A stretch of 64,000 nucleotides of DNA from a virus. Where the stretch lies: the IMG/VR virus record IMGVR_UViG_3300007513_002727, positions 28,943 through 92,942 of that record. One strand, 5' to 3'. Below the pieces are notes generated by a model, which made no database searches, was not told where the DNA came from, and worked only from the letters and a program-made list of their open reading frames with translations. Shown piece after piece: positions 1 through 64,000 of this stretch; position 1 is the first letter of the stretch, and each line of letters starts with the position of its first letter. The position numbers and the translations under genes are program-made.

Positions 1-2
1 CA

Positions 3-587
3 TACAAAGATGTATCAGGTTCTGCTAAATTTACAGCAGACGAAACAGCACAATTTTACAACAGTATTGAAAAGTTAGAAGCACTACTTAATAATATACC
101 TCGTGACTTATCAAGTTTATTAGGACAGAACAATGACTTTGTTGGCTACTTCCAACTATATATTAATGCAATGGTCAAGCAAGGACAACTACCAACCAAT
201 GTAAATCAATTCTTGCAAGGTTTCAAACAGTTCTATATAGATAGAATGCAACAACAAATTGCAGGATTAAAAGCACAAAAGGCTTTAGCACTAAGACAAG
301 ACAAAATAAAAAATATGCCTGCATTTTTAAACAGAACCAAAAAGCCATTACAAGCGATGCTAACATTTTATAAAGCAGTACAACAAATGAAAGGCTTTAT
401 ACTTAAAAAAATGAATCAAGCAATGACCATAGGATCATTTGCACAAACAGATAATGGATTAGAAGTTACAGATCCAGAAGGATTCGTTGCTGTTGACAAG
501 GCTGGTAATGCTGTTAAACTTGTAGATAGATTAGGATTCTCAAGAAGAAACTTGACTGCTATCAAAAAATTCCAAAAAACTAATTAA
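3..587 (+). CDS. Conserved T4-like phage protein (DUF6267-like), 5'-truncated by the window edge
   Basis: Frame is open from position 3. C-terminal motif EGFVAVDKAGNAVKLVDRLGFSRRN is typical of this marine T4-like phage family. Confidence 0.65.
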   Translation, partial: YKDVSGSAKFTADETAQFYNSIEKLEALLNNIPRDLSSLLGQNNDFVGYFQLYINAMVKQGQLPTNVNQFLQGFKQFYIDRMQQQIAGLKAQKALALRQDKIKNMPAFLNRTKKPLQAMLTFYKAVQQMKGFILKKMNQAMTIGSFAQTDNGLEVTDPEGFVAVDKAGNAVKLVDRLGFSRRNLTAIKKFQKTN

Positions 588-1631
588 AGTTTTATTAATT
601 TGTTCACTTAACTTTTCTTTATTAAAAAACGTATCATAATTATGTTGTCTTAAAGCAATTGTCTGACGATATATATCGCTCCAGTCTTTTGTTTTTAAAT
701 CTTTACACAAAGAAACAATAGCATTTATTTTTTTATCTCTATCATTTTCTAAATCATATGATTCATCAAAGTAAGAACCAAATGTTTTAAAACCCATCTC
801 TCTTAATTTTTGTAGATACAAATAATTACCATGCACAACAAATACGTGTTGAGCTATAATAGGTTTCCATATTTTTTCTGTCATAAAAACTTCGTAATCA
901 TTATCGTTAGTTTCAGAAACTATTGAACAAACTGTATCAACATATGGTTGTTCAGTTATATCTTGATCCAGCCCCCACTTTGGATAGTCTTCTGGTTTTA
1001 CCCATGGTAGTTCATGTTCTTGTGTTAATCTAACTGGATTATCTAATCCTAAAAAAGTATATAAACTATTTGATAATATGTTTTCTTTTAACAATTTATT
1101 ATATAATTTAACTCTATGTTCTCTTGGTTGCTTATTCAAATATAAAAAATCATTTTTCTTATACCAGTAGCTACCAAAATGATCATGAGTAAATTTAAAC
1201 GTATGATTTAAATGCTTATGGTACATATAACTCCAGAACCAAGATACATCGCCAGTCCATATATGATGAGGATAAGGTATGTCTACTTCTTTCATTTTTT
1301 CACCAGTAACAAATATTTGAGATTTTATATTATCTAACGATTCCCACGGATTAGCTAATACAAATTTAAAACCTTGTTGATGCAAAAGTTCTAATCTATT
1401 AATTAAATCATTTTTATAACCACTATTGTCTAGAACTCTATTATTGTGTATTCTCATATCAATAAGTGCAAACTTTCTATCGTATTGTTCTAAATCATAA
1501 TTGTGTAAAGTGTAATACTCTCCTGTGTATTCAAATATTTGATCAGGTATGGAATGCGTATCAATAAACTGCTCGTATGTTTGATGAGCACCTGTTTTCA
1601 TTAAATCAGTTAGAAAGAAATTACGTTGCAT
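540..1631 (-). CDS. Glycosyltransferase-like protein (phage 'SIVSET...TEKxWKP' family)
   Basis: Motifs FLYLNKQPREHRV, CSIVSETN, FMTEKIWKPIIAQHVF and LREMGFKTF...FDESYD; converges on and overlaps the previous gene by 48 bp. Confidence 0.6.
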   Translation of the reverse strand: MQRNFFLTDLMKTGAHQTYEQFIDTHSIPDQIFEYTGEYYTLHNYDLEQYDRKFALIDMRIHNNRVLDNSGYKNDLINRLELLHQQGFKFVLANPWESLDNIKSQIFVTGEKMKEVDIPYPHHIWTGDVSWFWSYMYHKHLNHTFKFTHDHFGSYWYKKNDFLYLNKQPREHRVKLYNKLLKENILSNSLYTFLGLDNPVRLTQEHELPWVKPEDYPKWGLDQDITEQPYVDTVCSIVSETNDNDYEVFMTEKIWKPIIAQHVFVVHGNYLYLQKLREMGFKTFGSYFDESYDLENDRDKKINAIVSLCKDLKTKDWSDIYRQTIALRQHNYDTFFNKEKLSEQINKTLISFLEFFDSSQVSS

Positions 1632-1636
1632 ATACC

Positions 1637-1644
1637 TATAAATA
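1637..1644 (+). promoter_or_regulatory. T4-type late promoter TATAAATA
   Basis: Exact T4 gp55 consensus; an ATG follows 5 nt later at 1650. Confidence 0.75.
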
Positions 1645-1649
1645 TGAGT

Positions 1650-2504
1650 ATGTTAACACCCTTTTTACAGTATGTATCTGAAGCAAGAATAGTAAGACGA
1701 CAAAGCGACCTACAAAGATATACATTTCAGGAAATTACCGAACGTATATATCTTAGTTTTCTTACACTATCACTATTAAAAAACTTTAAACAAACAGCAG
1801 GATTTGTCAAATCATATGGAACGAATACTCTATCATATGGTGAATTTACTAAAGTACGAGGCACAGCGAATGACCTTCATAATATGTTGGCAATAGTAGC
1901 AGGTGATCCAAGTGTAGTTGAAAAACTTGCAAATAAAAACCAAGCTATGGCACTAAGACAAAGACAGAGCGTACCAGTATTAGCAATACGAAGATACCTT
2001 AGAAGTTTTAGCAAAGACTATGAATTTTTAACACAATTAGAATCAGCACTAGGTATTAACAATATGGATTATAAAAATTTAAGAAGAGCAATTAGTGACT
2101 ATCCTAGTTTAGATTCAAAAAGAAAACAATATACTGCAACAAGATTACTACAAGCACTAAAGGCTAAACTATCAGGTACTGACTTACAAAGACAAGCACA
2201 AATATTTGCTGACAAACAACATCTTGAATTAGATGATGTAGTAGATGCTGAACGAACAGTTCCAGGAAAAGAATTAACATCAAATGAACTAGTTGGATAC
2301 AGATTACTAGTCGGACCAAGTAATGTTAGACGTGCTAAAATTGCCGCTGATATGATACGTCAAGGTCGTGCAGTTCCTGCTCCTGTTATGTCTTCTTTCG
2401 CTCCTATAGTTAAAATGATCGATGATATAGTAAAAGGCGGTTACACATACGTTAGACTTGTACAATCTATTCATGACCGAGCAAAAACGAAGACCAAAAA
2501 ATAG
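1650..2504 (+). CDS. Hypothetical late (probably virion) protein
   Basis: Long ORF after a late promoter. Start moved to ATG 1650 (MLTPFLQYVSEAR). Confidence 0.6.
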   Translation: MLTPFLQYVSEARIVRRQSDLQRYTFQEITERIYLSFLTLSLLKNFKQTAGFVKSYGTNTLSYGEFTKVRGTANDLHNMLAIVAGDPSVVEKLANKNQAMALRQRQSVPVLAIRRYLRSFSKDYEFLTQLESALGINNMDYKNLRRAISDYPSLDSKRKQYTATRLLQALKAKLSGTDLQRQAQIFADKQHLELDDVVDAERTVPGKELTSNELVGYRLLVGPSNVRRAKIAADMIRQGRAVPAPVMSSFAPIVKMIDDIVKGGYTYVRLVQSIHDRAKTKTKK

Positions 2505-2622
2505 AACTTATTGTTTTAGATGTGCCTGTGATCCACATTGTGATAAAGACTGCAAAAATTGTGAAAAGTGTGATACTTGTGACTGTCCAAAATGTTTGCA
2601 GAGATTTGCTGTAGATAGCTGA
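2473..2622 (+). CDS. Metallothionein-like Cys-rich peptide (49 aa; not in ORF track)
   Basis: MTEQKRRPKNRTYCFRCACDPHCDKDCKNCEKCDTCDCPKCLQRFAVDS*. It has 10 Cys and 1 His in CxxC/CxC spacing and fills the whole intergenic gap. Confidence 0.75.
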   Translation: MTEQKRRPKNRTYCFRCACDPHCDKDCKNCEKCDTCDCPKCLQRFAVDS

Positions 2623-2635
2623 GTAAATATAGTAC

Positions 2636-3013
2636 ATGGCAACACCAAATAACTTTAAAATAACTAATTCAATTGGAAGTACTGATAACTTTGCAGGTCC
2701 TGACGTACAATTCTTTTATATTACATTAATAACAGCAGATGGTAGTACAGTTTTAGATGTACGTACAGAATTAGGTTACAACGAAACACTTCATAATTTA
2801 CAACGAACTATTTTACAAAGAGGTACTATATTATACCAAAGAGTTGAAAACGCCGCTACTGGTAGATTAGATATTTGTATGGAAAGACCTGGTTGGACAG
2901 CGGCAACACTTCAAACAGCAATAAGAGATATGGGTACAAGTGTTGGTACTAATACTAAAGACGTTTCTATGTCTACAGTAACCGAGACTGAACTAAAATT
3001 AGACAACTCATAA
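2636..3013 (+). CDS. Small Thr-rich virion-type protein, paralog 1 of a tandem family
   Basis: TAAATA at 2624-2629. Shares G.xx.F...IxxxGxI...TxATLQTAIR with the ORFs at 3743, 4190 and 4625. Confidence 0.65.
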   Translation: MATPNNFKITNSIGSTDNFAGPDVQFFYITLITADGSTVLDVRTELGYNETLHNLQRTILQRGTILYQRVENAATGRLDICMERPGWTAATLQTAIRDMGTSVGTNTKDVSMSTVTETELKLDNS

Positions 3014-3034
3014 TATCCTAATTAAATAACTTTA

Positions 3035-3646
3035 ATGTATCCTACAAATTATAGTTTTTGGGTGGCGTATAAACAACACCAATACAATCCTACCTTTCTC
3101 AAAGATGCTGGACCAGGTCAAGAACCACAAAGAGAAACTGCACTCAAATATGTAAAAAAATGGAATACTTGTATAGATGTTGGAAGTCAATTTGGTTTTT
3201 GGACACGACCATTACTAAAAAAATTTAAAACAGTACACTGTTTTGAACCTAATCCTTTATTTCGTGAATGCTTTTTAAAAAATATACCATTAGATAATGT
3301 AACACTACATCCATATGGATTATCTAATAATGAACACACAGCATATCAAAGTAAAGATGGTCAAGTATTAAGTATGAAAGAAGGGTCTGTACAATGCAAA
3401 ACACTTGATAGTTTCAAATTCAGTAATGTTGATTTTATTAAAATTGATGTTGATGGTTTTGAACATCAAGTTTTAATAGGTGCAAAACAGACAATTAAAA
3501 AGTTTAATCCAGTTATAAACATCGAAATGAAAAAAATGAAAAGATCTTTAACTGTTTTTAATTGTACTAATTTTTTAAAGAAAAGAGGCTATAGAATGGC
3601 CAAACGAGTCAAATCCGACGAGGTATGGGTTAAAAAAGTAATATAA
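3035..3646 (+). CDS. FkbM-family SAM-dependent methyltransferase
   Basis: Motifs CIDVGSQFG, VHCFEPNP, KTLDS and FIKIDVDGFEHQVLIGA. Confidence 0.85.
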   Translation: MYPTNYSFWVAYKQHQYNPTFLKDAGPGQEPQRETALKYVKKWNTCIDVGSQFGFWTRPLLKKFKTVHCFEPNPLFRECFLKNIPLDNVTLHPYGLSNNEHTAYQSKDGQVLSMKEGSVQCKTLDSFKFSNVDFIKIDVDGFEHQVLIGAKQTIKKFNPVINIEMKKMKRSLTVFNCTNFLKKRGYRMAKRVKSDEVWVKKVI

Positions 3647-3671
3647 CTACTAAATTTACCAAACCATTTAC

Positions 3672-3705
3672 TAAATAGAAACATACAGTCACCTGAGCGG
3701 TGACT
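3672..3705 (+). promoter_or_regulatory. Late promoter followed by a 5' stem-loop
   Basis: TAAATA at 3672-3677, then hairpin AGTCACC-TGAGC-GGTGACT (3687-3705); strong SD AAGGAGG before ATG 3743. Confidence 0.6.
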
Positions 3706-3742
3706 AAAGCCAAATAATCAGAGAATATAAGGAGGATTAAAA

Positions 3743-4162
3743 ATGGCATACGACAGCACAATACCAGCAGGCGGTCCAGGAAACTTTGTATCACCAAATC
3801 TTGCTATAGAGCATGAAGGGGTAAGAGTTGACTTTATCACTGTTGATTATATAAATGCGATGAACGGTGAGGTAACACACTCATTAGCATCGGCAAACAC
3901 AGCGGGTCTTAAATTAGCTATAGAAGCAATCCAAAACCAAGGAGTAAACGTCCTAGGTTCAGGTGCTTTAGGTAATTCAAACACTGAACAAACTTACATG
4001 GTAAGAGCGGACAGTTTAGACACGATTAGTTCAACTACAACGGTAGCGGCAATCCAAACGGCAATTAGAGGATTGGACGCCCTAACACCTGACAAAGTAA
4101 CAGCAACTATATCTTCAGCAACAGCGGCTGACAGAGATATGTCTGATACTCAGGTAGCATAA
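3743..4162 (+). CDS. Small acidic virion-type protein, paralog 2
   Basis: Strong SD. EGVRVDFITVD...IQNQGVNVLGSGALGNSNTEQTY...AAIQTAIR. Confidence 0.7.
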   Translation: MAYDSTIPAGGPGNFVSPNLAIEHEGVRVDFITVDYINAMNGEVTHSLASANTAGLKLAIEAIQNQGVNVLGSGALGNSNTEQTYMVRADSLDTISSTTTVAAIQTAIRGLDALTPDKVTATISSATAADRDMSDTQVA

Positions 4163-4189
4163 TAATATAAGTTATAGGAGGAAACTAAA

Positions 4190-4603
4190 ATGGCTTATAC
4201 AGGATCAAGTGTTGCAGGTGGAGAAGGTAACGCAACTTTTCATGCAACAAGTAAATTAGATTTCTTAGGCAAAGAACTAGAAATCTTCACTGTTGACTTT
4301 GTTGACGACATGAGTGGACAAACAGCAAAAGACGCTGACCAGTACACTGCGGAACTTACTATAAGAAATTATGGTAATATCGTAGGTGCAGGCCCACTAC
4401 ATAACTCAGACACAGAAAAAACTTACATTTCTGAAGGTACTGATATGTATGTTGGGTCACCAGCAAGTGCAGGTGGAACATTCACGTTTACTGAAACAAC
4501 AGCATCAAGTTCAACAGCAACCCTACAAACAGCTCTTAGAGCAGTTTCGGGACAAAACGCATCAACAACAGCGACTAACAAGACGCTAGTAATTGGTACG
4601 TAA
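4190..4603 (+). CDS. Small acidic virion-type protein, paralog 3
   Basis: SD AGGAGG. LGKELEIFTVD...IRNYGNIVGAGPLHNSDTEKTY...ATLQTALR. Confidence 0.7.
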   Translation: MAYTGSSVAGGEGNATFHATSKLDFLGKELEIFTVDFVDDMSGQTAKDADQYTAELTIRNYGNIVGAGPLHNSDTEKTYISEGTDMYVGSPASAGGTFTFTETTASSSTATLQTALRAVSGQNASTTATNKTLVIGT

Positions 4604-4624
4604 TATTAGAAGGAGGAATAAATT

Positions 4625-5167
4625 ATGCCAGCAACAAGTAACAATACAGGCATTATGTCTAGAAGACAATCTTTCAATGGTAAAGGTTTAACTTTCATTG
4701 AAATGATCTTTGATGACGAAATAGCAACAACGGCTTCTAGTCCTGACACTAAAGACAGTGCTTTTGAAATTTGCAGTGAAATCATCCAAGAAAAAGGAAC
4801 TTTACTAGCAAAATCTTATTCATTAGGAAACAAATGTACTGAAAAAGATGCGGCGACGGCGGCTTCAATGACTGAAGACGAATTAATCGACGTATACACT
4901 TTCATAGTAGAGGGAACACCAGGTCAGTATAATACTGCAGACTCGGCTGGAGACATTAACATGGATCCAGGTCAAGCAGACAGTTCTGACCCAGGCGTTA
5001 TTGCAGATGCAGAAGCAGACATTGAAACAGAAATTCTAGCTAGACTTTCTGAAAACGACTCTGCGGCATCAGTTCACGTTGACGTTAGATATCTTCCAGC
5101 AGATGGAGTTACATCAGCAGGTGAAGAAATCATATACGGTGTGAACAGTGCTAGAGTTAATGGTTAA
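4625..5167 (+). CDS. Acidic virion-type protein, paralog 4 (divergent)
   Basis: SD AGGAGG. NGKGLTFIEMIFD...IIQEKGTLL. Confidence 0.6.
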   Translation: MPATSNNTGIMSRRQSFNGKGLTFIEMIFDDEIATTASSPDTKDSAFEICSEIIQEKGTLLAKSYSLGNKCTEKDAATAASMTEDELIDVYTFIVEGTPGQYNTADSAGDINMDPGQADSSDPGVIADAEADIETEILARLSENDSAASVHVDVRYLPADGVTSAGEEIIYGVNSARVNG

Positions 5168-5193
5168 TAATTAACTACTAGAAATTAAATTAC

Positions 5194-5228
5194 CAAAAGG
5201 GCGGATCTTTTTTAGGTTCGCCCTTTTG
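5194..5228 (+). terminator. Rho-independent terminator
   Basis: Hairpin CAAAAGGGCGGATCT-TTTTT-AGGTTCGCCCTTTTG after the paralog operon. Confidence 0.8.
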
Positions 5229-5258
5229 TCACAATTAAATATCCAAAAGGAGTTTACA

Positions 5259-5498
5259 ATGGAAAAATTTGTAGTAGAGATATGTGTTGGAGATGAAATT
5301 GAAATTGGACGTTTTCATCTTGCTAAACAAAAAATAACAGAGATTAATTTAGACAAATGGGGTCATCCAATAGTAACTACTACTAGTGGTAGAAAAGTTG
5401 GACTATTTGCTAAAAGATTAAAGAAATTAATACCAGAAGAAGATATAAAACGAAATATAGCATTAGAAGATTACGTAGAAGAAGACAATAGAAAATAA
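5259..5498 (+). CDS. Small beta-barrel (KOW/SH3-like) hypothetical protein; paralog of 25605..25814
   Basis: SD AGGAG before ATG 5259. VGDEIEIGRF...KITEINLDKWGHPIVTT aligns with IGDKVEVGRF...KIKAIELDNNGQPVIIT. Confidence 0.65.
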   Translation: MEKFVVEICVGDEIEIGRFHLAKQKITEINLDKWGHPIVTTTSGRKVGLFAKRLKKLIPEEDIKRNIALEDYVEEDNRK

Positions 5499-6133
5499 TG
5501 CCTACACCGTTAGAAAATACTCTATCTATAATTCTAGGTCCAGAAAATTATATGAGGGAAAAAGATCCCTACATATACGATATTCCAGAATCAAACCTAT
5601 GTTGGTTACATAACTGCGGATCAGCATCTAAATCTACATTAACATGGTTAAGAAGAGACTATGGTAATATGAAAAAAATGAAGCCTGACGAATTAAAAAC
5701 AAATGAAAAACCTGCTTTTGTTTTATTACATGAACCGGAGTATAGATGGTGGAATGGTGTAATAGAATGGGGAACAAATTTTGATGACTACGCATGGTTT
5801 AAAAATGAAAAAATAATGGAATGGTGGCCACACTTTGATAGATTTACACTAGCACCATGGGAACTTATTGAACAAACTAAAGTACAACATTACATAAAAG
5901 TTAGTCCAGACTTACCTGAAAAAATGGAAAATTTTTGCAGAGAACAAAACCTAAAATTATATGGTGAATTTCCGTATAAAAAACCTAGGTGGAGAACAGT
6001 TAAGTACATAGAGAGAATGGCAAAGGCTTTAAGGCCTGCGTTGGAAACTGAGATGAGAAGAAATCCAAAGTTAAGACAAAAGTTAGATGAGTATTTAGAA
6101 AAAGACTACGAGTATTACAATAAAGCAAAATAA
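5498..6133 (+). CDS. Degenerate sulfotransferase-like protein
   Basis: LHNCGSASKST and FVLLHEPEYRWWNGVIEW echo the HIPKxASSS and VLRDPxERWxS PAPS-binding motifs, but the key residues are altered. Confidence 0.4.
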   Translation: MPTPLENTLSIILGPENYMREKDPYIYDIPESNLCWLHNCGSASKSTLTWLRRDYGNMKKMKPDELKTNEKPAFVLLHEPEYRWWNGVIEWGTNFDDYAWFKNEKIMEWWPHFDRFTLAPWELIEQTKVQHYIKVSPDLPEKMENFCREQNLKLYGEFPYKKPRWRTVKYIERMAKALRPALETEMRRNPKLRQKLDEYLEKDYEYYNKAK

Positions 6134-6603
6134 TGTACGAATTTCGTGTCCACACACTTGTTGATATAACAGATAACGGAAACTTAAAAAAAGAATTTCC
6201 TTTTAAAACAACTGGAGGTGAAGTGGTTCATGACAAAAATACTTTAACCATTGCACGACATCAAAATTCTAACTTCAATACAATGATACAATTACTTCAA
6301 ATGAGAGGTAACATTACTTGGGAGTTACCGCCTATAAGAGTAAATGAAACTCTAGGAAATAGTGCATTTGGTACTGCTTATGAAGGCAAACACATATCAT
6401 GGCACTTTACATTTTTCTCAGAACAAACAGATGTTTATGGTGAACCACAACACCCAACCGCACAACTACTTGATGACTTTCATTTAGTACCTATATTAAA
6501 TTTTTGCAAGGAAACTGCAACTTTTCCAACAGCAACTTTTATAACACAAAATTCTGAAACAATAAACACGTACTTTTCGTACGCTGGAGAAATTAATAAA
6601 TAG
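6133..6603 (+). CDS. Conserved phage hypothetical protein
   Basis: Translationally coupled ORF; motifs HTLVDIT and NFNTMIQLLQMR. Confidence 0.6.
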   Translation: MYEFRVHTLVDITDNGNLKKEFPFKTTGGEVVHDKNTLTIARHQNSNFNTMIQLLQMRGNITWELPPIRVNETLGNSAFGTAYEGKHISWHFTFFSEQTDVYGEPQHPTAQLLDDFHLVPILNFCKETATFPTATFITQNSETINTYFSYAGEINK

Positions 6604-6612
6604 TAATGATTA

Positions 6613-6646
6613 AGGCAAACACAGGCAAACATAGGCAGTTAAGGCA
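6613..6646 (+). repeat. Four AGGCA direct repeats at 10/10/9-nt spacing in a 5' leader
   Basis: AGGCAAACAC AGGCAAACAT AGGCAGTTA AGGCA(TG), starting at 6613, 6623, 6633 and 6642. Confidence 0.8.
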
Positions 6647-6945
6647 TGACACAGACAGAGTACCTAGCGGTAAAAAGAGATTTATTAAATTTAAAAAAAG
6701 AATTGGAATTTATGCCAACTGAGTTAGAAAAAACAAACCTAGAAGCACACGTTGACTTATGTAGCGAAAGATACAAAGGTCTACACGACAGATTGTCGGC
6801 GATTGAACTGCGACTAGGAAAAATGCACGATGATCAAGACAAGAATCACAAAGGTCAGACAAAAACAATTATAGCCACAGCAGGTACAGTAGTGGCAGGA
6901 TTATTATCAACAGTAGTTGTAATCCTAATGAAAATGCCTAGTTAA
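6646..6945 (+). CDS. Coiled-coil protein with a C-terminal transmembrane helix
   Basis: LEAHVDLCSERY...LSAIELRL coiled coil, then hydrophobic IIATAGTVVAGLLSTVVVILM. Confidence 0.7.
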   Translation: MTQTEYLAVKRDLLNLKKELEFMPTELEKTNLEAHVDLCSERYKGLHDRLSAIELRLGKMHDDQDKNHKGQTKTIIATAGTVVAGLLSTVVVILMKMPS

Positions 6946-6977
6946 TATAACTACTTTAAACATCAATTACCAAATAT

Positions 6978-7214
6978 ATGTTCGTACAAATAGCACCCCA
7001 TGTAAAAGTATTCCTTACCAACACCCAAGTTGAATTTGTTAACAAATACAAGGATAAAGAATCATTTCGTAGCACAGATTTATTACCAGAAGAAGTGGAA
7101 ATTGCAAGAATACTAGGAGATAAAAGTATCTTCGTAAGAAAAAAACTTGACATTGGCATACAATACGCTTTAAATAGACGTATTAGATTTGTACAAAATG
7201 CCATTAAAAAATAA
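6978..7214 (+). CDS. Hypothetical protein
   Basis: ORF in operon orientation with typical codon use. Confidence 0.6.
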   Translation: MFVQIAPHVKVFLTNTQVEFVNKYKDKESFRSTDLLPEEVEIARILGDKSIFVRKKLDIGIQYALNRRIRFVQNAIKK

Positions 7215-7701
7215 ACAAGAATTAGTAAGACAAATTGAGGCTTATGGTCTTAAAAATAAACTTGCAGAATTAGCACGTAAAGAAGTAGCAAAAAAACCAT
7301 TCCGTCATTTACCCAAGCAGTTCTCTAAAGGGATCCTTATAGGAAACATAGCAATCGTACCTAAAAAGCATACAGGCACAAGATATGTCTACGTAATAGC
7401 AGACATGATTGGGGCAAAACTACTATATGAAGATATAAACTTAAAACAAACAGCAATTCTTGTGGCACACCATTTGGCAGATAGTAAAAATCCACCTAGG
7501 GAGGTATTGGAACACGACACACATTTTGCTTCACAACTGTTTAATATAACAAGTGCTAAAGGTATGATTAAAATGGCACAAAAAGAACGTAATAATAGTA
7601 TGGAAGAGATATATACACAGCGATTAGAAGATGCACACCGATTAGCCGATGAATATAAGGGTAAAATACAAGAAATATTCCAATCTACCTTTGGTGTTTA
7701 A
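7198..7701 (+). CDS. Hypothetical protein
   Basis: ORF in operon; start taken at ATG 7198. Confidence 0.6.
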   Translation: MPLKNKQELVRQIEAYGLKNKLAELARKEVAKKPFRHLPKQFSKGILIGNIAIVPKKHTGTRYVYVIADMIGAKLLYEDINLKQTAILVAHHLADSKNPPREVLEHDTHFASQLFNITSAKGMIKMAQKERNNSMEEIYTQRLEDAHRLADEYKGKIQEIFQSTFGV

Positions 7702-7716
7702 TAACTAAATAACAAT

Positions 7717-8583
7717 ATGCAAAGCATAGAACTAACAAAACCAGTAACTACAGAGTCATTACTATCCGAGTTTGAAAGTAGATTTAATCAAACTATGGAT
7801 TTAAGCAAATTTACTAGAGAAGAGTTAGAAGATACTGCAAATAAAATTAGAACTAGAATTCACGACATTACACAAAATGAACATTTTGGACAAGAATTAA
7901 AAAATCATGACTATCAAAAAAATCAAAGTATGTTAGATATTATTAATCAATCAATTAAAGAGTATGGGTCAGACACAGCAGAAAATCCAGTTTTAAACAA
8001 AGCAACAGCACCAATCAAAGACAAACTTAGAAAAGGACAAGCATTAAGTCCAGATGAAAGAGGAGCGGCGGCAAAACTTATGGCAAGTAAAGAAGTTAAA
8101 GAAGGCGTAGAAGAACAATCAGAATTAATTTTAGCGGCTAAAGATATGATGGACAAAGTTACAGGGTATCTAGAAGATTTAGCAACAATGAAAACTGAAA
8201 GTATGTTAGAACTTGCTGATAGAATTAGAGACGAAATGGGAGCAGAAAAGTCAGATGCTTTCTTACAAAAAGTTCAACCAGCTATTGAACAAGCAGAAGC
8301 AACACTAGGAACAACAAGACAAGAACTTGACAACGGTGTAAGAATATTGACCGGCGAAGAAGTTGCATCAGACCCTATGGGTTCTGATGATTCCATGAAT
8401 ATGGACGAACCAGACACAGACCTAGGAGGAGACGTAGACCTAGGAGGAGACGCTGAAACAGATGAGTTTGGCGCTTCTGATGCAGAAGCAGGTGGAACAG
8501 AACCTGAAGGCAGAGAACAAAGAGAATCCAGAGAAGTATTTGAAACTTCAAACAGAATCTACGGCAAACTAGCAGGGAAGTAA
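7717..8583 (+). CDS. Acidic coiled-coil late protein (possible prohead core/scaffold-like)
   Basis: TAAATA at 7706-7711. Glu-rich helical protein with an acidic disordered tail. Confidence 0.55.
   Translation: MQSIELTKPVTTESLLSEFESRFNQTMDLSKFTREELEDTANKIRTRIHDITQNEHFGQELKNHDYQKNQSMLDIINQSIKEYGSDTAENPVLNKATAPIKDKLRKGQALSPDERGAAAKLMASKEVKEGVEEQSELILAAKDMMDKVTGYLEDLATMKTESMLELADRIRDEMGAEKSDAFLQKVQPAIEQAEATLGTTRQELDNGVRILTGEEVASDPMGSDDSMNMDEPDTDLGGDVDLGGDAETDEFGASDAEAGGTEPEGREQRESREVFETSNRIYGKLAGK
8418..8452 (+). repeat. In-frame tandem duplication with an 18-bp period (DLGGD x2)
   Basis: AGACCTAGGAGGAGACG occurs at 8418 and 8436. Confidence 0.8.
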
Positions 8584-8587
8584 TCCC

Positions 8588-8938
8588 ATGCGATTTTTCG
8601 AATTTAAAAATAAAGATTTAGAATCAGCATTAGTTAATACCTTAATGAATATGAAAGGTGATGCTGATAAAAAAGATCAATCATCAGAAATAAGTTTTGA
8701 TGCTGTTGACAATATAATGACTAACATAGGTTATCCATCATTCAATTATGATATTTTTAAACAGATGTATGACCAAGGTGAAGCACTAAAAAACATTGTC
8801 GCAGATTTTGATGAAGAAAAGATTGTAATTAAAACAGAACAAGACGCAGAAGCAGATCCAGAAATGGACTTTGATAATCAAGGTTCTACAGATAAAGTAA
8901 AGCAGATGGCCAAGTCTGCGATGAACCGAAGAAAATAG
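8588..8938 (+). CDS. Acidic hypothetical (probable head) protein
   Basis: Starts MRFFEF; C-terminus VKQMAKSAMNRRK. Confidence 0.6.
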   Translation: MRFFEFKNKDLESALVNTLMNMKGDADKKDQSSEISFDAVDNIMTNIGYPSFNYDIFKQMYDQGEALKNIVADFDEEKIVIKTEQDAEADPEMDFDNQGSTDKVKQMAKSAMNRRK

Positions 8939-8956
8939 CAGATAACTAACATTACA

Positions 8957-9376
8957 ATGAATAATAACCTTCGGCAGGTGGATCTTGTATCAACAACGAA
9001 AGGTTTGTTGAACCTTCATCAATTTTGGAACAAACCTATTGTGGTATTCAACAGTGCATCTTTCTGTGGCTTTACTAATCAGTTGTCCGCTTTTGAAGAA
9101 CTGCACAAGACAGGCAAAGTAATACCTATTGCCCTGCCAACAAATGAATTTGGTGCCCAAGAACCTGGACACTCTCTAGAAATCAATCAACACTACTGTA
9201 AGAAATACAACGTGACATATCCAATAATGGACAAGACAGATCTAGAACATAAATTTTTTAAAACTTTTGGCATACCAGACTGGAACTTCAATAAATGGTT
9301 ATTTGATTCTAAACACAATTTTGTTAAGAAGTTTAACAGTAGAACCCAACCAATGAAAATGCTTGAATATGTCTGA
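8957..9376 (+). CDS. Glutathione peroxidase-like protein (Cys type)
   Basis: Signature motifs NSASFCGFT, PTNEFGAQEPG and WNFNKWL. Confidence 0.85.
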   Translation: MNNNLRQVDLVSTTKGLLNLHQFWNKPIVVFNSASFCGFTNQLSAFEELHKTGKVIPIALPTNEFGAQEPGHSLEINQHYCKKYNVTYPIMDKTDLEHKFFKTFGIPDWNFNKWLFDSKHNFVKKFNSRTQPMKMLEYV

Positions 9377-10637
9377 TACATTTTGCACTTATCCGTTTAA
9401 ACATCTCTACATAGAAACCAATGGACGACAGAAGTTGTGTTGTATGCCTAACGAGTTCATAGAAAAGAATGATGGATACAGACAGTACCAAATGAAGGAT
9501 GGGATCTTTTCTAGTTGGAACAGCGACTACATGAAAGACACAAGGTTGAAAATGCTTAACGGACAAAAAGTTAGTGCCTGTGAAAAATGTTACTTACTAG
9601 AATCTCATGGACAAAAAAGTTTAAGGCAAAACGGCGGACGAGGTAAGCCGGAATGGTTTAAAGATGATATAGAGTCCAATGGCACTATGAAGACCATGCC
9701 GACTGATATAGAACTGCACTTTGGAAACGTCTGCAACTTGAAATGTAGGATGTGCAGTCATTATTTCTCACACATGATCGGCAAAGAGCTGTTGGCTGTG
9801 CAACAAGATGATCCAGATTTTTTCCGTTGGATACAGGAGCAAGGAGGCAACGTTAATAATTGGGCCACTGGAGATTTGACAGAAGTCTATGACTGGTACA
9901 AGGACAAGTCTGTATTAGAAAACACGTTTGAAGAAATATACAATCATGTACAAAGTATAAGAGTGATTGGTGGAGAACCAACAATTATTCCTGAGTTCTG
10001 GCAGATGTTCAAATATCTCAAATCCAAGAACAGTCTCAAAGACAAGTTTATAAAAATCACCACAAACGGTACTAACACAAATCCAAAGATGACCGAATGG
10101 TTTGCTGAAATGAAAGGTGTAGAGATTATGATAAGTCTCGACGGACTTGATCTTAGAAACAGGTATATCAGGTACCCATCAAACTGGCAGGCAATAATGA
10201 AGAACATTAGAGAATACAAAGCAATCGCAAACCTACATCCATCTGTGAGACCATTTGTGGCACCAACGCCACAAATATTAAATGTAGATCAATTAACTGA
10301 TTTCTGTATATTCTTCGAGAACGAAGAAGTCGCCGTTGGAATAAATCCAGATGTTGTCAGTCCCAAGATATGTAATTTTAATTATTTCCCAATGGAGTAT
10401 AAAAAGATTGTAGTTGATAAATTGAACACTAACCTCGCAAAGGTCAAAAACAACACCAACAGAACACACATTGAAAACACTATTAAAGTCCTACAGCAAG
10501 ATTTCAATAAACAAGAAATAGATCAAAACATAAGAAACTTTGTCAAATACAACGATTACATGGATAAGTTTAGAAACACAGATTCATGGAGAGACTTGTT
10601 ACCAGAACTTGCAGAAGTTATAGAAAAAAGATTATAG
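9369..10637 (+). CDS. Radical SAM protein with an N-terminal twitch/SPASM-like Cys domain
   Basis: CNLKCRMC and GGEPT; N-terminal C-x-YPF...CC...CEKC. Confidence 0.85.
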   Translation: MSDTFCTYPFKHLYIETNGRQKLCCMPNEFIEKNDGYRQYQMKDGIFSSWNSDYMKDTRLKMLNGQKVSACEKCYLLESHGQKSLRQNGGRGKPEWFKDDIESNGTMKTMPTDIELHFGNVCNLKCRMCSHYFSHMIGKELLAVQQDDPDFFRWIQEQGGNVNNWATGDLTEVYDWYKDKSVLENTFEEIYNHVQSIRVIGGEPTIIPEFWQMFKYLKSKNSLKDKFIKITTNGTNTNPKMTEWFAEMKGVEIMISLDGLDLRNRYIRYPSNWQAIMKNIREYKAIANLHPSVRPFVAPTPQILNVDQLTDFCIFFENEEVAVGINPDVVSPKICNFNYFPMEYKKIVVDKLNTNLAKVKNNTNRTHIENTIKVLQQDFNKQEIDQNIRNFVKYNDYMDKFRNTDSWRDLLPELAEVIEKRL

Positions 10638-11930
10638 GTCTTTAACAATATCGTATATCTGTGGATAAACTTTCTTCCAGTTAGTACCTCTCCTACGATC
10701 TAACTCTGTCAAATAGATTTTCAGTTGTTTTTGTCTTATAAGACTAGGTTCTCTATTTTCAAACTCAATCATATTACCTTCCATAAATTTTTTATGATTT
10801 ACCTTAACTGAATCTGGGTAACCATAAGAATTAGTATCAAACAACTCTATTGCTTCTTGTAATCCCCATTCGTTAATTTTTTTACCAAATATTCCAGGAT
10901 ACAAATAAGGCTTAGGCCCAATATCATGCTGGTTTGCTTTCATCATACTCCAATACACAGGTCTAATCTTTGACCAGTTGTTAATCATTTTAACCATTTC
11001 AGGCATACCTGATACTGCTGTCACTGTTAATGCAGAATTTATTCCTTGTAACGTTTCTGTTTCATTTAACACATATTCAAAATTCTTTTGCAATAATGGT
11101 AAGTTAATTCCAGTACGCACATACTCTCCTGCAGGTCCCCAAGCATCACATGATGCAATAATCTGTAGTTTATCTAATCTACCTTGCTTAACCATTTTAT
11201 CTAATCTACTAACCCACATTTTATATCTATCGTGTTCTACATTATGATTACTAAAAAAGCATAAAGTTAAATCAGGCAGTTCCCTTTTCTCTAAAAACTC
11301 TATAAATCTAAATGTTTCTTTTTGTAAAAATGGTTCTCCTCCTAATACAAAAACTTTATGTAATTTGTGTATATTATTTTCAAACCATTTAAACAATAAT
11401 TCTGTATGCTCTTCTATCTTAGGATTCTTTTTCCACCATGGACTTATATCAACTCCTTCTTTATTAAAGTCTCCAAATTTTTCTTCTTCTTGTTGTATTT
11501 GTGAACTAAAATGAGCACCACAATAGATACATTTTTGATTACAAGTATTTCCCCAATACACTTCTAATTGCCTTGGAGTAACATCAACTGCTTCTAAATC
11601 ATTATCCAACTCCGGTGGAGCAGTAGTACCTTCCAAGTGTAGATGTATTTGTCTGTCACTAGTTCCACCAGCTTCTTCAATGTGTTTACAGTGTTCACAA
11701 CCACGTCCTGGCCATTCACCTTTTAACATTTTACGTCTTGCTTCTAACTTGGCCGGTAAGTTATGAAAATTTAATTCACCATTACGTATTTCTAATGGAT
11801 CTCCCTGTACTCTGTGACAACTTGCACTTACTCCATCCGTAAGATATACTGTGGAATGTGTCCACTTTAACTGACATGGTAATCCTTTTTTAATAGGAAA
11901 CGGTTTTGGTGGTTGCTTTGATATACCCAT
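10632..11930 (-). CDS. Radical SAM protein with an N-terminal twitch-like domain
   Basis: CNQKCIYC, GGEPF, CQLKW...SCHRV...CEHC. Start moved to ATG 11930 (MGISKQP). Confidence 0.85.
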   Translation of the reverse strand: MGISKQPPKPFPIKKGLPCQLKWTHSTVYLTDGVSASCHRVQGDPLEIRNGELNFHNLPAKLEARRKMLKGEWPGRGCEHCKHIEEAGGTSDRQIHLHLEGTTAPPELDNDLEAVDVTPRQLEVYWGNTCNQKCIYCGAHFSSQIQQEEEKFGDFNKEGVDISPWWKKNPKIEEHTELLFKWFENNIHKLHKVFVLGGEPFLQKETFRFIEFLEKRELPDLTLCFFSNHNVEHDRYKMWVSRLDKMVKQGRLDKLQIIASCDAWGPAGEYVRTGINLPLLQKNFEYVLNETETLQGINSALTVTAVSGMPEMVKMINNWSKIRPVYWSMMKANQHDIGPKPYLYPGIFGKKINEWGLQEAIELFDTNSYGYPDSVKVNHKKFMEGNMIEFENREPSLIRQKQLKIYLTELDRRRGTNWKKVYPQIYDIVKDL

Positions 11931-11948
11931 TTGTATATAATTATGTAT

Positions 11949-12653
11949 ATGAAAATCTCCGAAGATGTTCTTAAAAGCAAAGGTATAGCATATATACAAA
12001 AATTTCCATACAATGAATTGTCTAAAACATCTAAAAATGGTAAAAGATATTACTCTACTCCAGATGGTAGAACAGTACCTTCTGTGACCACAGTGTTATC
12101 TGCTACTAAAGACATGACACAATTACACGCATGGCGTAAAAGAGTTGGTGAAGCAAGAGCACAACAAATTACAACAGAGTCAGCTAACATTGGAACAGTG
12201 ATGCACGGCTCATTAGAAAAACACGTAAAAGGTATTGAAAGAAAACCTGGGTCAAATCTTATACATCAAAAAGCACACGCAATGGCAAATGTTATTATTG
12301 ATAATGGATTAAAAAATGTTAGTGAAGTATGGGGATCAGAAGTATCATTACACTACCCAGAATTATATGCAGGAACAACTGACTTGGTTGGTGTATATAA
12401 AGGTGAACCGGCTATAATGGATTTCAAACAAGCACGTAAATTAAAAAAGAAAGAATGGGTAGAAGATTACTATCTTCAATTGGTTGCATATTCTGAAGCA
12501 CATAATAAACAATACGACACGCAAATTAAATCAGGTAGAGTCTTTATATGCACACAAAACAACGAATTTCAAACATTTGATATAGACAACTATGACCATT
12601 GGGTAGGACAATGGTATAGTAAATTGGAACAATACTACAAGTCTATCCTTTAA
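11949..12653 (+). CDS. PD-(D/E)XK exonuclease (marine T4-like phage type)
   Basis: PSVTTVLS, GTVMH, YAGTTDLVG, IMDFKQ and QLVAY. Confidence 0.85.
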   Translation: MKISEDVLKSKGIAYIQKFPYNELSKTSKNGKRYYSTPDGRTVPSVTTVLSATKDMTQLHAWRKRVGEARAQQITTESANIGTVMHGSLEKHVKGIERKPGSNLIHQKAHAMANVIIDNGLKNVSEVWGSEVSLHYPELYAGTTDLVGVYKGEPAIMDFKQARKLKKKEWVEDYYLQLVAYSEAHNKQYDTQIKSGRVFICTQNNEFQTFDIDNYDHWVGQWYSKLEQYYKSIL

Positions 12654-12698
12654 TAAATAACGTTAAATGTTTAAATATATTAAAGGAATTATATAATC

Positions 12699-14309
12699 GT
12701 GCCAATAGTGAGCATCTCAAGAATTCAGCACAGACGTGGAAAAGCCACTGATCTACCGCAATTAGCGGCTGGAGAATTAGGATGGTCTATTGACGATCAA
12801 AAATTATACATAGGCAATGGCACCGTAGCCGATGGAGCTCCAGCAGTAGGCAACACAGAAATAATGACTTCTGGCAGTTCAGGATTTACAACTGCTTTAT
12901 CATATGTTTATAAAGGATACTTAGGAGATTCAACACCAATAACAACTGGTGCTACTGGAGATGTTAGTAGAACATTACAAGCAACATTAGATGATCACGT
13001 TTCGGTTAAGGCATTTGGTGCTGTAGGAGATGGATCAACAGCAGATGTAGTAGCAATACAAAGAGCACTTGATGAACTGTATTCAGAAACAGATCAAGAC
13101 GACGTACGATCAAGAAGAATTTTATTTTTTCCAGCAGGAACATACAACATAGCAACTTCAATAACTATTCCACCTTATGCACATTTAGTAGGTGAAGGTC
13201 CAGGCAAAACAATTTTATATCAAGCAGGTGGAAACGCACCTGTGGCAGTTACCGAAGATGATGACGGACAAGTATTTGGAAGTATAGGTAATAGTGGTGC
13301 AACTACTCCAACACAAATTCAAATACAAGGAATTTGTTTTAAAAATGGTGAAGCATATGGTGGACTATCTATTGACAATGCAACTCACGTTTATCTTAAA
13401 GACTGTAAATTTCAAGGAACATATGCGGCAAGTGGTGCAGACGCATCAAATTCAAAAGGTGTTACAGTAAGAAGTACAACTGCTTTACCTTGTTCAAATA
13501 TTGTATTTGATCAATGTCAATTTTCAAAATTTGCAAGACTAGTAGATATGTCTTATGATGTAACAAGTGTAAGATTTAATAATTGTGATTTTACAATTTC
13601 TTATTATGGAGCGATGTTAGGTGAAACAATGGATGGCTCTACAAATGGATTAACTAAAGGACCAAGAAATGTTCAATTTAATTCTTCTAGTTGGAGTTCA
13701 ATTGGACAACAAGCAATTTATGTTAAACCAGCCGCTGGAGCAGATTCAGGAACAGGAGCAAGAAATATTATTTCACATGGTAACTGGTTTGCATCAACAG
13801 TTGCAAATAATTTCGAAGGTGTTGGATCAATTAGAGAAGTTCCAATTATACAATTTGACAATGATGAATGTTCTTCTGTACTAGACTTTTTTGAAAGAAC
13901 AGATTTAAGAAGAGCAGATGGTAGTTCAGAATTAAATGCCGCTCCAGAATTACAAGGAATTGGAATAACAACCAAAGCAATTAAACAAGCAACTTTAGCA
14001 AACAACACATCGTCGGCCACTACGATATACGATTTTCCAGCATTGAATGATAAGTCACTTTTAATAAAATATAAAATAAAAAGAGGGACTACTTACAGAG
14101 TTGGCGAACTTATAATTAACGCATCAACTACCGCAGTATCATATGATGATACATTTAATGAAAGCAATGGTTCTGTTGGAGTAACTCTTTCAGCCGCTAT
14201 GGAAAGTAAAGATTCTACAGCAGGTAATGAAACAGTAGCATTACAATACACTACAACGAACACTGGTACTGATGCTACACTGGATTATCAAGTAACTATC
14301 ATAGCATAA
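12699..14309 (+). CDS. Tail fibre/baseplate-associated protein with a pectate-lyase-3-like beta-helix
   Basis: N-terminal RIQHRRG...LAAGELGWSIDDQKLYIGNG, then VSVKAFGAVGDG and LFFPAGTY. GTG start; TAAATA upstream. Confidence 0.75.
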   Translation: MPIVSISRIQHRRGKATDLPQLAAGELGWSIDDQKLYIGNGTVADGAPAVGNTEIMTSGSSGFTTALSYVYKGYLGDSTPITTGATGDVSRTLQATLDDHVSVKAFGAVGDGSTADVVAIQRALDELYSETDQDDVRSRRILFFPAGTYNIATSITIPPYAHLVGEGPGKTILYQAGGNAPVAVTEDDDGQVFGSIGNSGATTPTQIQIQGICFKNGEAYGGLSIDNATHVYLKDCKFQGTYAASGADASNSKGVTVRSTTALPCSNIVFDQCQFSKFARLVDMSYDVTSVRFNNCDFTISYYGAMLGETMDGSTNGLTKGPRNVQFNSSSWSSIGQQAIYVKPAAGADSGTGARNIISHGNWFASTVANNFEGVGSIREVPIIQFDNDECSSVLDFFERTDLRRADGSSELNAAPELQGIGITTKAIKQATLANNTSSATTIYDFPALNDKSLLIKYKIKRGTTYRVGELIINASTTAVSYDDTFNESNGSVGVTLSAAMESKDSTAGNETVALQYTTTNTGTDATLDYQVTIIA

Positions 14310-14599
14310 CCTGAAAACGTTGATCCTTGTCCATGGCATCATAAGTATCGTGAATATAGACACTTTGAAGAGTACTTAATCAGCTACTTAAATTCAAAGT
14401 TGTAAATAAAAATTTCATATAACCGGTAGACAAATTTTTTTTCATCTATATAATAGTATATAATAAAATAGCAAAACGACAACCAAACTACGCACATACG
14501 GCTCATGATAAAAAGACAAAATAAAAATAAAAAACCTTGGAAAGTGAAAATACGATAAATATGGATATACAAATCAGAGAAAAAAAATTTAAAAAATTA

Positions 14600-16993
14600 A
14601 TGACACAAACTAATTCTTCCAAAATTCAAGTAAAAAAAAGAGATGGAAGATTAGAACCTTTAGACATTAACAAAATTCATTTCGTTGTTGAAGAAGCCTG
14701 TGAAAATCTTCCAGGTGTATCAGCATCACAAATTCAAATGAATGCCAACATACAATTTTATGATGGCATGACTACAAAAGATATTCAAAATGTTTTAGTA
14801 AGATCAGCAAATGATTTAATAACTCTAGACCAACCTAACTATCAATACGCCGCGGCAAGATTACTTTCTTATGATATAAGAAAAGAAGCCCATGGACAAT
14901 ACGAATACATTCCGTTATTAAAATTACTTTTAAGAAATATTCGAAACAATGTTTACGATAAAGAAATTATAGACAAGTATTCTAAAACAGAAATTAAAAA
15001 ATTAAACACTTGGATAAGAAGAGACAGAGATTTAAAATTTACATATGCAGGATTAAGACAAGTAGTAGACAAATATCTTGTACAAGATAGAAGCTCAGGA
15101 CAATTATATGAAACACCACAAGATATGTATATGATGATAGCCGCAACATTGTTTGCTGACTATCCTGAAAAAACAAGACTATCTTATGTTAAAAAATATT
15201 ATGATGCAATCTCATTACACAAAATCAATATACCAACTCCAGTTATGGCAGGTGTAAGAACTCCTGTTCGTCAATTTGCGAGTTGTGTGTTGGTGGACAT
15301 AGACGACACTCTACCCTCTATATTTTCTGGCGACATGGCAATTGGATTGTATGTTGCCAGAAGAGCAGGTATAGGAATTAATGCAGGACGTATTAGAGGA
15401 ATTAATTCTAGAATTAGAGGTGGAGAAGTTCAACACACAGGAGTGATTCCGTTTCTAAAAAAATTCGAATCAACTGTAAGATGTTGTACACAAAACGGAG
15501 TACGTGGAGGTAACGCAACTGTCCACTTCCCAATTTGGCATCCTGAAATAGAAGACATTCTAGTTTTAAAAAATAACAAAGGTACAGAAGATAACAGAGT
15601 AAGACGAATGGATTACTCAATACAAATTTCTAAATTGTTTTATGAAAGATTTATTAACGATGAAGATATTAGTTTAATATCACCGCACCTTGCTCCAGGA
15701 TTATATGATGCATTTGGTACAGAAGAGTTTGATGACTTATATGAAAAATATGAGGAAGATAAAAGTATTCCAAAAAAAATTGTTAAGGCACAAGATTTAT
15801 TTTTTGACCTTTTAAAAGAAAGAGCAGAGACAGGTAGAATTTATATAATGAATATAGATCACGCAAACACACATTCAAGTTTTAAAGACAAAGTATCAAT
15901 GTCAAACTTATGTCAAGAAATTACATTACCCACAACCCCTATACAACATATAGATGATGAAAAAGGAGAAATTGCTTTATGTATTCTTTCTGCAATTAAT
16001 GTTGGTGCTATAAATGATGTAAGTGAACTAGGCAACTTATGTGACGTATCAGTAAGAGCATTAGAACAAATTATTGACTATCAAAGATACCCCGTTAAAG
16101 CGGCAGAGATAAGCACTAAAGCACGAAGAAGCCTAGGCATAGGATATATAGGCTTGGCCCACTATCTAGCAAAAAATGGTGTAAAATATTCTGATCCTAA
16201 GGCTTGTGAATTAGTTGATAGACTTTCAGAAGCATTTCAATATTACCTATTAAGAACAAGTTGTGATATTGCAGAAGAAAAAGGTAAGTGTACCGCATTT
16301 GATAAAACAAAATATGCAGACGGATTGCTACCAATTGATCACTACAAAAAAGAAGTAGATAAAATTGTACCACACAAACAAAGAATGGCGTGGGAAAGTT
16401 TAAGAAAAGATATTGCAAAATATGGATTAAGACATTCTACATTGTCAGCACAAATGCCTTCAGAAAGTTCTTCAGTTGTTAGTAATGAAACAAATGGAAT
16501 TGAACCTCCAAGAGCATTACTATCCATTAAGAAAAGTAAAAAAGGTCCACTAAAACAAATTATACCAGGTTATCCTAAACTTAAAAACGATTATACTTTA
16601 TTATGGGATATGACAAGCAACGAAGGATATATTAATATTGTATCAGTAATGCAAAAATATTTTGATCAAGCAATATCAGGTAACTGGAGTTACAACCCTT
16701 TACAATATGAAAACAACGAGGTGCCATTATCAGTAATGGCTCAAGATATGTTAACTTCATACAAATATGGTTGGAAAACTGTATACTATCAAAATACGTA
16801 TGATTTTAAAGGCGAAGAAGAAGAGGTCCAACCAGCAGGATTAAGTGCGGTAATAGAAGATGACAACGGAGAAGACGTAGAATTACAACTATCAGATAGA
16901 CAAATTGTTAACGGTCATGCTAAAGTTAATACTGGTGTAGATATTACTGCTAGTGCTAACAACGACGAAGATTGTGACGCCTGCACAATATAA
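14600..16993 (+). CDS. nrdA: Class Ia ribonucleotide reductase alpha subunit
   Basis: ATP-cone VKKRDG, SCVL, SNLCQEI, MPSESSS and C-terminal CDACTI. The start could be 14560. Confidence 0.97.
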   Translation: MTQTNSSKIQVKKRDGRLEPLDINKIHFVVEEACENLPGVSASQIQMNANIQFYDGMTTKDIQNVLVRSANDLITLDQPNYQYAAARLLSYDIRKEAHGQYEYIPLLKLLLRNIRNNVYDKEIIDKYSKTEIKKLNTWIRRDRDLKFTYAGLRQVVDKYLVQDRSSGQLYETPQDMYMMIAATLFADYPEKTRLSYVKKYYDAISLHKINIPTPVMAGVRTPVRQFASCVLVDIDDTLPSIFSGDMAIGLYVARRAGIGINAGRIRGINSRIRGGEVQHTGVIPFLKKFESTVRCCTQNGVRGGNATVHFPIWHPEIEDILVLKNNKGTEDNRVRRMDYSIQISKLFYERFINDEDISLISPHLAPGLYDAFGTEEFDDLYEKYEEDKSIPKKIVKAQDLFFDLLKERAETGRIYIMNIDHANTHSSFKDKVSMSNLCQEITLPTTPIQHIDDEKGEIALCILSAINVGAINDVSELGNLCDVSVRALEQIIDYQRYPVKAAEISTKARRSLGIGYIGLAHYLAKNGVKYSDPKACELVDRLSEAFQYYLLRTSCDIAEEKGKCTAFDKTKYADGLLPIDHYKKEVDKIVPHKQRMAWESLRKDIAKYGLRHSTLSAQMPSESSSVVSNETNGIEPPRALLSIKKSKKGPLKQIIPGYPKLKNDYTLLWDMTSNEGYINIVSVMQKYFDQAISGNWSYNPLQYENNEVPLSVMAQDMLTSYKYGWKTVYYQNTYDFKGEEEEVQPAGLSAVIEDDNGEDVELQLSDRQIVNGHAKVNTGVDITASANNDEDCDACTI

Positions 16994-17008
16994 TTAAATA
17001 CAACTATA

Positions 17009-18106
17009 ATGAGTAAAACTATTTTTAATCAGTCTAAGATAGACTTCACTAAACAACCAATGTTCTTTGGTGAAGATCAAAACGTACAAAGGTTTGATAC
17101 CTACAAGTATCCTATATTTGATAAACTAACACAAACACAACTAGGATACTTTTGGAGACCTGAGGAAGTATCATTACAAAAAGACAGATCAGATTACGCA
17201 CAGTTCCGTCCAGAGCAAAAGCATATCTTTACATCTAATTTAAAATATCAAACACTATTAGATAGTGTACAAGGACGTGGTCCAGTAATTGCATTTTTAC
17301 CATATTGTTCACTACCAGAGTTGGAGGCTTGTATTGTTGTATGGGATTTCTTTGAAACACTACACTCACGTTCTTACACACATATTATTAAAAATATATA
17401 TCCAAACCCAAGTGACGTACTTGATAAAATTGTAGATAACGAACAAATATTAAAAAGAGCAACATCAGTTACAAAATATTATGATGAATTTATTGAATAT
17501 GCAAAACAATGGGACGTTAATGGAAAAGGATCAACAAGAGTATTAAAGAAAAAGCTATATCTAGCAATGGCAAATGTTAATATATTAGAAGGATTAAGAT
17601 TCTATGTTTCGTTTGCTTGTACCTTTGCATTTGGTGAATTAAAACTTATGGAAGGTTCTGCTAAAATATTATCATTAATTGCACGTGATGAATCACAACA
17701 CCTAGCAATTACAACACATATCATTAAAAATTGGATAAATGGTGATGACCCTGAAATGAAGCCACTTATAAAAGAATGTAAAGATGAAGTAATTAAAATG
17801 TGGAAAAATTGTATTAATGAAGAAAAACAATGGTGCAACTATCTATTCAAAGATGGATCAATAATTGGACTTAATGAACGACTACTATCCAAATATGTAG
17901 ATTTTATTGCAAATAAAAGAATGAAAGCATTAGGATTTGATCCAATATTTGATGCACCAAAACTAGATCCACTACCATGGACGCAACATTGGTTAAGTTC
18001 TAAGGGTATGCAAGTGGCTCCAATGGAAACAGAAATAGAAAGTTATATCATCGGTGGTATCAAACACGACGTTGAAAAGGATCAATTCAGCAAATTTAAG
18101 TTATAA
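17009..18106 (+). CDS. nrdB: Class Ia ribonucleotide reductase beta subunit
   Basis: FWRPEEV, ETLHSRSY, EGLRFYVSF and RDESQH. Confidence 0.97.
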   Translation: MSKTIFNQSKIDFTKQPMFFGEDQNVQRFDTYKYPIFDKLTQTQLGYFWRPEEVSLQKDRSDYAQFRPEQKHIFTSNLKYQTLLDSVQGRGPVIAFLPYCSLPELEACIVVWDFFETLHSRSYTHIIKNIYPNPSDVLDKIVDNEQILKRATSVTKYYDEFIEYAKQWDVNGKGSTRVLKKKLYLAMANVNILEGLRFYVSFACTFAFGELKLMEGSAKILSLIARDESQHLAITTHIIKNWINGDDPEMKPLIKECKDEVIKMWKNCINEEKQWCNYLFKDGSIIGLNERLLSKYVDFIANKRMKALGFDPIFDAPKLDPLPWTQHWLSSKGMQVAPMETEIESYIIGGIKHDVEKDQFSKFKL

Positions 18107-18126
18107 TACGAACGGTTTTCTAAAAC

Positions 18127-18134
18127 TATAAATA
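18127..18134 (+). promoter_or_regulatory. T4-type late promoter TATAAATA
   Basis: Exact consensus 5 nt upstream of the PAAR ATG. Confidence 0.75.
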
Positions 18135-18139
18135 CTGGT

Positions 18140-18451
18140 ATGCCAGCAATAGCAAGATATCTAGATCAAGAAAGAGGTCCCAAACACTGTACACAGCCAA
18201 AACGATATGGTCACGTTAGATCAGTTTTTGCTAATGGAAAAAAATTAAGTTGTCAAGGACATATAAACACGCCAAAACATAAAATATTCGTACCAGGCGA
18301 TCCGCCTAAGTGTAAAGCTCACAGTAAAAAATTAATAAGAGGTTCTCCAAATGTGTTTGCTGAAGGCTTACGAGTAGGAAGAAAAGGTGATAGAACTGGT
18401 TGTTCAAAAGTAGTAAAGGGTTCACCTAATGTATATGCAAATGGCGGGTAA
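18140..18451 (+). CDS. PAAR-domain spike-tip protein (T4 gp5.4-like)
   Basis: MPAIAR...GSPNVFAEG...GRKGDRTGC...GSPNVYANG, with His/Cys metal ligands. Confidence 0.85.
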   Translation: MPAIARYLDQERGPKHCTQPKRYGHVRSVFANGKKLSCQGHINTPKHKIFVPGDPPKCKAHSKKLIRGSPNVFAEGLRVGRKGDRTGCSKVVKGSPNVYANGG

Positions 18452-18454
18452 CAG

Positions 18455-19750
18455 ATGACAATTAATAAAGGCTTAAAATCACTTGTAGAATCATCTCCAA
18501 ACTTTTCTAATCAACATTTAGAAAATTCAATTAATGATATTAAAAGTATTGATAATGACGATGGCTATATGTTTATATTATCTCAGTTTGCTGTGGACAC
18601 AGCAATACACGACAATACAGTATTAACTCAAACACAAAAAAACGATGCACTAGAAACTTTGTATAACGCTCAACCTCATCTACAAATTGGACGTTATCTT
18701 AATGATGTAATTAGACACACATCTACTATACTTGATGGGACAATAGTTGCACTAGAAGACCCAGATCAAAATGTTTCAGCAGACTTCTTAGAAATATTAC
18801 AAACAGTCCAAAGCATACAAGATACAATACCAGACCTATATGGAGTTCCAGCAAGTGAAAAAAGCAGAGATGTAAATGATCATTTAGGAACATTAAACAA
18901 CATATTTTTAGAAACTGAAGATAGTTCTAAACCTGTGTTTACAAGATTAAAAGAAACTTTACAACTTATAGAAAACGAGGCAAGAAGCATCAGTGCTCTA
19001 GCTACTGCCACAGCGGCGGTGAGATATTCAAACACACAGTTGGTTGATTTTTTAGCAACCGTTGTGGCTGACTCTACAGACTTTCAAACAACTTTAGATA
19101 ATAGGGTAAACACAGCCGCAGGTAATATGGCCAACTTACACAATCGAATAGCCGCTCTTCCAGGAGATCGAACTATACCGTCAGGATCAAACATAGCCAC
19201 TATCTTGGTCGCTATTAGAGAAGAAATAAACACTCAAGTAAATTTAGAAAATTCTAACTTGTCTGGCATTAGAACTTATGTAGGTACACTTACAGACAAT
19301 AATGCATATACAGCTCTAGCAGAAGATTCTGAATTAAGAAAACTTATGGCTCGTGTATCACGAAATGCAGATTGGCAAACTTATTTTAATGATTATGAAA
19401 CTAATTCTGAAAATTCAAATCCTATATACGATATTGATACTGATTCAGATAAGGTATCTGTAATTGATAGAGTATTAGAAGAACAAGGATTACCTGATGT
19501 ATTAGACCACGTGGATCTTGAAAGTGTTGCTAACAAAGCCAAAGAAGATGATAGAATTGACACAAGGAATTTTGATCACTATACAATAGAAACAATTATT
19601 ACAAAATGCTGTCAACAACTAGGAATCACTACAGCAAATCGTTCAATATATAATCAAAGTGAATCATTATTAGATAATCTAAACAAACGTGATCGACAAA
19701 AAATTGCTGACGCTTTAGACTTAAACGAGTCTTCTAATACTTTAAGTTAA
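18455..19750 (+). CDS. Hypothetical helical virion/baseplate-associated protein
   Basis: 431-aa ORF co-transcribed with PAAR. Confidence 0.55.
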   Translation: MTINKGLKSLVESSPNFSNQHLENSINDIKSIDNDDGYMFILSQFAVDTAIHDNTVLTQTQKNDALETLYNAQPHLQIGRYLNDVIRHTSTILDGTIVALEDPDQNVSADFLEILQTVQSIQDTIPDLYGVPASEKSRDVNDHLGTLNNIFLETEDSSKPVFTRLKETLQLIENEARSISALATATAAVRYSNTQLVDFLATVVADSTDFQTTLDNRVNTAAGNMANLHNRIAALPGDRTIPSGSNIATILVAIREEINTQVNLENSNLSGIRTYVGTLTDNNAYTALAEDSELRKLMARVSRNADWQTYFNDYETNSENSNPIYDIDTDSDKVSVIDRVLEEQGLPDVLDHVDLESVANKAKEDDRIDTRNFDHYTIETIITKCCQQLGITTANRSIYNQSESLLDNLNKRDRQKIADALDLNESSNTLS

Positions 19751-19754
19751 AATT

Positions 19755-20345
19755 TTATTCCAACAGCTCGTGAATACCGTAATATAAGAAGTAAATTGCT
19801 AGGCCAGTAAATATCCAACGACTAGCTCTCCATATTTTAGCAACTGGAATTTTTCTAATTTGTTTTGATGCTACTAGGCCGACTATAAGCAAAGCACCCA
19901 ATCCAATCACAGCACCTAATCCAATACTCATTACAGATGTACCTGCGTACATTAATGCTGTAAGAAATGCTACAATTTCTGCGCCTTCTCTAAACACGGT
20001 AAGAAATACAATTAATGCCAATGCCAATATTGGTCCATTACTTTTTAAATTAGCCTGAATAATTTTTGTATGTTGTACTGCTCCATGACAGAACCATGCT
20101 GTCCAAAACAATAATCCAGAGGCGGCCAGTGCCGTCCATCCTTCTACTGCTTCAAAGTCGTTTGCAATGAACTGTTGAGCAAAGTATCCTAATATCACTG
20201 CACAAACAAGTGCTAATGCTGTTGATCCTAATATTGTTATTTTTTGTCTATAATTGGTTACCATTAGCCAAGCCATCTGTACTATTAGATATGCTTCTAA
20301 GCCTTCTCTAAACCAAATAAACGTAGGTGCTAATGTTCCTGTCAT
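19755..20345 (-). CDS. FTR1-family iron permease
   Basis: Two RExxE motifs (FREGLEA, FREGAEI) and about six transmembrane helices. Confidence 0.9.
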   Translation of the reverse strand: MTGTLAPTFIWFREGLEAYLIVQMAWLMVTNYRQKITILGSTALALVCAVILGYFAQQFIANDFEAVEGWTALAASGLLFWTAWFCHGAVQHTKIIQANLKSNGPILALALIVFLTVFREGAEIVAFLTALMYAGTSVMSIGLGAVIGLGALLIVGLVASKQIRKIPVAKIWRASRWIFTGLAIYFLYYGIHELLE

Positions 20346-20419
20346 AATATTAGTATATTGCGAATAATATGCAATCGCAAGTATTTATTTCTATTTCGGT
20401 AATCTAATTTAAATGTGAG

Positions 20420-20791
20420 TTATTTCAACTCTACAGTTCCGCCGGCTTCTTCTAACTGCTTTTTAAGTTTTTCAACTTCTTCTTTTTCAATATCTTCTTT
20501 AACTGGTTTTGGTAAATCCTCAACAAAATTCTTGGCTTCTATTAACCCTAATCCTAATATATCTTTAATTGCTTTTAATACTGGAATTTTTTTGTTCTCA
20601 CCAAATCCTGTTAGCATAACGGTTGCAGTTGCTTTCTCTTCTGCTGGTGCTGATGCTGATGCTTGGGCAGGTGCTGATTGTAAGTTATCTAGGTCTATGT
20701 TCCACTCTTTGGCTAGTTTTTTAGATAGGTCTAGTGCTTCTAGAACTGTAAGTTGCCCTAGTTCCTTCACTAATGTATCTATATTTGCCAT
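20420..20791 (-). CDS. rplL: Ribosomal protein bL12 (L7/L12)
   Basis: LTVLEALDLSKKL N-terminal domain, Ala-rich hinge, and KIPVLKAIK..LGLGLIEAK...LEEAGGTVELK. Confidence 0.93.
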   Translation of the reverse strand: MANIDTLVKELGQLTVLEALDLSKKLAKEWNIDLDNLQSAPAQASASAPAEEKATATVMLTGFGENKKIPVLKAIKDILGLGLIEAKNFVEDLPKPVKEDIEKEEVEKLKKQLEEAGGTVELK

Positions 20792-20800
20792 TATTTGTTA

Positions 20801-20935
20801 TTATTTTTTTCGTTTACCCATGTAATGCTCAGATGGTTCGTAGTTCCATCGTTTGCCATGATGTCCACGGATATCTGCATACCACATTCTAAGTCTTACT
20901 ATAAATTTTCGAATTGCTCTATTTCTGATTGTCAC
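20801..20935 (-). CDS. Small basic protein (44 aa; not in ORF track)
   Basis: GTG start abuts the upstream stop. MTIRNRAIRKFIVRLRMWYADIRGHHGKRWNYEPSEHYMGKRKK* fills the gap before rplL. Confidence 0.7.
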   Translation of the reverse strand: MTIRNRAIRKFIVRLRMWYADIRGHHGKRWNYEPSEHYMGKRKK

Positions 20936-21139
20936 TTATCTTCCTATCTTCTTTTTTCTACCAATTGGTAATTTTTGTTCTTTAACGAAAACCTCCCCTT
21001 TTTTCGTCTCCCACTCAATAGTTACCATCGGAGCCTTAGAAGATGCTTGAAACGACTTTAGAGCTTTCTTAAATGATGTTGCCTCAATTATTTTTTCTTC
21101 TGTTCCAGATATAATTTTAAATTCTCTCATTTTTGACAT
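20936..21139 (-). CDS. Small basic protein (67 aa)
   Basis: First gene of the minus-strand operon, behind TTGACA-17-TACATT. Confidence 0.65.
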   Translation of the reverse strand: MSKMREFKIISGTEEKIIEATSFKKALKSFQASSKAPMVTIEWETKKGEVFVKEQKLPIGRKKKIGR

Positions 21140-21147
21140 AATAATTT

Positions 21148-21191
21148 AATGTAACATAAGATTGACTTTTTGTCAACTGTATGCTTAAATA
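21148..21191. promoter_or_regulatory. Divergent promoter with palindromic -35 boxes (TTGACT-TTT-TGTCAA)
   Basis: Minus strand: TTGACA 21176-21171 and TGnTACATT. Plus strand: TTGACT 21162-21167 and TAAATA 21186-21191, just before tmRNA. Confidence 0.6.
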
Positions 21192-21196
21192 TTAAT

Positions 21197-21492
21197 AAGT
21201 TTGTTGACTAATAATTAATAAGCGGACAAGACGAGAGTTCGAATCTCTCCACCTCCACCAAATTTTGGTGGCTTATGTAATCCCTTTCGGGGGTGTTATT
21301 GGAAATCGATTGACGTCTAAACTTGTTACGAGAACTTGGACATGGTACTGACCTAACAGGCCGTTTTTAAATGCAAACAAAAGAGCATTAGGATTTGCTG
21401 ACTTTACAGTTGGTATGTCTGAATTGAGATTAGCGGCGTAATAACTGTTTAATTTCTGGGGTTTGGCCCACCTCGCAACAGAACGGGCCACT
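21197..21492 (+). ncRNA. ssrA: Circularly permuted (two-piece, alphaproteobacterial-type) tmRNA
   Basis: Acceptor piece: T-arm GAGAG-TTCGAAT-CTCTC and CACCTCC-A-CCA, ending at 21260. Coding piece starts GGGGGTG at 21289, giving the G3.U70 alanine identity pair. Tag 21373-21441 reads ANKRALGFADFTVGMSELRLAA*. 3' hairpin TGGCCC...GGGCCA. Confidence 0.95.
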
Positions 21493-21573
21493 TCATTTAA
21501 AACAACATATAACTTATACCGTCATATAATTGATGCAACTATTGATTTAAATAATTGCGTCAAGGGGGAGGGT

Positions 21574-21885
21574 ATGTTTAAAAAGGCACAAAAACGAACA
21601 AATTATTGGTCTAAGATCAGAAAGAAGGCACCTAAAGTCCCTGATATAACTTGTCCTGACATTGATTGGGTAGTAAATCAATTAGAAAAAGCCATAGGCA
21701 AATCAATAACACAAACACAGTTTAAAAGAATAGAAAAAAAGATGGAAAAATTAAGAATAACAAACGAACAATTAAGAGAAAGCGGAATATACTGGCATGA
21801 CGCTTGTAAAGAAACTGTTCGTGATTTACTTGGAAAGAAAAAGAACTCTGATACACCGTGGTTTTATAGGAGCTCTTTGGATTAG
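21574..21885 (+). CDS. Hypothetical protein
   Basis: SD GGGGAGG before ATG 21574. The longer ORF-track version overlaps tmRNA. Confidence 0.65.
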   Translation: MFKKAQKRTNYWSKIRKKAPKVPDITCPDIDWVVNQLEKAIGKSITQTQFKRIEKKMEKLRITNEQLRESGIYWHDACKETVRDLLGKKKNSDTPWFYRSSLD

Positions 21886-21890
21886 ATAAT

Positions 21891-22094
21891 ATGTGGAAAG
21901 TACTTGTTATATTATGTATGGTTGGGTATGATTGCTCAGCATTTCAACAAAGCCCAATGCAGTTTTATGAAACCTATGAAGAGTGTCTTATTGTTGCTCG
22001 TCAAAAACGGGACCTCTTAATAATGAAATATGCAGAACATGGTTATTATATAACAGAATCAAAAGCAGTTTGTGAACAACAACCAGTAACTTAA
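21891..22094 (+). CDS. Small Cys-containing secreted/membrane protein
   Basis: Hydrophobic N-terminus; F/Y-x-T-x-x-x-C ... C pattern. Confidence 0.6.
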   Translation: MWKVLVILCMVGYDCSAFQQSPMQFYETYEECLIVARQKRDLLIMKYAEHGYYITESKAVCEQQPVT

Positions 22095-22286
22095 ATGAAA
22101 TGGGTATTAATAATATATTTTTTTATTAGTGGTCCTAATGGTGGATGGACAGAAACAGATAGAACTTTTTACCAAACTAAACAACAATGTATAGAATATA
22201 GAGATTTTTTCAATGCCCTTCCTAAACCTGGAACACTAATGTCTAGATGTAAAAGAGTCGATTCTGTAAGCAAATTGAATTTTTAG
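22095..22286 (+). CDS. Small secreted protein, possibly related to 21891..22094
   Basis: MKWVLII...FYQTKQQC...SRC compared with MWKVLVI...FYETYEEC...AVC. Confidence 0.6.
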   Translation: MKWVLIIYFFISGPNGGWTETDRTFYQTKQQCIEYRDFFNALPKPGTLMSRCKRVDSVSKLNF

Positions 22287-22325
22287 TTTTTATATCTACA
22301 CGCATAATAATATTTAATAGCAAGG

Positions 22326-22353
22326 TTGACTCTTATTAAAATTCTGTTATAAT
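22326..22353 (+). promoter_or_regulatory. Sigma70-like early promoter
   Basis: TTGACT-16-TATAAT with an extended TG. Confidence 0.75.
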
Positions 22354-22432
22354 AGTTAGATAATTGGGTCATTAATGTATGCCCTAGGCACTAATGTACA
22401 TTGATAGACACTTAATATAGGATTAAAATATT

Positions 22433-23518
22433 ATGAAAAGAGAAAAACGTAGACTTTTGGATATTCTACCAGAAGTGAAAACAGCACTAGCAACCTCAAT
22501 CAAAGGTTGGGATGGTATTCTAAAAGGTGCTAAAAATAAACTTAAAAAAGATTTAACAGCAGGTAAGAATTTCCCACAAGGTGTACAAGCCATAGACATA
22601 TCTAAAATATGGATAGACTATTCTGTACAAAGAGACATTAAACATAAACACGTAGCTAAAATTATAGAAAGATTTGATCCTCGTATAGCGATGCCAAGTG
22701 CAGGTGTTAAATTATTAAATGGTGCTGAAGATGATAGAATTTTTGTTTATGACGGGCAACATAGATTAATGGTATGTGCTTTGTTAGATATTAAAGAAGT
22801 ACAGGTATGTGTTATTGAAACATCAGAAAAAACATTTCCAGCATACGCATTTGAAGTGTGTAATGATTCGGGTATAGCAAAAGCAAGTAAAGAAGATATA
22901 CACAGAACATTATTATATAGATGGGAACACGGTACTGAAGAAGAACGTGAAGATCCTAGAGTTAGAAAAGCACACAAAATACAAACTGTATTTGATGAAT
23001 GTAGTATAGACTTAGAAGGACAACGTATTCGTAAAAGCGATAAACTACGAGGTTCACAAGCACACTTCTTTTCACACTTTCAATATGCACACTTTGGTTA
23101 TGATGAGATTGGAATGCTAGAAATGAAAAAAGTTCTTAACGCAATTAAAACTGTTTATGCAGATGAGGAAGAAATTGATCAAGGTTTATACATAGGACTT
23201 GTGGATATGATTAGAATTGCAAAAAGTGAACAAGAATTAGAAGACTTGCCCGAGGGTTGGATGGAAGTTGTATTAAAAGTTATTAAAAGAGCAACTGGTA
23301 ATGCTAAAAACTTTACACAATGTACTCGAGAACAATGGCAACATCATAACGGAACTTCAATGGAAGGTCCTAAAGGTATGTGTAATACAATGAGAGAAGT
23401 ATATAAAAAATATCACGATAAAGAAGAATATATTAATGTTCCACATCACCAAAATTGTAAAGTGGGAATTATAGATGATAACATCTGTGCAAGATTTGAG
23501 GCTATGTTAAATGGTTGA
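22433..23518 (+). CDS. ParB/Srx-like domain protein (DGQHR; DUF6551/DndB-like)
   Basis: IDYSVQRDI...KIIERFDP...VYDGQHRL. Confidence 0.7.
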   Translation: MKREKRRLLDILPEVKTALATSIKGWDGILKGAKNKLKKDLTAGKNFPQGVQAIDISKIWIDYSVQRDIKHKHVAKIIERFDPRIAMPSAGVKLLNGAEDDRIFVYDGQHRLMVCALLDIKEVQVCVIETSEKTFPAYAFEVCNDSGIAKASKEDIHRTLLYRWEHGTEEEREDPRVRKAHKIQTVFDECSIDLEGQRIRKSDKLRGSQAHFFSHFQYAHFGYDEIGMLEMKKVLNAIKTVYADEEEIDQGLYIGLVDMIRIAKSEQELEDLPEGWMEVVLKVIKRATGNAKNFTQCTREQWQHHNGTSMEGPKGMCNTMREVYKKYHDKEEYINVPHHQNCKVGIIDDNICARFEAMLNG

Positions 23519-24089
23519 TGTTAATAAACTTAAATGGCTGGGTGAACACTTTCAATCATTACCTAGATTTCGTAAAAAAAACAACATCTTATCTAACACC
23601 GCAAGTTTAAAATTTCTTAAAACAGAAGTTGAAAGACTTAAAGATATGTTAAGACAAAAAAGATCAAGTGACGAACGTTATGAGATTAGTAAAATATTAA
23701 ATAGAACCGTTCGTAGAACACAAGATATTTGCCAAAACATTTATAGTATTCATTATTACGAAGAATTTGAACAAGACAAACGTAGAGTAAAAGAACACGT
23801 CATACCACAAAATTTATTAATTGATGCATATTTAGAAGGACATATAACATTTGAAACTATGTTGGGTATGCCGTTAGTAAATTTAAGCGAAGCAAGTGAT
23901 CAACTAATTACAGGTAAAGGACTAGCTAAAGTAAATTCAAATTGGGTATATCCTTTTAGAAGATATAAAATAGCAGGCATACAAGAAAACATTTATACTG
24001 CGAGTGGTGTTAAAATTGATTTCGAAAATTGGAGCCTTACTGATCACTTTAAACTATACAAAGAGATAGAACTATATGGAAAATTATAA
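23511..24089 (+). CDS. Putative HNH-like nuclease (EHxxP motif)
   Basis: VKEHVIPQN...LVNLSEA and PFRRYKIAGI; overlaps the ParB-like gene by 8 bp. Confidence 0.45.
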   Translation: MVDVNKLKWLGEHFQSLPRFRKKNNILSNTASLKFLKTEVERLKDMLRQKRSSDERYEISKILNRTVRRTQDICQNIYSIHYYEEFEQDKRRVKEHVIPQNLLIDAYLEGHITFETMLGMPLVNLSEASDQLITGKGLAKVNSNWVYPFRRYKIAGIQENIYTASGVKIDFENWSLTDHFKLYKEIELYGKL

Positions 24090-24690
24090 GCAAGAAATAG
24101 AAAACATGATTGCTGTATGTAATCTTCATGCAAGAAGTTATGCAGGTGGTAAAAATATTAGTTCAAAAGTACAAAATGCTATGCGAATGATTCCTAGACA
24201 TAACTTTGTTCCACATCATCCTTATAAAGATACTCCAATGCCAATTGGACATGGTCAAACAATTTCTCAACCTTTTATTGTAGCATATATGACAGATATG
24301 CTAGATATTGGTCTTTCACATACAGTATTAGAAATTGGTACAGGTTCAGGATACCAAGCGGCAGTACTATCTGAAGTTGCTTCAAAAGTTTATACTGTTG
24401 AAAGAATTAAAGCATTGGCGGATCAAACAAAAATACTTCTTGAACATTATAGTAATATACATATGAAAATAGGAAACGGATATGAAGGGTGGAATGAACA
24501 CGCACCTTATGATAGAATTATTGTAACAGCCATGCCAGATTATATTCCAAAATCATTAATTGAACAACTTAAAGACGGAGGCAAAATGATTATTCCTGTT
24601 AAAGGTAATTTAATATTAGTTACTAAAACAGGTAAAACATACACAGAGAAATCTTTAATTGGAGTACGTTTTGTACCATTAGTAGAATGA
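24076..24690 (+). CDS. pcm: Protein-L-isoaspartate O-methyltransferase
   Basis: PIGHGQTISQPFIVAYMT, VLEIGTGSGYQAAVL, APYDRIIVTA and VRFVPL. Confidence 0.95.
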   Translation: MENYKQEIENMIAVCNLHARSYAGGKNISSKVQNAMRMIPRHNFVPHHPYKDTPMPIGHGQTISQPFIVAYMTDMLDIGLSHTVLEIGTGSGYQAAVLSEVASKVYTVERIKALADQTKILLEHYSNIHMKIGNGYEGWNEHAPYDRIIVTAMPDYIPKSLIEQLKDGGKMIIPVKGNLILVTKTGKTYTEKSLIGVRFVPLVE

Positions 24691-25400
24691 TTGACTGGCA
24701 AAAATACGGACCTAGCTATACAGTATCGCCTGGCATTAAAAAAATTGGAGATCTTCCAATTATTGAATTTGATGATCAAGAGGATAGATATTTAGAACTA
24801 AAGAAAAAAACTAAAGAAAATATATTTTTTGATCCAATGTTTGATAACGACAAAGATCAAAAAGTAGTTAATAAAATAAAAGAGATATTAAAAATAGAAT
24901 ATCCTAACAAGAACTTTAATTTTAATACATTTGAAGAAATGGGTTATGCTATACAAGAAGACATAGCAATTTTCCATCGCTCTAATAAACTAATAGCTCT
25001 TCACGTATCGTTTCCTTCAAGTTGGAAACCTAAAGACAAAATTGGATTATCATTTGCAAATATTCATGCACCAGTACCGGGTATGCAAAAGTTTTTAGAA
25101 CAAGAACAAAAGTATGTAGATATGATGTGTACTGCTATTAAGCCTATTATTAGATATGTTTGGGGAGAACATTTTAATTATTTGTTAAATCCACTTGAAC
25201 CTCTTAATGGAGTAAAAGTAATGCACACAGAACGACAAACGTTTGTAGGACTACCAGAAGATGATTTAGCAATTTTCTTTATTAGAAAAAAAGTTATTCC
25301 GTATAGCGATACAGATACAGAGTTTCAATTATGGTATGAGAAACAAAAACTTTCAATGTCAGAAGAGCAGAAAACATACAAATTGGTAAATGAAGTTTGA
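24687..25400 (+). CDS. Heme-dependent oxidative N-demethylase-like protein (DUF3445), truncated
   Basis: IQEDIAI...SFPSSWKPKDKIGLSFANIHAPVPG...TERQTF. Confidence 0.75.
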   Translation: MIDWQKYGPSYTVSPGIKKIGDLPIIEFDDQEDRYLELKKKTKENIFFDPMFDNDKDQKVVNKIKEILKIEYPNKNFNFNTFEEMGYAIQEDIAIFHRSNKLIALHVSFPSSWKPKDKIGLSFANIHAPVPGMQKFLEQEQKYVDMMCTAIKPIIRYVWGEHFNYLLNPLEPLNGVKVMHTERQTFVGLPEDDLAIFFIRKKVIPYSDTDTEFQLWYEKQKLSMSEEQKTYKLVNEV

Positions 25401-25608
25401 TTGTTTTTATAAGGTTACTGTAACCACGTGTGTTCCTGAGTCTATAAATTTCTTTGAAGATCAAGAAATATATCATTGGGGATATTATCCATATCATTTG
25501 GTAATCAAAGGAGTAAAAGAACTTTACAAAGAGGGTGCTGATGCTGTAGAATTAGAAATGATAACACAAGAAGAATTTGACAAAATTATAAAACCATATA
25601 CACCATGA
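25390..25608 (+). CDS. Hypothetical protein
   Basis: Overlap-coupled ORF in the operon. Confidence 0.55.
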   Translation: MKFDCFYKVTVTTCVPESINFFEDQEIYHWGYYPYHLVIKGVKELYKEGADAVELEMITQEEFDKIIKPYTP

Positions 25609-25814
25609 AAGAATTTAAATTAAACATTAAAATAGGTGACAAAGTAGAAGTAGGACGATTTCGTAATGTTACCACTAAAATTAAAGCAATCGAACTTGAC
25701 AATAACGGGCAACCTGTTATAATAACAAATAAAGGTGCAAAGAAATTATTAAGTTGCAGATTGGTAAAACTATATAAAACATCAAAACAACTACTAATGG
25801 AAAAAAAGAAATGA
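25605..25814 (+). CDS. Small KOW/SH3-like protein; paralog of 5259..5498
   Basis: ATGA coupling and direct similarity to the ORF at 5259. Confidence 0.65.
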   Translation: MKEFKLNIKIGDKVEVGRFRNVTTKIKAIELDNNGQPVIITNKGAKKLLSCRLVKLYKTSKQLLMEKKK

Positions 25815-26533
25815 AACATTTAGGACACAAAGGAATAGAGGCAAACGATACACTACCAAAATATTTTGGTACAAATAATAGATTAATGACAACACTACAA
25901 AAGGTTGCTGAAAAAGATACTGCTGAATATTTTTACAATTTAGAAATACAACCAGAATTTATTCCAAGTGCAGAGCCAGAAACATTTGCAACACTAGATG
26001 CAAGTAAGGCAAAATGCAGAGAAGAAGCATGGAAACGTGCAAACGTCGATGGGTTTGTTGCAGAGTATGGTATAGACAAAGGTAAAAGTTTTATACAATT
26101 ATGTGAACTTAACAAAGATAATGAAACATTTGGCTTTGATGGATTTTTAGGATTGCCAGATGGTGTATGGCCGGGCAACATGATTCATCAAGGTGCGTTT
26201 AATTATGATGGACAAATTCCGTTTGATATCCCAAGCAATGGTACTATTACTAATGGTTGGTTTAATAAAACATTACCAAACTTTAATTATAAACAACCAG
26301 TTGCAAAATTTTTACATATTGATTGTGATGTATATTCAAGTACTGTAGACGTATTCAATACCTTGCAAGGCAAAATTGTTCCAGGTACTGTAATTGTATT
26401 CGACGACTATTGTAATCATCCAAATTGGAGACAAGGTGAATACAAGGCTTGGCAAGAATTTAGATCCAACAATAATATCCAATACAAATATCTTTATGTT
26501 GCTGGTATGGCCGTAGCATTAATTGTTATCTAA
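25811..26533 (+). CDS. TylF/MycF/NovP-like O-methyltransferase
   Basis: EYGIDKGKS, GFDGFLGLP, GWFNKTLP, FLHIDCDVYSST and IVFDDY. Confidence 0.85.
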   Translation: MKHLGHKGIEANDTLPKYFGTNNRLMTTLQKVAEKDTAEYFYNLEIQPEFIPSAEPETFATLDASKAKCREEAWKRANVDGFVAEYGIDKGKSFIQLCELNKDNETFGFDGFLGLPDGVWPGNMIHQGAFNYDGQIPFDIPSNGTITNGWFNKTLPNFNYKQPVAKFLHIDCDVYSSTVDVFNTLQGKIVPGTVIVFDDYCNHPNWRQGEYKAWQEFRSNNNIQYKYLYVAGMAVALIVI

Positions 26534-26695
26534 GTGACACTCACACACGGTTTAATATTAGGAATTGGTGGCACAATACTTACTTTAGTTGGCTTTGGTA
26601 TTGCTTTTTATACTGCTACGGCACAACAAAAAAAGAAACTACAAGATGAAGAAACTCAAAGAAAACATAAAAAATTGTATGGTAATTTTGGTTGA
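26534..26695 (+). CDS. Small single-pass membrane protein (53 aa; not in ORF track)
   Basis: GTG immediately after the upstream stop; MTLTHGLILGIGGTILTLVGFGIAFY followed by a charged tail. Confidence 0.6.
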   Translation: MTLTHGLILGIGGTILTLVGFGIAFYTATAQQKKKLQDEETQRKHKKLYGNFG

Positions 26696-26720
26696 CAAAA
26701 TACCAAAAATATAATATAAT
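26692..26720 (+). promoter_or_regulatory. Perfect sigma70 consensus promoter
   Basis: TTGACA (26692-26697), 17-nt spacer, TATAAT (26715-26720). Confidence 0.85.
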
Positions 26721-26727
26721 GGTAACT

Positions 26728-26886
26728 ATGCAAAAGCGAGCATCGGGTTTACAAGTGCGTAGAAACTCATTTGTCAACTTCAACCATATCACCCCCTTTA
26801 GGGTAATGCATTTTAGAAGCAGAGAGGCTGGTGACAGGCTTACTGCGAGACTGCGTAAGAACTTGTTCCCGATGTTAGGCTTTTAG
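26728..26886 (+). ncRNA. Candidate structured ncRNA, about 158-nt rod with internal bubbles (6S-like)
   Basis: Nested end-to-end pairing: AAAAGC/GCTTTT, AGCATCGGG/CCCGATGTT, ACAAGT/ACTTGT, TGCGTAG/CTGCGTA, TGTCA/TGACA. GC-richer than its flanks and begins at the expected start site of the consensus promoter. Confidence 0.6.
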
Positions 26887-26887
26887 T

Positions 26888-27373
26888 ATGAGAAAAAAAT
26901 CACAAGAGTTATTAGATAATTTAAACAAAATTACTGCTAAACCAAAAATGACATTTGAAGAAAATGTTGAATCTTATACTAATAGACATTATCCTAGCAC
27001 TATACACAAATTACCAACAAGTTATGACAAAGCAAAACGTTATAAAGACGAAGAAGGTGAAGAATATATTAAAATTGATAGAGTATATGGAGGACTATAC
27101 GAGTGCCAACTTAGACAAAAAGATGGTACAATATATAAAGGTAAACTCTATAATAAAAAAAGATTAATTAAAAATGAGGTAGATGGTAAAAACTTTTATT
27201 CACAATGTCATATGACGTCTGATGGACGTTGGTTTGATAACTGTGGATTACCAATTGAACCACCAAAACAAGTAGATATTGAACCTGAAGCAAAACCAGA
27301 CGAAGACGACATTAAAGAACAAAAAAGAATAGCACGTGAAAGAGAACAACGAATAATAGCAGGATTAAAATGA
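26888..27373 (+). CDS. Hypothetical protein
   Basis: 161-aa ORF with typical codon use. Confidence 0.6.
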   Translation: MRKKSQELLDNLNKITAKPKMTFEENVESYTNRHYPSTIHKLPTSYDKAKRYKDEEGEEYIKIDRVYGGLYECQLRQKDGTIYKGKLYNKKRLIKNEVDGKNFYSQCHMTSDGRWFDNCGLPIEPPKQVDIEPEAKPDEDDIKEQKRIAREREQRIIAGLK

Positions 27374-27681
27374 GTTGTTTGTCTTTACTTTTTGCCTTAT
27401 CAATGCACATTGGATTAGAAGGAAATTATAATAACTACCATCCACACGCACGATGTCAAAAAGATGCTTTAATTTCAGGAGTTTATTATAATAGTGAAGA
27501 TAATGTATCTGCTTACATTGGTCTTGAACATAACGGATTTGAAGTTGGATTAGTTACTGGTTACAGCCAAGATGTAGTTCCTATGTTTAGATATAAAAAG
27601 AATAATTGGTTTATTGCTCCTGGATATGAAATTGACGGAACTCATGGAATTGTAATTGGATGGGCGTTTAAGTTAAAATGA
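27370..27681 (+). CDS. Small secreted/outer-membrane beta-strand protein
   Basis: Signal-like N-terminus and alternating amphipathic strands (GVYYNSE..SAYIG...VGLVTGY). Confidence 0.55.
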   Translation: MSCLSLLFALSMHIGLEGNYNNYHPHARCQKDALISGVYYNSEDNVSAYIGLEHNGFEVGLVTGYSQDVVPMFRYKKNNWFIAPGYEIDGTHGIVIGWAFKLK

Positions 27682-27830
27682 ATTCATTAGCAAAACTTTT
27701 TGAACCCAGCAAAGACCGTTTAATTGGTAATGCTAAACGTATGATGGACAATGCTAAAAATCCTTGGTTTGAACAATATTGGACAAAAGTTTATGTTCAT
27801 CTTTGTAAACAATACAAAAAACTCAACTAA
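27678..27830 (+). CDS. Small hypothetical protein (50 aa; not in ORF track)
   Basis: ATGA coupling; MNSLAKLFEPSKDRLIGNAKRMMDNAKNPWFEQYWTKVYVHLCKQYKKLN*. Confidence 0.6.
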   Translation: MNSLAKLFEPSKDRLIGNAKRMMDNAKNPWFEQYWTKVYVHLCKQYKKLN

Positions 27831-27837
27831 ATACCTT

Positions 27838-28005
27838 TGTAACGCCACTGTTCTAGTGACGTCGGCAAACAAATGACCCGTTTGTACCGAAAGGGAAGAC
27901 CATAGAAAAGGGCCGGGCCGTACGCGAATATCTCGCCAACAATCAAATATAGTGTAGTATGGAGAACAATATTATTGACTCCTATTGCTGATCTATGCTA
28001 CACTA
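27838..28005 (+). ncRNA. Candidate structured RNA or leader upstream of the dioxygenase cluster
   Basis: GC-rich non-coding stretch after TAAATA (27828-27833). Hairpins CACTG/TAGTG, GCAAAC/GTTTGT, CC-GAAA-GG flanked by GUA/GAA, GCGA/TCGC, and the 11-bp TAGTGTAGTAT/ATGCTACACTA stem. Confidence 0.5.
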
Positions 28006-28021
28006 AAAATGGAGATATACA

Positions 28022-28834
28022 ATGGAAGTCAAAAGAAAATTAAAACCAAGCGAAATAAATGCCAACTATAGTGCATTACCAAAAGATATTAATTCATACA
28101 TCGATGAGAGTGTGATGGCCAAACAGCCAGAGATAGATCTTTGGGAGTTCATGCAGACACGCCCAGATCAACTGTATGAAGAATGGGCATACGAAGTAGG
28201 ATCTGACACAACGACAAAATATGAGGCAAAAGCATTTACAAATCTAAACCTTAACGAAGATGATTTTTTTCAATTCATGAAAGAAAATAAACACACTTGT
28301 CAAAAAAAATACTACGAACGGAGACCATATCACAATGGTAGAAGTGAACTAACTGAAAACTTTCCAATGAAATGTGGATACAATGCTAGAAACACAGTTG
28401 AATATAATTGGGGACTTTATGGCAATAGCAATGAACAAGTAAAAGAGTTACTAGGTAGTCGTAAAGTATGGGAAGATAAAATTGGAATAGATTACGACAC
28501 TGCATTAATAAGATTATTAGCATATATGCCAGGAATGATTCTGCCATGGCACGTTGATAACTTAGGCAACTGGTGTAGAAACTATAAACATTTGAATCCA
28601 AATATTGATACTAGAATGTGTGACTTGGGTCCTATCAAAAGATATCTTGTAATGATTACTGATTGGCATTGGGGACACGTAATACAATTTGAAAATAGTT
28701 ACTTTCCTAATTACAAAAGCGGTGATGTATTTGATTTACCTATACCACGTCCACACTGCTCTGCTAATATGGGTATGAGAATAAAACTAACTTGTAGTAT
28801 AAGTGGTGCTCAAACAAAAGATTATACAAAATGA
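28022..28834 (+). CDS. Cupin/AspH-like Fe(II) dioxygenase, paralog 1
   Basis: YMPGMILPWHVD...TDWHWGH...GD...PHCSANMG (HxD...H triad). Confidence 0.75.
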   Translation: MEVKRKLKPSEINANYSALPKDINSYIDESVMAKQPEIDLWEFMQTRPDQLYEEWAYEVGSDTTTKYEAKAFTNLNLNEDDFFQFMKENKHTCQKKYYERRPYHNGRSELTENFPMKCGYNARNTVEYNWGLYGNSNEQVKELLGSRKVWEDKIGIDYDTALIRLLAYMPGMILPWHVDNLGNWCRNYKHLNPNIDTRMCDLGPIKRYLVMITDWHWGHVIQFENSYFPNYKSGDVFDLPIPRPHCSANMGMRIKLTCSISGAQTKDYTK

Positions 28835-29553
28835 AACTAAAACATCCTATTTCAGAAACTAGGATTGACCCAAAAGTTGCTGTTCCAAAAGAAATATTAG
28901 AGCAGTATCCTTGGCATTGGGATCCAATCACAACTGATCATACAGATAACACACACTTTATGAAAAACATAGAGTTTGATTGGAAGGGTTTAGGGGATTG
29001 GGCAATAAAAAAATGCAATGAACATTTAACTCCTCAAAAATATTGGAGGTTTGATTACGAACAAGATGCAATATATCATGCAAAAGAAAACGTAAACAAT
29101 ATGCCAATTAAAGAACAAGCATTTCTTGCCTTTAAAAATAACACACACTGTGAAGAAAATAGTCAATATTTTAAAATTGCAAATGAAGAGTTTGAACATT
29201 GGCAAGAACCACTTATGGATATGTTTCCAGAACTAAAAAAAACTAAAATGGGTGTGAGTTTATTTGTTCAACCACCCGGTCACACTATGTTCACCCATGT
29301 AGACACCTACAGTAGTTTTATAAGACGTACAGGAGATACAAAAGCAGACTACACTATTTTAAGAAGATATATGGCTTTTGTTCGAGACTGGGATTTTGGG
29401 CATTTCTTTCATTATGGAAATCATTGTTTCAGTCAATGGAGAGCAGGAGACTGTTATGATCTAGTGCCTGGAGTATATCACGGTAGTGCTAATGCAGGAT
29501 TAAATCCTAAAATTACAATTCATTGGAGTGGTGAATTAAAAGATAATGGATAA
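28831..29553 (+). CDS. Cupin/AspH-like Fe(II) dioxygenase, paralog 2
   Basis: QPPGHTMFTHVD...RDWDFGH...WRAGD...HGSANAG. Confidence 0.75.
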   Translation: MKLKHPISETRIDPKVAVPKEILEQYPWHWDPITTDHTDNTHFMKNIEFDWKGLGDWAIKKCNEHLTPQKYWRFDYEQDAIYHAKENVNNMPIKEQAFLAFKNNTHCEENSQYFKIANEEFEHWQEPLMDMFPELKKTKMGVSLFVQPPGHTMFTHVDTYSSFIRRTGDTKADYTILRRYMAFVRDWDFGHFFHYGNHCFSQWRAGDCYDLVPGVYHGSANAGLNPKITIHWSGELKDNG

Positions 29554-30160
29554 TCAATATTTTAAAAAATTTCTTGCAGATAGAAATATTAATTTAAATG
29601 AACATATACAAATAGAAAAACTATGTTCTTTAGACATTGATCCAAAAGCATTTGAGAATTTTGCAAACAAACATAGAGATGAAGCCACTGTCAAATGGTA
29701 TCATCCAAGACCTTTCTTAAATGCAGAAACAAATGAACAGGCCATTAACGCAAACTGGATTGGTTATAATGAACACAACACTACTGAAACAAATTGGGGA
29801 CTAGATCCTAAACACAACAAAACTTTAAAAGAAATAATTGGTAAAGAAAACTTTAATAGATTAGGAATAGATCCTAATGAAACTTTATTAAGACTGTTAG
29901 AATATATGCCTGGACACTGTTTACCATTACACTATGACGGCTTTGAAGGATTTAAAAGATTATATGGCAAAGAAAACAGCACAAGATTTTTTGTTGCAAT
30001 AAGTGATTGGGATTGGGGTCATGCATTACAAGTTCATGATAATATTATTTCTAATTGGCAACCAGGCGACACTTATATTATTCCGGCAGGTGTATGCCAT
30101 GCCAGTGCAAATTTTGGCATTTCACCCAAGTACACATTGACTGTTACAGGAGTCAGATAA
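29546..30160 (+). CDS. Cupin/AspH-like Fe(II) dioxygenase, paralog 3
   Basis: YMPGHCLPLHYD...SDWDWGH...WQPGD...HASANFG. Confidence 0.75.
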   Translation: MDNQYFKKFLADRNINLNEHIQIEKLCSLDIDPKAFENFANKHRDEATVKWYHPRPFLNAETNEQAINANWIGYNEHNTTETNWGLDPKHNKTLKEIIGKENFNRLGIDPNETLLRLLEYMPGHCLPLHYDGFEGFKRLYGKENSTRFFVAISDWDWGHALQVHDNIISNWQPGDTYIIPAGVCHASANFGISPKYTLTVTGVR

Positions 30161-31209
30161 TGATTTCAAACGTAGCAGGTGATAGATTATACAATCAAAT
30201 TCACGAAAGACTTAATGATGCATATCACAAAATTCACACTTCTGGAAACTGGATTGATGGAGAATACTGTCAAAGTGCAGAACAAAAACTGAAACAAATT
30301 ACAGGAAGAAAACACGCAAGACTAATGACTTCAGCAACAAGTTCATTAATGGTTGCTTTGATATCTTGGAACATAAGAAATAAAAATGTTGCCTGTGTAA
30401 ATTACAGTTATGTTGCGAGTGCAAATCAAGCCGCTCTCTTAAACAATATAGATTTATTTGACGTTGATGAAAAAGGATTAATGCAATTAGATGAAATATT
30501 TGAACATGATCTTGTAATACCTGTTTCATTGTACGGCAATACTATTAATTACGATAATTTGAAAGTGGGTAAAGATACAAAAGTTATTGTTGATTGTGCT
30601 CAAAGTTTAGGAGCAAAGTATAAAAACAAACCTGATGGTAGTTTTGGTGATGCGGCAGTATTCAGTTTTGCAAGAAACAAACCTATAGCAACAGCAGGTA
30701 CTCATGGTGCTTTGGTTTGGGATGACGACTCCTTAACAACAATTATTCATGCAGTTTCTAACAATGGCAAATTAGGTAGAGATTCCAAGATACAAGCGTA
30801 CGGAATAAACGCTGTTCCTATGGAACTACAAGCGGCACAAATTGATATAGGATTAGATCATATGGGTGAATGGCAAGTAAAAAGAAAATCAATACATCAA
30901 TATTATGTAGAACAATTTAAAAATTTACCCTTAGAAATTATACACGCAAATGACTATTGTGAATCTAATTATCACAAGTTTGCTTTAAAAACAAATCAAA
31001 GAAACGATTTGTACAAACATTGTCAAAAAAATAACATACAGGCTTTATTACATTATACAGATAATTTTAGTGATTATTTTGGTTCTACTAAAGTGTTTCC
31101 AAACACTGATGCATTTTGTAAAACTGTAATTACATTACCAAATCATAGTTGGATGACTGATGCAGAAATAGAAACAGTTGCCAATACAGTGAAAGAATTT
31201 TATATATGA
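30160..31209 (+). CDS. DegT/DnrJ/EryC1/StrS PLP-dependent sugar aminotransferase
   Basis: SATSSL, VDCAQSLG, FSFARNKP (PLP-binding Lys) and ITLPNH. Start moved to ATG 30160. Confidence 0.9.
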   Translation: MISNVAGDRLYNQIHERLNDAYHKIHTSGNWIDGEYCQSAEQKLKQITGRKHARLMTSATSSLMVALISWNIRNKNVACVNYSYVASANQAALLNNIDLFDVDEKGLMQLDEIFEHDLVIPVSLYGNTINYDNLKVGKDTKVIVDCAQSLGAKYKNKPDGSFGDAAVFSFARNKPIATAGTHGALVWDDDSLTTIIHAVSNNGKLGRDSKIQAYGINAVPMELQAAQIDIGLDHMGEWQVKRKSIHQYYVEQFKNLPLEIIHANDYCESNYHKFALKTNQRNDLYKHCQKNNIQALLHYTDNFSDYFGSTKVFPNTDAFCKTVITLPNHSWMTDAEIETVANTVKEFYI

Positions 31210-31742
31210 AAAATATTGCAGTAATAGGACATGATGGCAAACTTGGATCTGAGTTAATGAAACAACCAAATACGATTGCTGTTCCATGGATGTTTGAAAA
31301 CGATCACCAAGTTATTGCAAAATGGTTTGATGATAATCCTGCTGTTGATACTGTTTGGCACGTTGCAAGAACTTGTAGAAAACAAGGCACAAGACGTGAC
31401 CATGAAACTTTTCTAACAGAACAAAAAGGTATGCTAGACTTAATGCAAACAAGAGCAAAACATTGTAGGTTTGTTTATGCATCAAGTAAGATAGTGTATG
31501 GACTAGGAGGTGTCAGCGACAACAAAGACGAAGTATTGCCAGTGCAAAAAGTGGCAGAACATTTTTATGATGGCAAAGTTGGCATTCATAACTGTCCTGA
31601 ATGGCAAACCACAAGGCAATTAAACATAAATGAACTGGACACCAAAAGAACCATTTACGCCTGTACAAAATTATCAAATGAACAGATAATACAAAAACAT
31701 TGTTCAAACTTTAAAATTATTAGAATATGGGATATAGCATAG
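31206..31742 (+). CDS. Short NAD-dependent epimerase/dehydratase (SDR)-like protein
   Basis: GHDGKLG, YASS and YACTK (YxxxK); lacks the C-terminal substrate domain. Confidence 0.7.
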   Translation: MKNIAVIGHDGKLGSELMKQPNTIAVPWMFENDHQVIAKWFDDNPAVDTVWHVARTCRKQGTRRDHETFLTEQKGMLDLMQTRAKHCRFVYASSKIVYGLGGVSDNKDEVLPVQKVAEHFYDGKVGIHNCPEWQTTRQLNINELDTKRTIYACTKLSNEQIIQKHCSNFKIIRIWDIA

Positions 31743-32443
31743 ATTACAAAAAACTTTACGAGCAAGTAGAAACTGTAAATGATTGGTTAGACCTTTTAAA
31801 AAATCCTAATTTTAATTGGACTGAGTGTATGTTAAGTTTGTCTAATTATAAACCAGGTGATTACAGTTTTGAAAAAATAGGCACCATAAATGGCACATGG
31901 AACTTTCAATCAGACAATTTAAAATTAAAAGCATCTGAAAGTTTAGATAATAATGAGTATGCAGACAAATCTGAAATAGATTTTAAAAAACAATATAATT
32001 TTCATCACGGGTATAAAGAATATGAATCAAATGAATTAGCCAACTCTATTGCTAAAGCACTAGGATTTACAGATTATAAAGCGGCTATTAATATTCAAGA
32101 ACCTGGTAGTATAAAAAATCTTCATGCAGATTCTTTAAATGGATGGTTCAAAGATGTTGAAAAGTATCAGCACGTTGCATTAGATAAAAATCTTAAACAA
32201 CCTAAAGGCACACAAAATTTACACCGTGTGTTTGTTGCATTAACTGATTGGAAACCAGGCTGGATGTGGCAGTTTGGAGTAGACCATTGGACTAATTGGA
32301 AAAGGGGCGACGTGGTTAATTTTGATTGGAGAAATGTACCACACTGTACAGCAAATGCAGGCTATTCACCACGTCCTATATTAAAGATTACAGGAATAAG
32401 CGAATTTATTAAAAAAAATAAACACTTTAATATTGTTATATAA
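31727..32443 (+). CDS. Cupin/AspH-like Fe(II) dioxygenase, paralog 4
   Basis: QEPGSIKNLHAD...TDWKPG...WKRGD...PHCTANAG. Confidence 0.75.
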   Translation: MGYSIDYKKLYEQVETVNDWLDLLKNPNFNWTECMLSLSNYKPGDYSFEKIGTINGTWNFQSDNLKLKASESLDNNEYADKSEIDFKKQYNFHHGYKEYESNELANSIAKALGFTDYKAAINIQEPGSIKNLHADSLNGWFKDVEKYQHVALDKNLKQPKGTQNLHRVFVALTDWKPGWMWQFGVDHWTNWKRGDVVNFDWRNVPHCTANAGYSPRPILKITGISEFIKKNKHFNIVI

Positions 32444-32446
32444 ATA
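32439..32446 (+). promoter_or_regulatory. T4-type late promoter TATAAATA
   Basis: Exact consensus upstream of the SD-led gene at 32480. Confidence 0.7.
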
Positions 32447-32479
32447 CTACGGAGTCAAAAAACCTATAGGAGACAAACT

Positions 32480-33229
32480 ATGTATAAGTTCGAAACTAAA
32501 ACAAACAAAGAAGGCGTTATAGAGGACGTGATCAATCACCAACCAGAAGGATACAATCCTACAACTGGTATCTATGCTTCTTCTTACATTTTCCAAGGTG
32601 ACTGGGAAGATGAACTTAAGGCTCTAAACTTCACAAAGAGAGGTCTAGGTTTTAAAGAAGTTGAGAAAGTTGATGCTATGAAAGGCCAAGACACTCAATA
32701 CCTTTACAACTCTTTTAGAAGTGCTGATGGTAAGGACACAACTCACGATCAGTTACAAGACTTCTGGAAAGAAGAAAATCCAGCAGATTACAAAGATACT
32801 AATTCAAAACTTTCTTCACCAAAACTAGGCGCAATTTGCGATTGGTTTCAATGTGAAAAAACTAGAATTAGAATCTTCCAACAACAACCAGGTGCTTATA
32901 TGCAAATGCACACAGATTTTGATAACCAAAGAGGTACAACTCTAGGTGAAACTTTAAGAATATTTGTGCAATTGACAGATCAACCAGGTGGTGCTTGGTA
33001 TAGACTTAAGACTACGGATTCAGAAGTAAGCATAAATCTACAAAAAGGTCAATTTTTGATTTTCAATCCAGATCATACTGGACACCAAACTCAAAACCTA
33101 ACTGACATTCCAAGAAATGCTTTCATGTTAGTTGTTAAAAGAAATGAATGGTTAGATTCTTTAACTAAGAACGAGACTATGACTTTTATCAATGTAAATG
33201 AACTTGCAGAGCAAAAAAAAGCAGTTTAA
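32480..33229 (+). CDS. Cupin/AspH-like Fe(II) dioxygenase, paralog 5 (own late promoter)
   Basis: QQPGAYMQMHTD...TDQPGG...GHQTQN; SD AGGAG. Confidence 0.7.
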   Translation: MYKFETKTNKEGVIEDVINHQPEGYNPTTGIYASSYIFQGDWEDELKALNFTKRGLGFKEVEKVDAMKGQDTQYLYNSFRSADGKDTTHDQLQDFWKEENPADYKDTNSKLSSPKLGAICDWFQCEKTRIRIFQQQPGAYMQMHTDFDNQRGTTLGETLRIFVQLTDQPGGAWYRLKTTDSEVSINLQKGQFLIFNPDHTGHQTQNLTDIPRNAFMLVVKRNEWLDSLTKNETMTFINVNELAEQKKAV

Positions 33230-33253
33230 ACTAGTTTAAACTACTTTACTAAA

Positions 33254-33283
33254 TCGTAGCGGTGTGTTATAATACCGCTACGA
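33254..33283 (+). terminator. Strong hairpin (terminator or promoter-containing)
   Basis: TCGTAGCGGTGT-GTTATA-ATACCGCTACGA. Confidence 0.6.
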
Positions 33284-33288
33284 AACTT

Positions 33289-34035
33289 ATGATTGACTCT
33301 TACACTCAACAACAATGGGATAGTATTATAACTGTCAAAGATCTATTTAGGTTTTTAGAAGATCCTAAATGTGATGTAATGCAATTATCTGACCATCTTG
33401 TTGATATTAACAAAAGTTGTTTTTGGAAAGCGGCCAACATTAATTTTAACTTTAATGTAGATGAAATTCTAAATGCCAAACCAATTATTAAACATAATGA
33501 ATTATCAACACATACCATGGATGCTAATGAATATAAACGACATCAACAATACGGTTATGGAAATGGATATGATAAAATTTTGCCAAATAAAGATACTCAT
33601 GAAATTGCAAAAATACTAGGATTTGAAGACCCATACACCATAACTGTAAACAATCAACCGCCTGGTGCATTAATGGGAAGACACGTTGACTTCTGTTCTA
33701 GTTTTCTTTATGAATATAAAGATATTGCTCCAAATATTATTAATTTAGAATATGATAAAGCATTAGGCAAACCAAAAAATTTTAAAAACATTATCAGATG
33801 TTTTGTAGCACTAGCAGACTGGCAACCTGGCCAAGTAGTAAATTTTGAACCAAACTTTTGGACACAATGGAAAAAGGGCGATGTTGTATTTTTTGATTGG
33901 CAGAATACTCCACACGCAACAATTAATGCTGGATTTCATCAAAGACCATTTATAAAAATTACAGGCACTTTAAAAGATGATACATGGGTAATGAACGCAA
34001 AAGATACTAATGAAATTAAACAGTTTTCAATATAA
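33289..34035 (+). CDS. Cupin/AspH-like Fe(II) dioxygenase, paralog 6
   Basis: QPPGALMGRHVD...ADWQPG...WKKGD...PHATINAG. Start moved to ATG 33289. Confidence 0.75.
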   Translation: MIDSYTQQQWDSIITVKDLFRFLEDPKCDVMQLSDHLVDINKSCFWKAANINFNFNVDEILNAKPIIKHNELSTHTMDANEYKRHQQYGYGNGYDKILPNKDTHEIAKILGFEDPYTITVNNQPPGALMGRHVDFCSSFLYEYKDIAPNIINLEYDKALGKPKNFKNIIRCFVALADWQPGQVVNFEPNFWTQWKKGDVVFFDWQNTPHATINAGFHQRPFIKITGTLKDDTWVMNAKDTNEIKQFSI

Positions 34036-35095
34036 AGTAGGAGAACACATTACCTGTAACAAAATTAATGCTATACTTAAAAATGAAGAAACAAAACAAG
34101 GCATTAGTTTTATTACACCTTTTGAAGATTTTGATTTTTCGCAAGAACCTACCGAATCATTTAATGAATTATTAAAACAACAATTCAATAAACTTAGACA
34201 AAACAATAATTACATAAAATTTTATTACTCAGGTGGCATAGACAGTCATATCTTATTGGATTTTTGTTTTAAAAATAATATTATGCTGGATGAGATTATA
34301 TGTCTTAAGAGTGGCTTACCAGATGCAGACTACGAAATTGATCAATACGCAATACCGTTTTTGAAAAAACATCAAAATTCAATTAAAAGTAAAATTACAA
34401 TTAAAGAACTTACAATTGAAAATTATTTAGAACACTACAAAAAAACTTTACAAAACCATCTTAATTCTAACTACAGTGCTTTTCATAACTACATCCGCTG
34501 TTTTTGGCCTTATGATTTTTATGGACAACAACATGATCCAGCAATACTTCATATTAGAGCCATGGATAAACCTACGATGGTTTACGAAAACAATAATTGG
34601 TATGTGTATTTTCTAGACGGCAATCTTGAACCACACGAGAATAATTTTCAGTTTTATAGCAACAGTCCAAACATTATTGCCAAACAATGTCATACTTTCA
34701 TAAATCAAAGTAATACCAATCTAACTTATAACCAACTATGTAAAACAATGGGTGTCAAACTAGGAGATTATAATCAACCTGTTAAACAATTATTCTTTGG
34801 AGCCACTGACAACATTATAACTTATAAAGGACGCAATATTAGATATCACCACCCAAAAGAAAAAAAAGCAATACTCTTTTGTATTGAAAATTATCCAGAC
34901 ATGGTTGATATGTGGATAACTTATTTGGATCAACTTAAAAATTATATTCCTTCTTATTGGTGGGAGGCAGGTGCACCTGAAATGGGCACAGTAGGAGTAT
35001 TATCAAAATTCTTTTGTTTAACCAAAAAAGATATAAAAACTGTAAATGAATTGTATCCTGCAGGATTTAAACCTAGTAAAATAGTGACTTTTTAG
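34010..35095 (+). CDS. Adenine nucleotide alpha-hydrolase (PP-loop; asparagine synthase-like) protein
   Basis: KFYYSGGIDSH...LDEII. Confidence 0.7.
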   Translation: MKLNSFQYKVGEHITCNKINAILKNEETKQGISFITPFEDFDFSQEPTESFNELLKQQFNKLRQNNNYIKFYYSGGIDSHILLDFCFKNNIMLDEIICLKSGLPDADYEIDQYAIPFLKKHQNSIKSKITIKELTIENYLEHYKKTLQNHLNSNYSAFHNYIRCFWPYDFYGQQHDPAILHIRAMDKPTMVYENNNWYVYFLDGNLEPHENNFQFYSNSPNIIAKQCHTFINQSNTNLTYNQLCKTMGVKLGDYNQPVKQLFFGATDNIITYKGRNIRYHHPKEKKAILFCIENYPDMVDMWITYLDQLKNYIPSYWWEAGAPEMGTVGVLSKFFCLTKKDIKTVNELYPAGFKPSKIVTF

Positions 35096-35099
35096 CCGG

Positions 35100-35128
35100 T
35101 TGACGGAAATACCATTACCTGTTATAAT
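35100..35128 (+). promoter_or_regulatory. Sigma70-like early promoter
   Basis: TTGACG-17-TATAAT with an extended TG; TACCA in the spacer. Confidence 0.8.
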
Positions 35129-35150
35129 AACGGTATAAAGGAGAACAATT

Positions 35151-35510
35151 ATGTATAAATGTTCAGCAAAAGCACAATTAGTTTTGGATCAAGTTAGACA
35201 CAGATGTCAAGCAGATTCACAAACTAATAACAGATGGACTGGAAGATCTGGAAACTATATGTATATCATGGGCAGAGAGAATGCTGATGGTAAGGCAACA
35301 GGTGTTGTTCATAAGTTTCAAGAAGATGGATCACACAAGTTGGCAGGATCTTTTAAGATCTTATCAGATGGTCAAATCACAAGATTTACTGGAATGTCTT
35401 CAGCTGATTGGAGAAATTTTATGGGTACTGCTCAAAAAGAATATGAAGCAAAATATTCTAATGAGGCTAAACCTACAGAAACTCCGATCGACAGCAAAGT
35501 GGCTGTATAA
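35151..35510 (+). CDS. Hypothetical early protein
   Basis: SD AAGGAG; follows an early promoter. Confidence 0.7.
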   Translation: MYKCSAKAQLVLDQVRHRCQADSQTNNRWTGRSGNYMYIMGRENADGKATGVVHKFQEDGSHKLAGSFKILSDGQITRFTGMSSADWRNFMGTAQKEYEAKYSNEAKPTETPIDSKVAV

Positions 35511-35587
35511 ATTAGAACAGGTATTTGGATTCGCTTATGAACGCCAAATAGGCTTAAATTACTGCGGTCCAAATACCTTTTTAAATA

Positions 35588-35944
35588 ATGGGATTCTTAC
35601 AAATAAAATTACCTAAACGCATCAAGCACAAAATTAAAAATTCTAAAAGAAATAGAGAAGCACTAGCCAAATATAAAATTTGGTTGGAATCTCAAGGGTT
35701 AGACGATAAAACTCTTAAAAAAAGATTAAAGTCTTGGTCTGGATATCCTATTCCAGATTATTCTACAAACCCAAACTATCCAAAATGTTCAGATAAAGTT
35801 CCAGTAGGAACATCAAAGAAAAAAGAAGTACAACAATATTCAGGTGAAAGAAAACTGCTTGGTATAGCTACCATGCACAAATCAAATATGGTGCCAGTTT
35901 TTGATGAAGAAGATGCCAAAGATATCGCGAAGATGAGAAGATAA
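35588..35944 (+). CDS. Conserved T4-like phage basic protein
   Basis: C-terminal GIATMHKSNMVPVF...AKDIAKMRR motif. Confidence 0.7.
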   Translation: MGFLQIKLPKRIKHKIKNSKRNREALAKYKIWLESQGLDDKTLKKRLKSWSGYPIPDYSTNPNYPKCSDKVPVGTSKKKEVQQYSGERKLLGIATMHKSNMVPVFDEEDAKDIAKMRR

Positions 35945-36000
35945 AATCTCGTTAGTAAAAAACCTCAATAAAATCAACACTTCTAGCAAGACCAACTAGG

Positions 36001-36028
36001 TTGACGATTTACCATTATATGTTATAAT
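36001..36028 (+). promoter_or_regulatory. Sigma70-like early promoter
   Basis: TTGACG-16-TATAAT with an extended TG; TACCA in the spacer; ATG 6 nt downstream. Confidence 0.8.
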
Positions 36029-36034
36029 TGTACT

Positions 36035-36199
36035 ATGTTTAGATTAATAATATTAGTTGCAATATTTCTTGCTGTCTATCCAATGATTGGAAATGGTTAT
36101 GACCAATTCATGTCTGACTTCAGTTTTAATGAAGCAGGTGAAGTTGTATCCAATATATTCACTGGAATAGCAAATTTTATTGACAACTTTAAATCATAA
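36035..36199 (+). CDS. Small membrane protein (54 aa; not in ORF track)
   Basis: MFRLIILVAIFLAVYPMIG...FIDNFKS*. Confidence 0.6.
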   Translation: MFRLIILVAIFLAVYPMIGNGYDQFMSDFSFNEAGEVVSNIFTGIANFIDNFKS

Positions 36200-36207
36200 A
36201 GGAAAAA

Positions 36208-36762
36208 ATGAAACATCTAAGTAAAATATTCCTTGTATTATTTTTTGGTATATTATTAGCACAATGTTCGACGTATAAGATTAAATCTGATATGTCTAAG
36301 AACGGTGTTGTTAATAAAACGCCAGACTGGTATGTGGAATACAAACACGAAACTTGGACAAAGTATCAAGAGGCGGCAACTGCTGTATCTCCAGATATGG
36401 AATTAGCAGTTAAAAAAGCTATTTTACTTGCCAAGGCTAAACTTGTAGACAGAATTAATGGAGAAGTTAATAACAGAACTACTATTAATAAAAATGAAGC
36501 AGGTACAAACGAAAGTTTAACTGTGACAGCTGGTTCTCAAGATATCGTTGTTAATATAATCAGAGACACTCTTGCAAGAGGTTATGAAGTTACTAAACAA
36601 GAAATATTCGTAACTAGTCACAAATCTTATAGAGCATACATTATGATAGAGCTTTCTAAAAAAGAAGTAGAAGCTATTATAGATGATATCAATAAGAAAA
36701 AAGTTGCAATGATTGACGTGAATGGTATTAACGATGCGGCTAACGAAGTATTAGATAATTAG
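36208..36762 (+). CDS. LPP20-like lipoprotein
   Basis: Lipobox LAQC; TPDWY...AVSPDMELAVKKA. Confidence 0.7.
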   Translation: MKHLSKIFLVLFFGILLAQCSTYKIKSDMSKNGVVNKTPDWYVEYKHETWTKYQEAATAVSPDMELAVKKAILLAKAKLVDRINGEVNNRTTINKNEAGTNESLTVTAGSQDIVVNIIRDTLARGYEVTKQEIFVTSHKSYRAYIMIELSKKEVEAIIDDINKKKVAMIDVNGINDAANEVLDN

Positions 36763-36768
36763 GGCGAT

Positions 36769-37125
36769 ATGAAAACTATCGTAAAACTTATTGCCCTAGT
36801 TGTACTCACTTTAGTGATAATACTAACTTATATAAACCAGGCAAAAGCAGGTGGACCATGGCACGATCAATATTGCGATGTTGAAACAACAACAATAAGA
36901 GTTGTTGACCAATCTGGTAATGTAATAAAAGAATTAACAGAAGAGAAAGTAGTATGTCAAGATGGTGCAAAAGACTTCTTACACGGAATGGGTATTGCTG
37001 ATAGTTGCCAAATTTACACTTGGGAAATGCCCATAGGTGAAACTACAATTACGCAAAGAGATATTGCTTGTCATAAAATGGATGGAGGATATGAAATCGT
37101 TAAAGGTTATCATAGTATTGAGTAG
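36769..37125 (+). CDS. Secreted Cys-containing hypothetical protein
   Basis: Signal peptide ending AKA; 4 Cys. Confidence 0.6.
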   Translation: MKTIVKLIALVVLTLVIILTYINQAKAGGPWHDQYCDVETTTIRVVDQSGNVIKELTEEKVVCQDGAKDFLHGMGIADSCQIYTWEMPIGETTITQRDIACHKMDGGYEIVKGYHSIE

Positions 37126-37552
37126 TATACTATTTCTTACTAATTGCACAACAGGAACGACAACTACAAATAAACCTAGTAAAGAAGTAAATGGTTCTTT
37201 GACAAAAATGCCAATTCCGATGATTTTAGGAGATGATGTCAAATATTCTATGCCTGCTTTTTTATGGAGAACAACTCAATTTATGAGATTTAGTCTCAAT
37301 AAAGAAGAAAAACAAAAGCACCAAAGTGCTGTATTTTTTATGTTAGACAACGCAAAAAATGGTGAAATTGTTAGTTGGTACAGTGATAAACGATTAGTAA
37401 ACGGCAAAGTTAGAGTAATACGTTCATACCCTACAGGTGCTGGTATTTGCCGTACATATCAAGCATACATTAAAGTTAACGGCACAGAACGACATATGAC
37501 CAATAATGCTTGTAAAAAGAACTGGTCACCTAGTTGGTCATTTTACAAATAA
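37091..37552 (+). CDS. 17-kDa surface antigen (RT0821/Lpp0805-like) lipoprotein
   Basis: SD GGAGG; lipobox LTNC; NGEIVSW...GKV...CRTY...NAC. Confidence 0.7.
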   Translation: MKSLKVIIVLSSILFLTNCTTGTTTTNKPSKEVNGSLTKMPIPMILGDDVKYSMPAFLWRTTQFMRFSLNKEEKQKHQSAVFFMLDNAKNGEIVSWYSDKRLVNGKVRVIRSYPTGAGICRTYQAYIKVNGTERHMTNNACKKNWSPSWSFYK

Positions 37553-37608
37553 TCTTACTATAATAAACTAAATAGTCATATAAATAAGTTTAGAAGGAAT
37601 TTATACAT

Positions 37609-38262
37609 ATGGCAACAGTTGAACCAAAATCTACAGGAGTATCACCAGACACACCACAAGGTGCATATTTTACAGTATCTATAGCTCAAGGAGGATTTCT
37701 TGACACTGAAACAGTAAATGGTGGAAGAGTATCTCCGTGTGTAGCTAACGATTTCACTACAAAACCAACAACAAAAGCACAATCATTATTAGTATCAAGA
37801 GGCTTTTTAAGATGGAAAAATATGATTGCCGTTCTTCAAGTTAGATCAAATGTTAGAGTAGTTAATATAGTAACAACTTATGGCAGTGATGCAGGTGATA
37901 CTGCAATCACAACATTGGCATTTGGTTTGGTTTATGAAAATCCTGATTGGGTTCCAACAACAGGAACAGCACTTGACGGATCTACAACTACTACAACTAA
38001 AGCATTGTATATTCAAGACAAAATTTCAGAAGCACTTAATACAACTTGGAAAGAAAATATGAGTGTTTATGACCCAACAACTGTAAGTGGTACGGCTAAT
38101 GCAAACTTAACGAAAACAGAAGAAGTTGAAGCAGGTCCAGTACTATTAGTATCAAAGGGTCAAATAGTTGAAGCAGTTACAGTTACAGCAGTTTCAGGTT
38201 TTGACGCTAATACTTCTGGACAAAGAGCATCTGATACATCGTTAACTTACTCTGCAGAGTAA
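37609..38262 (+). CDS. Thr-rich late virion-type protein
   Basis: TATAAATA and TAAATA upstream; composition typical of structural proteins. Confidence 0.6.
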   Translation: MATVEPKSTGVSPDTPQGAYFTVSIAQGGFLDTETVNGGRVSPCVANDFTTKPTTKAQSLLVSRGFLRWKNMIAVLQVRSNVRVVNIVTTYGSDAGDTAITTLAFGLVYENPDWVPTTGTALDGSTTTTTKALYIQDKISEALNTTWKENMSVYDPTTVSGTANANLTKTEEVEAGPVLLVSKGQIVEAVTVTAVSGFDANTSGQRASDTSLTYSAE

Positions 38263-38325
38263 TCAAATTTACCAAATAATCAATAGCATATTTGTTTAAA
38301 TAATGTTATATTAAATAATATCAAT

Positions 38326-40998
38326 ATGTTCATTGCATTTCTAACACTACTATCAGCATTATCCATATCAGGTGTAGCAATATTCTACTCGGTAATAGGA
38401 CTTGCAACTATATTTCCAGGAGCATTTTGGCCTGTAATTATAATGGGTTCTGTGTTAGAAGTAGGTAAGTTAATCACAGCCTCATGGCTATATCGGCACT
38501 GGAAACAGACCCGCTTTTTATTAAAAACATATCTTACAATCTCGGTTATAGTTTTAAGTTTAATAACATCCATGGGTATATTTGGATTCTTATCTAAAGC
38601 CCATTTAGAACAAAATCTAGCATCTGAGAATCTCACACAAAGAATTGACCTTATTAATAGTAAAATTGTTAGCCAACAAACTTATATTAAAAGACAAAAT
38701 GCAATTATTGAAAGAGCAGAAAAAAGTCTTACAAGAACAGTTGGTACTAACGACGAAGCAATTGCAATTGAAAGACAAAATCTAGAAGATGCACAAAATA
38801 AATTAAAAGAAGCAATTAACATTGAAAAACAAAGTCTGGCAGATGCTGAAGACAAGTTCAAAACACTACTTACAGTCGAGACCAATACAATTAAAAGTTT
38901 AAATGATAGATTAAAAATATTAGATGCAGATGTAACTGCCATATTAACTCAAAAAAATAAAGCATTCTTTAATGAAGAAAAGGCGGCGGCTGATTTAAAA
39001 GCATCACAGAAAGAAGAACGTGAATTAATTGATCTTAAAATTAATGAAGCACAAGGCAGAATAAATGAACTTAAAGGAGATTATGCAACTGATAATGCTA
39101 TTATACAAAAAAGAATAGAAAAATTAAGAGAAGCAATTACATCTGAATCTGCTGTCATACAAGCAAGAATTGAGAAATTAAGAGAAGGTAGTGTTGATGA
39201 CAAATCAGTCATTTACATACAAATAGAAGTAGCAGAAGACAACATCTTAAAAGCACAAAACAGTATAGACGATTTAATTATTGACAGGGAACCACTTGAA
39301 TCTGAAATGATTAAACTAGAGGCAGAAGTAGGTCCTATAAAATACATTGCCGCACTTGTTATTGATTGGGGAGTTACAAATGAAGTTGAATTAAATGAAG
39401 CAGTAAGATGGGTTATCTTGCTTATAATTGTAGTATTTGATCCACTTGCAGTTGCATTATTATTAGCGGCCAACCAAAGTTTAATGAGAAAATTTCCAGT
39501 TGCACCGCCACCACCGCCACAAGAAATTGTTGATTTAGAAAAACCAGAACCTTATGAACCACCTTTTGCACCTGTACAAAATGATATGGCCGAAAAAGCA
39601 AAAGCTCTTGCTGAACAAGAAAAAGCAGAAAAAATACAAAAAGATTGGGCAGTAAAACTTTACGAATTTAATAAAGAACGATTAGCAAAACGAGACAAAG
39701 ATTTAGAAGAACAAAAAAAAGTTGAAGAAACTATTCCACATATAGATCTTATAGGTCAAAAAAAAACTGAAGAAAAAGAAATAGTAGTAGATAAAGACGA
39801 TGGCTTTGATCTAGATGAAGTCAAATACGATATAGAAACTAAAACTAAATCAAATAATGAAGAACAAAAAGCTAGAGAGAAAGAAGAGAAAGAAAAGCAA
39901 CTAGAAGAATTTAAAAAAAGAGAACAAGAAGAGAAAGAAAATTTAGAAAGAATAGCAAGAGAAGCTAAAGAAGAAGAAGCTAAAGTAACAACAGTAGAAG
40001 AGGCATTAAAAATGCCAGAGTCAGAGAGTGTTGAAACACCAATCGAAGAACCCGAAAGAACACGACCCGACTTTACAGAAGTAATTGAACCCACAGAACC
40101 TGCAGGTGATGGAACATTTAAAACAGGAACGTTAGGTCCAAAAATTAAAAAGAGTAAGATAATTGATCCAAAAGTAATGACTGATTTTGAAAGAACTGGT
40201 ATGTTAAACAAGTTACACCAAGAGCATGGCAAGTATGAAGATATTAGTGATGAAGCCCTTAAAAAAGAAAGAGATGATGCTAATAAAGCACAATTCCTAG
40301 CTGACGTTGCATTAACAGAAGAAGAAGCACGTAACCATCCACCGATGACAGAGTCACGTATGGCATATTTTCAAGATCATATTGATGATATATTAAGAGG
40401 CAATTCAACATTTGAAAACATTCCACCTGATATAGCAAAAACTGTTGCATTATTAATGACTGATGAATATCCAAATCCAGAGATTATTACTAAAGGTTCA
40501 GCTTTAAAACCAGAAGGCGATAAAAATGTAGAAACAATGACCCAGGATGCCTTAAAAGAAAAATTCATGGAACAACCAGAAACCGAAGAAAGACCAATCA
40601 CTGATGAAGAACTTGACGACTTATTAGAAGGGTTTCCTGAACGTCCAAAAGCAAATGAAGACTATGTACAAAACGAAGAACAAACCGACGAAACACTTTG
40701 GCAAAAAACTAAAGAATTAGATTTACCAGAACCTGAAAAGAATGAAATACAAATACCAGAATTAGAAAGTACAACTGAAGATATACCTGTATTAGTTGAT
40801 AAAGTTAAAATAGAAAATGTTATTCCAGTAGACAAGTTTACCAGATACAAAAAGAGACTTGCAACTGATGAGGAATACCACCAAAGGATAGAACAACGCA
40901 TTAATAATTTAATAACCAAATTAGAAGCAGGTGAAGTCAAACTAAACGACTTGACTAATGCAGATCAAAAAGCTATACTAGATATATTGAATCAATAA
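38326..40998 (+). CDS. Membrane-anchored coiled-coil protein (conserved in T4-like phages) with a long acidic C-terminal extension
   Basis: N-terminal TM region ALSISGVAIFYSVIGLA...LEVGKL...SMGIFGFLSKAH; later EVGPIKYIA...FDPLAV. Confidence 0.75.
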   Translation: MFIAFLTLLSALSISGVAIFYSVIGLATIFPGAFWPVIIMGSVLEVGKLITASWLYRHWKQTRFLLKTYLTISVIVLSLITSMGIFGFLSKAHLEQNLASENLTQRIDLINSKIVSQQTYIKRQNAIIERAEKSLTRTVGTNDEAIAIERQNLEDAQNKLKEAINIEKQSLADAEDKFKTLLTVETNTIKSLNDRLKILDADVTAILTQKNKAFFNEEKAAADLKASQKEERELIDLKINEAQGRINELKGDYATDNAIIQKRIEKLREAITSESAVIQARIEKLREGSVDDKSVIYIQIEVAEDNILKAQNSIDDLIIDREPLESEMIKLEAEVGPIKYIAALVIDWGVTNEVELNEAVRWVILLIIVVFDPLAVALLLAANQSLMRKFPVAPPPPPQEIVDLEKPEPYEPPFAPVQNDMAEKAKALAEQEKAEKIQKDWAVKLYEFNKERLAKRDKDLEEQKKVEETIPHIDLIGQKKTEEKEIVVDKDDGFDLDEVKYDIETKTKSNNEEQKAREKEEKEKQLEEFKKREQEEKENLERIAREAKEEEAKVTTVEEALKMPESESVETPIEEPERTRPDFTEVIEPTEPAGDGTFKTGTLGPKIKKSKIIDPKVMTDFERTGMLNKLHQEHGKYEDISDEALKKERDDANKAQFLADVALTEEEARNHPPMTESRMAYFQDHIDDILRGNSTFENIPPDIAKTVALLMTDEYPNPEIITKGSALKPEGDKNVETMTQDALKEKFMEQPETEERPITDEELDDLLEGFPERPKANEDYVQNEEQTDETLWQKTKELDLPEPEKNEIQIPELESTTEDIPVLVDKVKIENVIPVDKFTRYKKRLATDEEYHQRIEQRINNLITKLEAGEVKLNDLTNADQKAILDILNQ

Positions 40999-41555
40999 TG
41001 GAACAAAAAAACGTAAAAGCAAAAAAAGAAAAATCAGTAATAGGTCCAAAGCTAGAAGAACGGAAAAAGCAAGGTACTATTACACTTGTTACTCCACCTT
41101 CTTTTTTTCAAAATCAAAATAGAAGTTTTTGTTTAATTAATCTTAGCAAAAAAGATAAAGATAACTTTGCAGATGCAGTAAACAAATGGTTTCCTAAAAA
41201 TGACTTAACAATATACCTTTGGGATGATAATAACTTTTCAGCATTAGATCCATTTGGCAACGATAGTGATCCTGAATATGAAAAATACTTAGAAAATTGG
41301 AAACCAAACAAAGCAGGTAGAGATTATACTTGGTTATTAAATGCCTGTAGAGCGGCTTCAACAATTGTAATGAATATGGACTATTCATCTAATCAATTAA
41401 AAGTTTGGTCGGGTTATATTCTTACAATGTCAAAAACTTGGTTCATTAATTCTAATCAAGACGATGCATCGGCATTTGGAGTTCTTAATAGAAATATATT
41501 TTCAGGAATGCATGAATTATTTCCTAAGATTAAAAAATTAAAAGATAGTCAATAA
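40998..41555 (+). CDS. Hypothetical protein
   Basis: Coupled ORF upstream of clpX. Confidence 0.6.
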   Translation: MEQKNVKAKKEKSVIGPKLEERKKQGTITLVTPPSFFQNQNRSFCLINLSKKDKDNFADAVNKWFPKNDLTIYLWDDNNFSALDPFGNDSDPEYEKYLENWKPNKAGRDYTWLLNACRAASTIVMNMDYSSNQLKVWSGYILTMSKTWFINSNQDDASAFGVLNRNIFSGMHELFPKIKKLKDSQ

Positions 41556-41556
41556 A

Positions 41557-42810
41557 ATGGGAGATGATAGTTTAGTCTGTTCCTTTTGCAGTAAATCTCG
41601 AAAAGACGTTACAAAAATGATTGTAGGTGCAACTAAAGTTGCTATCTGTAATGAGTGTGTAAAACTTTGTATTGAAATATTAGATGAAGACATAATTAAA
41701 TCCAAAGCAGAACAATTTGCTAAAGGTGATAAAGATATTCTTAACCCTGTTAATATTAAAGAATATTTAGATCAATATATTATAGGACAAGATGCCGCAA
41801 AAACTGTATTGTCAGTAGCAGTATCTAACCACTATAAAAGAATTACAAATCCACCTAAAGATTTTGAGTTAGATAAATCAAATGTATTATTATTAGGAGC
41901 CACTGGTGCAGGTAAAACACTTATGGCTAGAACAATAGCACAATATTTAGATGTACCTGTTGCTATTGCAGATGCAACAACATTAACCGAGTCTGGCTAC
42001 GTTGGTGAAGATGTAGAAAATGTAGTACAAAAATTATACGCAAATTCAAGTGGTGACATTCAAAAAACTGAACGTGGTATTATATTCATAGATGAAATAG
42101 ATAAGATTACACGTAAAAGTGAGAATACTTCTATAACAAGAGATGTATCTGGAGAAGGTGTACAACAAGGATTACTTAAAATTGTAGAAGGAACTGAATG
42201 CAGAATTATGCCACAGGGAGGCAGAAAACATCCTGACCAACAAATGGTTACTATTAATACTAAAAATATATTGTTTATAGTAGGTGGGGCATTTACAGAA
42301 TTAGAAAAACAAATACGAAACAGAAAATCAAGTGGTATTGGTTTTGGTTCTAAATTAAAAGACGATGATATAAAAAATTATCTTATTGACGTAAGACCCG
42401 AAGACTTAATAAAATATGGCCTAATTCCAGAATTTGTAGGAAGATTTTCAATGATTACTCATGTTGATGATTTAAGTGAATCACAATTAGTGCAAATACT
42501 TACAGAGCCTAAAAATGCTTTAATAAAACAAATGCAATATTTGTTTGGATTAGACGAGATTAAATTAGAATTTAGCAAAGATGCCAAACTATCTGTTGCT
42601 AAAAAAGCCAAAGCATTAGGTACAAATGCCCGAGGTTTGAAAAATATTGTAGATAGAGTATTATTACCATTCCAATTTGATGCCCATGAAATGAAAAATA
42701 AAGGTGTCATCACAATTAAAATAACAAGTGACGTGGTTGACAAAAATGCCGATCCAGTGTTACTATTTAAGAAGCAAGATGGAACAATACCAAAGAAACA
42801 ATCAGTTTAA
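41557..42810 (+). CDS. clpX: ATP-dependent Clp protease ATP-binding subunit ClpX
   Basis: Zn finger CSFC...CNEC, Walker A GATGAGKT, GYVG pore loop, Walker B IFIDEIDK, RKH loop and IGF loop. Confidence 0.96.
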   Translation: MGDDSLVCSFCSKSRKDVTKMIVGATKVAICNECVKLCIEILDEDIIKSKAEQFAKGDKDILNPVNIKEYLDQYIIGQDAAKTVLSVAVSNHYKRITNPPKDFELDKSNVLLLGATGAGKTLMARTIAQYLDVPVAIADATTLTESGYVGEDVENVVQKLYANSSGDIQKTERGIIFIDEIDKITRKSENTSITRDVSGEGVQQGLLKIVEGTECRIMPQGGRKHPDQQMVTINTKNILFIVGGAFTELEKQIRNRKSSGIGFGSKLKDDDIKNYLIDVRPEDLIKYGLIPEFVGRFSMITHVDDLSESQLVQILTEPKNALIKQMQYLFGLDEIKLEFSKDAKLSVAKKAKALGTNARGLKNIVDRVLLPFQFDAHEMKNKGVITIKITSDVVDKNADPVLLFKKQDGTIPKKQSV

Positions 42811-43111
42811 AAACTTTAGAAACTCTTGGAATAATAAACCCTCTAGAGGGCGGAAACCTAAACCACCAATGCCACCTGGCTGTAATTACTATGCGGAAGT
42901 ACGCGATGGTGATGATCCTATGCGAGCTTATCGTAGAATTAAAAAGAAAATTAAAGATGATAAGTTCTTTGAAGAAATTAAAGAACGACAATATTACCAA
43001 AAACCATCATTTAAAAAACGTGAAAAAGCAAAACGTAAAAAAATAGTTCTAAAAAAGCTACAACGAGAACGTGACGATAACCGTTTTATAGGTAAAACCA
43101 ATAGAAATTAA
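42779..43111 (+). CDS. rpsU: Ribosomal protein bS21 homolog with an N-terminal extension
   Basis: EVRDGDDPMRAYRRIKKKI...EIKERQYYQKPSFKKR. Start moved to ATG 42779. Confidence 0.85.
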   Translation: MEQYQRNNQFKNFRNSWNNKPSRGRKPKPPMPPGCNYYAEVRDGDDPMRAYRRIKKKIKDDKFFEEIKERQYYQKPSFKKREKAKRKKIVLKKLQRERDDNRFIGKTNRN

Positions 43112-43132
43112 TTTACCAAAAAGGTCGCAAGA

Positions 43133-43172
43133 TTGACATATAGTACATATATGTTATAATAAGAGATAAATA
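43133..43172 (+). promoter_or_regulatory. Tandem early (sigma70) and late promoters for hsp20
   Basis: TTGACA-16-TATAAT (43133-43160) and TAAATA (43167-43172). Confidence 0.7.
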
Positions 43173-43174
43173 AC

Positions 43175-43237
43175 GTTGAAGGTTGCTATAGATAGGACCT
43201 TTAATATTAACTCGCTAACTTAGGAGGAAAGCACATG
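43175..43237 (+). promoter_or_regulatory. ROSE-like RNA thermometer in the hsp20 5'UTR
   Basis: 5' hairpin TTGAAGGT/ACCTTTAA, then CTCGCT-AACTT-AGGAG, where U(U/C)GCU pairs with the SD leaving a bulged G. Confidence 0.7.
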
Positions 43238-43687
43238 AAAAACAATCTATCTATCTTTAATAACTTAAGACCCATAACAGTAGGGTTTGACAATATGTTT
43301 GATCATTTTGAACATATGTTAGACGACGGCGGTTTCTTTAGAAACGGTACTGTTAGTAACTTCCCACCTTACAATATTGAAAAGACTGGAAAAAATTCTT
43401 ATAATGTAGAACTTGCACTTGCAGGTTTTAATAAAAAGGATATAGAAGTTACATATGAGGATAACCTTTTATCAGTAAAATCTAAAAAAGAAGATACTAC
43501 TGAACAAACTGATGCCGATGGTAATATGATTCATAGAGGTATTTCAAAAAGATACTTCGCAAAATCATTTACTATTGCAAACGACGTTGAAATAAAAGGA
43601 GCTGAACTTAAAGATGGTTTACTTGTAATTGCTTTGGAACGAATACTTCCGGAGGCAAAAAAAGCAAAAACTATCGAAATAAAGTAA
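43235..43687 (+). CDS. hsp20: Small heat shock protein Hsp20 (IbpA-like)
   Basis: FPPYNI, ELALAGF, HRGISKRYF and AELKDGLL. Confidence 0.95.
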   Translation: MKNNLSIFNNLRPITVGFDNMFDHFEHMLDDGGFFRNGTVSNFPPYNIEKTGKNSYNVELALAGFNKKDIEVTYEDNLLSVKSKKEDTTEQTDADGNMIHRGISKRYFAKSFTIANDVEIKGAELKDGLLVIALERILPEAKKAKTIEIK

Positions 43688-43694
43688 GCAATAT

Positions 43695-43725
43695 GATAGG
43701 TAGGGTGGTAATCACCCTACTTGTC
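43695..43725 (+). terminator. Hairpin terminator after hsp20
   Basis: GATAGGTAGGGTG-GTAAT-CACCCTACTTGTC. Confidence 0.7.
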
Positions 43726-43771
43726 AATAGACAAATTTAAAAAATGTGTTATAATAAGGAGATAAAACATT

Positions 43772-45661
43772 ATGAGTAAAATTATAGGAATAGACTTAGG
43801 TACTACAAATTCATGCGTATCATTAATGGAAGGTACACAGGCAAAAGTATTAGAAAATGCAGAAGGCAAAAGAACAACACCTTCAATAGTAGCATTTGGA
43901 GATGAGAAATTAGTTGGAGAACCTGCTAAAAGACAAGCGGTTTCAAATCCAGCAAATACAATATTCGCGGCTAAAAGATTAATTGGAAGAAAATTTGATG
44001 GAGATTCTGTACAAAAAGATGTACAAACATCACCTTTTAAAATAGTAAAAGCAGATAATGGAGATGCTTGGATTGAAGCAAAAGGTAAAAAATATTCACC
44101 AGCACAGATCTCAGGTTTCGTTTTACAAAAAATGAAAGAAACTGCTGAAAAATATTTAGGACAAGAAGTTAAAAAAGCTGTAATAACAGTACCAGCATAC
44201 TTTAATGACTCACAAAGACAAGCAACAAAAGACGCAGGTAAAATTGCAGGACTTGAAGTTGAACGTATTGTAAACGAACCAACTGCGGCGGCACTTGCAT
44301 ATGGTTTAGATAAAAAGAAATCAGGCACAGTTGCAGTGTACGACCTAGGTGGTGGTACATTTGATATATCTATATTAGAAATAGGCGACGGAGTATTTGA
44401 AGTTAAATCTACAAATGGTGATACATCATTAGGTGGAGAAGATTTTGATAATGTTCTAGTTGATTATCTTTGTAGTGAATTTAAAAAAGATACTGGTATA
44501 GACATAAAAACAGACAATTTAGCACTTCAAAGAATTAAAGAAGCGGCAGAAAAAGCTAAATGTGAATTATCATCAGCATTACAAACAGATATTAATTTAC
44601 CATTTCTTACTGCTGATAAAACTGGACCAAAACACTTAAACATTAAACTTACAAGAGCAAAATTTGAATCATTAACAGAATCATTAATTAGAAAAACATT
44701 TGCTCCTTGTAAAACAGCATTAAAAGATTCAGGAATTAGTAAAGACAAAATAGATGAAGTTATCCTTGTAGGAGGTATGACTCGTATGCCAAAAGTATTA
44801 GAAACAGTTAAAAGTTTCTTTGGCAAAGAACCACACACAGGAGTTAATCCAGACGAAGTTGTAGCAATTGGAGCCGCAATACAGGGTGGAGTATTACAAG
44901 GTGACGTTAAAGATGTATTACTTTTAGATGTAACACCTTTATCACTTGGTATTGAAACACTTGGTGGTGTTGCTACTAAACTTATTGAAAAGAATACAAC
45001 AATACCTACAAAGAAAAGTCAAGTATTTTCAACTGCTGAAAACAATCAAGCGGCAGTTACAATTAGAGTTGTACAGGGTGAAAGAGAAATGGCTACTGAC
45101 AATAAACAACTTGGAAACTTTAACTTAGAAGGCATTCCACCAGCACCAAGAGGTGTACCTCAAATTGAAGTAACATTTGATATAGATGCAAATGGTATTG
45201 TAAATGTGTCTGCAAAAGATAAAGGCACAGGTAAAGAACAAAAAATTACAATACAAGCATCAGGTGGATTAAGTGAAGCCGATATTGAAAAAATGGTTAA
45301 AGATGCTGAAGCAAACAAAGAAGCAGACAAAAAGAAAAGAGAAGAGGTTGATGCTAGAAATCATGCTGACACACTTGCTGACTCTACAGAAAAATCACTT
45401 AAAGAACACGGTGACAAAGTTTCTGTAGAAGATAAAACAAAAATAGAAACTAGCCTAGCTGATTTAAAAGAAGCACTTAAAGGTAATGACGTTGAATCTA
45501 TAAAAAGTAAAACAGGTGCCCTTACCGAAGCATCAATGAAACTAGGTGAAGCAATCTATAAAACTCAACAAGAACAAGCAAAACCAGAAGCAACTGAGAG
45601 TACATCAGGCGGTGAAAAAGAAGACGTTGTTGATGCAGATTTTGAAGAAGTTAAAAAATAA
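43772..45661 (+). CDS. dnaK: Chaperone DnaK (Hsp70)
   Basis: [24 protein letters not shown] and LVGGMTRMP; C-terminal VVDADFEEV. Promoter TAGACA...TGTTATAAT and SD AGGAG. Confidence 0.98.
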
Positions 45662-45724
45662 CCAATAAATATGTATAATATAGACAATGTCAAATTTAAA
45701 AAGTAAACAAAACAAAGAGTTAAG

Positions 45725-46024
45725 ATGGCAACAAATATACAAACACTAACCAAAGAAAAAACTAAACTTGATGAACCAAGTTTATACGATGTTATTTTTT
45801 TAAATGATAATATTACTACGCAGGAATTTGTAGTTAGGGTTTTAAAACAAATTTTTAATAAATCACAAGAACAAGCAGAAGCAATTATGAAAAAAATACA
45901 TAATGACGGACAAGGTACTGTAGGTTCTTATGTCCACGAAGTTGCAGAACAAAAAGGCATTGAGACTACTTTACTTGCACGGCAAGAAGGAATGCCACTG
46001 CAAATAAAAGTTAAGAGACAATGA
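45725..46024 (+). CDS. clpS: ClpS N-degron adaptor
   Basis: PSLYDVIFLNDNITTQEFVV...IHNDG...EVAEQK...PL. Confidence 0.9.
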   Translation: MATNIQTLTKEKTKLDEPSLYDVIFLNDNITTQEFVVRVLKQIFNKSQEQAEAIMKKIHNDGQGTVGSYVHEVAEQKGIETTLLARQEGMPLQIKVKRQ

Positions 46025-46365
46025 ACCTAAAAGATTTTGTATTAGAAAATCAAAAAATAATTGAATTAGTTAAAGACAGAGTTGGTGGGCACGATGTTGT
46101 TGATACATATTACGGCACACTTGATTATGCTACTGCAAGATTTAATACAATACTAATAAAACTTTCACAAGACAAAATAAAAGAAGTAGAACATACAACA
46201 GAAGTGTTAGAATGTTTTGATGCAATACAAGACTTCTATAATAATGTCCAACGATATCGTTTTTGGCCAAAAATTGCACGTCCATTTATTAGATTAAACT
46301 TATACGGTATTGGCACAAGACGTATTCCTAAAATAAAAAACCTATTAGATAAACTCGATAATTAA
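46021..46365 (+). CDS. Hypothetical protein
   Basis: ATGA coupling to clpS. Confidence 0.6.
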   Translation: MNLKDFVLENQKIIELVKDRVGGHDVVDTYYGTLDYATARFNTILIKLSQDKIKEVEHTTEVLECFDAIQDFYNNVQRYRFWPKIARPFIRLNLYGIGTRRIPKIKNLLDKLDN

Positions 46366-46369
46366 CAGT

Positions 46370-46570
46370 ATGATCAAGAACTGGTTATTCTGGGCAATAC
46401 CTGAACAATATGCGATGAGGTATATGGTAACTTTATGGTTTATAATGTTTATTCTTCCTACATTTGTTCTTGGAGTACAATTTACAAGATTAGGATTTGT
46501 TATAAATTTATTATGGTATGATATTATATGGTACGGATGGATTAAATCCAAAGAAAGGAACGACAGATGA
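46370..46570 (+). CDS. Small membrane protein
   Basis: Two hydrophobic segments; in operon. Confidence 0.55.
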   Translation: MIKNWLFWAIPEQYAMRYMVTLWFIMFILPTFVLGVQFTRLGFVINLLWYDIIWYGWIKSKERNDR

Positions 46571-46791
46571 AAGCAATAGTATGGAGCAATATCGGATGTC
46601 ATTTTTGTGAACAAGCAAAAACATTATTAAAACAAAAAGGAATCGAATACGAAGAACGAAATTTAGCAAAGGACTGGAAAATACAAGATTTATTAGAAGC
46701 AGTACCAAATGCTAGAACTGTTCCACAAATATTCATTGACGACAAGTATATTGGTAGCTACGATAAACTGGTAGAATATTTAAAAAAATAA
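46567..46791 (+). CDS. grx: Glutaredoxin
   Basis: CHFC, RTVPQIFI and IGSY. Confidence 0.92.
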   Translation: MKAIVWSNIGCHFCEQAKTLLKQKGIEYEERNLAKDWKIQDLLEAVPNARTVPQIFIDDKYIGSYDKLVEYLKK

Positions 46792-48125
46792 TGCACTTTG
46801 ACTTTCCTATTGAAAAAATTAATTTTGACTTTGAAAAGCAAGGAAATTGTAATTTAAAAATTTATTGGAATGATCATGAAGTTAAAAATAATGTTATATG
46901 TGATTCTGATATAAAAGACAAAAATATATTAAAAGTTATTTTTACTAAAAACGATCCTACAGATACTAATTCGTTTGCAAAATTAAAAAGTTTTAAAATT
47001 AATAATGGAGATTTTACTACTTGGTTTTGTAAATTTGATTATAAAATTGATCAAACGCACCATAAAGATTCTAGAGAATTAATTGTTAATAACGGATATT
47101 TTGGTTATATAGGTAGTATGAAAATTAATATTAACCAATGTAATAGTCTTTTGAAAAAAGCGGCATGGACAATTGCAGATAGAAATTTTCTAAACCCAAA
47201 AGAACGTGGAAGAGGCAATTTATATCGTGAAAAAACATTTAATACTGTATATGATGATGCAAGATGGATGTATACCGGATCATGGCCTCCAAATGTAAAA
47301 GAAATGATCGATTATGTTGATCAATTTACAATAAAACAAACAAAACTACCAGTTATTTTTGAATCATTTAGAAAAGAAACAGAAACATGGTTAACAAAAT
47401 CAAATAGAGTAAAACTAAAAAACTTTGATAACTTTGATCATTTTTGCTTTGACAAAGGTATTTTAACTTTTATTAATAGTTTTTTATTAAGATATAACGT
47501 AATTTATAAACCACCAAAAATATATCAATTTGTAGGAGAAATATCAGAAAATAAAAACATAATTTATAAGGATATTTTTGGTGAGATTGAAAAGAACTCT
47601 ACAGTTTATTTAGAATTTCCAAGTCCGTGGTATGATAATAATAAACTTCTTGAAATTATAAAAGAAGCAAAAAGTAAAAATTGTTATACTGTTGTTGATT
47701 TAATTTGGTGCCCGGTTGCTCAAAATAAAATAGATTTAGACCTTGATTTATTTGATGAAGTATGGTTTAGTATGAATAAAACGTGGCCAATAAGCCATTT
47801 ACGTCCAGCAATTAGATGGTCAAAAAAACGTATTAATGATATTTCTACTTTTATTAATAAATGGGGATATTATCCAAAAGTTGAAGCAAACATATTTTTA
47901 AATTTAATTAAAAAATACAGTTATGATTTTATATTTGAAAAATATAAAGAAGATGCAAAAAGTATTTGTAAAACTTTTAATTTAAAACCAACTGAAGTAT
48001 TATGGTTTACAAAACATGAATCAGCACAACATAAAGAAAACAATTATATTACAAAACATTTCTTTTTAGATGATTTTATTTGTATAAGAAAATTATTAGA
48101 ACACAAAGGAGAATATTTCTGGTAG
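46791..48125 (+). CDS. PLP-aminotransferase-like protein with an N-terminal beta domain
   Basis: VYLEFPSP, VVDLIW and FSMNKTW...LR. The N-terminal domain resembles the ORFs at 55204 and 55794. Confidence 0.5.
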   Translation: MHFDFPIEKINFDFEKQGNCNLKIYWNDHEVKNNVICDSDIKDKNILKVIFTKNDPTDTNSFAKLKSFKINNGDFTTWFCKFDYKIDQTHHKDSRELIVNNGYFGYIGSMKININQCNSLLKKAAWTIADRNFLNPKERGRGNLYREKTFNTVYDDARWMYTGSWPPNVKEMIDYVDQFTIKQTKLPVIFESFRKETETWLTKSNRVKLKNFDNFDHFCFDKGILTFINSFLLRYNVIYKPPKIYQFVGEISENKNIIYKDIFGEIEKNSTVYLEFPSPWYDNNKLLEIIKEAKSKNCYTVVDLIWCPVAQNKIDLDLDLFDEVWFSMNKTWPISHLRPAIRWSKKRINDISTFINKWGYYPKVEANIFLNLIKKYSYDFIFEKYKEDAKSICKTFNLKPTEVLWFTKHESAQHKENNYITKHFFLDDFICIRKLLEHKGEYFW

Positions 48126-48154
48126 TTGACAACAACTAATAACTATTATAAAAT
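48126..48154 (+). promoter_or_regulatory. Sigma70-like promoter for thyX
   Basis: TTGACA-17-TAAAAT; ATG 7 nt downstream. Confidence 0.75.
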
Positions 48155-48161
48155 TAGATAA

Positions 48162-48797
48162 ATGAAAATTGAACTAATAGATACAATGGGTACAGACTTA
48201 ACAGTGGTAAATGCCGCTAGGGTTTCTTACGCAAAAACTAAAGAACAGTTTGAAGATAACGATGAAAAGTTAATTGCATTTTTGGCAAAACATAACCACT
48301 GGTCTCCGTTTGCACATACATCATTACAATTTAGAATTAAAGCACCTGTGTTTGTTGCAAGACAATTAGTTAAACACCAAGTTGGATTAAGTTGGAACGA
48401 AGTTAGCAGACGTTATGTAGACTTTCCACCTGAAGTATACAAACCAGAATCATGGAGAGGACGTCCTATTGATTCTAAACAAGGATCTGCAGGCACAGTA
48501 GATTTAGGACATACTGTTAATCATAACTTAGAAACAGTAACAGAAAGTTGTTTAATACTTTATAACACATTGATTGATAAAGGTGTTGCACCAGAACAAG
48601 CAAGAATGGTATTACCGCAATCAATGATGACTGAATGGTATTGGTCAGGAACGTTATATGCTTTTGCTAGAGTATGCAACTTAAGGTGTGCTAAAGACAC
48701 ACAAAAAGAAACACAAGACGTCGCGAATGCAATTGCGACGCATTGTAGCAAGGAATTTCCAATTAGTTGGAAGTACTTAATTGACAAACATACATAA
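48162..48797 (+). CDS. thyX: Flavin-dependent thymidylate synthase
   Basis: VVNAARVSY, HWSPF, RQLVKHQ..SWNEVSRRY and EQARMVLP. Confidence 0.97.
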   Translation: MKIELIDTMGTDLTVVNAARVSYAKTKEQFEDNDEKLIAFLAKHNHWSPFAHTSLQFRIKAPVFVARQLVKHQVGLSWNEVSRRYVDFPPEVYKPESWRGRPIDSKQGSAGTVDLGHTVNHNLETVTESCLILYNTLIDKGVAPEQARMVLPQSMMTEWYWSGTLYAFARVCNLRCAKDTQKETQDVANAIATHCSKEFPISWKYLIDKHT

Positions 48798-48808
48798 TAG
48801 TATATAAT
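48781..48808 (+). promoter_or_regulatory. Sigma70-like promoter for the suf operon
   Basis: TTGACA-16-TATAAT; ATG 8 nt downstream. Confidence 0.7.
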
Positions 48809-48816
48809 ATACACAA

Positions 48817-49023
48817 ATGATAAAAGAAGCACTTATAAAAAAACTAGAAGGCGATATTGCTAAAATAGAAGCTAACATTGTAACTTACCTAAGCAATCCT
48901 ATTTCTGTAGTAGCAGATCATATTGATTATATTACTCCTATTGAAAAGGAATTAGAAAAGTTATCTGCGGCGAAAGGTAAATTAGTATCTTTAAAAAATA
49001 TTAAATTTAAGTTAGATGAATGA
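48817..49023 (+). CDS. Small coiled-coil hypothetical protein
   Basis: [17 protein letters not shown]...YL.NP...H; first gene of the suf operon. Confidence 0.65.
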
Positions 49024-50446
49024 TGTACTTCAAGACCGACTTAACAAAAAATATGATGCTGGGTTTACAACAAACGTTGAATCAGTAACATTACCTCCAG
49101 GCCTTAACGAAGACATAGTAACACAAATCTCAAAAATTAAAAAAGAACCTAAATGGTTGCTTGAATTTAGATTAAAAGCATACCAACGATGGAAAATTTT
49201 AAAACAGCCTGATTGGGCAAATCTTAATATTAAACCTATAGACTATCAAGCAATATCATATTACTCAGCACCAAAGCCAGGTCCTAAATCATATGATGAT
49301 GTAGATCCTGAAATTAAAAAAGACTTTGAAAAGTTAGGCATACCATTAGCAGAAAGAGCCGCACTAGCAGGTGTAGCCGTTGATGCAGTATTTGATTCTG
49401 TATCTATTGCAACTACATTCAAAGATAAGTTAGCAGAACTAGGAATTATATTTTGTTCATTCTCAGAAGCAGTACAAAAACATCCTGATCTAGTAAAAAA
49501 ATATATGGGCTCTGTTATTCCAATTACAGACAATTATTTTGCAACATTAAATTCTGCTGTCTTTACAGATGGAACTTTTGTTTATGTTCCTAAAGGAGTA
49601 AGATGTCCTATGGAACTATCTACATACTTTAGAATCAATGCGGCTAACACAGGACAATTTGAACGGACTTTAATTATAGCTGACGAAGGAAGTTATGTAA
49701 GTTATTTAGAAGGCTGTACTGCACCAATAAGAAAAGAAAGTCAATTACACGCCGCCAACGTAGAACTTGTAGCATTAGATGATGCAGAAATAAAATATTC
49801 AACAGTACAAAATTGGTACCCAGGAGATAAAGATGGCAAAGGCGGCATATACAATTTTGTAACTAAACGTGGAAAATGTAAAGGAACAAACTCAAAAATT
49901 TCTTGGACACAAGTAGAAACAGGATCAGCTATTACTTGGAAGTATCCAAGTTGTATATTACAAGGAGATAATTCTACTGGTGAATTTTATTCTGTTGCTG
50001 TAACAAACAATTATCAACAAGCAGATACAGGTACTAAAATGATACACCTAGGCAAAAATACAAAATCAACTATTGTATCTAAAGGAATTTCGTTAGGACA
50101 CTCATCAAATACATATAGAGGTTTAGTAAAAATTAATAAAAATGCTGACAATTCAAAAAACTTTACTCAATGCGATTCATTAATGCTAGGTAATAATTGT
50201 TCTGCTAGAACTATACCATATATTGAAAATAAAAATGTATCTAGTAATTGCAGTCACGAAGCAACTACATCCAAAATTAATGATGAACAATTATTTTATG
50301 CAAGGCAACGTGGACTAGACGAAGAAAATGCTACTAATTTAATTGTAGCAGGATTCTGTAAACAAGTATTTCAAAACTTACCTATGGAGTTTGCAGTAGA
50401 AGCCAATAAACTATTAGAAGTTAGTATGGAAGGAGCAGTTGGATAA
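49016..50446 (+). CDS. sufB: Fe-S cluster assembly protein SufB
   Basis: [36 protein letters not shown] and MEFAVEA. Confidence 0.97.
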
Positions 50447-50874
50447 TGGCAAATAGATTTCATTTAGCAATACCGGCTGGAGATATAGATACGTCAATAA
50501 AATTTTATTGTGACATATTAGGCTGTAAAAGAGGTATGGCAGAATTTAAGTATCCAGATGCTTGGGCAGACATTGACTTTTGGGGCAACGAATTAACACT
50601 ACACGCAACAGATCCTAACAAAAAAAATATAGGTGAAAGACACAATGTAGATATGGGTAATGTATCTGTTCCTCACTTTGGTGTGCATTTAGACGCACAA
50701 ACATTTAAAAATGTAAAAGAAAGACTAATACAAAATAATATAAAATTTATAGATCCACCTTTTATAAGATTTAAAGGTGAAAGCAGAGAACAGGAAACAA
50801 TGTTTATCGAAGACCCAAATGGCAACTGCTTAGAAATTAAAACAATGAGGAATCCTGATGAATTATTCAAATAA
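50446..50874 (+). CDS. VOC/glyoxalase-family metalloprotein
   Basis: FHLAIP, DFWGNELTLH, VPHFGV and EDPNGNCLEIK. Confidence 0.9.
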   Translation: MANRFHLAIPAGDIDTSIKFYCDILGCKRGMAEFKYPDAWADIDFWGNELTLHATDPNKKNIGERHNVDMGNVSVPHFGVHLDAQTFKNVKERLIQNNIKFIDPPFIRFKGESREQETMFIEDPNGNCLEIKTMRNPDELFK

Positions 50875-51265
50875 ACTTACAGAATATAAAAATAATATCG
50901 AAGCCTTACAAGAAATCGATAATTTAGAAGTTTATAGATGGTTAATTTCACTTGGTGCAAAGTTAGACGATGATCCTTTAAGTGAAGAAAAACGTATTGA
51001 CAAAAATAAAGTTAGTCGTTGTCAATTTGACTTATACGTTGATTTTGAAGATGGCAAATTTAAAGCATGGAGTAATGCCGCAATAGCAGGTGGCTATGCT
51101 TATATATTGTTAGATATTTTTAATTCACTACCTCCAACAACAAAAATTACAGTAGAAGATTTTCAACAAATTAAACTAGACAAACTATTAACAATGAATA
51201 GAACAACCGGCTTCTATCAAATGATTGAAATGATTATAAAGAAAATACAAAATGCTAAAAATTAA
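50858..51265 (+). CDS. sufE: SufE-like sulfur acceptor
   Basis: YRWLISLGAKL...NKVSRCQ...S.AAIAGG...LTMNRTTG. Confidence 0.8.
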   Translation: MNYSNKLTEYKNNIEALQEIDNLEVYRWLISLGAKLDDDPLSEEKRIDKNKVSRCQFDLYVDFEDGKFKAWSNAAIAGGYAYILLDIFNSLPPTTKITVEDFQQIKLDKLLTMNRTTGFYQMIEMIIKKIQNAKN

Positions 51266-51989
51266 AAATTTAAAAGTATCAATTAATAATAAAGAAATAA
51301 TAAAAGATTTAAATCTTGAAATTAAACAAGGCGAGATTCATGCCCTCATGGGTCCAAACGGTTCTGGCAAAAGTACTTTGTCTAATGTTTTAGCTGGAAA
51401 AGATGGCTATAATGTTACAGGAGAGATACTTTACAAAGGAGAAGATCTTTTAAAAATGTCAATAGAAGAAAGAGCAAGAAAAGGATTGTTTATGGCTTTT
51501 CAATATCCTATAGAAATTCCTGGTGTTAATACAATTAATTTTTTAAAAAGTTCTTTAAATGTGGTTCGAAAATCTAATAAAAAAGAAGCAATAGATACTT
51601 TTGAATTTTTAGATTTAGTAAAAGAAAAAGCTAAAGCTCTTAATGTTAATGGTTCTATACTTAATAGACATCTAAACGTAGGGTTCTCGGGTGGAGAAAA
51701 AAAGAAAAATGAAATATTACAAATGTCTGTTTTAGAACCTATGTTTGCTATTTTGGACGAAACAGATTCTGGATTAGACATTGATTCTTTAAAAATAATT
51801 TCTAATGGTATTAATTCTTTAAGAAGTATATGTAGATCTTTTTTAATTATTACACACTATCAACGTTTATTAGAACACATTAAACCAGACTTTGTTCACG
51901 TACTTGCAGATGGAAAAATAATCAAAACTGGTTGCAGTGAATTAGCTGAAGAATTAGACAAAGTAGGATATGGAGATAAAAATAGTTAG
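51252..51989 (+). CDS. sufC: Fe-S assembly ATPase SufC
   Basis: GPNGSGKST, AFQYPIEIPG, GFSGGEKK, LDETDSGLDID and ITHYQRLL. Confidence 0.97.
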   Translation: MLKIKNLKVSINNKEIIKDLNLEIKQGEIHALMGPNGSGKSTLSNVLAGKDGYNVTGEILYKGEDLLKMSIEERARKGLFMAFQYPIEIPGVNTINFLKSSLNVVRKSNKKEAIDTFEFLDLVKEKAKALNVNGSILNRHLNVGFSGGEKKKNEILQMSVLEPMFAILDETDSGLDIDSLKIISNGINSLRSICRSFLIITHYQRLLEHIKPDFVHVLADGKIIKTGCSELAEELDKVGYGDKNS

Positions 51990-53643
51990 AATAGTTCTAA
52001 TATTATTCTTTGCATGGATTACTACGATTCAAGCAGAGATTGTAACAATAGAAAAACGTGGTGTTGCAGATGATATTATAACTTGTGAATGGGAAAACCA
52101 AGCAGGTGTTCCTTGTGTTACAATTAGCAAATCATTACCCAATTCAAATGCAATATCAGATAAAGTTTCTCCCACAACTGTAATCACTAAAAAACAAATT
52201 GAAGAAAATAATTTAATTGACTTACCTAAAGTTTTAAATTTTGTTAATGGTATCAATGTAACACAATCTGGATCAACTGGACAACAAACGTCTGTGTTTA
52301 TGAGAGGTACAAACTCAAACCATACATTAGTTTTATTAAATGGCATACCTATTAATGATTTTTCTACTCCAACAGGAGCATTTGACTTTGGACAAGACTT
52401 TATGTCTACTGTTACGCAAGTTGAAGTTTATAAAGGAAGTGCTGGTGCTCACTTCGGTGCTGATGCTATTGGTGGTGCTATTAATTTTGTAACTACTGTT
52501 GACTATGAAAACAAATTTTCAGTTGGTGGCAATGGTGACAGTAAAACTATACAAGGAAATTACACAAAAGTTTTAAACGACTGGCATATAAACGTACAAG
52601 GTGGAACACACGAATCTGAAACAGTATCAGCATTATCAGGTGGTGCTGAAACAGATGGAACTAAAAATAAATCAATTGGCGTTAATATTATAAAATGGTT
52701 TTCAGACAAATTAAAATTTAGATCTAGTTTGTTTACACGAAACACATTTACAGAGTTAGATGGACATTCGTTGGCTATTGAAAATGGATTTAGCGATAAT
52801 TCGTTTTATGCTTTTCAAACCGGATTTGATTATATAACTAAAGACTCCATCAACTCCCTAACACTTCATACACACGAATACGATAGAGAATATGAGTCTG
52901 ACAATTACAATTCTAAATCTTATACTATCAGAACAGAACACCAAACTAAAAAGTATGGATTAGGATTTGATTACAAATACGATCAATCACTAACTGCTGA
53001 TAATGATAATGTTGGCTTATTTGGAAATTTTAATTACAACATTTTTTCATTTCATGCAAGAAAAGATAATGACAACGATAGTTATAAAGTAGGATTTTTT
53101 AAAGAGATAGCACCTAACTTTAATATTAGAGGTAACCATTCAACAGGATATAAAAATACAACTCTTTATACACTAGAAGAACAAAGTAATTCAAACGAAT
53201 TAAGTTTTGATTATAATGATTTGACATTATCTCTTTTTCAATCTGATATTGGTGATTTAAACACAGATGGCGTAGAACTATCTTATAATATTGACAACTT
53301 TACAATATATGGATCACATTTAAACAGTAAGAAAAATGATACAATTCAATTAAGACGTCCTGAATGGATTCTTGGTGTTAATCATAATACACTATTACCT
53401 GACAATTTCCAATTAATTACAAATTACAAATTTGTAGGAGAGCATCTAGACGTACATAATTCCAATTGGTCTACTATTCCTATGCCAGAAACACACTTAT
53501 TAGACATAGGTATAACAAAAAACTATTGGGGTTACGAGTTAGGTTTAAATATTAATAACATATTAGATGAAGATTATGAAGCACCACATGGTTTTAGTCA
53601 AAATGGTCGAAACCTTAATTTTATCTTTAAAAGAAAATTCTAA
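51970..53643 (+). CDS. TonB-dependent outer-membrane receptor (BtuB-like plug)
   Basis: Plug GQQTSVFMRGTNSNHTLVLLNG...VEVYKGS...GADAIGGAIN; NNILDEDY; C-terminal Phe. Confidence 0.9.
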   Translation: MEIKIVRIVLILFFAWITTIQAEIVTIEKRGVADDIITCEWENQAGVPCVTISKSLPNSNAISDKVSPTTVITKKQIEENNLIDLPKVLNFVNGINVTQSGSTGQQTSVFMRGTNSNHTLVLLNGIPINDFSTPTGAFDFGQDFMSTVTQVEVYKGSAGAHFGADAIGGAINFVTTVDYENKFSVGGNGDSKTIQGNYTKVLNDWHINVQGGTHESETVSALSGGAETDGTKNKSIGVNIIKWFSDKLKFRSSLFTRNTFTELDGHSLAIENGFSDNSFYAFQTGFDYITKDSINSLTLHTHEYDREYESDNYNSKSYTIRTEHQTKKYGLGFDYKYDQSLTADNDNVGLFGNFNYNIFSFHARKDNDNDSYKVGFFKEIAPNFNIRGNHSTGYKNTTLYTLEEQSNSNELSFDYNDLTLSLFQSDIGDLNTDGVELSYNIDNFTIYGSHLNSKKNDTIQLRRPEWILGVNHNTLLPDNFQLITNYKFVGEHLDVHNSNWSTIPMPETHLLDIGITKNYWGYELGLNINNILDEDYEAPHGFSQNGRNLNFIFKRKF

Positions 53644-53659
53644 TCTGTTATAATATAGT

Positions 53660-55204
53660 ATGAAACGAGTAGCACTCTTAATAGCACCACGAATACAAGA
53701 TGATTTTGGTTATACTCCTGCAGGTCCGGCTTTAGTAAAAGGATCAATTAAAAAAGCAGGACATGACTGTAAAATTTTTGATTTTAACAGTGATCTTGAA
53801 AGAGAATATCAAGATTCAGAAATAGTTCCAATTGATAATTGGTTTATGAATCACAATTTCTATTCTGATAAAATCTATAAAAAAATACATGCTTTAATAG
53901 ACAAGTGGACTGATGACGTCTTACAGTATGCACCAACCGACGTCGGAATAAGTGTATTTTCGTACAACAGTCAACGAGCAACTATAATGCTGGCAACAAC
54001 CTTAAAAAGTAAAAATCCAGATATAAAAGTTTTTATTGGTGGAGCAGGATTAAACACTGATAACAAGTTTGGCAAATATTGTATGGATGAAAAAATTATT
54101 GACTGCTGGATACGTGGAGAGGGTGAACTATCAGTTCTAGCATATCTAGAAGGAAATCTTTCACATCCTGGACTTAATGGAATTCCACCAAAACAAATAG
54201 ACAACATTGACGATTTAGAATTTCCTGATTACAGTGATTATGAACTAGCCTCATATACTAACAAAAAAGGATTAGTTGCTTTACCTATTACAGGATCTAG
54301 AGGTTGTGTTAGAGCCTGTACATTTTGTGATATTGCAAGTATGTGGCCAAAATATAAATTTAGATCAGGTAAAAGTATTGCAAAAGAAATTAAAACACAG
54401 GTTAAGAAGTATGGTGCTAAAGCATTTAGATTTACCGATAGTTTAATTAATGGTTCAATGAAAGCATTTAGAGATATGACATACGAACTATCTAAATTTA
54501 GAATGGCTATAAAACCTGAAGATAGATTTATTTGGGATTCTCACTTTATTGTAAGAAATGAAAAACAAATGCCACCTCAGGACTTTAAAGTAATGGCAGA
54601 GTCTGGTGCAGGAACTTTACTAATAGGAGTAGAATCTGGATCAGCAAAAGTAAGAGAACATATGAAAAAAGGTTATACTGACGAAGATTTACATTACAGT
54701 CTCGAACAAATATTTAAAAACAATATTAAAGTAAGATTTTTAATGATAATAGGGTACCCTACTGAAACAGAAGAGGACTTTCAACAAACATTAGACTTTT
54801 TTAATAGGTATGCTGAATATGGTCGCCAAGGATTAGTTGAGGAAGTAAATTTAGGACTTACTTTAAATCTTTTACCTAACACACCTTTATATGATAATGC
54901 TGAAAAGTTTGGACTTGATACAACAAAAGATCACATAAATGATTGGATATGTACTCAAAACCCAACATTAGATTTTAAAGAACGATTAAAAAGAAGAATA
55001 AATGCTCAACACTATGTTGAAAACTTAGGTTATAAAGTTTTTGAATCTAAAAATTATACTAGAGCATTGTCAATTGCTTGGAACGAAGTTAGTAAAATAC
55101 AAATAGATAACACTATTAAAATTGATGCTAGTAAAATAAAATTTGATAGAGAAAAAGGAATATTGGAACAGTCACCAGACTTTGATCCATTAAGAACTTA
55201 TTAA
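53660..55204 (+). CDS. B12-binding domain radical SAM protein (class B-like)
   Basis: N-terminal cobalamin domain (VGISVF...IGG...RGEGE); SRGCVRACTFC; GVESGS; IGYPTETEEDF. Confidence 0.9.
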   Translation: MKRVALLIAPRIQDDFGYTPAGPALVKGSIKKAGHDCKIFDFNSDLEREYQDSEIVPIDNWFMNHNFYSDKIYKKIHALIDKWTDDVLQYAPTDVGISVFSYNSQRATIMLATTLKSKNPDIKVFIGGAGLNTDNKFGKYCMDEKIIDCWIRGEGELSVLAYLEGNLSHPGLNGIPPKQIDNIDDLEFPDYSDYELASYTNKKGLVALPITGSRGCVRACTFCDIASMWPKYKFRSGKSIAKEIKTQVKKYGAKAFRFTDSLINGSMKAFRDMTYELSKFRMAIKPEDRFIWDSHFIVRNEKQMPPQDFKVMAESGAGTLLIGVESGSAKVREHMKKGYTDEDLHYSLEQIFKNNIKVRFLMIIGYPTETEEDFQQTLDFFNRYAEYGRQGLVEEVNLGLTLNLLPNTPLYDNAEKFGLDTTKDHINDWICTQNPTLDFKERLKRRINAQHYVENLGYKVFESKNYTRALSIAWNEVSKIQIDNTIKIDASKIKFDREKGILEQSPDFDPLRTY

Positions 55205-55797
55205 TGAAAATTCAAATTATTATAGAACCAACATTTAGTAAACAATGGCCTAAATTAAGAATAAGGTTAAATGATACTGACTGGTTTAATGATTTTTGTA
55301 AACCCAATGAAGGAAAACATTTTGTTTTAACAATGTATCCTGAAGAAATTAACCTTCAAGACTCTAATGCAATATCAATTAAACATTATGATAAATCTAG
55401 AAACGATACAATAGTTGACAAAGAAGGCAATATTGAAAAAGATAGAGCAATAATATTAAAATCAATATCTTTTAACGACTTAAAAGTACCAGAAGTTATT
55501 CTATACAAACAACGTTTCTTTCCTGACTGGCCTGATCAACCATTCTACACCACGAACAATTTATATTTTGGATACAATGGGGAATATTTTTATAATTTTA
55601 AAAAAGATGTTAACAAAATGTACTATGAAAATTTAATACAAAAAGAATTACTAGCAAATATTAATAATAAAAAAATTATGACTTTACCAAGTGGAGAGGA
55701 AATAGAAAGTTTTGAATTTACAGGAAAATTAGTTAGTGGTAGCGAAAAAGAAAACATTACCTTAGATGAATTGTATAACATAGTTAATAAAAAATGA
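55204..55797 (+). CDS. Hypothetical beta-domain protein
   Basis: WPKLRIRLND...KHYDK..NDT...ILKSI...NNLYFGYNG. Confidence 0.6.
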   Translation: MKIQIIIEPTFSKQWPKLRIRLNDTDWFNDFCKPNEGKHFVLTMYPEEINLQDSNAISIKHYDKSRNDTIVDKEGNIEKDRAIILKSISFNDLKVPEVILYKQRFFPDWPDQPFYTTNNLYFGYNGEYFYNFKKDVNKMYYENLIQKELLANINNKKIMTLPSGEEIESFEFTGKLVSGSEKENITLDELYNIVNKK

Positions 55798-56210
55798 AAA
55801 TAAAATTAAATTTAGAAACCGAATATAATAAAACTGCTCCACAATGTAGAATTTTTAGTCTAAAAGATTCTGAAACTGTTCAACTTGAAAAAGAATCAGT
55901 TGTAGAATTAGATTTTAACTTACAAAATAAAGATACACTATCAATAAATTTTTTTAATAAAGATGGAGTTGACGATAATGTAATTAAAATTAATGAAATA
56001 CATATCGATGATATTAATATACAACATTTTATATACAATAGTACATTTTTTCCAGAATATAATGAAAATTGGTATGCTGAACAAGTTGTAAAGCCTCCTA
56101 AGTTTTATTCTCCTTGTACAGAATTGCGACACAATGGTATATGGATTTTAAATATTACTACACCCATATGGAAAATGATGATGAACGAATGGATTAAAGA
56201 TGACAGATAA
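55794..56210 (+). CDS. Hypothetical beta-domain protein, paralog of 55204
   Basis: LSINFFNKD...IKINEIHIDDI...HNGIW. Confidence 0.6.
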   Translation: MKIKLNLETEYNKTAPQCRIFSLKDSETVQLEKESVVELDFNLQNKDTLSINFFNKDGVDDNVIKINEIHIDDINIQHFIYNSTFFPEYNENWYAEQVVKPPKFYSPCTELRHNGIWILNITTPIWKMMMNEWIKDDR

Positions 56211-56925
56211 TATTCCAAAATTACTACAAGATGCAATTAACGAAAACACTTACGACATCGATGTAATAACAAAGAATTTAAAACTGCCATGGCTTAAACT
56301 AGATCTCAAATTTGATCAACCTACTGACAAAGACATTAATGAATTGATTGCTACTGACGATTGGCGTAAAAAATGGAACTTTACAGGTTTAGAAAAGAAT
56401 GCATATCAAGTAAAAAATTGGAATGGTAATATTTTCTTTGGTCCTAAAGATTTCCAAAACTTTTTAAAAATATCTAACGACTTAGAACACGACCATGATG
56501 AAGATAGTAAATGTAGATTTTTTAGAAACAAAATAGAATACGATTGGTACGTTGATTCTAATAATTTTACAAGACAACAAGTTGAAAAATTACTTCCAGA
56601 TGTTAATGACATTAATATAGTAAATTCTTATACACTTCCACCCGGAGGATACGTATTTCCGCATAGAGATTATGCTATTGATAAAATGGGTCTTGCAAAA
56701 TTATATGTTGCAATCAAATGGGGTGATGGTAATATTTTTGGACAATATGGCTGTGGTAATATTCCTATAAACGAAGGTGATATATTTTTAATTAACAATT
56801 ACACTCTTCCACATTGGGTTTATAATGGCAGTAAAGAAAACAGAATTGTAATTGATATAAGTGCTAATTTAAATTCTCCAAACATTAAAGAAAGTATTAT
56901 TAGGGCATTTAAAAAATGGAAATAA
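56200..56925 (+). CDS. Aspartyl/asparaginyl beta-hydroxylase-like Fe(II)/2OG dioxygenase
   Basis: LPPGGYVFPHRD...PHWVYNGSKENRI. Confidence 0.8.
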   Translation: MTDNIPKLLQDAINENTYDIDVITKNLKLPWLKLDLKFDQPTDKDINELIATDDWRKKWNFTGLEKNAYQVKNWNGNIFFGPKDFQNFLKISNDLEHDHDEDSKCRFFRNKIEYDWYVDSNNFTRQQVEKLLPDVNDINIVNSYTLPPGGYVFPHRDYAIDKMGLAKLYVAIKWGDGNIFGQYGCGNIPINEGDIFLINNYTLPHWVYNGSKENRIVIDISANLNSPNIKESIIRAFKKWK

Positions 56926-57482
56926 AAAACAACTACAAAAAAATTATAAACTTAAAAGAAAATTCAGTATTAAATTACAACTTAAAAGCAAACTCGTCTG
57001 CTTGTTTATTCTTTTGTGATTATGCTGGTTTCATAACAGAAATTAACATAAACCTAGATACAAATTCTTCATGTGAGTTATATGGTTTCTTTAAAAATAC
57101 TAATGAAAACACTGCTGTTATTACTAAAGTAATACACAAAGGTAATAATTCAAAATGCGACCAAGATTTTAGATTTGTAAACAAAAATAGTATTAGTTCT
57201 TTTAAAGGTTTAATATCTGTTCCTAAACATATTAAAAATTGTGAAAGTCATATGACAAACAAGAATCTTTTACTAGATAATACTTCTCAAGCATTCGCAA
57301 AACCAGAATTAGATATTAAAAATTCTAATGTTGTTTGTACACATAGCAGTACAACTGGCACGTTAGATGAAGATCAAATATTTTATATTCAAAGCAGAGG
57401 ACTTTCTTACGAGGAATCTGTTAATATGCTCATAGAAGCATTTTATCAAGATATTAAAAGTAAAATGGAGGCAAGTTTATGA
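56916..57482 (+). CDS. sufD: SufD-like protein (C-terminal half only)
   Basis: SSFKGLI...NKNLLL...AKPELDI...VCTHSSTTGTLDEDQIFYIQSRGL. Confidence 0.85.
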   Translation: MEIKNNYKKIINLKENSVLNYNLKANSSACLFFCDYAGFITEININLDTNSSCELYGFFKNTNENTAVITKVIHKGNNSKCDQDFRFVNKNSISSFKGLISVPKHIKNCESHMTNKNLLLDNTSQAFAKPELDIKNSNVVCTHSSTTGTLDEDQIFYIQSRGLSYEESVNMLIEAFYQDIKSKMEASL

Positions 57483-57733
57483 AAGTAATAGAAATATTAA
57501 TATATGGTTTAGGTGTTCTAGAGTTTCCGTTTGATGACACTCAAAAATGTAGACCACAAGCAGAAGAACTTCTACAAGAAAAAACAATTTGGGTTGATGA
57601 AATTAATCGACCCGAATTTTGGGCAGAAGGCGATTACTGGATTGGCGACGATGGTAAACATTACCGTCTTGCTGGTTTTAGATGCATTGATAAGGAAACC
57701 GGAAAAGAAGTTGGCAAATCAGGATGGTACTAA
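57479..57733 (+). CDS. Hypothetical protein
   Basis: ATGA-coupled ORF. Confidence 0.55.
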   Translation: MKVIEILIYGLGVLEFPFDDTQKCRPQAEELLQEKTIWVDEINRPEFWAEGDYWIGDDGKHYRLAGFRCIDKETGKEVGKSGWY

Positions 57734-57742
57734 AATACTAAT

Positions 57743-58546
57743 ATGAAACTAGGTATTGTAGGACATGGTTTTGTTGGTTCAGCTGTTAATCAAGGTTTTA
57801 CCAAAGACACCAAAAAATATATTGTTGATCCAAAGTATTATAGCAGTAATACTATAGAAAGTTTAATTCAATTTAACCCTGACGCAACTTTTGTAGCCGT
57901 ACCTACACCAATGTTAGAAACAGGTGAATGTAATACTGACATATTAGAATCAATATTACAAAAATTAAATCAATACAAAGGACATCTTGTTATTGTTAAA
58001 AGTACTGTACCTGCATATAAGTTACAAGCAATACAAGAAGAGTGTGTAGATTTAAAAATAGTATACAATCCAGAATTTCTTACAGAAAAAAATCATGTAG
58101 AAGATTTTAGAAATCCGCCCATGCAAATATTTGGTGGACGAAATACAGATACAGATGCAGTAGAAAAGCTATACAAAGAACATTCAGTTTGTAAACCTTG
58201 TCCTACATACAAGACAGACATAGTAACAGCAAGTATGGTTAAGTATTGCATTAACAGTTTCCTTGCAACTAAAGTCACATTCATGAACGAAATGTATGAT
58301 GTATTAAAATCATCAAAAGGTTGTGACTGGAATACTTTTATAAAAATTATATCTAATGATACACGTATAGGTAAAACACATATGAAAGTACCAGGCAATG
58401 ATGGAATGCGTGGCTATGCAGGATCTTGTTTTCCTAAAGATACAAATGCACTGGCTTGGTTTGCACGAGAGATACTTAATAAACCTTTTACACAACTAGA
58501 AACAAGCATTAAAATTAACGACAATTTGAGAAAAAGGCAACAATGA
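57743..58546 (+). CDS. ugd: UDP-glucose/GDP-mannose dehydrogenase family protein (short form)
   Basis: GHGFVG, AVPTP, KSTVP, NPEFL, KYCINSFLATKV and GSCFPKD. Confidence 0.9.
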   Translation: MKLGIVGHGFVGSAVNQGFTKDTKKYIVDPKYYSSNTIESLIQFNPDATFVAVPTPMLETGECNTDILESILQKLNQYKGHLVIVKSTVPAYKLQAIQEECVDLKIVYNPEFLTEKNHVEDFRNPPMQIFGGRNTDTDAVEKLYKEHSVCKPCPTYKTDIVTASMVKYCINSFLATKVTFMNEMYDVLKSSKGCDWNTFIKIISNDTRIGKTHMKVPGNDGMRGYAGSCFPKDTNALAWFAREILNKPFTQLETSIKINDNLRKRQQ

Positions 58547-59304
58547 TATTACTTTTAGGCAATTGTATTGCACTAGGAGAACACACATTATTACCAGAAA
58601 TAACTGGCAATCCTAACGTCACAACAAAACACGATTATAGTTTAACTAGTCGAAAATGGAGGAAAGAAATTACTGCATGGTTTTTAAAAAAATATTATAA
58701 CCAACAAAAAGTTGCTGACAAAGAAATTTTAAGAACAGCGTTTAAAGAAAAACAAAAACAAGAAAAAAAATTAGCATTTCCTAACTACATCAAAGACTGT
58801 GTAAATGCATCAACATATGGTGCTACCTTTTTAGGAATTCATCAACAATGTAAAATATATTTGGAAAAAAACCAAAAACCTGATCTTGTACTAATCACAG
58901 ACTTTCCATTTGAAAATAGAGGTATTGCTATACATCATAACCAACAAAAATTCATAATCGAAAGTGCCATGTATTTTGTTGATCATAATCCAGAATTTGT
59001 GCCAAAACAAGCATATCAAAAATTTTTAGATAAAAGGAAATTACAAGAAAAAGTTGGGGAAACTTTTATTAATAAAAAACGTCAAAAAAGTTACAAACTT
59101 TTAATCAAGTTTTTGCATCATCATAATTTAAAATATAAATTTGTTATTTTCTACAAAAAAAATAAAAACTTTTTTGCTGAACACAATTACATAGATTGCA
59201 CACATTTTGTGGACCAATTTACAAATTCTGATCACTACCAACTATGTGCTAAAAAACTAGAACTGCAAAAACCTATTGCTGAACATATCAAAAAGCATAT
59301 ATAA
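58543..59304 (+). CDS. Degenerate SGNH-hydrolase-like protein
   Basis: LLGNCIALG, NASTYGAT and PDLVLI. Confidence 0.4.
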   Translation: MILLLGNCIALGEHTLLPEITGNPNVTTKHDYSLTSRKWRKEITAWFLKKYYNQQKVADKEILRTAFKEKQKQEKKLAFPNYIKDCVNASTYGATFLGIHQQCKIYLEKNQKPDLVLITDFPFENRGIAIHHNQQKFIIESAMYFVDHNPEFVPKQAYQKFLDKRKLQEKVGETFINKKRQKSYKLLIKFLHHHNLKYKFVIFYKKNKNFFAEHNYIDCTHFVDQFTNSDHYQLCAKKLELQKPIAEHIKKHI

Positions 59305-59307
59305 ACA

Positions 59308-59940
59308 ATGCTAGATCTTAAAGTATTACAGCCAAAAAAAATTTTAGGGTTAGGTAGATACCCTTTACCACACCAAGGAGATTTGTCAAAACCATACTTT
59401 ATAGCTGTTGGATGTAGTTTTACAGCTGGAGCAAGAATAGATTACAATGATGTTTGGTGTAATCAGTTAGGTAACAAATTAAATTTAGAACATATAAATT
59501 TAAGTTATCAAGGTTCTTCATTAGAATATCAGTATGAAAAAATATTACAATCAGAAACAATATTGTCCAATGCAAAATTTATTTTATGGATGCAAACATA
59601 TCCTCCACGATCTCATAGATTTTTCTTAAGAGATATAATTGGAGATCTCTATTCAAAAATTATTGCTCCTGATAAACCAATTATTTGGGAGAAGGTTGAA
59701 TATTATTATAATTTAGTTTCACACAAAAAAATTTTAATAACTAATTGTTGGGGTTGGGATTTAAAAACTAAAATTTTACTAAAAGCTAAAATTTGCAAAA
59801 AAAATAAAAACTATTTTTTTAATAAAAACAACCCTATAGATTATGGATCAGATAACCTTCATCCTGGTCCAAAATCACATTCAATACTAGCAAATGATAT
59901 GTATGATCATATGACAAAACATTTTTCCAGTTGGATTTAA
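59308..59940 (+). CDS. SGNH/GDSL hydrolase-like protein
   Basis: AVGCSFTAG, NLSYQGSS and DNLHPGPKSH. Confidence 0.75.
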   Translation: MLDLKVLQPKKILGLGRYPLPHQGDLSKPYFIAVGCSFTAGARIDYNDVWCNQLGNKLNLEHINLSYQGSSLEYQYEKILQSETILSNAKFILWMQTYPPRSHRFFLRDIIGDLYSKIIAPDKPIIWEKVEYYYNLVSHKKILITNCWGWDLKTKILLKAKICKKNKNYFFNKNNPIDYGSDNLHPGPKSHSILANDMYDHMTKHFSSWI

Positions 59941-59962
59941 CAATGCTGATAATTATTAACAT

Positions 59963-61309
59963 ATGTGCGGAATAGTCGGAATATACAACGTTCCTGAAGC
60001 CTCTAAAATTGCGGCCTTAGGAATTCATGGATTACAACATCGAGGACAAGAAGGTGCGGGAATTATTTCATACAACAAAGAATTTCATATCCATGGCGAC
60101 TATGGACGTGTTGATCATATTTTTGGTAGCGACAAAGTTATAAAAAATCTTCCAGGTAGTACAGCAATTGGACACGTTAGATACAGCACTACTGGAGGCA
60201 CAGGAAAAAGTAATGTTCAACCTTTATTTTATAATTTAGACTTTGGCGGCTTTGCTATTGCCCACAATGGTGACTTTACTGATTCTGCATATTGGAGAGA
60301 AAAGCTAACCAAAGAAGGTGCAATATTTCAAACAACAACTGACACAGAAATTATTCCACATTTGATTGCTCGAACAAAAGGTATTGATCCTGTGGATCGT
60401 TTACTTACAGTATTGAATAAAGTAGAAGGTGCATTTAGCATAGTAACTTTACTTGATGATAAATTAGTTGTTGCTCGAGATCCATATGGCTTTCGTCCTT
60501 TAGTTATAGGTCAATACGAAGAAGGGTACGCAATAGCATCAGAAACCTGTGCTCTTGATTTAATTGGTGCAACAAACATTAAAGATATCGATCCTGGTAC
60601 AGTAATCATATTCAGTAATGGAAAAAAAGAAACATTTTATTTAGATAAAAAAGTTACAAAACATTTTTGTATATTTGAACACATTTATTTTTCACGTCCT
60701 GATACTGTTATTGATAATCAATTAGTATACGAAGTTCGTAAAAGAATAGGAGAAGAATTAGCAAAAGAAAGTTATGTTGAATCTGACATGGTTGTTCCTG
60801 TACCTGATTCTGGAATGGCATCTGCACTTGGATATGCTAATCAATCAAAAGTACCTTTTGAACTAGGACTTACACGAAGTCATTACAAAGGAAGAACATT
60901 TATTGAACCTACACAAAAAATACGAGACTTAGGTGTAAGATTAAAACATAGTGCTATGCAATTGTTTAAAGATAAAACAGTTACCGTTATTGACGATTCT
61001 ATTGTACGTGGAACTACATCTAAAAAAATTATAAAAATGATACGAAAAGCAGGTGCTAAAAAAATACATATGCGTATCTCATCTCCTCCTGTAACTGGAC
61101 CATGCCATTATGGTATTGATACTCCAAACAGAAAAGAACTTATAGCTGGAGAAAGTAATGTAAACGAAATTAAAGAATTTATTGGTGCTGATTCATTAGA
61201 GTATATTTCTATAGAAGGACTACATAAAGCTATGAAAAGTAAGGGCTACTGCGACGCTTGTTTTACAGGCAACTATCCAGTTAAAAAACAATTGGCTATA
61301 AACGATTAA
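59963..61309 (+). CDS. purF: Amidophosphoribosyltransferase (Fe-S type)
   Basis: N-terminal MCGIVG, LQHRGQE, GHVRYST, VIDDSIVRGTT; Fe-S cysteines in CIFE, PCHYG and CDAC. Confidence 0.97.
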   Translation: MCGIVGIYNVPEASKIAALGIHGLQHRGQEGAGIISYNKEFHIHGDYGRVDHIFGSDKVIKNLPGSTAIGHVRYSTTGGTGKSNVQPLFYNLDFGGFAIAHNGDFTDSAYWREKLTKEGAIFQTTTDTEIIPHLIARTKGIDPVDRLLTVLNKVEGAFSIVTLLDDKLVVARDPYGFRPLVIGQYEEGYAIASETCALDLIGATNIKDIDPGTVIIFSNGKKETFYLDKKVTKHFCIFEHIYFSRPDTVIDNQLVYEVRKRIGEELAKESYVESDMVVPVPDSGMASALGYANQSKVPFELGLTRSHYKGRTFIEPTQKIRDLGVRLKHSAMQLFKDKTVTVIDDSIVRGTTSKKIIKMIRKAGAKKIHMRISSPPVTGPCHYGIDTPNRKELIAGESNVNEIKEFIGADSLEYISIEGLHKAMKSKGYCDACFTGNYPVKKQLAIND

Positions 61310-61317
61310 ATACACAT

Positions 61318-62949
61318 ATGAAACCATGGTTTGAAAGAGAATTAGCAGAAGCGGATATAATTAAATTCCCAGAGCCTGAAGCTAAAGTCGTACAAATGCC
61401 AAATGTGCAGGAGTATCCAGACTTTATTACAGGTGTACAAGATTTACAATCCAAGCAAAAAGACGGTACAATATCACAAGAATCATACGATAAACTTTAC
61501 ACAGAGCTAATACACAGATTTATGAAGAAAGAGAGTTTTGAAACTCCTTGGTTCATAAGAGAAGCTAATTTGAGCAGAGTTTCAACAGGATCACGAACAC
61601 TTTATATCAACAATATTAATAAATTATTAAAAAAAAATACACCTTTTCCTATTGGTAGACAAAAGAAAAAATTAAAAGGCACCTTTGTTCCCGATCCAGG
61701 ACAAGAAATTAAAGATTTCAGCGATACACTTACAGGAAAACTTAATGGAGAAGAAGTTGAAATAGCGGCAACTTCTCTTTTTAAAAGTGCAGATATAAGA
61801 GGTGGTCAAACACTAAAAACAGGAGAAGCGAAAAAACTTTGGAATACTGGATATGTATCGGAAGGTCTTTTTGGAATGGGATTATTCTTAGCATTATTAT
61901 TAGATCGTCCACTATCAGATATTGATATCAAAGACGGAGTTAAAAAATTTCTTAAAACAAATGGTGGTACAGTAACAAAAGTTAATCCAAAAACTAAAGA
62001 TAGTGTCTCACTAAAAATTTATTTGCCAGAAGTAGATTGGGACGGTTTAATTAATCCAAAAACATATGAGCATCCAGACATAATAGGACATTCTAAATCA
62101 ATTGCTGATTATACTAACAGCTCTGCAGATTGGAAAGAAATAGACAACAGTTTTGTAAAAAATCAAAAGATTGATAATATAGAAGTAATCGCAGATGGGA
62201 CATCTGCACAAAAAGCAACCAAGGTTGATGTCTATATCAAATATGCTAATGGCAAACGAATGAAATTTGAACGTTCAATTAAAAGTGGAAAGGTAAAACA
62301 ATTTGGGCAAGGTCCAGTAGGTGGTGCTTTAGGACAACGAGAAAAAAAATATGGCGAGAAAGGAACATCGCACCATTCTTGGTATCCTGGAAAAGGATCT
62401 AGAGAGGCACGTTGGAGTTATCAAGAAGATTTTTGGAATAATATGGGTGTAAATATCTCAAATGCAGAAAATGATTTTATGGGATATAAATCTGATATTA
62501 CAGACAAGTTAAATAAAAAAGCAAAATGGACAAAAAAAGACAAAGATATAGCCATAGACATTGAAAGAGAAATACATTATTTTCCATATCAAGTAGCTAC
62601 AAAAGAATTGAATGATAAGTTAAAAGGAAATAAAGATGAATACAAAACACTTATACACATTAATGGAGCATTACAAGATTATGCTGGTGCCAAAATGATT
62701 CACATTTATTCTGGAGGATACAGAGTAATGGATTTTAAAAAACTAGATAAGTTAGTTGGTGCCCTTGACCTAAAAGCATTTTTCAAAGATACAGGAATGT
62801 ATCCTAAAGTTATTATTGGAGACGATGATACACCTGCTGGAGAATTTATATCAGTAACTCTTAAAACGGATCAAGGCAAAGCATCAAACCAAGTTGATAT
62901 GGGCGAATTAATTAAAAAAGTAACCACTGTTGAAAAACGCGACTATTAA
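61318..62949 (+). CDS. Large late protein with a putative PD-(D/E)XK-like nuclease region
   Basis: TAAATA at 61307-61312; SEG...DG..QKATKVDVYI...RSIKSG. Confidence 0.45.
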   Translation: MKPWFERELAEADIIKFPEPEAKVVQMPNVQEYPDFITGVQDLQSKQKDGTISQESYDKLYTELIHRFMKKESFETPWFIREANLSRVSTGSRTLYINNINKLLKKNTPFPIGRQKKKLKGTFVPDPGQEIKDFSDTLTGKLNGEEVEIAATSLFKSADIRGGQTLKTGEAKKLWNTGYVSEGLFGMGLFLALLLDRPLSDIDIKDGVKKFLKTNGGTVTKVNPKTKDSVSLKIYLPEVDWDGLINPKTYEHPDIIGHSKSIADYTNSSADWKEIDNSFVKNQKIDNIEVIADGTSAQKATKVDVYIKYANGKRMKFERSIKSGKVKQFGQGPVGGALGQREKKYGEKGTSHHSWYPGKGSREARWSYQEDFWNNMGVNISNAENDFMGYKSDITDKLNKKAKWTKKDKDIAIDIEREIHYFPYQVATKELNDKLKGNKDEYKTLIHINGALQDYAGAKMIHIYSGGYRVMDFKKLDKLVGALDLKAFFKDTGMYPKVIIGDDDTPAGEFISVTLKTDQGKASNQVDMGELIKKVTTVEKRDY

Positions 62950-62992
62950 TCACTACACATTAAATCCCAAAAAATAAACCATAAGTATTAGT

Positions 62993-63571
62993 ATGACGGA
63001 TACTCAAGGCAAATTACTTGTAGCACCACCTAGTATGCCAGATTGGAGATTCCAAAAAACTGTTCTCTATGTTTGGCGTCATGACATATCAGGTGCGGCG
63101 GCAGTTATTATTAACAAAAAGTGTAATCACCCTGATTTTAAGCACATATGCGAAGAAGGTCGTGTTGATAGAAACTTACAAATTAATCTACCTGTATATT
63201 ATGGAGGCCCAATCTTAAACAATATTATTGGCGTCCTACACACAAAAGACTTTCAATTAGGAAGTACAAACGCAAATAGCAACTATCCACTAGCATTTAC
63301 ATTAGATAAAAAAATGCTTGAAGTTCTTGCAAAAGGAGGTGGACCTAAACAAAAAATGATTACAATGGGGATGGCAAGTTGGGAATCTCAACAACTTGAA
63401 GACGAAATAGATGCATTACCTCCAAGAAAACGTGCAATGAGTTGGTTAATATTACCGTATGATGAAAAAATTGTATTTGGACCACAACCAGAGGATCTTT
63501 GGGAAATGTGCGTTTCACGTGCTGTAGAAAATAAAACTAAAGAAATTACTAATAAGATTTTTAAAATATAA
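62993..63571 (+). CDS. YqgE/AlgH-family protein
   Basis: GKLLVAPPSMPDWRFQKTV...GA..IINK...YYGGP...GMASW..QLEDEI...W. Confidence 0.9.
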   Translation: MTDTQGKLLVAPPSMPDWRFQKTVLYVWRHDISGAAAVIINKKCNHPDFKHICEEGRVDRNLQINLPVYYGGPILNNIIGVLHTKDFQLGSTNANSNYPLAFTLDKKMLEVLAKGGGPKQKMITMGMASWESQQLEDEIDALPPRKRAMSWLILPYDEKIVFGPQPEDLWEMCVSRAVENKTKEITNKIFKI

Positions 63572-64000
63572 TTACCCGTACGGGCCAGCAATTGGACAGG
63601 TACTAGTTAATAAGTGCCAAAGTTTGTCATAGTCCCAATCAAAATTATGCTGTTCTTTTAAGTATTGTTTCTGCAATGGCCAAGCATCTTTCTCCATTTG
63701 ATTTACACAATCATAATCTATTTCATTTATATCCTGCAGATAATGAATTACTTCATGTAATAATACTGATAGGCTCCATGGATCAGTTCTATCCCATGTG
63801 TCTGGCAATATTATTAAATCAAGTTTAATATCATAAAATCCATGTAATGTAACACCTTCATACTTTTCACCACCATAATATGCTTCTTCCATTTTATCCT
63901 GTGTTACAAACAAAATCGTTGGTTCAGGAACATCTATATTATAATTTGTGTTAGCTCCTATCCAAATCATCAGAGCCATAATAATTTCTTTCATTGACAT
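63572..64000 (-). CDS. Zincin-like HExxH secreted protein (DUF6647-like)
   Basis: SVLLHEVIHYLQ...C...EKDAW.LQ; the ATG sits exactly at the window edge. Confidence 0.7.
   Translation of the reverse strand: MSMKEIIMALMIWIGANTNYNIDVPEPTILFVTQDKMEEAYYGGEKYEGVTLHGFYDIKLDLIILPDTWDRTDPWSLSVLLHEVIHYLQDINEIDYDCVNQMEKDAWPLQKQYLKEQHNFDWDYDKLWHLLTSTCPIAGPYG

Follow-up and report, generated by a model that had tools for sequence, protein, structure and literature searches.

The 64,000-nucleotide window analysed here, the whole stretch of viral DNA under study, raises the question of why a phage should encode pieces of the bacterial machinery for ribosome rescue, protein degradation and protein folding. 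The original prediction joined eight components (tmRNA, bL12, bS21, ClpX, ClpS, DnaK, Hsp20 and PIMT) into one network, and all eight were confirmed by ARAGORN, Rfam and Pfam. The gene set is an inherited hallmark of an already-known lineage of giant T4-like phages. How far it works as a single system, and with whose partner proteins, is considered below.

Gene content and arrangement of the locus

The first group of genes surrounds a two-piece (permuted) alpha-type tmRNA gene at 21141..21532 on the plus strand, called by ARAGORN at 21165-21532 (+) and matched by the Rfam models tmRNA_permuted (80.8 bits against a gathering threshold of 47) and alpha_tmRNA (59.2 bits against one of 50). Its tag reading frame (21373-21441) specifies ANKRALGFADFTVGMSELRLAA before a stop codon. 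The tmRNA is present in 13 of the 14 close-clade records, and the 22-residue tag, with conservative changes, recurs in 10 close relatives. This length is unusual, as the tags of wider relatives have 9-10 residues; the conserved tag ends in LAA, which constitutes a ClpX degron.

At the 5' side of the tmRNA gene lies the palindrome TTGAC-N5-GTCAA (21162..21176, no strand assigned), recognized from the sequence and from an alignment of 11 close-clade sequences, in all of which the arms are invariant and the 5-nt spacer is variable. A promoter scan gave TTGACA-17-TACATT on the minus strand, and we infer that the palindrome may hold back-to-back -35 boxes for ssrA (plus strand) and for orf67 and bL12 (minus strand). 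The palindrome predicted between rplL and ssrA is real, but the divergent partner of ssrA is orf67, a 67-aa basic ORF (20936..21139, minus strand), and bL12 lies beyond it. Copies of orf67 adjoin the tmRNA in 9 close-clade loci (68-73% identical; 49% for the copy in G018), and no Pfam match was obtained. The bL12 homologue downstream of orf67 (20420..20791, minus strand, 123 aa) has both the N-terminal dimerisation and the C-terminal domain (PF00542, E 3.6e-25; PF16320, E 3.8e-07), is 44% identical to SAR11 bL12 and has a dN/dS of 0.13. Of the relatives, only G002, G014 and, with a distant copy, G016 have it, and it adjoins the tmRNA in the first two.

The second group is centred on clpX. Its upstream neighbour throughout the lineage is an 890-aa membrane and coiled-coil protein (38326..40998, plus strand; dN/dS 0.13), with homologues 5' of clpX in 67 of the 69 loci whose upstream flank measures 5 kb or more; its closest protein-atlas clusters contain viruses only. 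Between the two genes, a 185-aa ORF (40998..41555, plus strand) ends 1 nt before clpX. It has no Pfam match; an atlas lead to YtoQ (0.88-0.89) and an AlphaFold model (pLDDT 65.5) whose top Foldseek match is 4mcj (E 6e-4, TM ~0.5) point weakly to what is probably a nucleoside-deoxyribosyltransferase/YtoQ-like fold. The ORF is probably neither ClpP, to which phmmer shows no similarity, nor SspB.

ClpX itself (41557..42810, plus strand, 417 aa) comprises the ClpX zinc finger and an AAA_2 domain. The loops that had been described as intact are so in the translation, which reads CxxC...CxxC for the zinc finger, Walker A GATGAGKT, Walker B IIFIDEID, GYVG, GGRKH and GIGFG. The protein is 68-79% identical to those of 14 close contigs, ~50-55% to those of the wider phage lineage and 52-53% to SAR11 ClpX, and its dN/dS is 0.04. 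The genes clpX, rpsU-like, hsp20, dnaK and clpS follow one another contiguously on a single strand, as predicted.

The bS21-like protein (42869..43111, plus strand) scores 36.7 bits against Ribosomal_S21 (PF01165, cut-off 27). Its ORF is open from 42728; the ATG at 42869 is the more likely start and would give a product of ~80 aa. Homologues were found only in L004, L005 and G079, and the dN/dS of 0.12 refers to one pair only. A sigma-70-type consensus site, TTGACA-16-TATAAT (43133..43160, plus strand), was read from the sequence ahead of hsp20; as a putative promoter, it suggests that hsp20-dnaK-clpS form a separate transcription unit. Hsp20 (43235..43687, plus strand; Pfam E 1.9e-17; dN/dS 0.10) is 60% identical to SAR11 Hsp20, and its gene stands 3' of clpX in 73 of 80 loci.

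DnaK (43772..45661, plus strand; Pfam HSP70, 909 bits; dN/dS 0.17) is restricted to 8 of 80 related loci. It is 77-79% identical to Pelagibacteraceae DnaK, and in a tree the copies of the window and of L005 fall inside the Pelagibacteraceae clade (SH-aLRT 97); this placement marks the gene as captured from a Pelagibacteraceae-like host. The N-degron adaptor ClpS follows (45725..46024, plus strand; Pfam E 1.5e-25; dN/dS 0.03). In an alignment with Caulobacter ClpS (3dnj), the pocket retains Asn, Asp, Thr and His, while the second Asp is replaced by Asn and, in the copy of the window only, the gatekeeper Met by Gln, so that specificity or even activity may differ. Immediately 3' of clpS stands a 114-aa ORF (46021..46365, plus strand) without a match in Pfam, which keeps this position throughout the close clade (12 loci, 42-75% identical).

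PIMT (protein-L-isoaspartate O-methyltransferase, Pcm; 24076..24690, plus strand; Pfam PCMT, E 1.5e-53) stands apart. It was found in none of 32 related records, nor on a 1.19-Mb SAR11 contig, and it lies within ~10 kb between orf192 and orf217, a segment missing from the relative L008. By its distribution, PIMT is a strain-specific accessory gene. The unified network originally proposed thus holds for one part of the set: as judged from gene distribution, the lineage-wide core is tmRNA, ClpX, Hsp20 and ClpS, with ClpA and DnaJ outside the window, whereas DnaK, bL12 and the bS21-like protein are sporadic and PIMT is confined to one record. These four were probably added to the genome later, in a patchy manner.

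Origin of the DNA and its phage lineage

The source record measures 92.9 kb in whole, or ~39% of one genome. It has no tRNA gene in its 93 kb and no capsid or terminase gene of its own, and its phage nature was judged from synteny with relatives and from PHROG matches of its ORFs to replication and tail genes. IMG/VR classes the record as a 'provirus', and many of its genes (DnaK, Suf, ClpX) have cellular homologues; SufB, for example, is 73% identical to its SAR11 counterpart. Both facts could be accommodated if housekeeping-like genes of a bacterial chromosome had been joined to phage DNA, by misassembly or as the flank of a provirus. This explanation is very hard to sustain, as the same gene order recurs in a cultured phage and in dozens of viral contigs that are independent of one another and stem from different samples. 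A ClpX relative is encoded by 191 viral contigs. ClpX, Hsp20 and ClpS follow one another on one strand, in an order headed by the membrane protein, in 50 of the 51 related loci whose downstream flank measures 6 kb or more, and the same holds for Agrobacterium phage Atu_ph07. The genes are embedded among virus-only families, and the G+C content of the window (32%) is even along its length. Only 17 of the 158 record ORFs match a SAR11 genome, with a top identity of 78%, which indicates that there is no host flank. The 3' end of the window runs on, in the same-clade contig G074, to T4-like baseplate and replication genes. Across the set, dN/dS values of 0.03-0.17 show purifying selection; neither the host chimera nor the relaxed selection that would have undermined the prediction was encountered. 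On synteny, the DNA is that of a phage and not a host chimera.

The record shares colinear blocks (49 of its 158 ORFs) with the complete 328-kb phage G079, and relatives contain a baseplate, a clamp loader and a DNA polymerase of T4-like type. On balance, the window appears to belong to a T4-like jumbo phage whose genome measures ~200 kb or more. The lineage is large and mostly uncultured; Atu_ph07 and the Sinorhizobium jumbo phages are among its cultured members. A SAR11-type marine alphaproteobacterium is the probable host, as judged only from similarities between genes and from G+C content; against such a host counts the genome size of 200-330 kb, which a SAR11 cell would find very large.

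Partner proteins and possible functions

The partners reported as missing from the window (ClpP, SmpB, DnaJ and GrpE) are also missing, together with any second AAA_2 protein, from the whole 92.9-kb record. Phages of the lineage nevertheless provide most of the missing partners themselves. The same-clade contig G074, linked to the window via a PurF-like gene (83% identical), carries DnaJ, peptide deformylase (Def) and a full ClpA, IGF loop included, ~30 kb beyond the window end. The complete G079 has ClpX, bS21-like, Hsp20, DnaK, ClpS, three ClpPs, DnaJ, Def, ClpA, bL12 and tmRNA; SmpB and GrpE were not found in it, and both must therefore be supplied by the host. Most relatives encode 1-3 ClpPs, near clpX or clpA. 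For the close clade, no ClpP was found in a ~200 kb composite (G000, G074 and G073) that excludes the head and packaging region, though IGF loops are kept in both ClpX and ClpA of the clade; its peptidase may be host ClpP. ClpS and ClpA are both present in 18 and both absent in 23 of 41 Pelagibacteraceae genomes sampled, and in hosts of the latter kind ClpS would find no ClpA to work with. These 23 include the SAR11 genome chosen for detailed comparison, which has a DnaK 78% identical to that of the phage. Borrowing from the host is hence upheld for SmpB and GrpE but contradicted for ClpA and DnaJ, and the ClpPs of relatives speak against it too; as a general rule, the division into phage specificity parts and host catalytic cores fails.

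In its stronger form, the original idea was that a clade-specific tag, ClpX, ClpS and exchangeable ribosomal proteins of the phage select the proteins to be destroyed and the mRNAs to be translated, while host ClpP, SmpB and GrpE do the work; translation would, on that view, be selectively reprogrammed. The lack of SmpB and GrpE in G079, the IGF loops of a clade in which ClpP was not found, the conserved long tag and the changed ClpS pocket are compatible with it, and phage bS21 is incorporated into E. coli ribosomes and alters their activity (PMC6375957). We nevertheless regard such a takeover as doubtful, given the ClpA and DnaJ encoded in the same clade and the ClpPs of most relatives; being sporadic, bL12, the bS21-like ORF and PIMT cannot be essential to a shared strategy.

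The assembly of T4-like heads depends on chaperones, and ClpX, ClpA, Hsp20, DnaK and DnaJ might only fold and assemble a very large capsid and tail, with no degradation and with the tmRNA as an unrelated carry-over. To our knowledge, ClpS has no role beyond delivery to ClpAP, which, with the ClpP-docking IGF loops of both unfoldases, the LAA degron of the tag and the ClpP genes near clpX or clpA in most relatives, makes this improbable, even though ClpP was not found in the close-clade composite and translocase or assembly roles have been proposed for jumbo-phage ClpA and ClpX (Iyer et al., PMC7824862).

We consider it rather probable that the genes form a vertically inherited toolkit for protein turnover and ribosome rescue. 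Its parts would be the alpha-type two-piece tmRNA, the cassette membrane protein-ClpX-Hsp20-ClpS and a second cassette, DnaJ, (Def) and ClpA, that lies ~70 kb beyond the first. What the genes are, that their motifs are intact, how they are conserved and selected, and which partners the relatives encode follow from the sequences; who the host is, whether the genes are expressed, what the substrates are and whether host ClpP is used we infer, as in the scheme below. During a long infection, in which several hundred phage proteins are made and host mRNA decays, the phage would recycle ribosomes and amino acids. With host AlaRS, SmpB and EF-Tu to charge and deliver it, the phage tmRNA would release stalled ribosomes and add the LAA-ended tag, which phage ClpX would recognize before passing the tagged protein to ClpP. 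ClpS with phage ClpA would provide an extra N-degron route, one that is missing from many SAR11 genomes, and Hsp20, DnaK and DnaJ, with host GrpE, would hold and fold phage proteins. Such a maintenance role and the targeted destruction of host proteins would look alike at the level of sequence.

Comparison with known systems

The closest cultured phages, Atu_ph07 and the Sinorhizobium phages AP-J-162 and Phosso, are Polybotosvirus-like, with genomes of 470-490 kb, a T4-like core and alphaproteobacterial hosts. Atu_ph07 has the same one-strand order, ClpX(gp002) ... Hsp20(gp710) ... ClpS(gp708). The ClpX of Phosso, which also has ClpS, is 52% identical to that of the window, and that of Atu_ph07 49%; for AP-J-162, a tmRNA, six Clp ORFs, Hsp20 and DnaJ have been reported (PMC11242549). 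This group comes from soil or freshwater and has a higher G+C content, many tRNA genes and IF-3 beside clpX. The window phage, at only ~40-50% protein identity, differs in its low G+C content, the absence of tRNA genes from the 93 kb of its record, its 22-residue tag, its SAR11-derived DnaK, bL12 and PIMT.

G079 (IMG/VR UViG 3300020477_000990) represents an uncultured phage of marine origin, with 31.8% G+C and a sequence of 328,149 bp that is classed as complete. It shares with the window the order ClpX, bS21-like, Hsp20, DnaK, ClpS (DnaK 80% identical), an alpha-type tmRNA and bL12, and it also carries DnaJ-Def-ClpA. It differs in having three ClpPs, of which one is encoded 3.6 kb beyond clpS, in its short tag (ADENLALAA), its 15 tRNA genes (a number in which one gene of the terminal overlap figures twice), the distance of tmRNA and bL12 from clpX and the lack of PIMT; its ClpX is only 50% identical, which places it in a different genus-level clade.

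In bacteria, the corresponding systems are trans-translation (ssrA/SmpB), Clp proteolysis (ClpXP, ClpS-ClpAP) and the chaperones DnaK-DnaJ-GrpE and sHsp. The phage set differs from them in lacking SmpB, GrpE and, as far as the clade composite extends, ClpP, and its genes are scattered over the phage genome and not grouped in cellular operons (clpP-clpX, clpS-clpA, dnaK-dnaJ). The domain architectures, the LAA-ended tag, the zinc finger, the GYVG, RKH and IGF motifs and most of the ClpS pocket are as in bacteria.

Among viral ribosomal proteins, bS21 and bL12 are the commonest, bS21 of pelagiphage HTVC008M being an example, and both phage proteins enter ribosomes (Mizuno et al. 2019, PMC6375957). 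The present case resembles those described there in having bS21 and bL12, under purifying selection, in a marine phage that probably infects SAR11. The bS21-like protein is far more divergent, with a Pfam score of 36.7 bits and an uncertain start codon, and bL12 in the cultivated phages of that study occurs only in genomes <80 kb, whereas here a full-length two-domain bL12 occurs in a jumbo-type genome. Jumbo phages carrying ClpS, ClpX, ClpA, ClpP and Hsp20 (PMC7824862) and huge phages with tmRNA (PMC7162821) have likewise been described.

Components and viral nature of the DNA

The whole record is 92.9 kb long, with the window at bases 28943-92942; it is classed as 'provirus' in IMG/VR, a label that is probably due to the number of cell-like auxiliary genes, and CheckV puts its completeness at 39%. 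The components named in the original prediction are all real and lie where it had placed them, as judged by ARAGORN, two Rfam models and Pfam, the last of which identified bL12, ClpX, a bS21-like ORF, Hsp20, DnaK, ClpS and PIMT in the window.

That the contig might be a chimera with host DNA was considered, and the evidence favours phage DNA on account of synteny in relatives, virus-only neighbours and few matches to SAR11 (Pelagibacteraceae-type alphaproteobacteria, the presumed host). A scan of viral contigs found ClpX relatives on 191 of them; 14 of these, referred to as the close clade, carry a ClpX 68-79% identical to that of the window, and the remainder one of about 50-55% identity. Among the best 80 of the 191 relatives, Hsp20 and then ClpS follow 3' of clpX on the same strand at 68 loci, and this order is kept at 50 of the 51 loci whose downstream flank is 6 kb or longer. 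On the 5' side, the most constant neighbour of clpX across the whole lineage is the gene of an 890-aa membrane protein (38326-40998) with N-terminal transmembrane helices, a long coiled coil and an acidic low-complexity tail, a homologue of which is present at 67 of the 69 loci with sufficient upstream flank. The two uncharacterised proteins next to clpX are members of virus-only clusters. A 1.19-Mb SAR11 contig is matched by 17 of the 158 ORFs of the whole record, none of them above 78% identity, and the G+C content is flat along the window. Homologues of 49 of the 158 ORFs, arranged in colinear blocks, occur in G079, an uncultured phage of a sister marine clade (328,149 bp, classed complete, 31.8% G+C) that was found with SAR11 ClpP as the query.

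Relaxed selection was looked for as well, and all tested genes are under purifying selection in the close clade, with dN/dS between 0.03 and 0.17 (ClpX 0.04, ClpS 0.03, Hsp20 0.10, DnaK 0.17, bL12 0.13, bS21 0.12); these values come from pairs with dS <3 only, because dS was saturated in many pairs.

The tmRNA locus and the Clp and chaperone genes

ARAGORN and two Rfam models (RF04321, 80.8 bits against a threshold of 47; RF01849, 59.2 against 50) identify a permuted alpha-type tmRNA at 21141-21532. The permuted order is supported by the ARAGORN call and by the CCA ending the acceptor piece, which is read at 21258-21260, ahead of the coding piece. The tag reading frame (21373-21441) encodes ANKRALGFADFTVGMSELRLAA followed by a stop; it runs from an initial Ala to a hydrophobic ...AA degron, and its peptide sequence is conserved. 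In ten relatives, for which ARAGORN reports all 22 residues, the tag shows conservative changes only; for the window the ARAGORN output gives the last nine residues only. The tags of distant phages are ADENLALAA or ANDEMFALAA, i.e., 9-10 residues as against 22 in the close clade, and all tags share the LAA end, which is the ClpX degron. The extra N-terminal part of the longer tag could be an adaptor-binding site. A SAR11 tmRNA for tag comparison was not detected by ARAGORN or nhmmer on one 1.19-Mb contig and may be on another contig.

At the tmRNA locus lies the palindrome TTGAC-N5-GTCAA (21162-21176), the arms of which are invariant and the spacer free in all 11 aligned close sequences; from its sequence it reads as a putative pair of back-to-back -35 boxes. 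The original prediction had rplL diverging from ssrA at a shared palindrome. The palindrome stands, and the divergent gene is not rplL; it is a conserved 67-aa, lysine-rich basic ORF (20936-21139, minus strand), which is divergent from the tmRNA gene throughout the close clade. This ORF has no family match and is 68-73% identical in close-clade contigs and 49% in the related contig G018, and since it is always paired with ssrA it may have a role connected with the tmRNA. A further short ORF (MWYADIRGHHGKRWNYEPSEHYMGKRKK...) is found at 20800-20900 (minus strand), between orf67 and bL12.

ClpX carries a C4 zinc finger (PF06689, E 3.5e-14) and a single AAA+ module (PF07724, E 1.4e-31), with CSFC...CNEC, Walker A GATGAGKT and Walker B IIFIDEID. 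Its loops, which had been claimed to be intact, are all read in the translation (SGYVGED, GGRKHP, SGIGFGS). Since its identity to SAR11 and to Devosia is alike (51-53%), ClpX appears to be old in the phage lineage. The gene directly ahead, orf185, stops 1 nt before clpX, in the position of bacterial clpP; it was considered as a diverged form of ClpP and as an SspB-like adaptor, and both readings were rejected: neither Pfam nor phmmer gave any similarity, and in a model of moderate quality (pLDDT 65.5) the fold weakly matches nucleoside deoxyribosyltransferase/YtoQ.

ClpS (45725-46024) is assigned by family and fold (PF02617, E 1.5e-25; Caulobacter ClpS 3dnj, E 2.4e-17). Its N-degron pocket, which we take to be Asn-Asp-Asp-x-Thr-x-Met ... 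His in the family, is N-D-N-I-T-T-Q ... H in the window, with Asn, Asp, Thr and His kept and two positions altered. The change of the second pocket Asp to Asn is common to the close clade, where the pocket reads N-D-N-I-T-T-M, against N-D-[DEN]-x-T-x-M in the wider lineage; the change of the gatekeeper Met to Gln is found in the window alone, Met being present in all relatives and in cellular ClpS. On the 3' side of clpS (46567-50446 and 51252-57482) are a number of redox- and cofactor-related genes, namely those for glutaredoxin, ThyX, SufB, a SufC-like protein, a TonB-receptor plug protein and a B12 radical-SAM protein, of which SufB and ThyX also occur in G079.

A survey of co-occurrence across related phages showed that the parts differ widely in spread. 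Of the 14 close-clade records, 13 have the tmRNA, as do at least five distant records; PIMT was found in 0 of 32 relatives. PIMT sits in about 10 kb that are missing from the related locus L008 (between orf192 and orf217, window 24076-37600), a region that also holds an HODM-like protein and a TylF-type methyltransferase. bL12 is found in three relatives only, and adjoins the tmRNA in two of them (G002 and G014), as in the window. Counted from the ATG at 42869, the bS21-like ORF encodes a predicted ribosomal protein of about 80 aa, within the size of about 60-80 aa usual for its family; its match covers positions 3-49 of the 55-position profile and, at 36.7 bits, exceeds the cut-off of 27, and it has homologues in L004, L005 and G079 only.

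DnaK matches the HSP70 profile nearly end to end (909 bits, positions 1-598 of 599) and occurs in 8 of the best 80 of the 191 loci, placed as Hsp20-DnaK-ClpS in the window and in the related locus L005, and as ClpX-DnaK-Hsp20 in seven distant loci. It is 77-79% identical to Pelagibacteraceae DnaK and 80% to that of G079. In a maximum-likelihood phylogeny, built for this gene only, the window and L005 copies are nested within the Pelagibacteraceae clade (SH-aLRT 97), and the copies of the distant phages form a separate clade. Identity to SAR11 proteins is 60% for Hsp20, 73% for SufB and only 44% for bL12.

Partner proteins in phage and host

The search for partners was extended beyond the window, and the 93 kb of the record contain no ClpP, SmpB, DnaJ, GrpE or second Clp-type ATPase. 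In the larger, more distant contigs there is a canonical ClpP (E about 1e-80), frequently joined by a second, divergent one, together with a ClpA of about 765 aa and an adjoining J-protein; the clamp loader lies 3-13 kb ahead of DnaJ-ClpA. A walk from the 3' end of the window led through the related contig G027 to the clamp loader, and a clamp-loader scan of contigs picked out numerous contigs of marine origin in which it precedes DnaJ and ClpA by 6-9 kb. Among these is G074 (32% G+C). Its PurF-like gene shares 83% identity with window 59963-61309 and is followed by the clamp loader and then by DnaJ, peptide deformylase (Def) and ClpA. Because G074 is linked to the window by the PurF-like gene, the window's clade is taken to encode ClpA and DnaJ at a distance of about 30 kb past the window end. 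The DnaJ has a J domain and a C-terminal domain; the ClpA has Clp_N, two AAA modules with two Walker A motifs, GYVG and an IGF loop, so that the N-domain for ClpS docking is present in this same-clade contig, outside the window. Just 3' of DnaJ-Def-ClpA, G074 encodes a further protease, a protein of 1215 aa that has a subtilase S8 domain (L436:5834-9481).

No SmpB was found in the record, 26 relatives or the complete G079, and it must therefore be supplied by the host; GrpE is missing from all 34 phage records searched, G079 included. Both are established bacterial proteins and are presumably present in SAR11. The original prediction holds as an observation, and its interpretation, that the phage borrows host cores, is supported in part: it stands for SmpB and GrpE, which even the complete G079 lacks, and falls for ClpA and DnaJ, which G074 encodes.

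ClpP is variable. G079 carries ClpX, the bS21-like protein, Hsp20, DnaK, ClpS, DnaJ-Def-ClpA, bL12, an alpha tmRNA and three ClpPs (156.9-157.4, 244.7-245.2 and 287.1-287.6 kb; loci L488-L504), one of which, 3.6 kb 3' of clpS, shares 69% identity with SAR11 ClpP, the other two being divergent and one of these lying directly beside thyX. No ClpP was found in the record, the 14 close contigs, G027 or G073-G077. The walk past the 3' end of the window (G027, G074, G073) reached ClpA and no ClpP. When the record, G074 and G073 are joined via shared genes, the composite of about 200 kb, in which the head/packaging region is not covered, spans the sites where relatives have ClpP (after clpS, beside thyX and after clpA), and ClpP was not found there. 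A distant-clade ClpP query matched the distant clade only (at least 81% identity), and the SAR11 query matched the sister clade of G079 only and nothing from the window's clade. Three further ORFs were rejected as ClpP: orf211 (48162-48797), which is ThyX, and two ORFs 3' of clpA in G074, which have no ClpP similarity.

On the host side, clpP adjoins clpX in the SAR11 contig. Across 41 Pelagibacteraceae genomes, ClpS and ClpA are both present in 18 and both absent from 23, and the latter group includes the genome used for detailed comparison, with a DnaK that shares 78% identity with that of the phage; clpS and clpA are adjacent genes in this family (G028, G033-G072), giving a clean 18/23 split in N-degron capacity. 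In a host without ClpA, the phage ClpS could only work with the phage ClpA. bS21 was found in 38 of the 41 genomes, and the notion that SAR11 lacks bS21 is wrong. The marine clade probably infects SAR11. We consider it possible, though rather doubtful, that the SAR11-associated clade has shed its own ClpP and kept ClpX, ClpA and ClpS with the ClpP-docking loops, so that three phage selectors would plug into the single ClpP of the host, installing an N-degron pathway in hosts without ClpA/ClpS and, together with the 22-residue ssrA tag, giving private control over the targets of the host protease. If the host is SAR11 and its ClpP is used, this would be an example from nature of a degradation pathway brought by a virus into a highly streamlined, abundant cell, with a bearing on infection-driven change in protein turnover and on ocean nutrient recycling.

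Significance and comparison with known phages

With these results a gene list becomes a defined, conserved trait: one giant-phage lineage, found in soil, freshwater and ocean, has a two-cassette Clp/chaperone toolkit plus a tmRNA. For annotators, the message is that such genes are not host contamination. The division of labour is testable, with SmpB and GrpE on the side of the host, ClpA and DnaJ on that of the phage, and ClpP variable.

A cultured likeness is Agrobacterium phage Atu_ph07 (490 kb), in which ClpX (gp002), Hsp20 (gp710) and ClpS (gp708) stand in the window order across the numbering origin; Sinorhizobium phage Phosso has ClpX and ClpS too. Membership of the Atu_ph07-like T4-type lineage is suggested by a comparison that covered synteny of the Clp/Hsp20 cassette and the replication and baseplate genes, those for the clamp loader, the DNA polymerase and the baseplate wedge being read in the related contigs G027 and G073. 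Jumbo phages including Atu_ph07 have been listed with ClpS, ClpX, ClpA, ClpP, Hsp20 and J-proteins (Iyer et al., PMC7824862), phage AP-J-162 is reported to have six Clp ORFs along with a tmRNA, Hsp20 and DnaJ (PMC11242549), huge phages are reported to carry tmRNAs (Al-Shayeb et al., PMC7162821), and phage bS21 and bL12 enter ribosomes (Mizuno et al., PMC6375957). Given these precedents, the kind is already known. What is added here is the partner inventory, in which SmpB and GrpE are never phage-encoded, ClpA and DnaJ are, and ClpP varies; a marine clade whose host is probably SAR11; the 22-residue tag of that clade; and a two-cassette layout (membrane protein, ClpX, Hsp20 and ClpS; DnaJ, at times Def, and ClpA) that is conserved across hundreds of contigs.

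Follow-up and report, generated by a model that had tools for sequence, protein, structure and literature searches.

A putative very large marine phage carries a permuted alpha-type tmRNA gene whose 22-residue tag marks a family of phage tmRNAs

The window analysed here, a stretch of DNA, takes up the final 64 kb of an IMG/VR record that is 92,942 bases long and has a completeness rating of 39%. It contains a gene carrying the sequence and structure features of a two-piece tmRNA. Judging from its sequence, this gene is probably a functional, circularly permuted ssrA of the alpha type that belongs to a very large uncultured marine phage. Its tag of 22 residues is, together with a 25-residue form, the signature of a widespread family of phage tmRNAs. 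We found no published description of such a family, i.e. one in which very large marine phages combine a bipartite tag of 22-25 residues with a conserved masking spacer and a tmRNA gene linked to bL12. As such, tags exceeding 20 residues already have precedent, and long tags are known from the Mollicutes (PMC9382460).

A two-piece permuted tmRNA gene

ARAGORN makes a single tmRNA call in the window, a permuted gene at 21165-21532 on the plus strand, and two Rfam models agree with it. RF04321 (tmRNA_permuted) matches 21197-21441 with 80.8 bits (E 7e-14, gathering threshold 47), and RF01849 (alpha_tmRNA) matches 21141-21492 with 59.2 bits (E 9e-14, gathering threshold 50), spanning model positions 1-355 and hence its full length. 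These searches, which the preliminary description had proposed as a check, bear out its call of a two-piece permuted alpha-type tmRNA at 21197-21492, both Rfam matches being full-length and scoring above gathering. The window copy scores lower against RF01849 (59 bits) than the two relatives that were scored (about 108 bits) and the bacterial genes (about 200 bits), and one inner pair of its P2 is non-canonical in the Rfam alignment.

The order of the parts is permuted, with the acceptor piece upstream, followed by a spacer and then by the coding piece with G1 at 21289 (Table 1). Read from the sequence, the encoded CCA lies at 21258-21260, and the positions given earlier for this CCA end, for the 28-nt spacer and for the GGGGGTG start of the coding piece are exact. 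The GGGGGUG from 21289 and CACCUCC, the latter followed by ACCA, form a 7-bp acceptor stem containing the G3.U70 pair.

Table 1. Positions of the tmRNA parts and associated features in the window
Feature	Position	Strand	Description and basis
Ribosomal protein bL12 (L7/L12)	20420..20791	-	Pfam PF00542 (3.6e-25) and PF16320; divergent from the tmRNA gene
Putative sigma-70-type tmRNA promoter	21162..21190	+	-35 TTGACT (21162-21167), 17-nt spacer, TG-extended -10 TGCTTAAAT (21182-21190)
Acceptor piece	21197..21260	+	5' strands of the P2 helices, T arm GAGAG-UUCGAAU-CUCUC, CACCUCC, discriminator A, CCA; Rfam alignments and covariation
Intervening segment	21261..21288	+	28 nt, predicted to be removed on maturation; read from sequence
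Coding piece	21289..21492	+	GGGGGUG with G3, 3' strands of P2, pseudoknot-1 region, tag frame, terminal hairpin; RF01849
Tag frame	21373..21444	+	GCA resume codon, 22 codons, TAA TAA; read from sequence and Rfam
Terminal hairpin	21465..21489	+	GGCCC/GGGCC, conserved loop ACCUnGCAACAGAA
ClpX	41557..42810	+	Pfam zf-C4_ClpX and AAA_2; context of the tmRNA gene

The predicted fold is supported by covariation across 37 distinct relatives, among which RNAalifold finds double-sided compensatory changes in 23 of 37 predicted pairs; these changes are spread over the acceptor stem, the T arm and all three segments of P2. The P2 pair 61/206, for instance, is GC in 17 of the relatives, AU in 14 and GU in six. 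The acceptor stem occurs as GGGGGUG/CACCUCC, GGGGCUG/CAGCUCC, GGGGCCA/UGGCUCC and GGGGGCG/CGCCUCC, with G3.U70 present in every one of these forms. In the case of P2, the 5' strand recognized earlier, AAGTTT (21197-21202), stands, whereas the partner then assigned to it, AAACTT (21319-21324), is displaced on covariation by GAACTT (21332-21337). The variants of the terminal stem, inspected by eye in an alignment with a mean column identity of 60% (A2), likewise stay complementary (GGCCC/GGGCC, GCAAC/GUUGC and GGCCCC/GGGGC), and the loop ACCUnGCAACAGAA is common to the phage family and the bacterial alpha tmRNAs. In the pseudoknot-1 region, where the MAFFT alignment is out of register, candidate pairings were picked out by eye: AUGG/CCGU in the window copy and UUGG/CCAG in one relative (L002).

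The tag is read as a frame of 22 codons

Translation from the resume codon GCA at 21373-21375 yields the 22-residue tag ANKRALGFADFTVGMSELRLAA (21373-21438), whose last two codons are GCG GCG and which is followed by TAA TAA at 21439-21444. The sequence preceding GCA, UUUUUAAAU, supplies a U at -5 and an A at -4, the latter corresponding to A86 of the Escherichia coli tmRNA, which does most to set the reading frame (PMC2481249). In both Rfam models, the resume consensus UAAAUGCaAAC falls on 21368-21378 with high posterior probability. A (U/C)AAA(U/C) motif stands directly 5' of the resume codon in every family member whose tag was read, most of them by a stricter AAATGC pattern and a few by a looser one.

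The same frame is used throughout the family. A census of IMG/VR yielded at least 38 distinct long-tag sequences, comprising 32 with 22 residues and six with 25, and the sole length change within the frame is a 9-nt indel in the linker, i.e. indels occur in threes. Across 26 distinct 22-codon frames, the variable columns number 7, 4 and 15 at the first, second and third codon positions, respectively, and synonymous changes make up 56% of the single-base codon differences versus the 24% expected from random change. This conservation at the level of codons indicates that the whole 22-codon frame is selected as a peptide. The long tag proposed in the preliminary description is accordingly a real frame, as attested by the Rfam resume alignment, the frame conserved across the family and the synonymous bias.

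The competing reading is a tag of ordinary length, in which translation would resume at GGU (21412) to give GMSELRLAA. This is the tag that ARAGORN prints for the window copy, and it prints similarly short ones for two relatives (L064 and L072); however, the same program prints the full tag of 22-25 residues for about 25 near-identical relatives, and both Rfam models place the resume codon at 21373, with the conserved U(-5) A(-4) context in front of its GCA. Moreover, codons 5-13 (ALGFADLTV), which lie 5' of GMSELRLAA, change almost solely in a synonymous fashion, the swaps seen being GGA/GGG/GGT/GGC, TTT/TTC, GCT/GCC, GAC/GAT, CTA/TTA, ACA/ACG/ACC and GTT/GTC. Codon-level conservation thus excludes a downstream resume codon that gives a tag of normal length, and with it GMSELRLAA as the tag of the window copy, which leaves the ordinary-length reading extremely unlikely. 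For annotation, this means that ARAGORN mis-calls the tag in some copies; it also overlooks certain phage tmRNAs completely, that of phage Phosso (see below) being one.

Two conserved blocks and a variable linker define the long-tag family

The tag is not peculiar to this phage; it is shared by the at least 38 distinct sequences of the census. The first of these relatives were recovered via the neighbouring protein gene, and about 45 further ones via DNA patterns in IMG/VR, where the first pattern, an exact T-arm/acceptor one, had proved too specific and returned no match. Comparison of the tags reveals two conserved blocks. The N-terminal block (N-block) has the form A-N-x-(K/R)-A-L-(G/R)-F-A-D-(L/F/V); the tag start ANK[KR] in place of ANDN, remarked on earlier, is thereby upheld. 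The C-terminal end has the form (E/A/K)-(L/M)-R-L-A-A, with RLAA in 38 of 38 long tags. The linker between them varies in both sequence and length (e.g. TVGMS, VAMPTSRS, TLLLPSKT and TFMLPGKT). By analogy with characterized tags, this two-block layout suggests an adaptor site joined to a ClpX degron. The tag of E. coli carries one site for SspB and another for ClpX, and added spacing between them (the DAS+4 variant) improves adaptor-dependent delivery (PMC9382460). The phage tag would follow the same logic, with a block for recognition placed upstream of a C-terminal degron and with spacing that matters; it differs from the E. coli and Mollicutes tags in that its N-block has no sequence similarity to theirs.

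A second hallmark of the family is the segment between the two pieces. Its TTGGTGG is predicted to pair with the CCACCAA end of the acceptor piece, and its AUCCCU with the 5' GGGGGU of the coding piece. When folded alone, the window segment forms exactly this pair of hairpins, its free energy of -14.8 kcal/mol corresponding to a modest z of -1.9. The spacer block GGTGGCTTATGTAATCCCTTTC is nearly invariant in the long-tag family: the block GGTGGCTTATGTAATCCCTTYC occurs in all five sequences found via the neighbouring protein gene, and about ten more sequences, found via the tag alone, carry it with 1-2 nt differences. The loops of the GGUGG/CCACC hairpin vary among relatives in length and sequence; as neither pairing partner varies, the spacer pairing cannot be proved by covariation. 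The CCACCA/TGGTGG hairpin noticed earlier is thus present and conserved in the family. Spacers of bacterial alpha tmRNAs, as sampled in one order, are A/U-rich loops of 3-16 nt that lack GGTGG, whereas those of the phages are conserved, 28-37 nt long and endowed with the two predicted masking hairpins. As the hairpin is a family trait with no counterpart in the sampled bacterial spacers, the idea that it gates processing is a reasonable one. In the modelled pairings the spacer can mask both acceptor strands.

Sister phage tmRNAs share the spacer block and have short tags of 9-15 residues, namely ADEYAYEEELALAA, ADESYAHEELALAA, DNESFIFEEELALAA and ADENLALAA, while other bL12-carrying relatives have the tags ANESYALAA or AVNEDFALAA. 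The spacer held in common with the short-tag sisters suggests that the extension of the tag arose within the phage lineage. Further, the family has diversified and nonetheless kept its tag, which indicates that it is old in phages.

Relationship to bacterial and other phage tmRNAs

The window gene shares with the two-piece tmRNAs of alphaproteobacteria (RF01849, Caulobacter type) the permuted order, G3.U70, the CCA, the P2 helices, the UAAAU directly followed by GCA, a tag that begins with AN and ends in LAA, and a terminal hairpin with a GCAACAGAA loop. It departs from them, apart from the spacer, in its tag, which in the phages has 22-25 residues and a basic and hydrophobic N-block, as against 9-10 residues and an ANDN start in the 24 bacterial genes sampled. 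Since the RNA is clearly of the alpha type, it derives ultimately from the Alphaproteobacteria. This raises the alternative that it is simply a captured host gene, i.e. that an unsampled marine alphaproteobacterial host has the same long tag and that the phage copy has no phage-specific role.

The genomic surveys bear directly on this alternative. A scan of 185,579 species genomes found the spacer block on three contigs, one of them in a tmRNA context; the other two matches, in a Bacillota MAG and a Rhodospirillaceae MAG, are not accompanied by a tmRNA and were set aside as chance. The match in a tmRNA context lies on a contig of 46.7 kb that was binned into the MAG 'Rickettsiales bacterium MED657' and that is also classed as viral in IMG/VR. 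The MAG contains two phage-type tmRNAs, with tags of 22 and 25 residues, on separate phage-like contigs, along with an alpha tmRNA of its own that scores 185 bits and has the tag ANDNEMALAA. In the order to which MED657 belongs (42 genomes of 0.8-2.0 Mb), all 24 called tags are of the ANDN type with 9-10 residues; 19 are ANDNEMALAA, and the remainder are ANDNEMVLAA, ANDNKMALAA, ANDNTMALAA and ANDNMALAA. With 22 residues, the window tag is thus long, as had been claimed, both by this measure and by the most frequent tag length in the database, which is 10 residues (PMC11915505).

The tag motif itself was sought as a degenerate ALGFAD-x-T pattern in 401 evenly drawn alphaproteobacterial genomes. 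It matched the two phage-like contigs of the one MAG and two further sites, in G109 and G372, which were dismissed as chance; it is absent from the other 400 sampled genomes. Hence, host tmRNAs with the same long tag, the observation that would have made this a mere captured gene, do not occur in the bacteria sampled. A captured gene would still fit the alpha-type RNA, and the motif was checked in 401 members of the class, the scan across all species having tested the spacer rather than the tag. Against it stand the tag's absence from every sampled bacterium, the lack of the family's conserved spacer in bacterial genes, the sister phage tmRNAs that combine the same spacer with tags of 9-15 residues, and the diversity of a family that has kept its tag. 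On balance, capture from a long-tagged host appears quite unlikely, and we favour a tag extension that belongs to the phages.

Phage-borne tmRNAs are themselves not new, as inventories of the translation genes in huge phages include tmRNAs (PMC7162821), and a permuted alpha-type ssrA behind an early promoter has been described in the Methylophilales phage Melnitz, the Pelagibacter phage Mosig and pelagimyophage contigs (PMC9004378, which does not discuss their tags). The window gene resembles the latter in being phage-encoded, alpha-type and permuted, and those phages infect streamlined marine bacteria. It differs from the Melnitz and Mosig genes in lacking nucleotide similarity to GenBank phages and in having no glutamine riboswitch, and the genomes of the long-tag phages are estimated to be much larger. 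In BLASTN searches with long- and short-tag members against 50,697 GenBank phage records, the matches were confined to tRNA-like stretches; no cultured phage among them has the long tag. The Sinorhizobium jumbo phage Phosso (PV764938) also has an alpha-type permuted tmRNA (113 bits) and encodes the closest cultured ClpX; its tag, ANDNVSTKVALAA, has 13 residues and the canonical ANDN start, and its spacer of about 430 nt lacks the GGTGGCTTATGTAATCCC block.

The carrier phage and the neighbourhood of the gene

The related tmRNA-bearing records are 64-172 kb long and rated 17-47% complete; these lengths and ratings point to genomes of several hundred kb. The gene content comprises a ribonucleotide reductase, an ATP-dependent ligase, an exonuclease, methyltransferases and a tail-spike-like protein, besides many genes without known relatives, and nearly all genes lie on one strand. 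Single genes of cellular type are found outside their usual operons, namely those for bL12, ClpX, DnaK, SufB, a PurF-like enzyme and a TonB-plug protein. Such an inventory agrees with the non-structural portion of a very large phage genome. No match to a capsid (Gp23) or terminase gene was found on any tmRNA-bearing fragment; a record that shares the bL12 gene carries a T4-type Gp23 capsid gene. The phage nature of the window hence rests on the IMG/VR classification, the PHROG content and the Gp23 of the bL12-sharing record. The flank of a provirus, with a host ssrA at the integration site, was considered and rejected, as phage-like genes flank the gene, which sits in the middle of the record, and the synteny of bL12 and the tmRNA recurs in diverged records. 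The SAR11 host named in the preliminary description is an assumption. Among cultured phages, the closest ClpX homologs are those of the jumbo phages Phosso of Sinorhizobium (52% identity) and Atu_ph07 of Agrobacterium (49%).

The tmRNA gene appears to be transcribed divergently from the phage bL12 gene, and in four related loci the tmRNA likewise lies about 400 nt upstream of the bL12 gene. A putative promoter precedes the acceptor piece (Table 1), and transcription from it is predicted to start at about 21197, exactly where the outer P2 helix begins. The -10 element on this strand fails the rule of the promoter scan (A at position 2), so the promoter is put forward on the basis of conservation: in the two alignments of relatives (A1 and A2) it recurs as TTGACA, 17 nt and TAAAT or TATAAT. 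The scan itself returned a minus-strand promoter, TTGACA-17-TACATT, facing the small operon that includes bL12. The palindrome TTGACTTTTTGTCAA, which is unique in the window, holds the -35 boxes of both divergent promoters (tmRNA and rplL). An operator of the form TTGAC-N5-GTCAA was also considered for it; the palindrome is not kept in all relatives and is better explained as two back-to-back -35 boxes. At the tmRNA locus, Rfam detects no glutamine riboswitch and no other family.

Protein partners, a proposed mechanism and its alternatives

The phage ClpX is full length, aligns to E. coli ClpX (8e91) with E 1e-126 and retains the Zn finger, the GYVG pore loop, and the RKH and IGF motifs. A clpX gene is found in all five other long-tag records, and also in three of five short-tag records from within this tmRNA lineage. 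The suggestion that the tag is tuned to the phage's own ClpX therefore finds no specific support: a link between the long tag and the presence of ClpX was discarded as non-specific, and ClpX, accompanying short-tag relatives too, does not by itself explain the long tag. The companion suggestion, that the tag bypasses host adaptors, is conjectural. Searches of the 93-kb record (39% complete) yielded no SmpB, ClpP or SspB (no match to PF04386) and no other adaptor candidate, and about 450 kb of related records, fragments rated 17-47% complete, yielded no SmpB or ClpP. As all the searched records are fragments, reliance on host factors is assumed in what follows.

We propose that the gene would be transcribed from the sigma-70-type early promoter, back to back with the promoter of the phage bL12 operon, and that the precursor would be cut at the encoded CCA and, by RNase P, at G1, thereby releasing the 28-nt spacer, which before cutting would mask both acceptor strands. 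The two pieces would stay joined via P2 and the acceptor stem. Host AlaRS would then charge the RNA through G3.U70, and host SmpB would bring it to stalled ribosomes, where translation would resume at GCA (21373) and add ANKRALGFADFTVGMSELRLAA. The C-terminal LAA would most likely feed the tagged fragments to ClpX; as no clpP gene was found, the phage ClpX would dock on host ClpP. The N-block, for its part, would most likely be bound by a further factor, an adaptor that plays the part of SspB. Overall, ribosomes would keep being recycled during infection and truncated proteins would be cleared.

A different role for the phage RNA would be that of a decoy, which would compete with the host's own tmRNA for ribosomes or SmpB and thereby obstruct rescue in the host. 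There is a precedent in a mycobacteriophage tmRNA that lacks a coding sequence and inhibits the endogenous tmRNA, as cited in PMC11915505, and neither the 93-kb record nor the approximately 450 kb of related fragments yielded a phage smpB. A decoy, however, would need neither the intact tag frame, resume context and stops nor the selection seen on the peptide, and we hold this role to be very improbable.

Alternatively, the extension may switch or widen the choice of protease or the fate of the tagged product, with the ALGFADLTV core serving as an element recognized by Lon, FtsH or DnaK. The long tags of Mollicutes (Mycoplasma) are read by Lon rather than by ClpXP (PMC9382460), the core is conserved at the peptide level, and the phage also encodes DnaK. 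Nevertheless, all members retain a ClpX-type LAA end and an intact ClpX is co-encoded, and the argument for such a switch is purely inferential, so that it is at best a minor possibility.

Returning to delivery to ClpX via an adaptor, a more elaborate version can be envisaged, in which the phage ClpX and an adaptor, either encoded by the phage or re-purposed, jointly read the N-block. It would constitute an orthogonal degradation code, handling its products unlike those of the host's ANDNEMALAA type, and would be coupled with the spacer acting as a timing gate on maturation. We offer this combination tentatively and consider its probability to be low. If true, products rescued by the phage tmRNA would be handled apart from those tagged by the host, and maturation of the RNA would need a specific processing step.

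Implications

The family-specific spacer offers a handle on the processing of two-piece tmRNA precursors. The at least 38 long-tag sequences and their short-tag sisters, occurring in the same kind of phage, form a large natural series. This series makes it testable whether a phage reroutes the proteolysis that accompanies ribosome rescue via a degron, adaptor and ClpX set of its own or merely tops up the host system.

Genomic setting of the tmRNA gene

The phage-encoded tmRNA gene is divergently transcribed from a small operon coding for the ribosomal protein bL12, with the -35 boxes of the two units lying back to back. The bL12 gene is preceded in this operon by a small ORF and followed by a gene for an FTR1-like permease (see table), and the bL12-tmRNA synteny is also present in four diverged IMG/VR contigs. 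Elsewhere, the window codes for an intact ClpX, which retains the Zn finger and the GYVG, RKH and IGF motifs, and, close to it, a full-length DnaK/Hsp70 (Pfam E 1e-273). Genes further along the window specify SufB/D, a PurF-like amidotransferase, a radical SAM enzyme of the B12-binding kind and a TonB-plug protein. Such a load of cell-like genes is unusual on a viral contig and may be the reason why IMG/VR labels the record a "provirus".

Features of the window other than the tmRNA gene
Feature	Position	Strand
bL12 region	20420-21176	-
67-aa ORF upstream of bL12	20936-21139	-
FTR1-like permease gene downstream of bL12	19755-20345	-
Cell-like gene region	41557-45661 and 49016-50446	

Relatives and their possible mosaic organization

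The cultured Sinorhizobium jumbo phage Phosso (PV764938) codes for an alpha-type permuted tmRNA (113 bits; L173:1501-2103, about 349.6-350.2 kb) with the tag ANDNVSTKVALAA and an intervening segment of ~430 nt; ARAGORN did not detect this tmRNA. ARAGORN likewise failed to call the tmRNA of a bL12-linked relative (L025:7615-7930; tag ANESYALAA). Here the spacer is shorter and its end, GCTTATG, directly abuts GGGGATG; hence, the CTTATG motif extends outside the long-tag family. In another relative (L056:1633-1880), the spacer block is joined directly to tag codon 11 (…CCCTT|GACTTAACAGTT…). This copy thus has no 5' acceptor strand, P2 or resume codon, and is either dead through deletion or an assembly artefact.

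Three permuted tmRNAs occur in a single bacterial MAG, "Rickettsiales bacterium MED657" (contigs L093, L094 and L092). Its own version is canonical (tag ANDNEMALAA); the remaining two, each on a separate contig, are phage-type with 25-aa and 22-aa tags. This indicates either that contigs of phages were co-binned with what may be their host, or that the bin is contaminated.

Comparison of columns 97-113 and 200-235 in an alignment of 37 relatives recovers two types of T-loop, one resembling GUUCGAAUC and the other GGGCAGUACC; the pseudoknot-1 region likewise falls into two or three types. As tmRNAs with the same tag combine these types differently, the sequences suggest that phage tmRNA genes recombine with each other.

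Follow-up and report, generated by a model that had tools for sequence, protein, structure and literature searches.

Radical SAM enzymes of class B require both B12 and [4Fe-4S] cofactors. The described systems closest to the locus presented here are the E. coli-type SUF system (SufABCDSE, with its SufBC2D scaffold; PDB 5AWF, 2ZU0), the E. coli outer-membrane receptor BtuB (PDB 1NQH, 2GSK; TIGR01779, NF007926) and the class B radical SAM methyltransferases, such as PhpK, KedN5 and the RiPP C-methyltransferases (TIGR04479, NF033712, TIGR03975). Among viruses, marine T4-like environmental genomes, in a group that includes relatives of Pelagibacter phage HTVC008M, carry Fe-S assembly AMGs beside many radical SAM genes (Nishimura et al. 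2017, PMC5332604). A different arrangement is found in the 64-kb stretch of viral DNA analysed here (the window), where five genes, starting with one for a BtuB-like receptor, lie between sufC and a short sufD. This fusion of a B12 cassette with a suf operon is new.

Phage and host

The window belongs to an IMG/VR virus record of 92.9 kb, ~39% of the genome, and is part of a large pelagimyophage-like phage of SAR11. Pelagibacter phage Mosig is the best cultured match to the record, which has a coding density of 93% with runs of small ORFs, tail-spike-like and virion-protein PHROG matches, and a permuted alphaproteobacterial tmRNA. On both sides the locus is flanked by backbone genes (ClpX, ClpS, ThyX, UGDH, u543 and u192) whose order is common to at least five other viral contigs (L109, L122, L123/L151, L144 and L173, the last with DnaK among its backbone genes), the largest being of 172 kb. 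It is highly improbable that the DNA is instead a chromosomal stretch of the host bordering a called provirus, or that phage and SAR11 DNA were wrongly joined in assembly. IMG/VR does label the record a provirus, the suf block matches SAR11 genes, with their order retained, at 63-80% identity, and DnaK, ClpX and ClpS are encoded in the window; but identity to the host is far below 100%, the flanks are those of the viral contigs just mentioned, G+C is even along the window, the same operon is present within two viral contigs of 95-103 kb (L211 and L244), and the 13-nt repeat dealt with below is too short for misassembly.

The suf operon and its insertion

A tightly packed chain of genes (48817-57733) is preceded by a perfect promoter and begins as follows.

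48781-48808, + strand: sigma-70-type promoter, TTGACA-16-TATAAT, 12/12 matches, upstream of the gene chain
48817-49023, + strand: u68, small conserved phage ORF, 8-nt overlap with the sufB start, no Pfam match
49016-50446, + strand: sufB, Fe-S scaffold subunit, NF008773 869 bits (cut-off 717)
50446-50874, + strand: VOC/glyoxalase-fold protein (PF00903), a normal member of the SAR11 suf operon
50858-51265, + strand: sufE, sulfur-transfer protein, PF02657 60.7 bits, 63% identity to host SufE
51252-51989, + strand: sufC, ATPase, TIGR01978 344 bits (cut-off 212.8), 66% identity to host SufC

In SAR11 contig L167 the order is SufB-VOC-SufE-SufC-SufD-SufS, and the phage sufB-VOC-sufE-sufC genes are, gene for gene, 72/80/63/66% identical to it; such comparison shows the suf block of the phage to be derived from a SAR11 host operon. 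More broadly, phage SufB has 72-74% identity to SAR11 SufB and 70-84% to SufB of other viral contigs, the VOC protein is 80% identical to its same-place counterpart in L211 and L244 as well as in the host operon, and SufE retains its persulfide Cys (motif SRCQFD). The lack of sufS and sufA, remarked on for the window in an earlier note on this DNA, extends to the whole 92.9-kb record, itself ~39% of the genome, in which neither was found.

In L211 and L244 sufB-VOC-sufE-sufC-sufD is uninterrupted, with a 23-nt sufC/sufD overlap. Because these contigs carry the same operon intact, with the same 192-aa SufD end, comparison with them shows the locus in the window to correspond to an uninterrupted viral suf operon plus a five-gene insertion. 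The remainder of the chain, with the repeat at the two junctions, is as follows.

51970-51982, + strand: direct repeat, left copy, 13 nt, ATGGAGATAAAAA, former sufD start and now the receptor gene start
51970-53643, + strand: BtuB-like outer-membrane receptor, short viral form of 557 aa, with signal peptide, plug and ~22-strand barrel
53660-55204, + strand: radical SAM of class B type (B12-binding domain), Radical_SAM 69.6 bits, CxxxCxxC at residue 216
55204-55797, + strand: u197, with N-terminal beta-sandwich (model pLDDT 81)
55794-56210, + strand: u138, cassette protein, weakly paralogous to u197 (N-terminal part)
56200-56925, + strand: u241, cassette protein, possible AspH-like cupin oxygenase
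56916-56928, + strand: direct repeat, right copy, 13 nt, ATGGAAATAAAAA, current sufD start
56916-57482, + strand: short sufD, 188 aa, C-terminal half of SufD
57479-57733, + strand: u84, small conserved phage ORF, last of the overlapping chain, predicted soluble

The gene content described in the earlier note, from sufB through the receptor, radical SAM and cassette genes to sufD, was confirmed, as were its overlaps at both junctions (20 nt for sufC/receptor and 10 nt for u241/sufD). At the ends of the chain, the related viral contigs L172, L173 and L179 encode homologues of u68 (43-65% identity), and u84 has homologues of 57-60% identity in L083, L086 and L173. The 13-mer pattern ATGGARATAAAAA is present at both insertion junctions and nowhere else in the 64-kb window (two occurrences versus 0.07 expected, with 0 of 100 shuffles giving two matches). 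The receptor starts with MEIK, the N-terminus of SufD, and a normal signal peptide follows, the first four sufD codons having been taken by the receptor gene.

These sequences make the interleaving look like the outcome of one insertion event and not like a conserved module. Among ~150 related viral loci it is present in this record only, and so there is no indication of selection for a joint module; with the operon intact in L211 and L244 and the junctions scarred, the proposal that the interleaved genes constitute one conserved module is not supported. An accidental origin, in which a permissive AMG hotspot of high variability happened to receive the cassette and nothing is gained from the fusion as such (no self-supply module having been selected, though the genes may each work), is a serious contender whose probability we would put only slightly short of even. 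Apart from the singularity of the arrangement, it is favored by the resemblance of the junction to one microhomology or duplication event, and by the many orders in which receptor, radical SAM cassette, ThyX and Suf genes occur between ClpS and UGDH in the close relatives with the common backbone (L109, L122, L123/L151, L144 and L173). Set against it are the preservation of all reading frames and of translational coupling at both insertion ends, the exchange of riboswitch control for co-expression with the suf genes, the occurrence of Suf genes near the receptor also in L122 and L242, and the dual cofactor requirement of a class B radical SAM, with which co-expression would be at least harmless.

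Of the SufBD core, short SufD matches the final 60% alone, aligning with residues 304-398 of E. coli SufD and with host SufD from ~192 to the end. With the 192-aa SufD of L211 and L244 it shares 73% identity. The Cys358/His360 equivalents are retained, and that of His360 does not vary among the 16 distinct forms of viral short SufD (143-196 aa). On its conserved residues, the reduction to the C-terminal half pointed out earlier is a conserved viral form with its catalytic His and not decay. A complex of SufB, SufC and short SufD may form.

The receptor, its probable cargo and its radical SAM

The Plug domain of the receptor scores 78 bits and TIGR01779 (BtuB) is its best NCBIfam model, at 111.6 bits, which is far below the curated BtuB cut-off of 599.7. 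Its predicted fold, from an AlphaFold model of middling confidence (pLDDT 68), is nearest to that of E. coli BtuB (TM 0.77). The protein falls within a viral clade (~70 contigs) sister to SAR11 receptors with cobalamin riboswitches. An AdoCbl-II riboswitch is immediately 5' of the receptor gene in 4/8 SAR11 loci and in 4/9 of the phage loci scanned (relatives L151, L109, L144 and L085); kept in these relatives, it is lost in the window. HMM rank, predicted fold and this kinship all support the original identification of the receptor as BtuB-like. Comparative evidence gives good support to corrinoid import on behalf of an enzyme of the phage itself, and from it we infer import.

An iron chelate, put forward in the earlier note as alternative cargo, or haem, imported to feed Fe-S assembly, would explain why the receptor gene lies within a suf operon, between sufC and sufD. 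Most TonB-dependent receptors carry iron complexes, and there are weak NCBIfam matches to siderophore and haem receptors. Nevertheless BtuB models score double any iron-receptor model (111.6 versus ≤48 bits), the BtuB fold is nearest, with an E-value six orders of magnitude better, host and phage relatives are behind cobalamin riboswitches, and it was one isolated insertion that put the receptor gene among the suf genes. Iron as cargo found no support, and we consider it very unlikely.

A search for TonB-ExbBD in hosts gave no TonB_C in any of five SAR11 genomes that carry the receptor, with a threshold as loose as E≤5, and a single ExbD/TolR-type gene in each. The phage record likewise yielded neither TonB_C nor DUF6580, the host's partner membrane protein. 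These results weigh against corrinoid import. A conserved Cys pair in the receptor is at the expected TonB box position.

Viral receptors are 60-80 residues shorter than SAR11 and basal viral forms, with the losses mid-barrel, and BtuB is a classic receptor of phages and colicins. Both points, and the lack of a radical SAM within 8 kb in 20/63 viral receptor loci, would suit a protein whose main role is not nutritional, replacing the host receptor with a version of trimmed loops and so blocking superinfection or the sticking of progeny to debris. Such remodelling of the cell surface is unlikely in view of the invariance of the plug and many barrel residues over 30 receptor sequences, and of the presence of a receptor to replace in only 10/151 sampled SAR11 genomes. 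In addition, the riboswitch ahead of the gene in relatives is a nutrient-homeostasis control, and so makes little sense before an exclusion protein.

The gene next to that of the receptor encodes the radical SAM. The B12-binding domain of this enzyme scores 27.2 bits, below the Pfam cut-off of 32.1, and the best NCBIfam matches are B12-dependent methyltransferase families, every one below cut-off. A B12-type radical SAM is directly beside the receptor in 30/63 viral loci and at most six genes away in 43/63, and in 6/8 SAR11 loci examined one is a few genes from the receptor. The receptor-linked radical SAMs are of different subfamilies and in different orientations; far from the receptor clustering with non-corrinoid transporters and being unlinked to the radical SAM in relatives, the linkage recurs in several unrelated arrangements.

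The order radical SAM-u197-u138-u241 is conserved in L151, L152 and L153, with u197 always after the radical SAM gene. A CBM60-like match of u197 is weak (E 2e-3) and a lead only. The kinship of u197 and u138, described in the earlier note as paralogous beta-domain proteins, is weaker than was stated there (25% identity, pairwise E 2e-4). For u241, 67-69% identical in L151/L152 and not found in 151 SAR11 genomes, the AspH-like assignment was worded too strongly, as u241 has no Pfam match and the resemblance is a language-model (Atlas) lead only, with PF05118 in 10-26% of members of viral clusters resembling it.

Probable co-expression and known systems

Apart from a weak one within sufB, no terminator-like sites were found from sufB to u84. 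The suf genes and B12 cassette appear to form a single transcription unit, and expression from one transcript is what we infer. The best explanation overall, and one we hold to be moderately probable, is the capture of a SAR11 suf operon and a later cassette insertion yielding co-expressed cofactor supply. A phage ancestor would have captured a partial SAR11 operon, sufB-VOC-sufE-sufC-sufD, with its SufD already reduced to the C-terminal half, a form common to many marine phages. Later, in this lineage, a cassette of receptor, radical SAM and three accessory proteins would have been placed exactly at the sufC/sufD overlap, duplicating 13 nt, such that the receptor gene acquired the old sufD start codon, and translational coupling to sufC, while being without the cobalamin riboswitch of related phages. 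The promoter at 48781 likely yields one transcript for scaffold, corrinoid receptor, and radical SAM with its partners. The SufB-SufC-mini-SufD scaffold would be supplied by phage SufE from host SufS. The radical SAM, which depends on B12 and [4Fe-4S], probably serves the phage by methylating or rearranging a small substrate, whether of sugar type or not. Of the five radical SAM genes in the record three lie inside the window, and the Fe-S machinery would serve the other four enzymes too. Having both supply lines in one operon may be of benefit.

With E. coli-type SUF the locus shares SufB and SufC above curated equivalog cut-offs, the SufE Cys, and the helical C-terminal part of SufD with its Cys358/His360 equivalents; its gene order follows a SAR11 host. 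It differs in a VOC gene inside the operon, as in that host, in a SufD without ~190 N-terminal residues, in a record without SufS or SufA, and in the five foreign genes between sufC and sufD. E. coli BtuB, the best match of the receptor by both HMM and fold, shares the signal peptide, N-terminal plug (PF07715) and ~22-strand barrel, and its gene is behind a cobalamin riboswitch, as are those of receptor relatives in SAR11 and phages; the phage protein has ~20% identity to it, 557 aa versus 614 aa for the E. coli chain, and is virus-encoded, without a riboswitch in the window and fused to the sufD start, with a Cys pair at the TonB box site and no TonB found in host or phage. The class B methyltransferases have in common with the phage radical SAM an N-terminal Rossmann-type B12-domain region followed by the CxxxCxxC core; its best score against their families is 102.6 versus 600, no cut-off being reached, and it is accompanied by three virus-specific proteins (u197, u138 and u241). 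The viruses of PMC5332604 have A-type carriers and IscU, and the paper is without a SufB-SufC-SufD-SufE set, B12 receptor or fusion. The idea that a phage builds Fe-S clusters for its own radical SAMs, already raised in the earlier note, fits what was published there, and the principle shared is of a phage bringing Fe-S assembly genes together with several Fe-S-dependent radical SAMs.

The gene chain and its phage setting

Twelve open reading frames follow one another on the + strand at 48817-57733, nearly all overlapping by 1-20 nt or lying no more than 16 nt apart, with a promoter in front, and a search for terminators inside the chain gave no convincing one. The gene list, coordinates and overlaps of an earlier note, which had proposed a cofactor self-supply module of Fe-S assembly genes and B12-related genes, are borne out by ORF calls and profile searches.

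Features of the gene chain, with the tmRNA of the same window
21141-21492, permuted (two-piece) alphaproteobacterial tmRNA, RF04321 80.8 bits, RF01849 59.2 bits
48781-48808, promoter, perfect TTGACA-16-TATAAT, 5' of the chain
49016-50446, +, SufB, NF008773 869 bits (curated cut-off 717)
50446-50874, +, VOC/glyoxalase-fold protein, from profile search
50858-51265, +, SufE, Pfam 60.7 bits, acceptor Cys present
51252-51989, +, SufC, TIGR01978 344.1 bits against a cut-off of 212.8
51970-53643, +, TonB-dependent-type receptor, Plug PF07715 78.3 bits, BtuB models the top NCBIfam matches
53660-55204, +, radical SAM protein, PF04055 69.6 bits, PF02310 27.2 bits (cut-off 32.1)
56916-57482, +, SufD of 188 aa, matching the last 60% of the SufBD core only

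Three further genes between the radical SAM gene and sufD, u197, u138 and u241, gave no family match in Pfam and NCBIfam profile searches. The paralogy suggested for u197 and u138 is detectable, though weak (25% identity), and the description of u241 as 'AspH-like' comes from a language-model lead only. Viral clusters in the Atlas that look like u241 carry PF05118 in 10-26% of their members, and BLAST found no similarity between u241 and the window's other oxygenase-like genes.

By its gene content the window can be taken as phage DNA. It is the final 64 kb of a 92.9-kb IMG/VR record that is labelled a provirus and estimated at ~39% of the genome, its coding density is 93%, and it has long runs of small ORFs. 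PHROG matches in the record include tail-spike and virion proteins together with NrdAB, genes for DnaK, ClpX, ClpS and ThyX are present as auxiliary genes, and one backbone protein has Pelagibacter phage Mosig as its best cultured match. The permuted alphaproteobacterial tmRNA also speaks for a phage. At the DNA level the region matched none of the GenBank phages searched. Flanking-gene order was compared in viral contigs L109, L122, L123/L151, L144 and L173. Upstream, ClpX, ClpS and u114 (with DnaK also in L173), and downstream, UGDH, u543 and u192, keep this order in viral contigs as long as 172 kb, which places the locus within a phage backbone, in a stretch where the auxiliary genes vary between phages.

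The tmRNA is present also in a relative, L113. Four further radical SAM genes form two adjacent pairs, one in the window (9363-11999, convergent) and one upstream of it (record bases 20225-22399, with overlapping ends); a B12-binding domain is missing from all four, and a SPASM domain is present in one.

The suf genes and the sufC/sufD junction

The operon order in a Pelagibacteraceae single-cell genome is SufB-VOC-SufE-SufC-SufD, with a SufD of 417 aa, and the next gene codes for 415 aa. Its place in the operon, its size and its resemblance to genes of viral suf operons make it a putative SufS. The phage SufB, VOC, SufE and SufC are 72, 80, 63 and 66% identical to their Pelagibacteraceae counterparts, SufB and SufC being of equivalog quality with both above curated cut-offs, and the phage suf genes are a copy of a SAR11 operon. 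Since the host operon has the VOC gene and the same position of sufE, both are host features and not phage inventions. Absence of sufS and sufA, reported earlier for the window, extends to the whole incomplete record (92.9 kb, ~39% complete), where a PF00266 search for SufS had no match and SufA was not found; the host has the putative SufS. The VOC/glyoxalase-fold gene lies between sufB and sufE at L167:3946-4377, on the SAR11 contig with the host suf operon, and in the phage copy (window 50446-50874) it is, at 80%, conserved better than any other gene.

Alignment and profile search agree that SufD is reduced to its C-terminal half: at 188 aa it falls short of full length, scoring 126.6 with TIGR01981 against 222 and covering model positions 121-266 only. 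It aligns with E. coli SufD 304-398 and keeps the equivalents of Cys358 and His360 together with the C-terminal SufC-binding region, the His360 equivalent being invariant in all 25 viral and host SufD sequences compared. Sixteen distinct forms of 143-196 aa occur among IMG/VR contigs, beside SufB alone or in SufB-SufC-SufD-SufS(-SufE) operons, and full-length SufD is present in other viral contigs. The short SufD is on this comparison a viral form and not the outcome of decay. Four viral contigs (L179, L180, L008 and L178) have SufB and a short SufD only, without SufC, and such phages would depend on the ATPase of the host.

In two viral contigs of 95 and 103 kb, L211 and L244, nothing interrupts sufB-VOC-sufE-sufC-sufD (192 aa); the SufD there is 73% identical to that of the window and starts 23 nt before the sufC stop. 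The window has the same sufC end and then the receptor gene instead of sufD. The four codons that open this gene, MEIK, are the SufD ones (MEIKNNYK...), and a normal signal peptide comes next. The 13-mer ATGGARATAAAAA is present at 51970 and 56916 and nowhere else in the 64 kb, with an expected count of 0.07, and two matches arose in none of 100 shuffles. Most simply, this can be read as the entry of five genes (receptor, radical SAM, u197, u138 and u241) at the sufC/sufD overlap, with duplication of the sufD start. Of the two overlaps that the earlier note remarked on, the first is the inherited sufC/sufD overlap and the second, u241/sufD, a new one.

Interleaving of Suf genes with the cassette was found in 0 of the ~70 receptor loci and 80 SufB loci compared, the nearest similar arrangements being a distant receptor near Suf genes in viral contig L242 and a SufE-like gene near a receptor in L122. 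The idea of a 'module' as a selected unit is accordingly not supported: the interleaving amounts to one insertion, in none of ~150 other loci. In L242 (5321-15017 of a 328-kb viral contig) SufB stands two genes after a TonB-type receptor of 604 aa and 27% identity, and SufC and a SufD of 192 aa come another five genes on. Here receptor and Suf genes lie close together in a second and independent instance, the viral contig being very large.

The receptor and its radical SAM neighbours

BtuB is the top-ranked model for the receptor despite scores below the equivalog cut-offs (TIGR01779 111.6 against 599.7; NF007926 101.9 against 836). The AlphaFold model has a plug and a barrel of ~22-23 strands with short loops (pLDDT 68, pTM 0.72), and Foldseek with this predicted model ranks E. 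coli BtuB first (TM 0.77, E 1e-23), with iron receptors six orders of magnitude behind. Relatives number thousands in metagenomes and about 70 in IMG/VR, and the closest cellular ones are Pelagibacteraceae receptors at 33-40% identity. In the phylogeny, made by FastTree only, the Pelagibacteraceae receptors are sister to an all-viral/metagenomic clade with 610-636-aa forms basal and 517-563-aa forms derived; the residues missing from the short receptor appear as gaps at successive turns, within residues 311-441. Classification by profile and by tree, proposed earlier as a check, thus points the same way, BtuB being the top model and the sister receptors of SAR11 in some cases standing behind cobalamin riboswitches.

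At the expected position of a TonB box a C-x-W...P-C-V motif is conserved. On the earlier question of whether hosts encode TonB-ExbBD, each of five receptor-bearing SAR11 genomes has one ExbD/TolR-type gene only, and TonB_C was found, even at E<=5, neither in the phage record (~39% complete) nor in these incomplete genomes (G001-G005, hosts of L013, L014, L023, L025 and L030). The receptor is present in 10 of 151 sampled SAR11 genomes, which are incomplete; with regard to its co-occurrence with B12-type radical SAMs in the 151, the phage query misses divergent host radical SAMs.

An AdoCbl-II riboswitch (RF01689) stands directly upstream of the receptor in four of eight SAR11 loci, at 85-99 bits, and riboswitches of this class precede the receptor in viral loci also.

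AdoCbl-II riboswitches 5' of receptor genes
L014:7806-7887, SAR11 locus, RF01689
L025:7755-7835, SAR11 locus, RF01689
L030:7843-7923, SAR11 locus, RF01689
L031:7743-7834, SAR11 locus, RF01689
L151:6440-6520, viral contig
L109:7844-7922, viral contig
L144:7777-7855, viral contig
L085:7898-7978, viral contig

No cobalamin riboswitch was found in the window, and the insertion appears to have replaced riboswitch control by coupling to sufC. Whether SAR11 btuB is regulated by B12 was stated to be unknown in 2022 (PMC9296465). In SAR11 loci a DUF6580 membrane protein is encoded 3' of the receptor; it is absent from the incomplete phage record, comparison with PDB sequences for a link to BtuM gave nothing useful, and a literature search found no mention of it.

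A B12-type radical SAM lies a few genes from the receptor in six of the eight SAR11 loci, within a surface-glycan island. Taking the 63 viral loci whose receptor gene is whole, the receptor adjoins a radical SAM bearing an N-terminal extension of class-B type in 30, and in 43 such an enzyme is at most six genes away. These enzymes belong to different subfamilies (KedN5-like of 632 aa; 417-465 aa; 497-523 aa) in varying orientations, so that the receptor goes with B12 dependence in general, not with a single pathway. The linkage of receptor and radical SAM in relatives, on which the earlier note had staked its reading, favours a corrinoid, with 30 of 63 adjacent and several subfamilies involved. 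The window's own enzyme has CxxxCxxC at residue 216, and its N-terminal part is covered by NCBIfam alignments to B12-radical SAM families, with PF02310 below cut-off; that cut-off is passed by the receptor-near radical SAMs of three compared loci, L014, L127 and L128.

The order rSAM-u197-u138-u241 recurs in viral contig L151, at 80, 58, 50 and 67% identity, also in L152 and, rearranged, in L153, and relatives of u241 and u197 are viral or metagenomic only. At L153:2618-7129 the u138-u241 pair is tandemly duplicated ahead of rSAM-u197, in a contig of higher G+C (45%), an arrangement from which it is clear that the four-gene cassette travels among unrelated phages. In the u197 model (pLDDT 81) the N-terminal part is a beta-sandwich, for which a fold search gave weak CBM60/C2-like matches, and in other phages the receptor/radical SAM pair adjoins aminotransferase-type genes resembling the window's sugar-type cluster (w30055). 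These neighbours and the weak CBM60-like matches therefore favour a sugar or small-molecule substrate, which for the radical SAM and its cassette is a guess.

Meaning, and relation to known phage systems

Cofactor supply is a reading each half of which is supported by comparative evidence. A fuller version, which seems rather unlikely, is that the phage supplies a minimal, loop-trimmed corrinoid receptor working without classical TonB and so gives B12 uptake to mostly receptor-less SAR11, uptake being hard-wired here to Fe-S synthesis with one operon supplying both cofactors of the phage's own class-B radical SAM. No bacterium in the sea is more abundant than SAR11, and its B12 requirement is believed to be small or nil. 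A B12-type receptor beside B12-type enzymes in a widespread family of its phages (~70 contigs) would mean that viruses alter how much of the vitamin SAR11 demands and takes up. In the window one can also read how a cassette was built: a host operon was copied gene by gene and later received an insertion with a 13-nt scar, and regulation passed from a riboswitch to coupling with Fe-S genes.

For marine T4-like phages it is a published idea that genes for Fe-S assembly, namely A-type carriers and IscU, come along with many radical SAM genes (PMC5332604), and a survey of pelagimyophages names 'substrate transport' and radical SAM cassettes, with BtuB, TonB, B12 and Suf absent from the main text (PMC7029224). 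The literature searched, which had partial coverage, gave no description of viral btuB or viral sufBCD, and searchable papers gave none of phage SufB-C-D-E sets with a miniature SufD or of phage outer-membrane nutrient receptors. The sufBCDS genes of 'Microcystis phage MaAM05' were rejected as a phage precedent, as their DNA looks bacterial with panBC and pxpA nearby; the end of that record (L002, MW495066.1 255795-273876) holds panB, panC, pxpA and sufBCDS-iscU. Set beside these systems, what is new in the window is that the two modules are physically fused, that the suf genes match those of a host operon one by one, that an insertion has left a scar and that the riboswitch has been lost.
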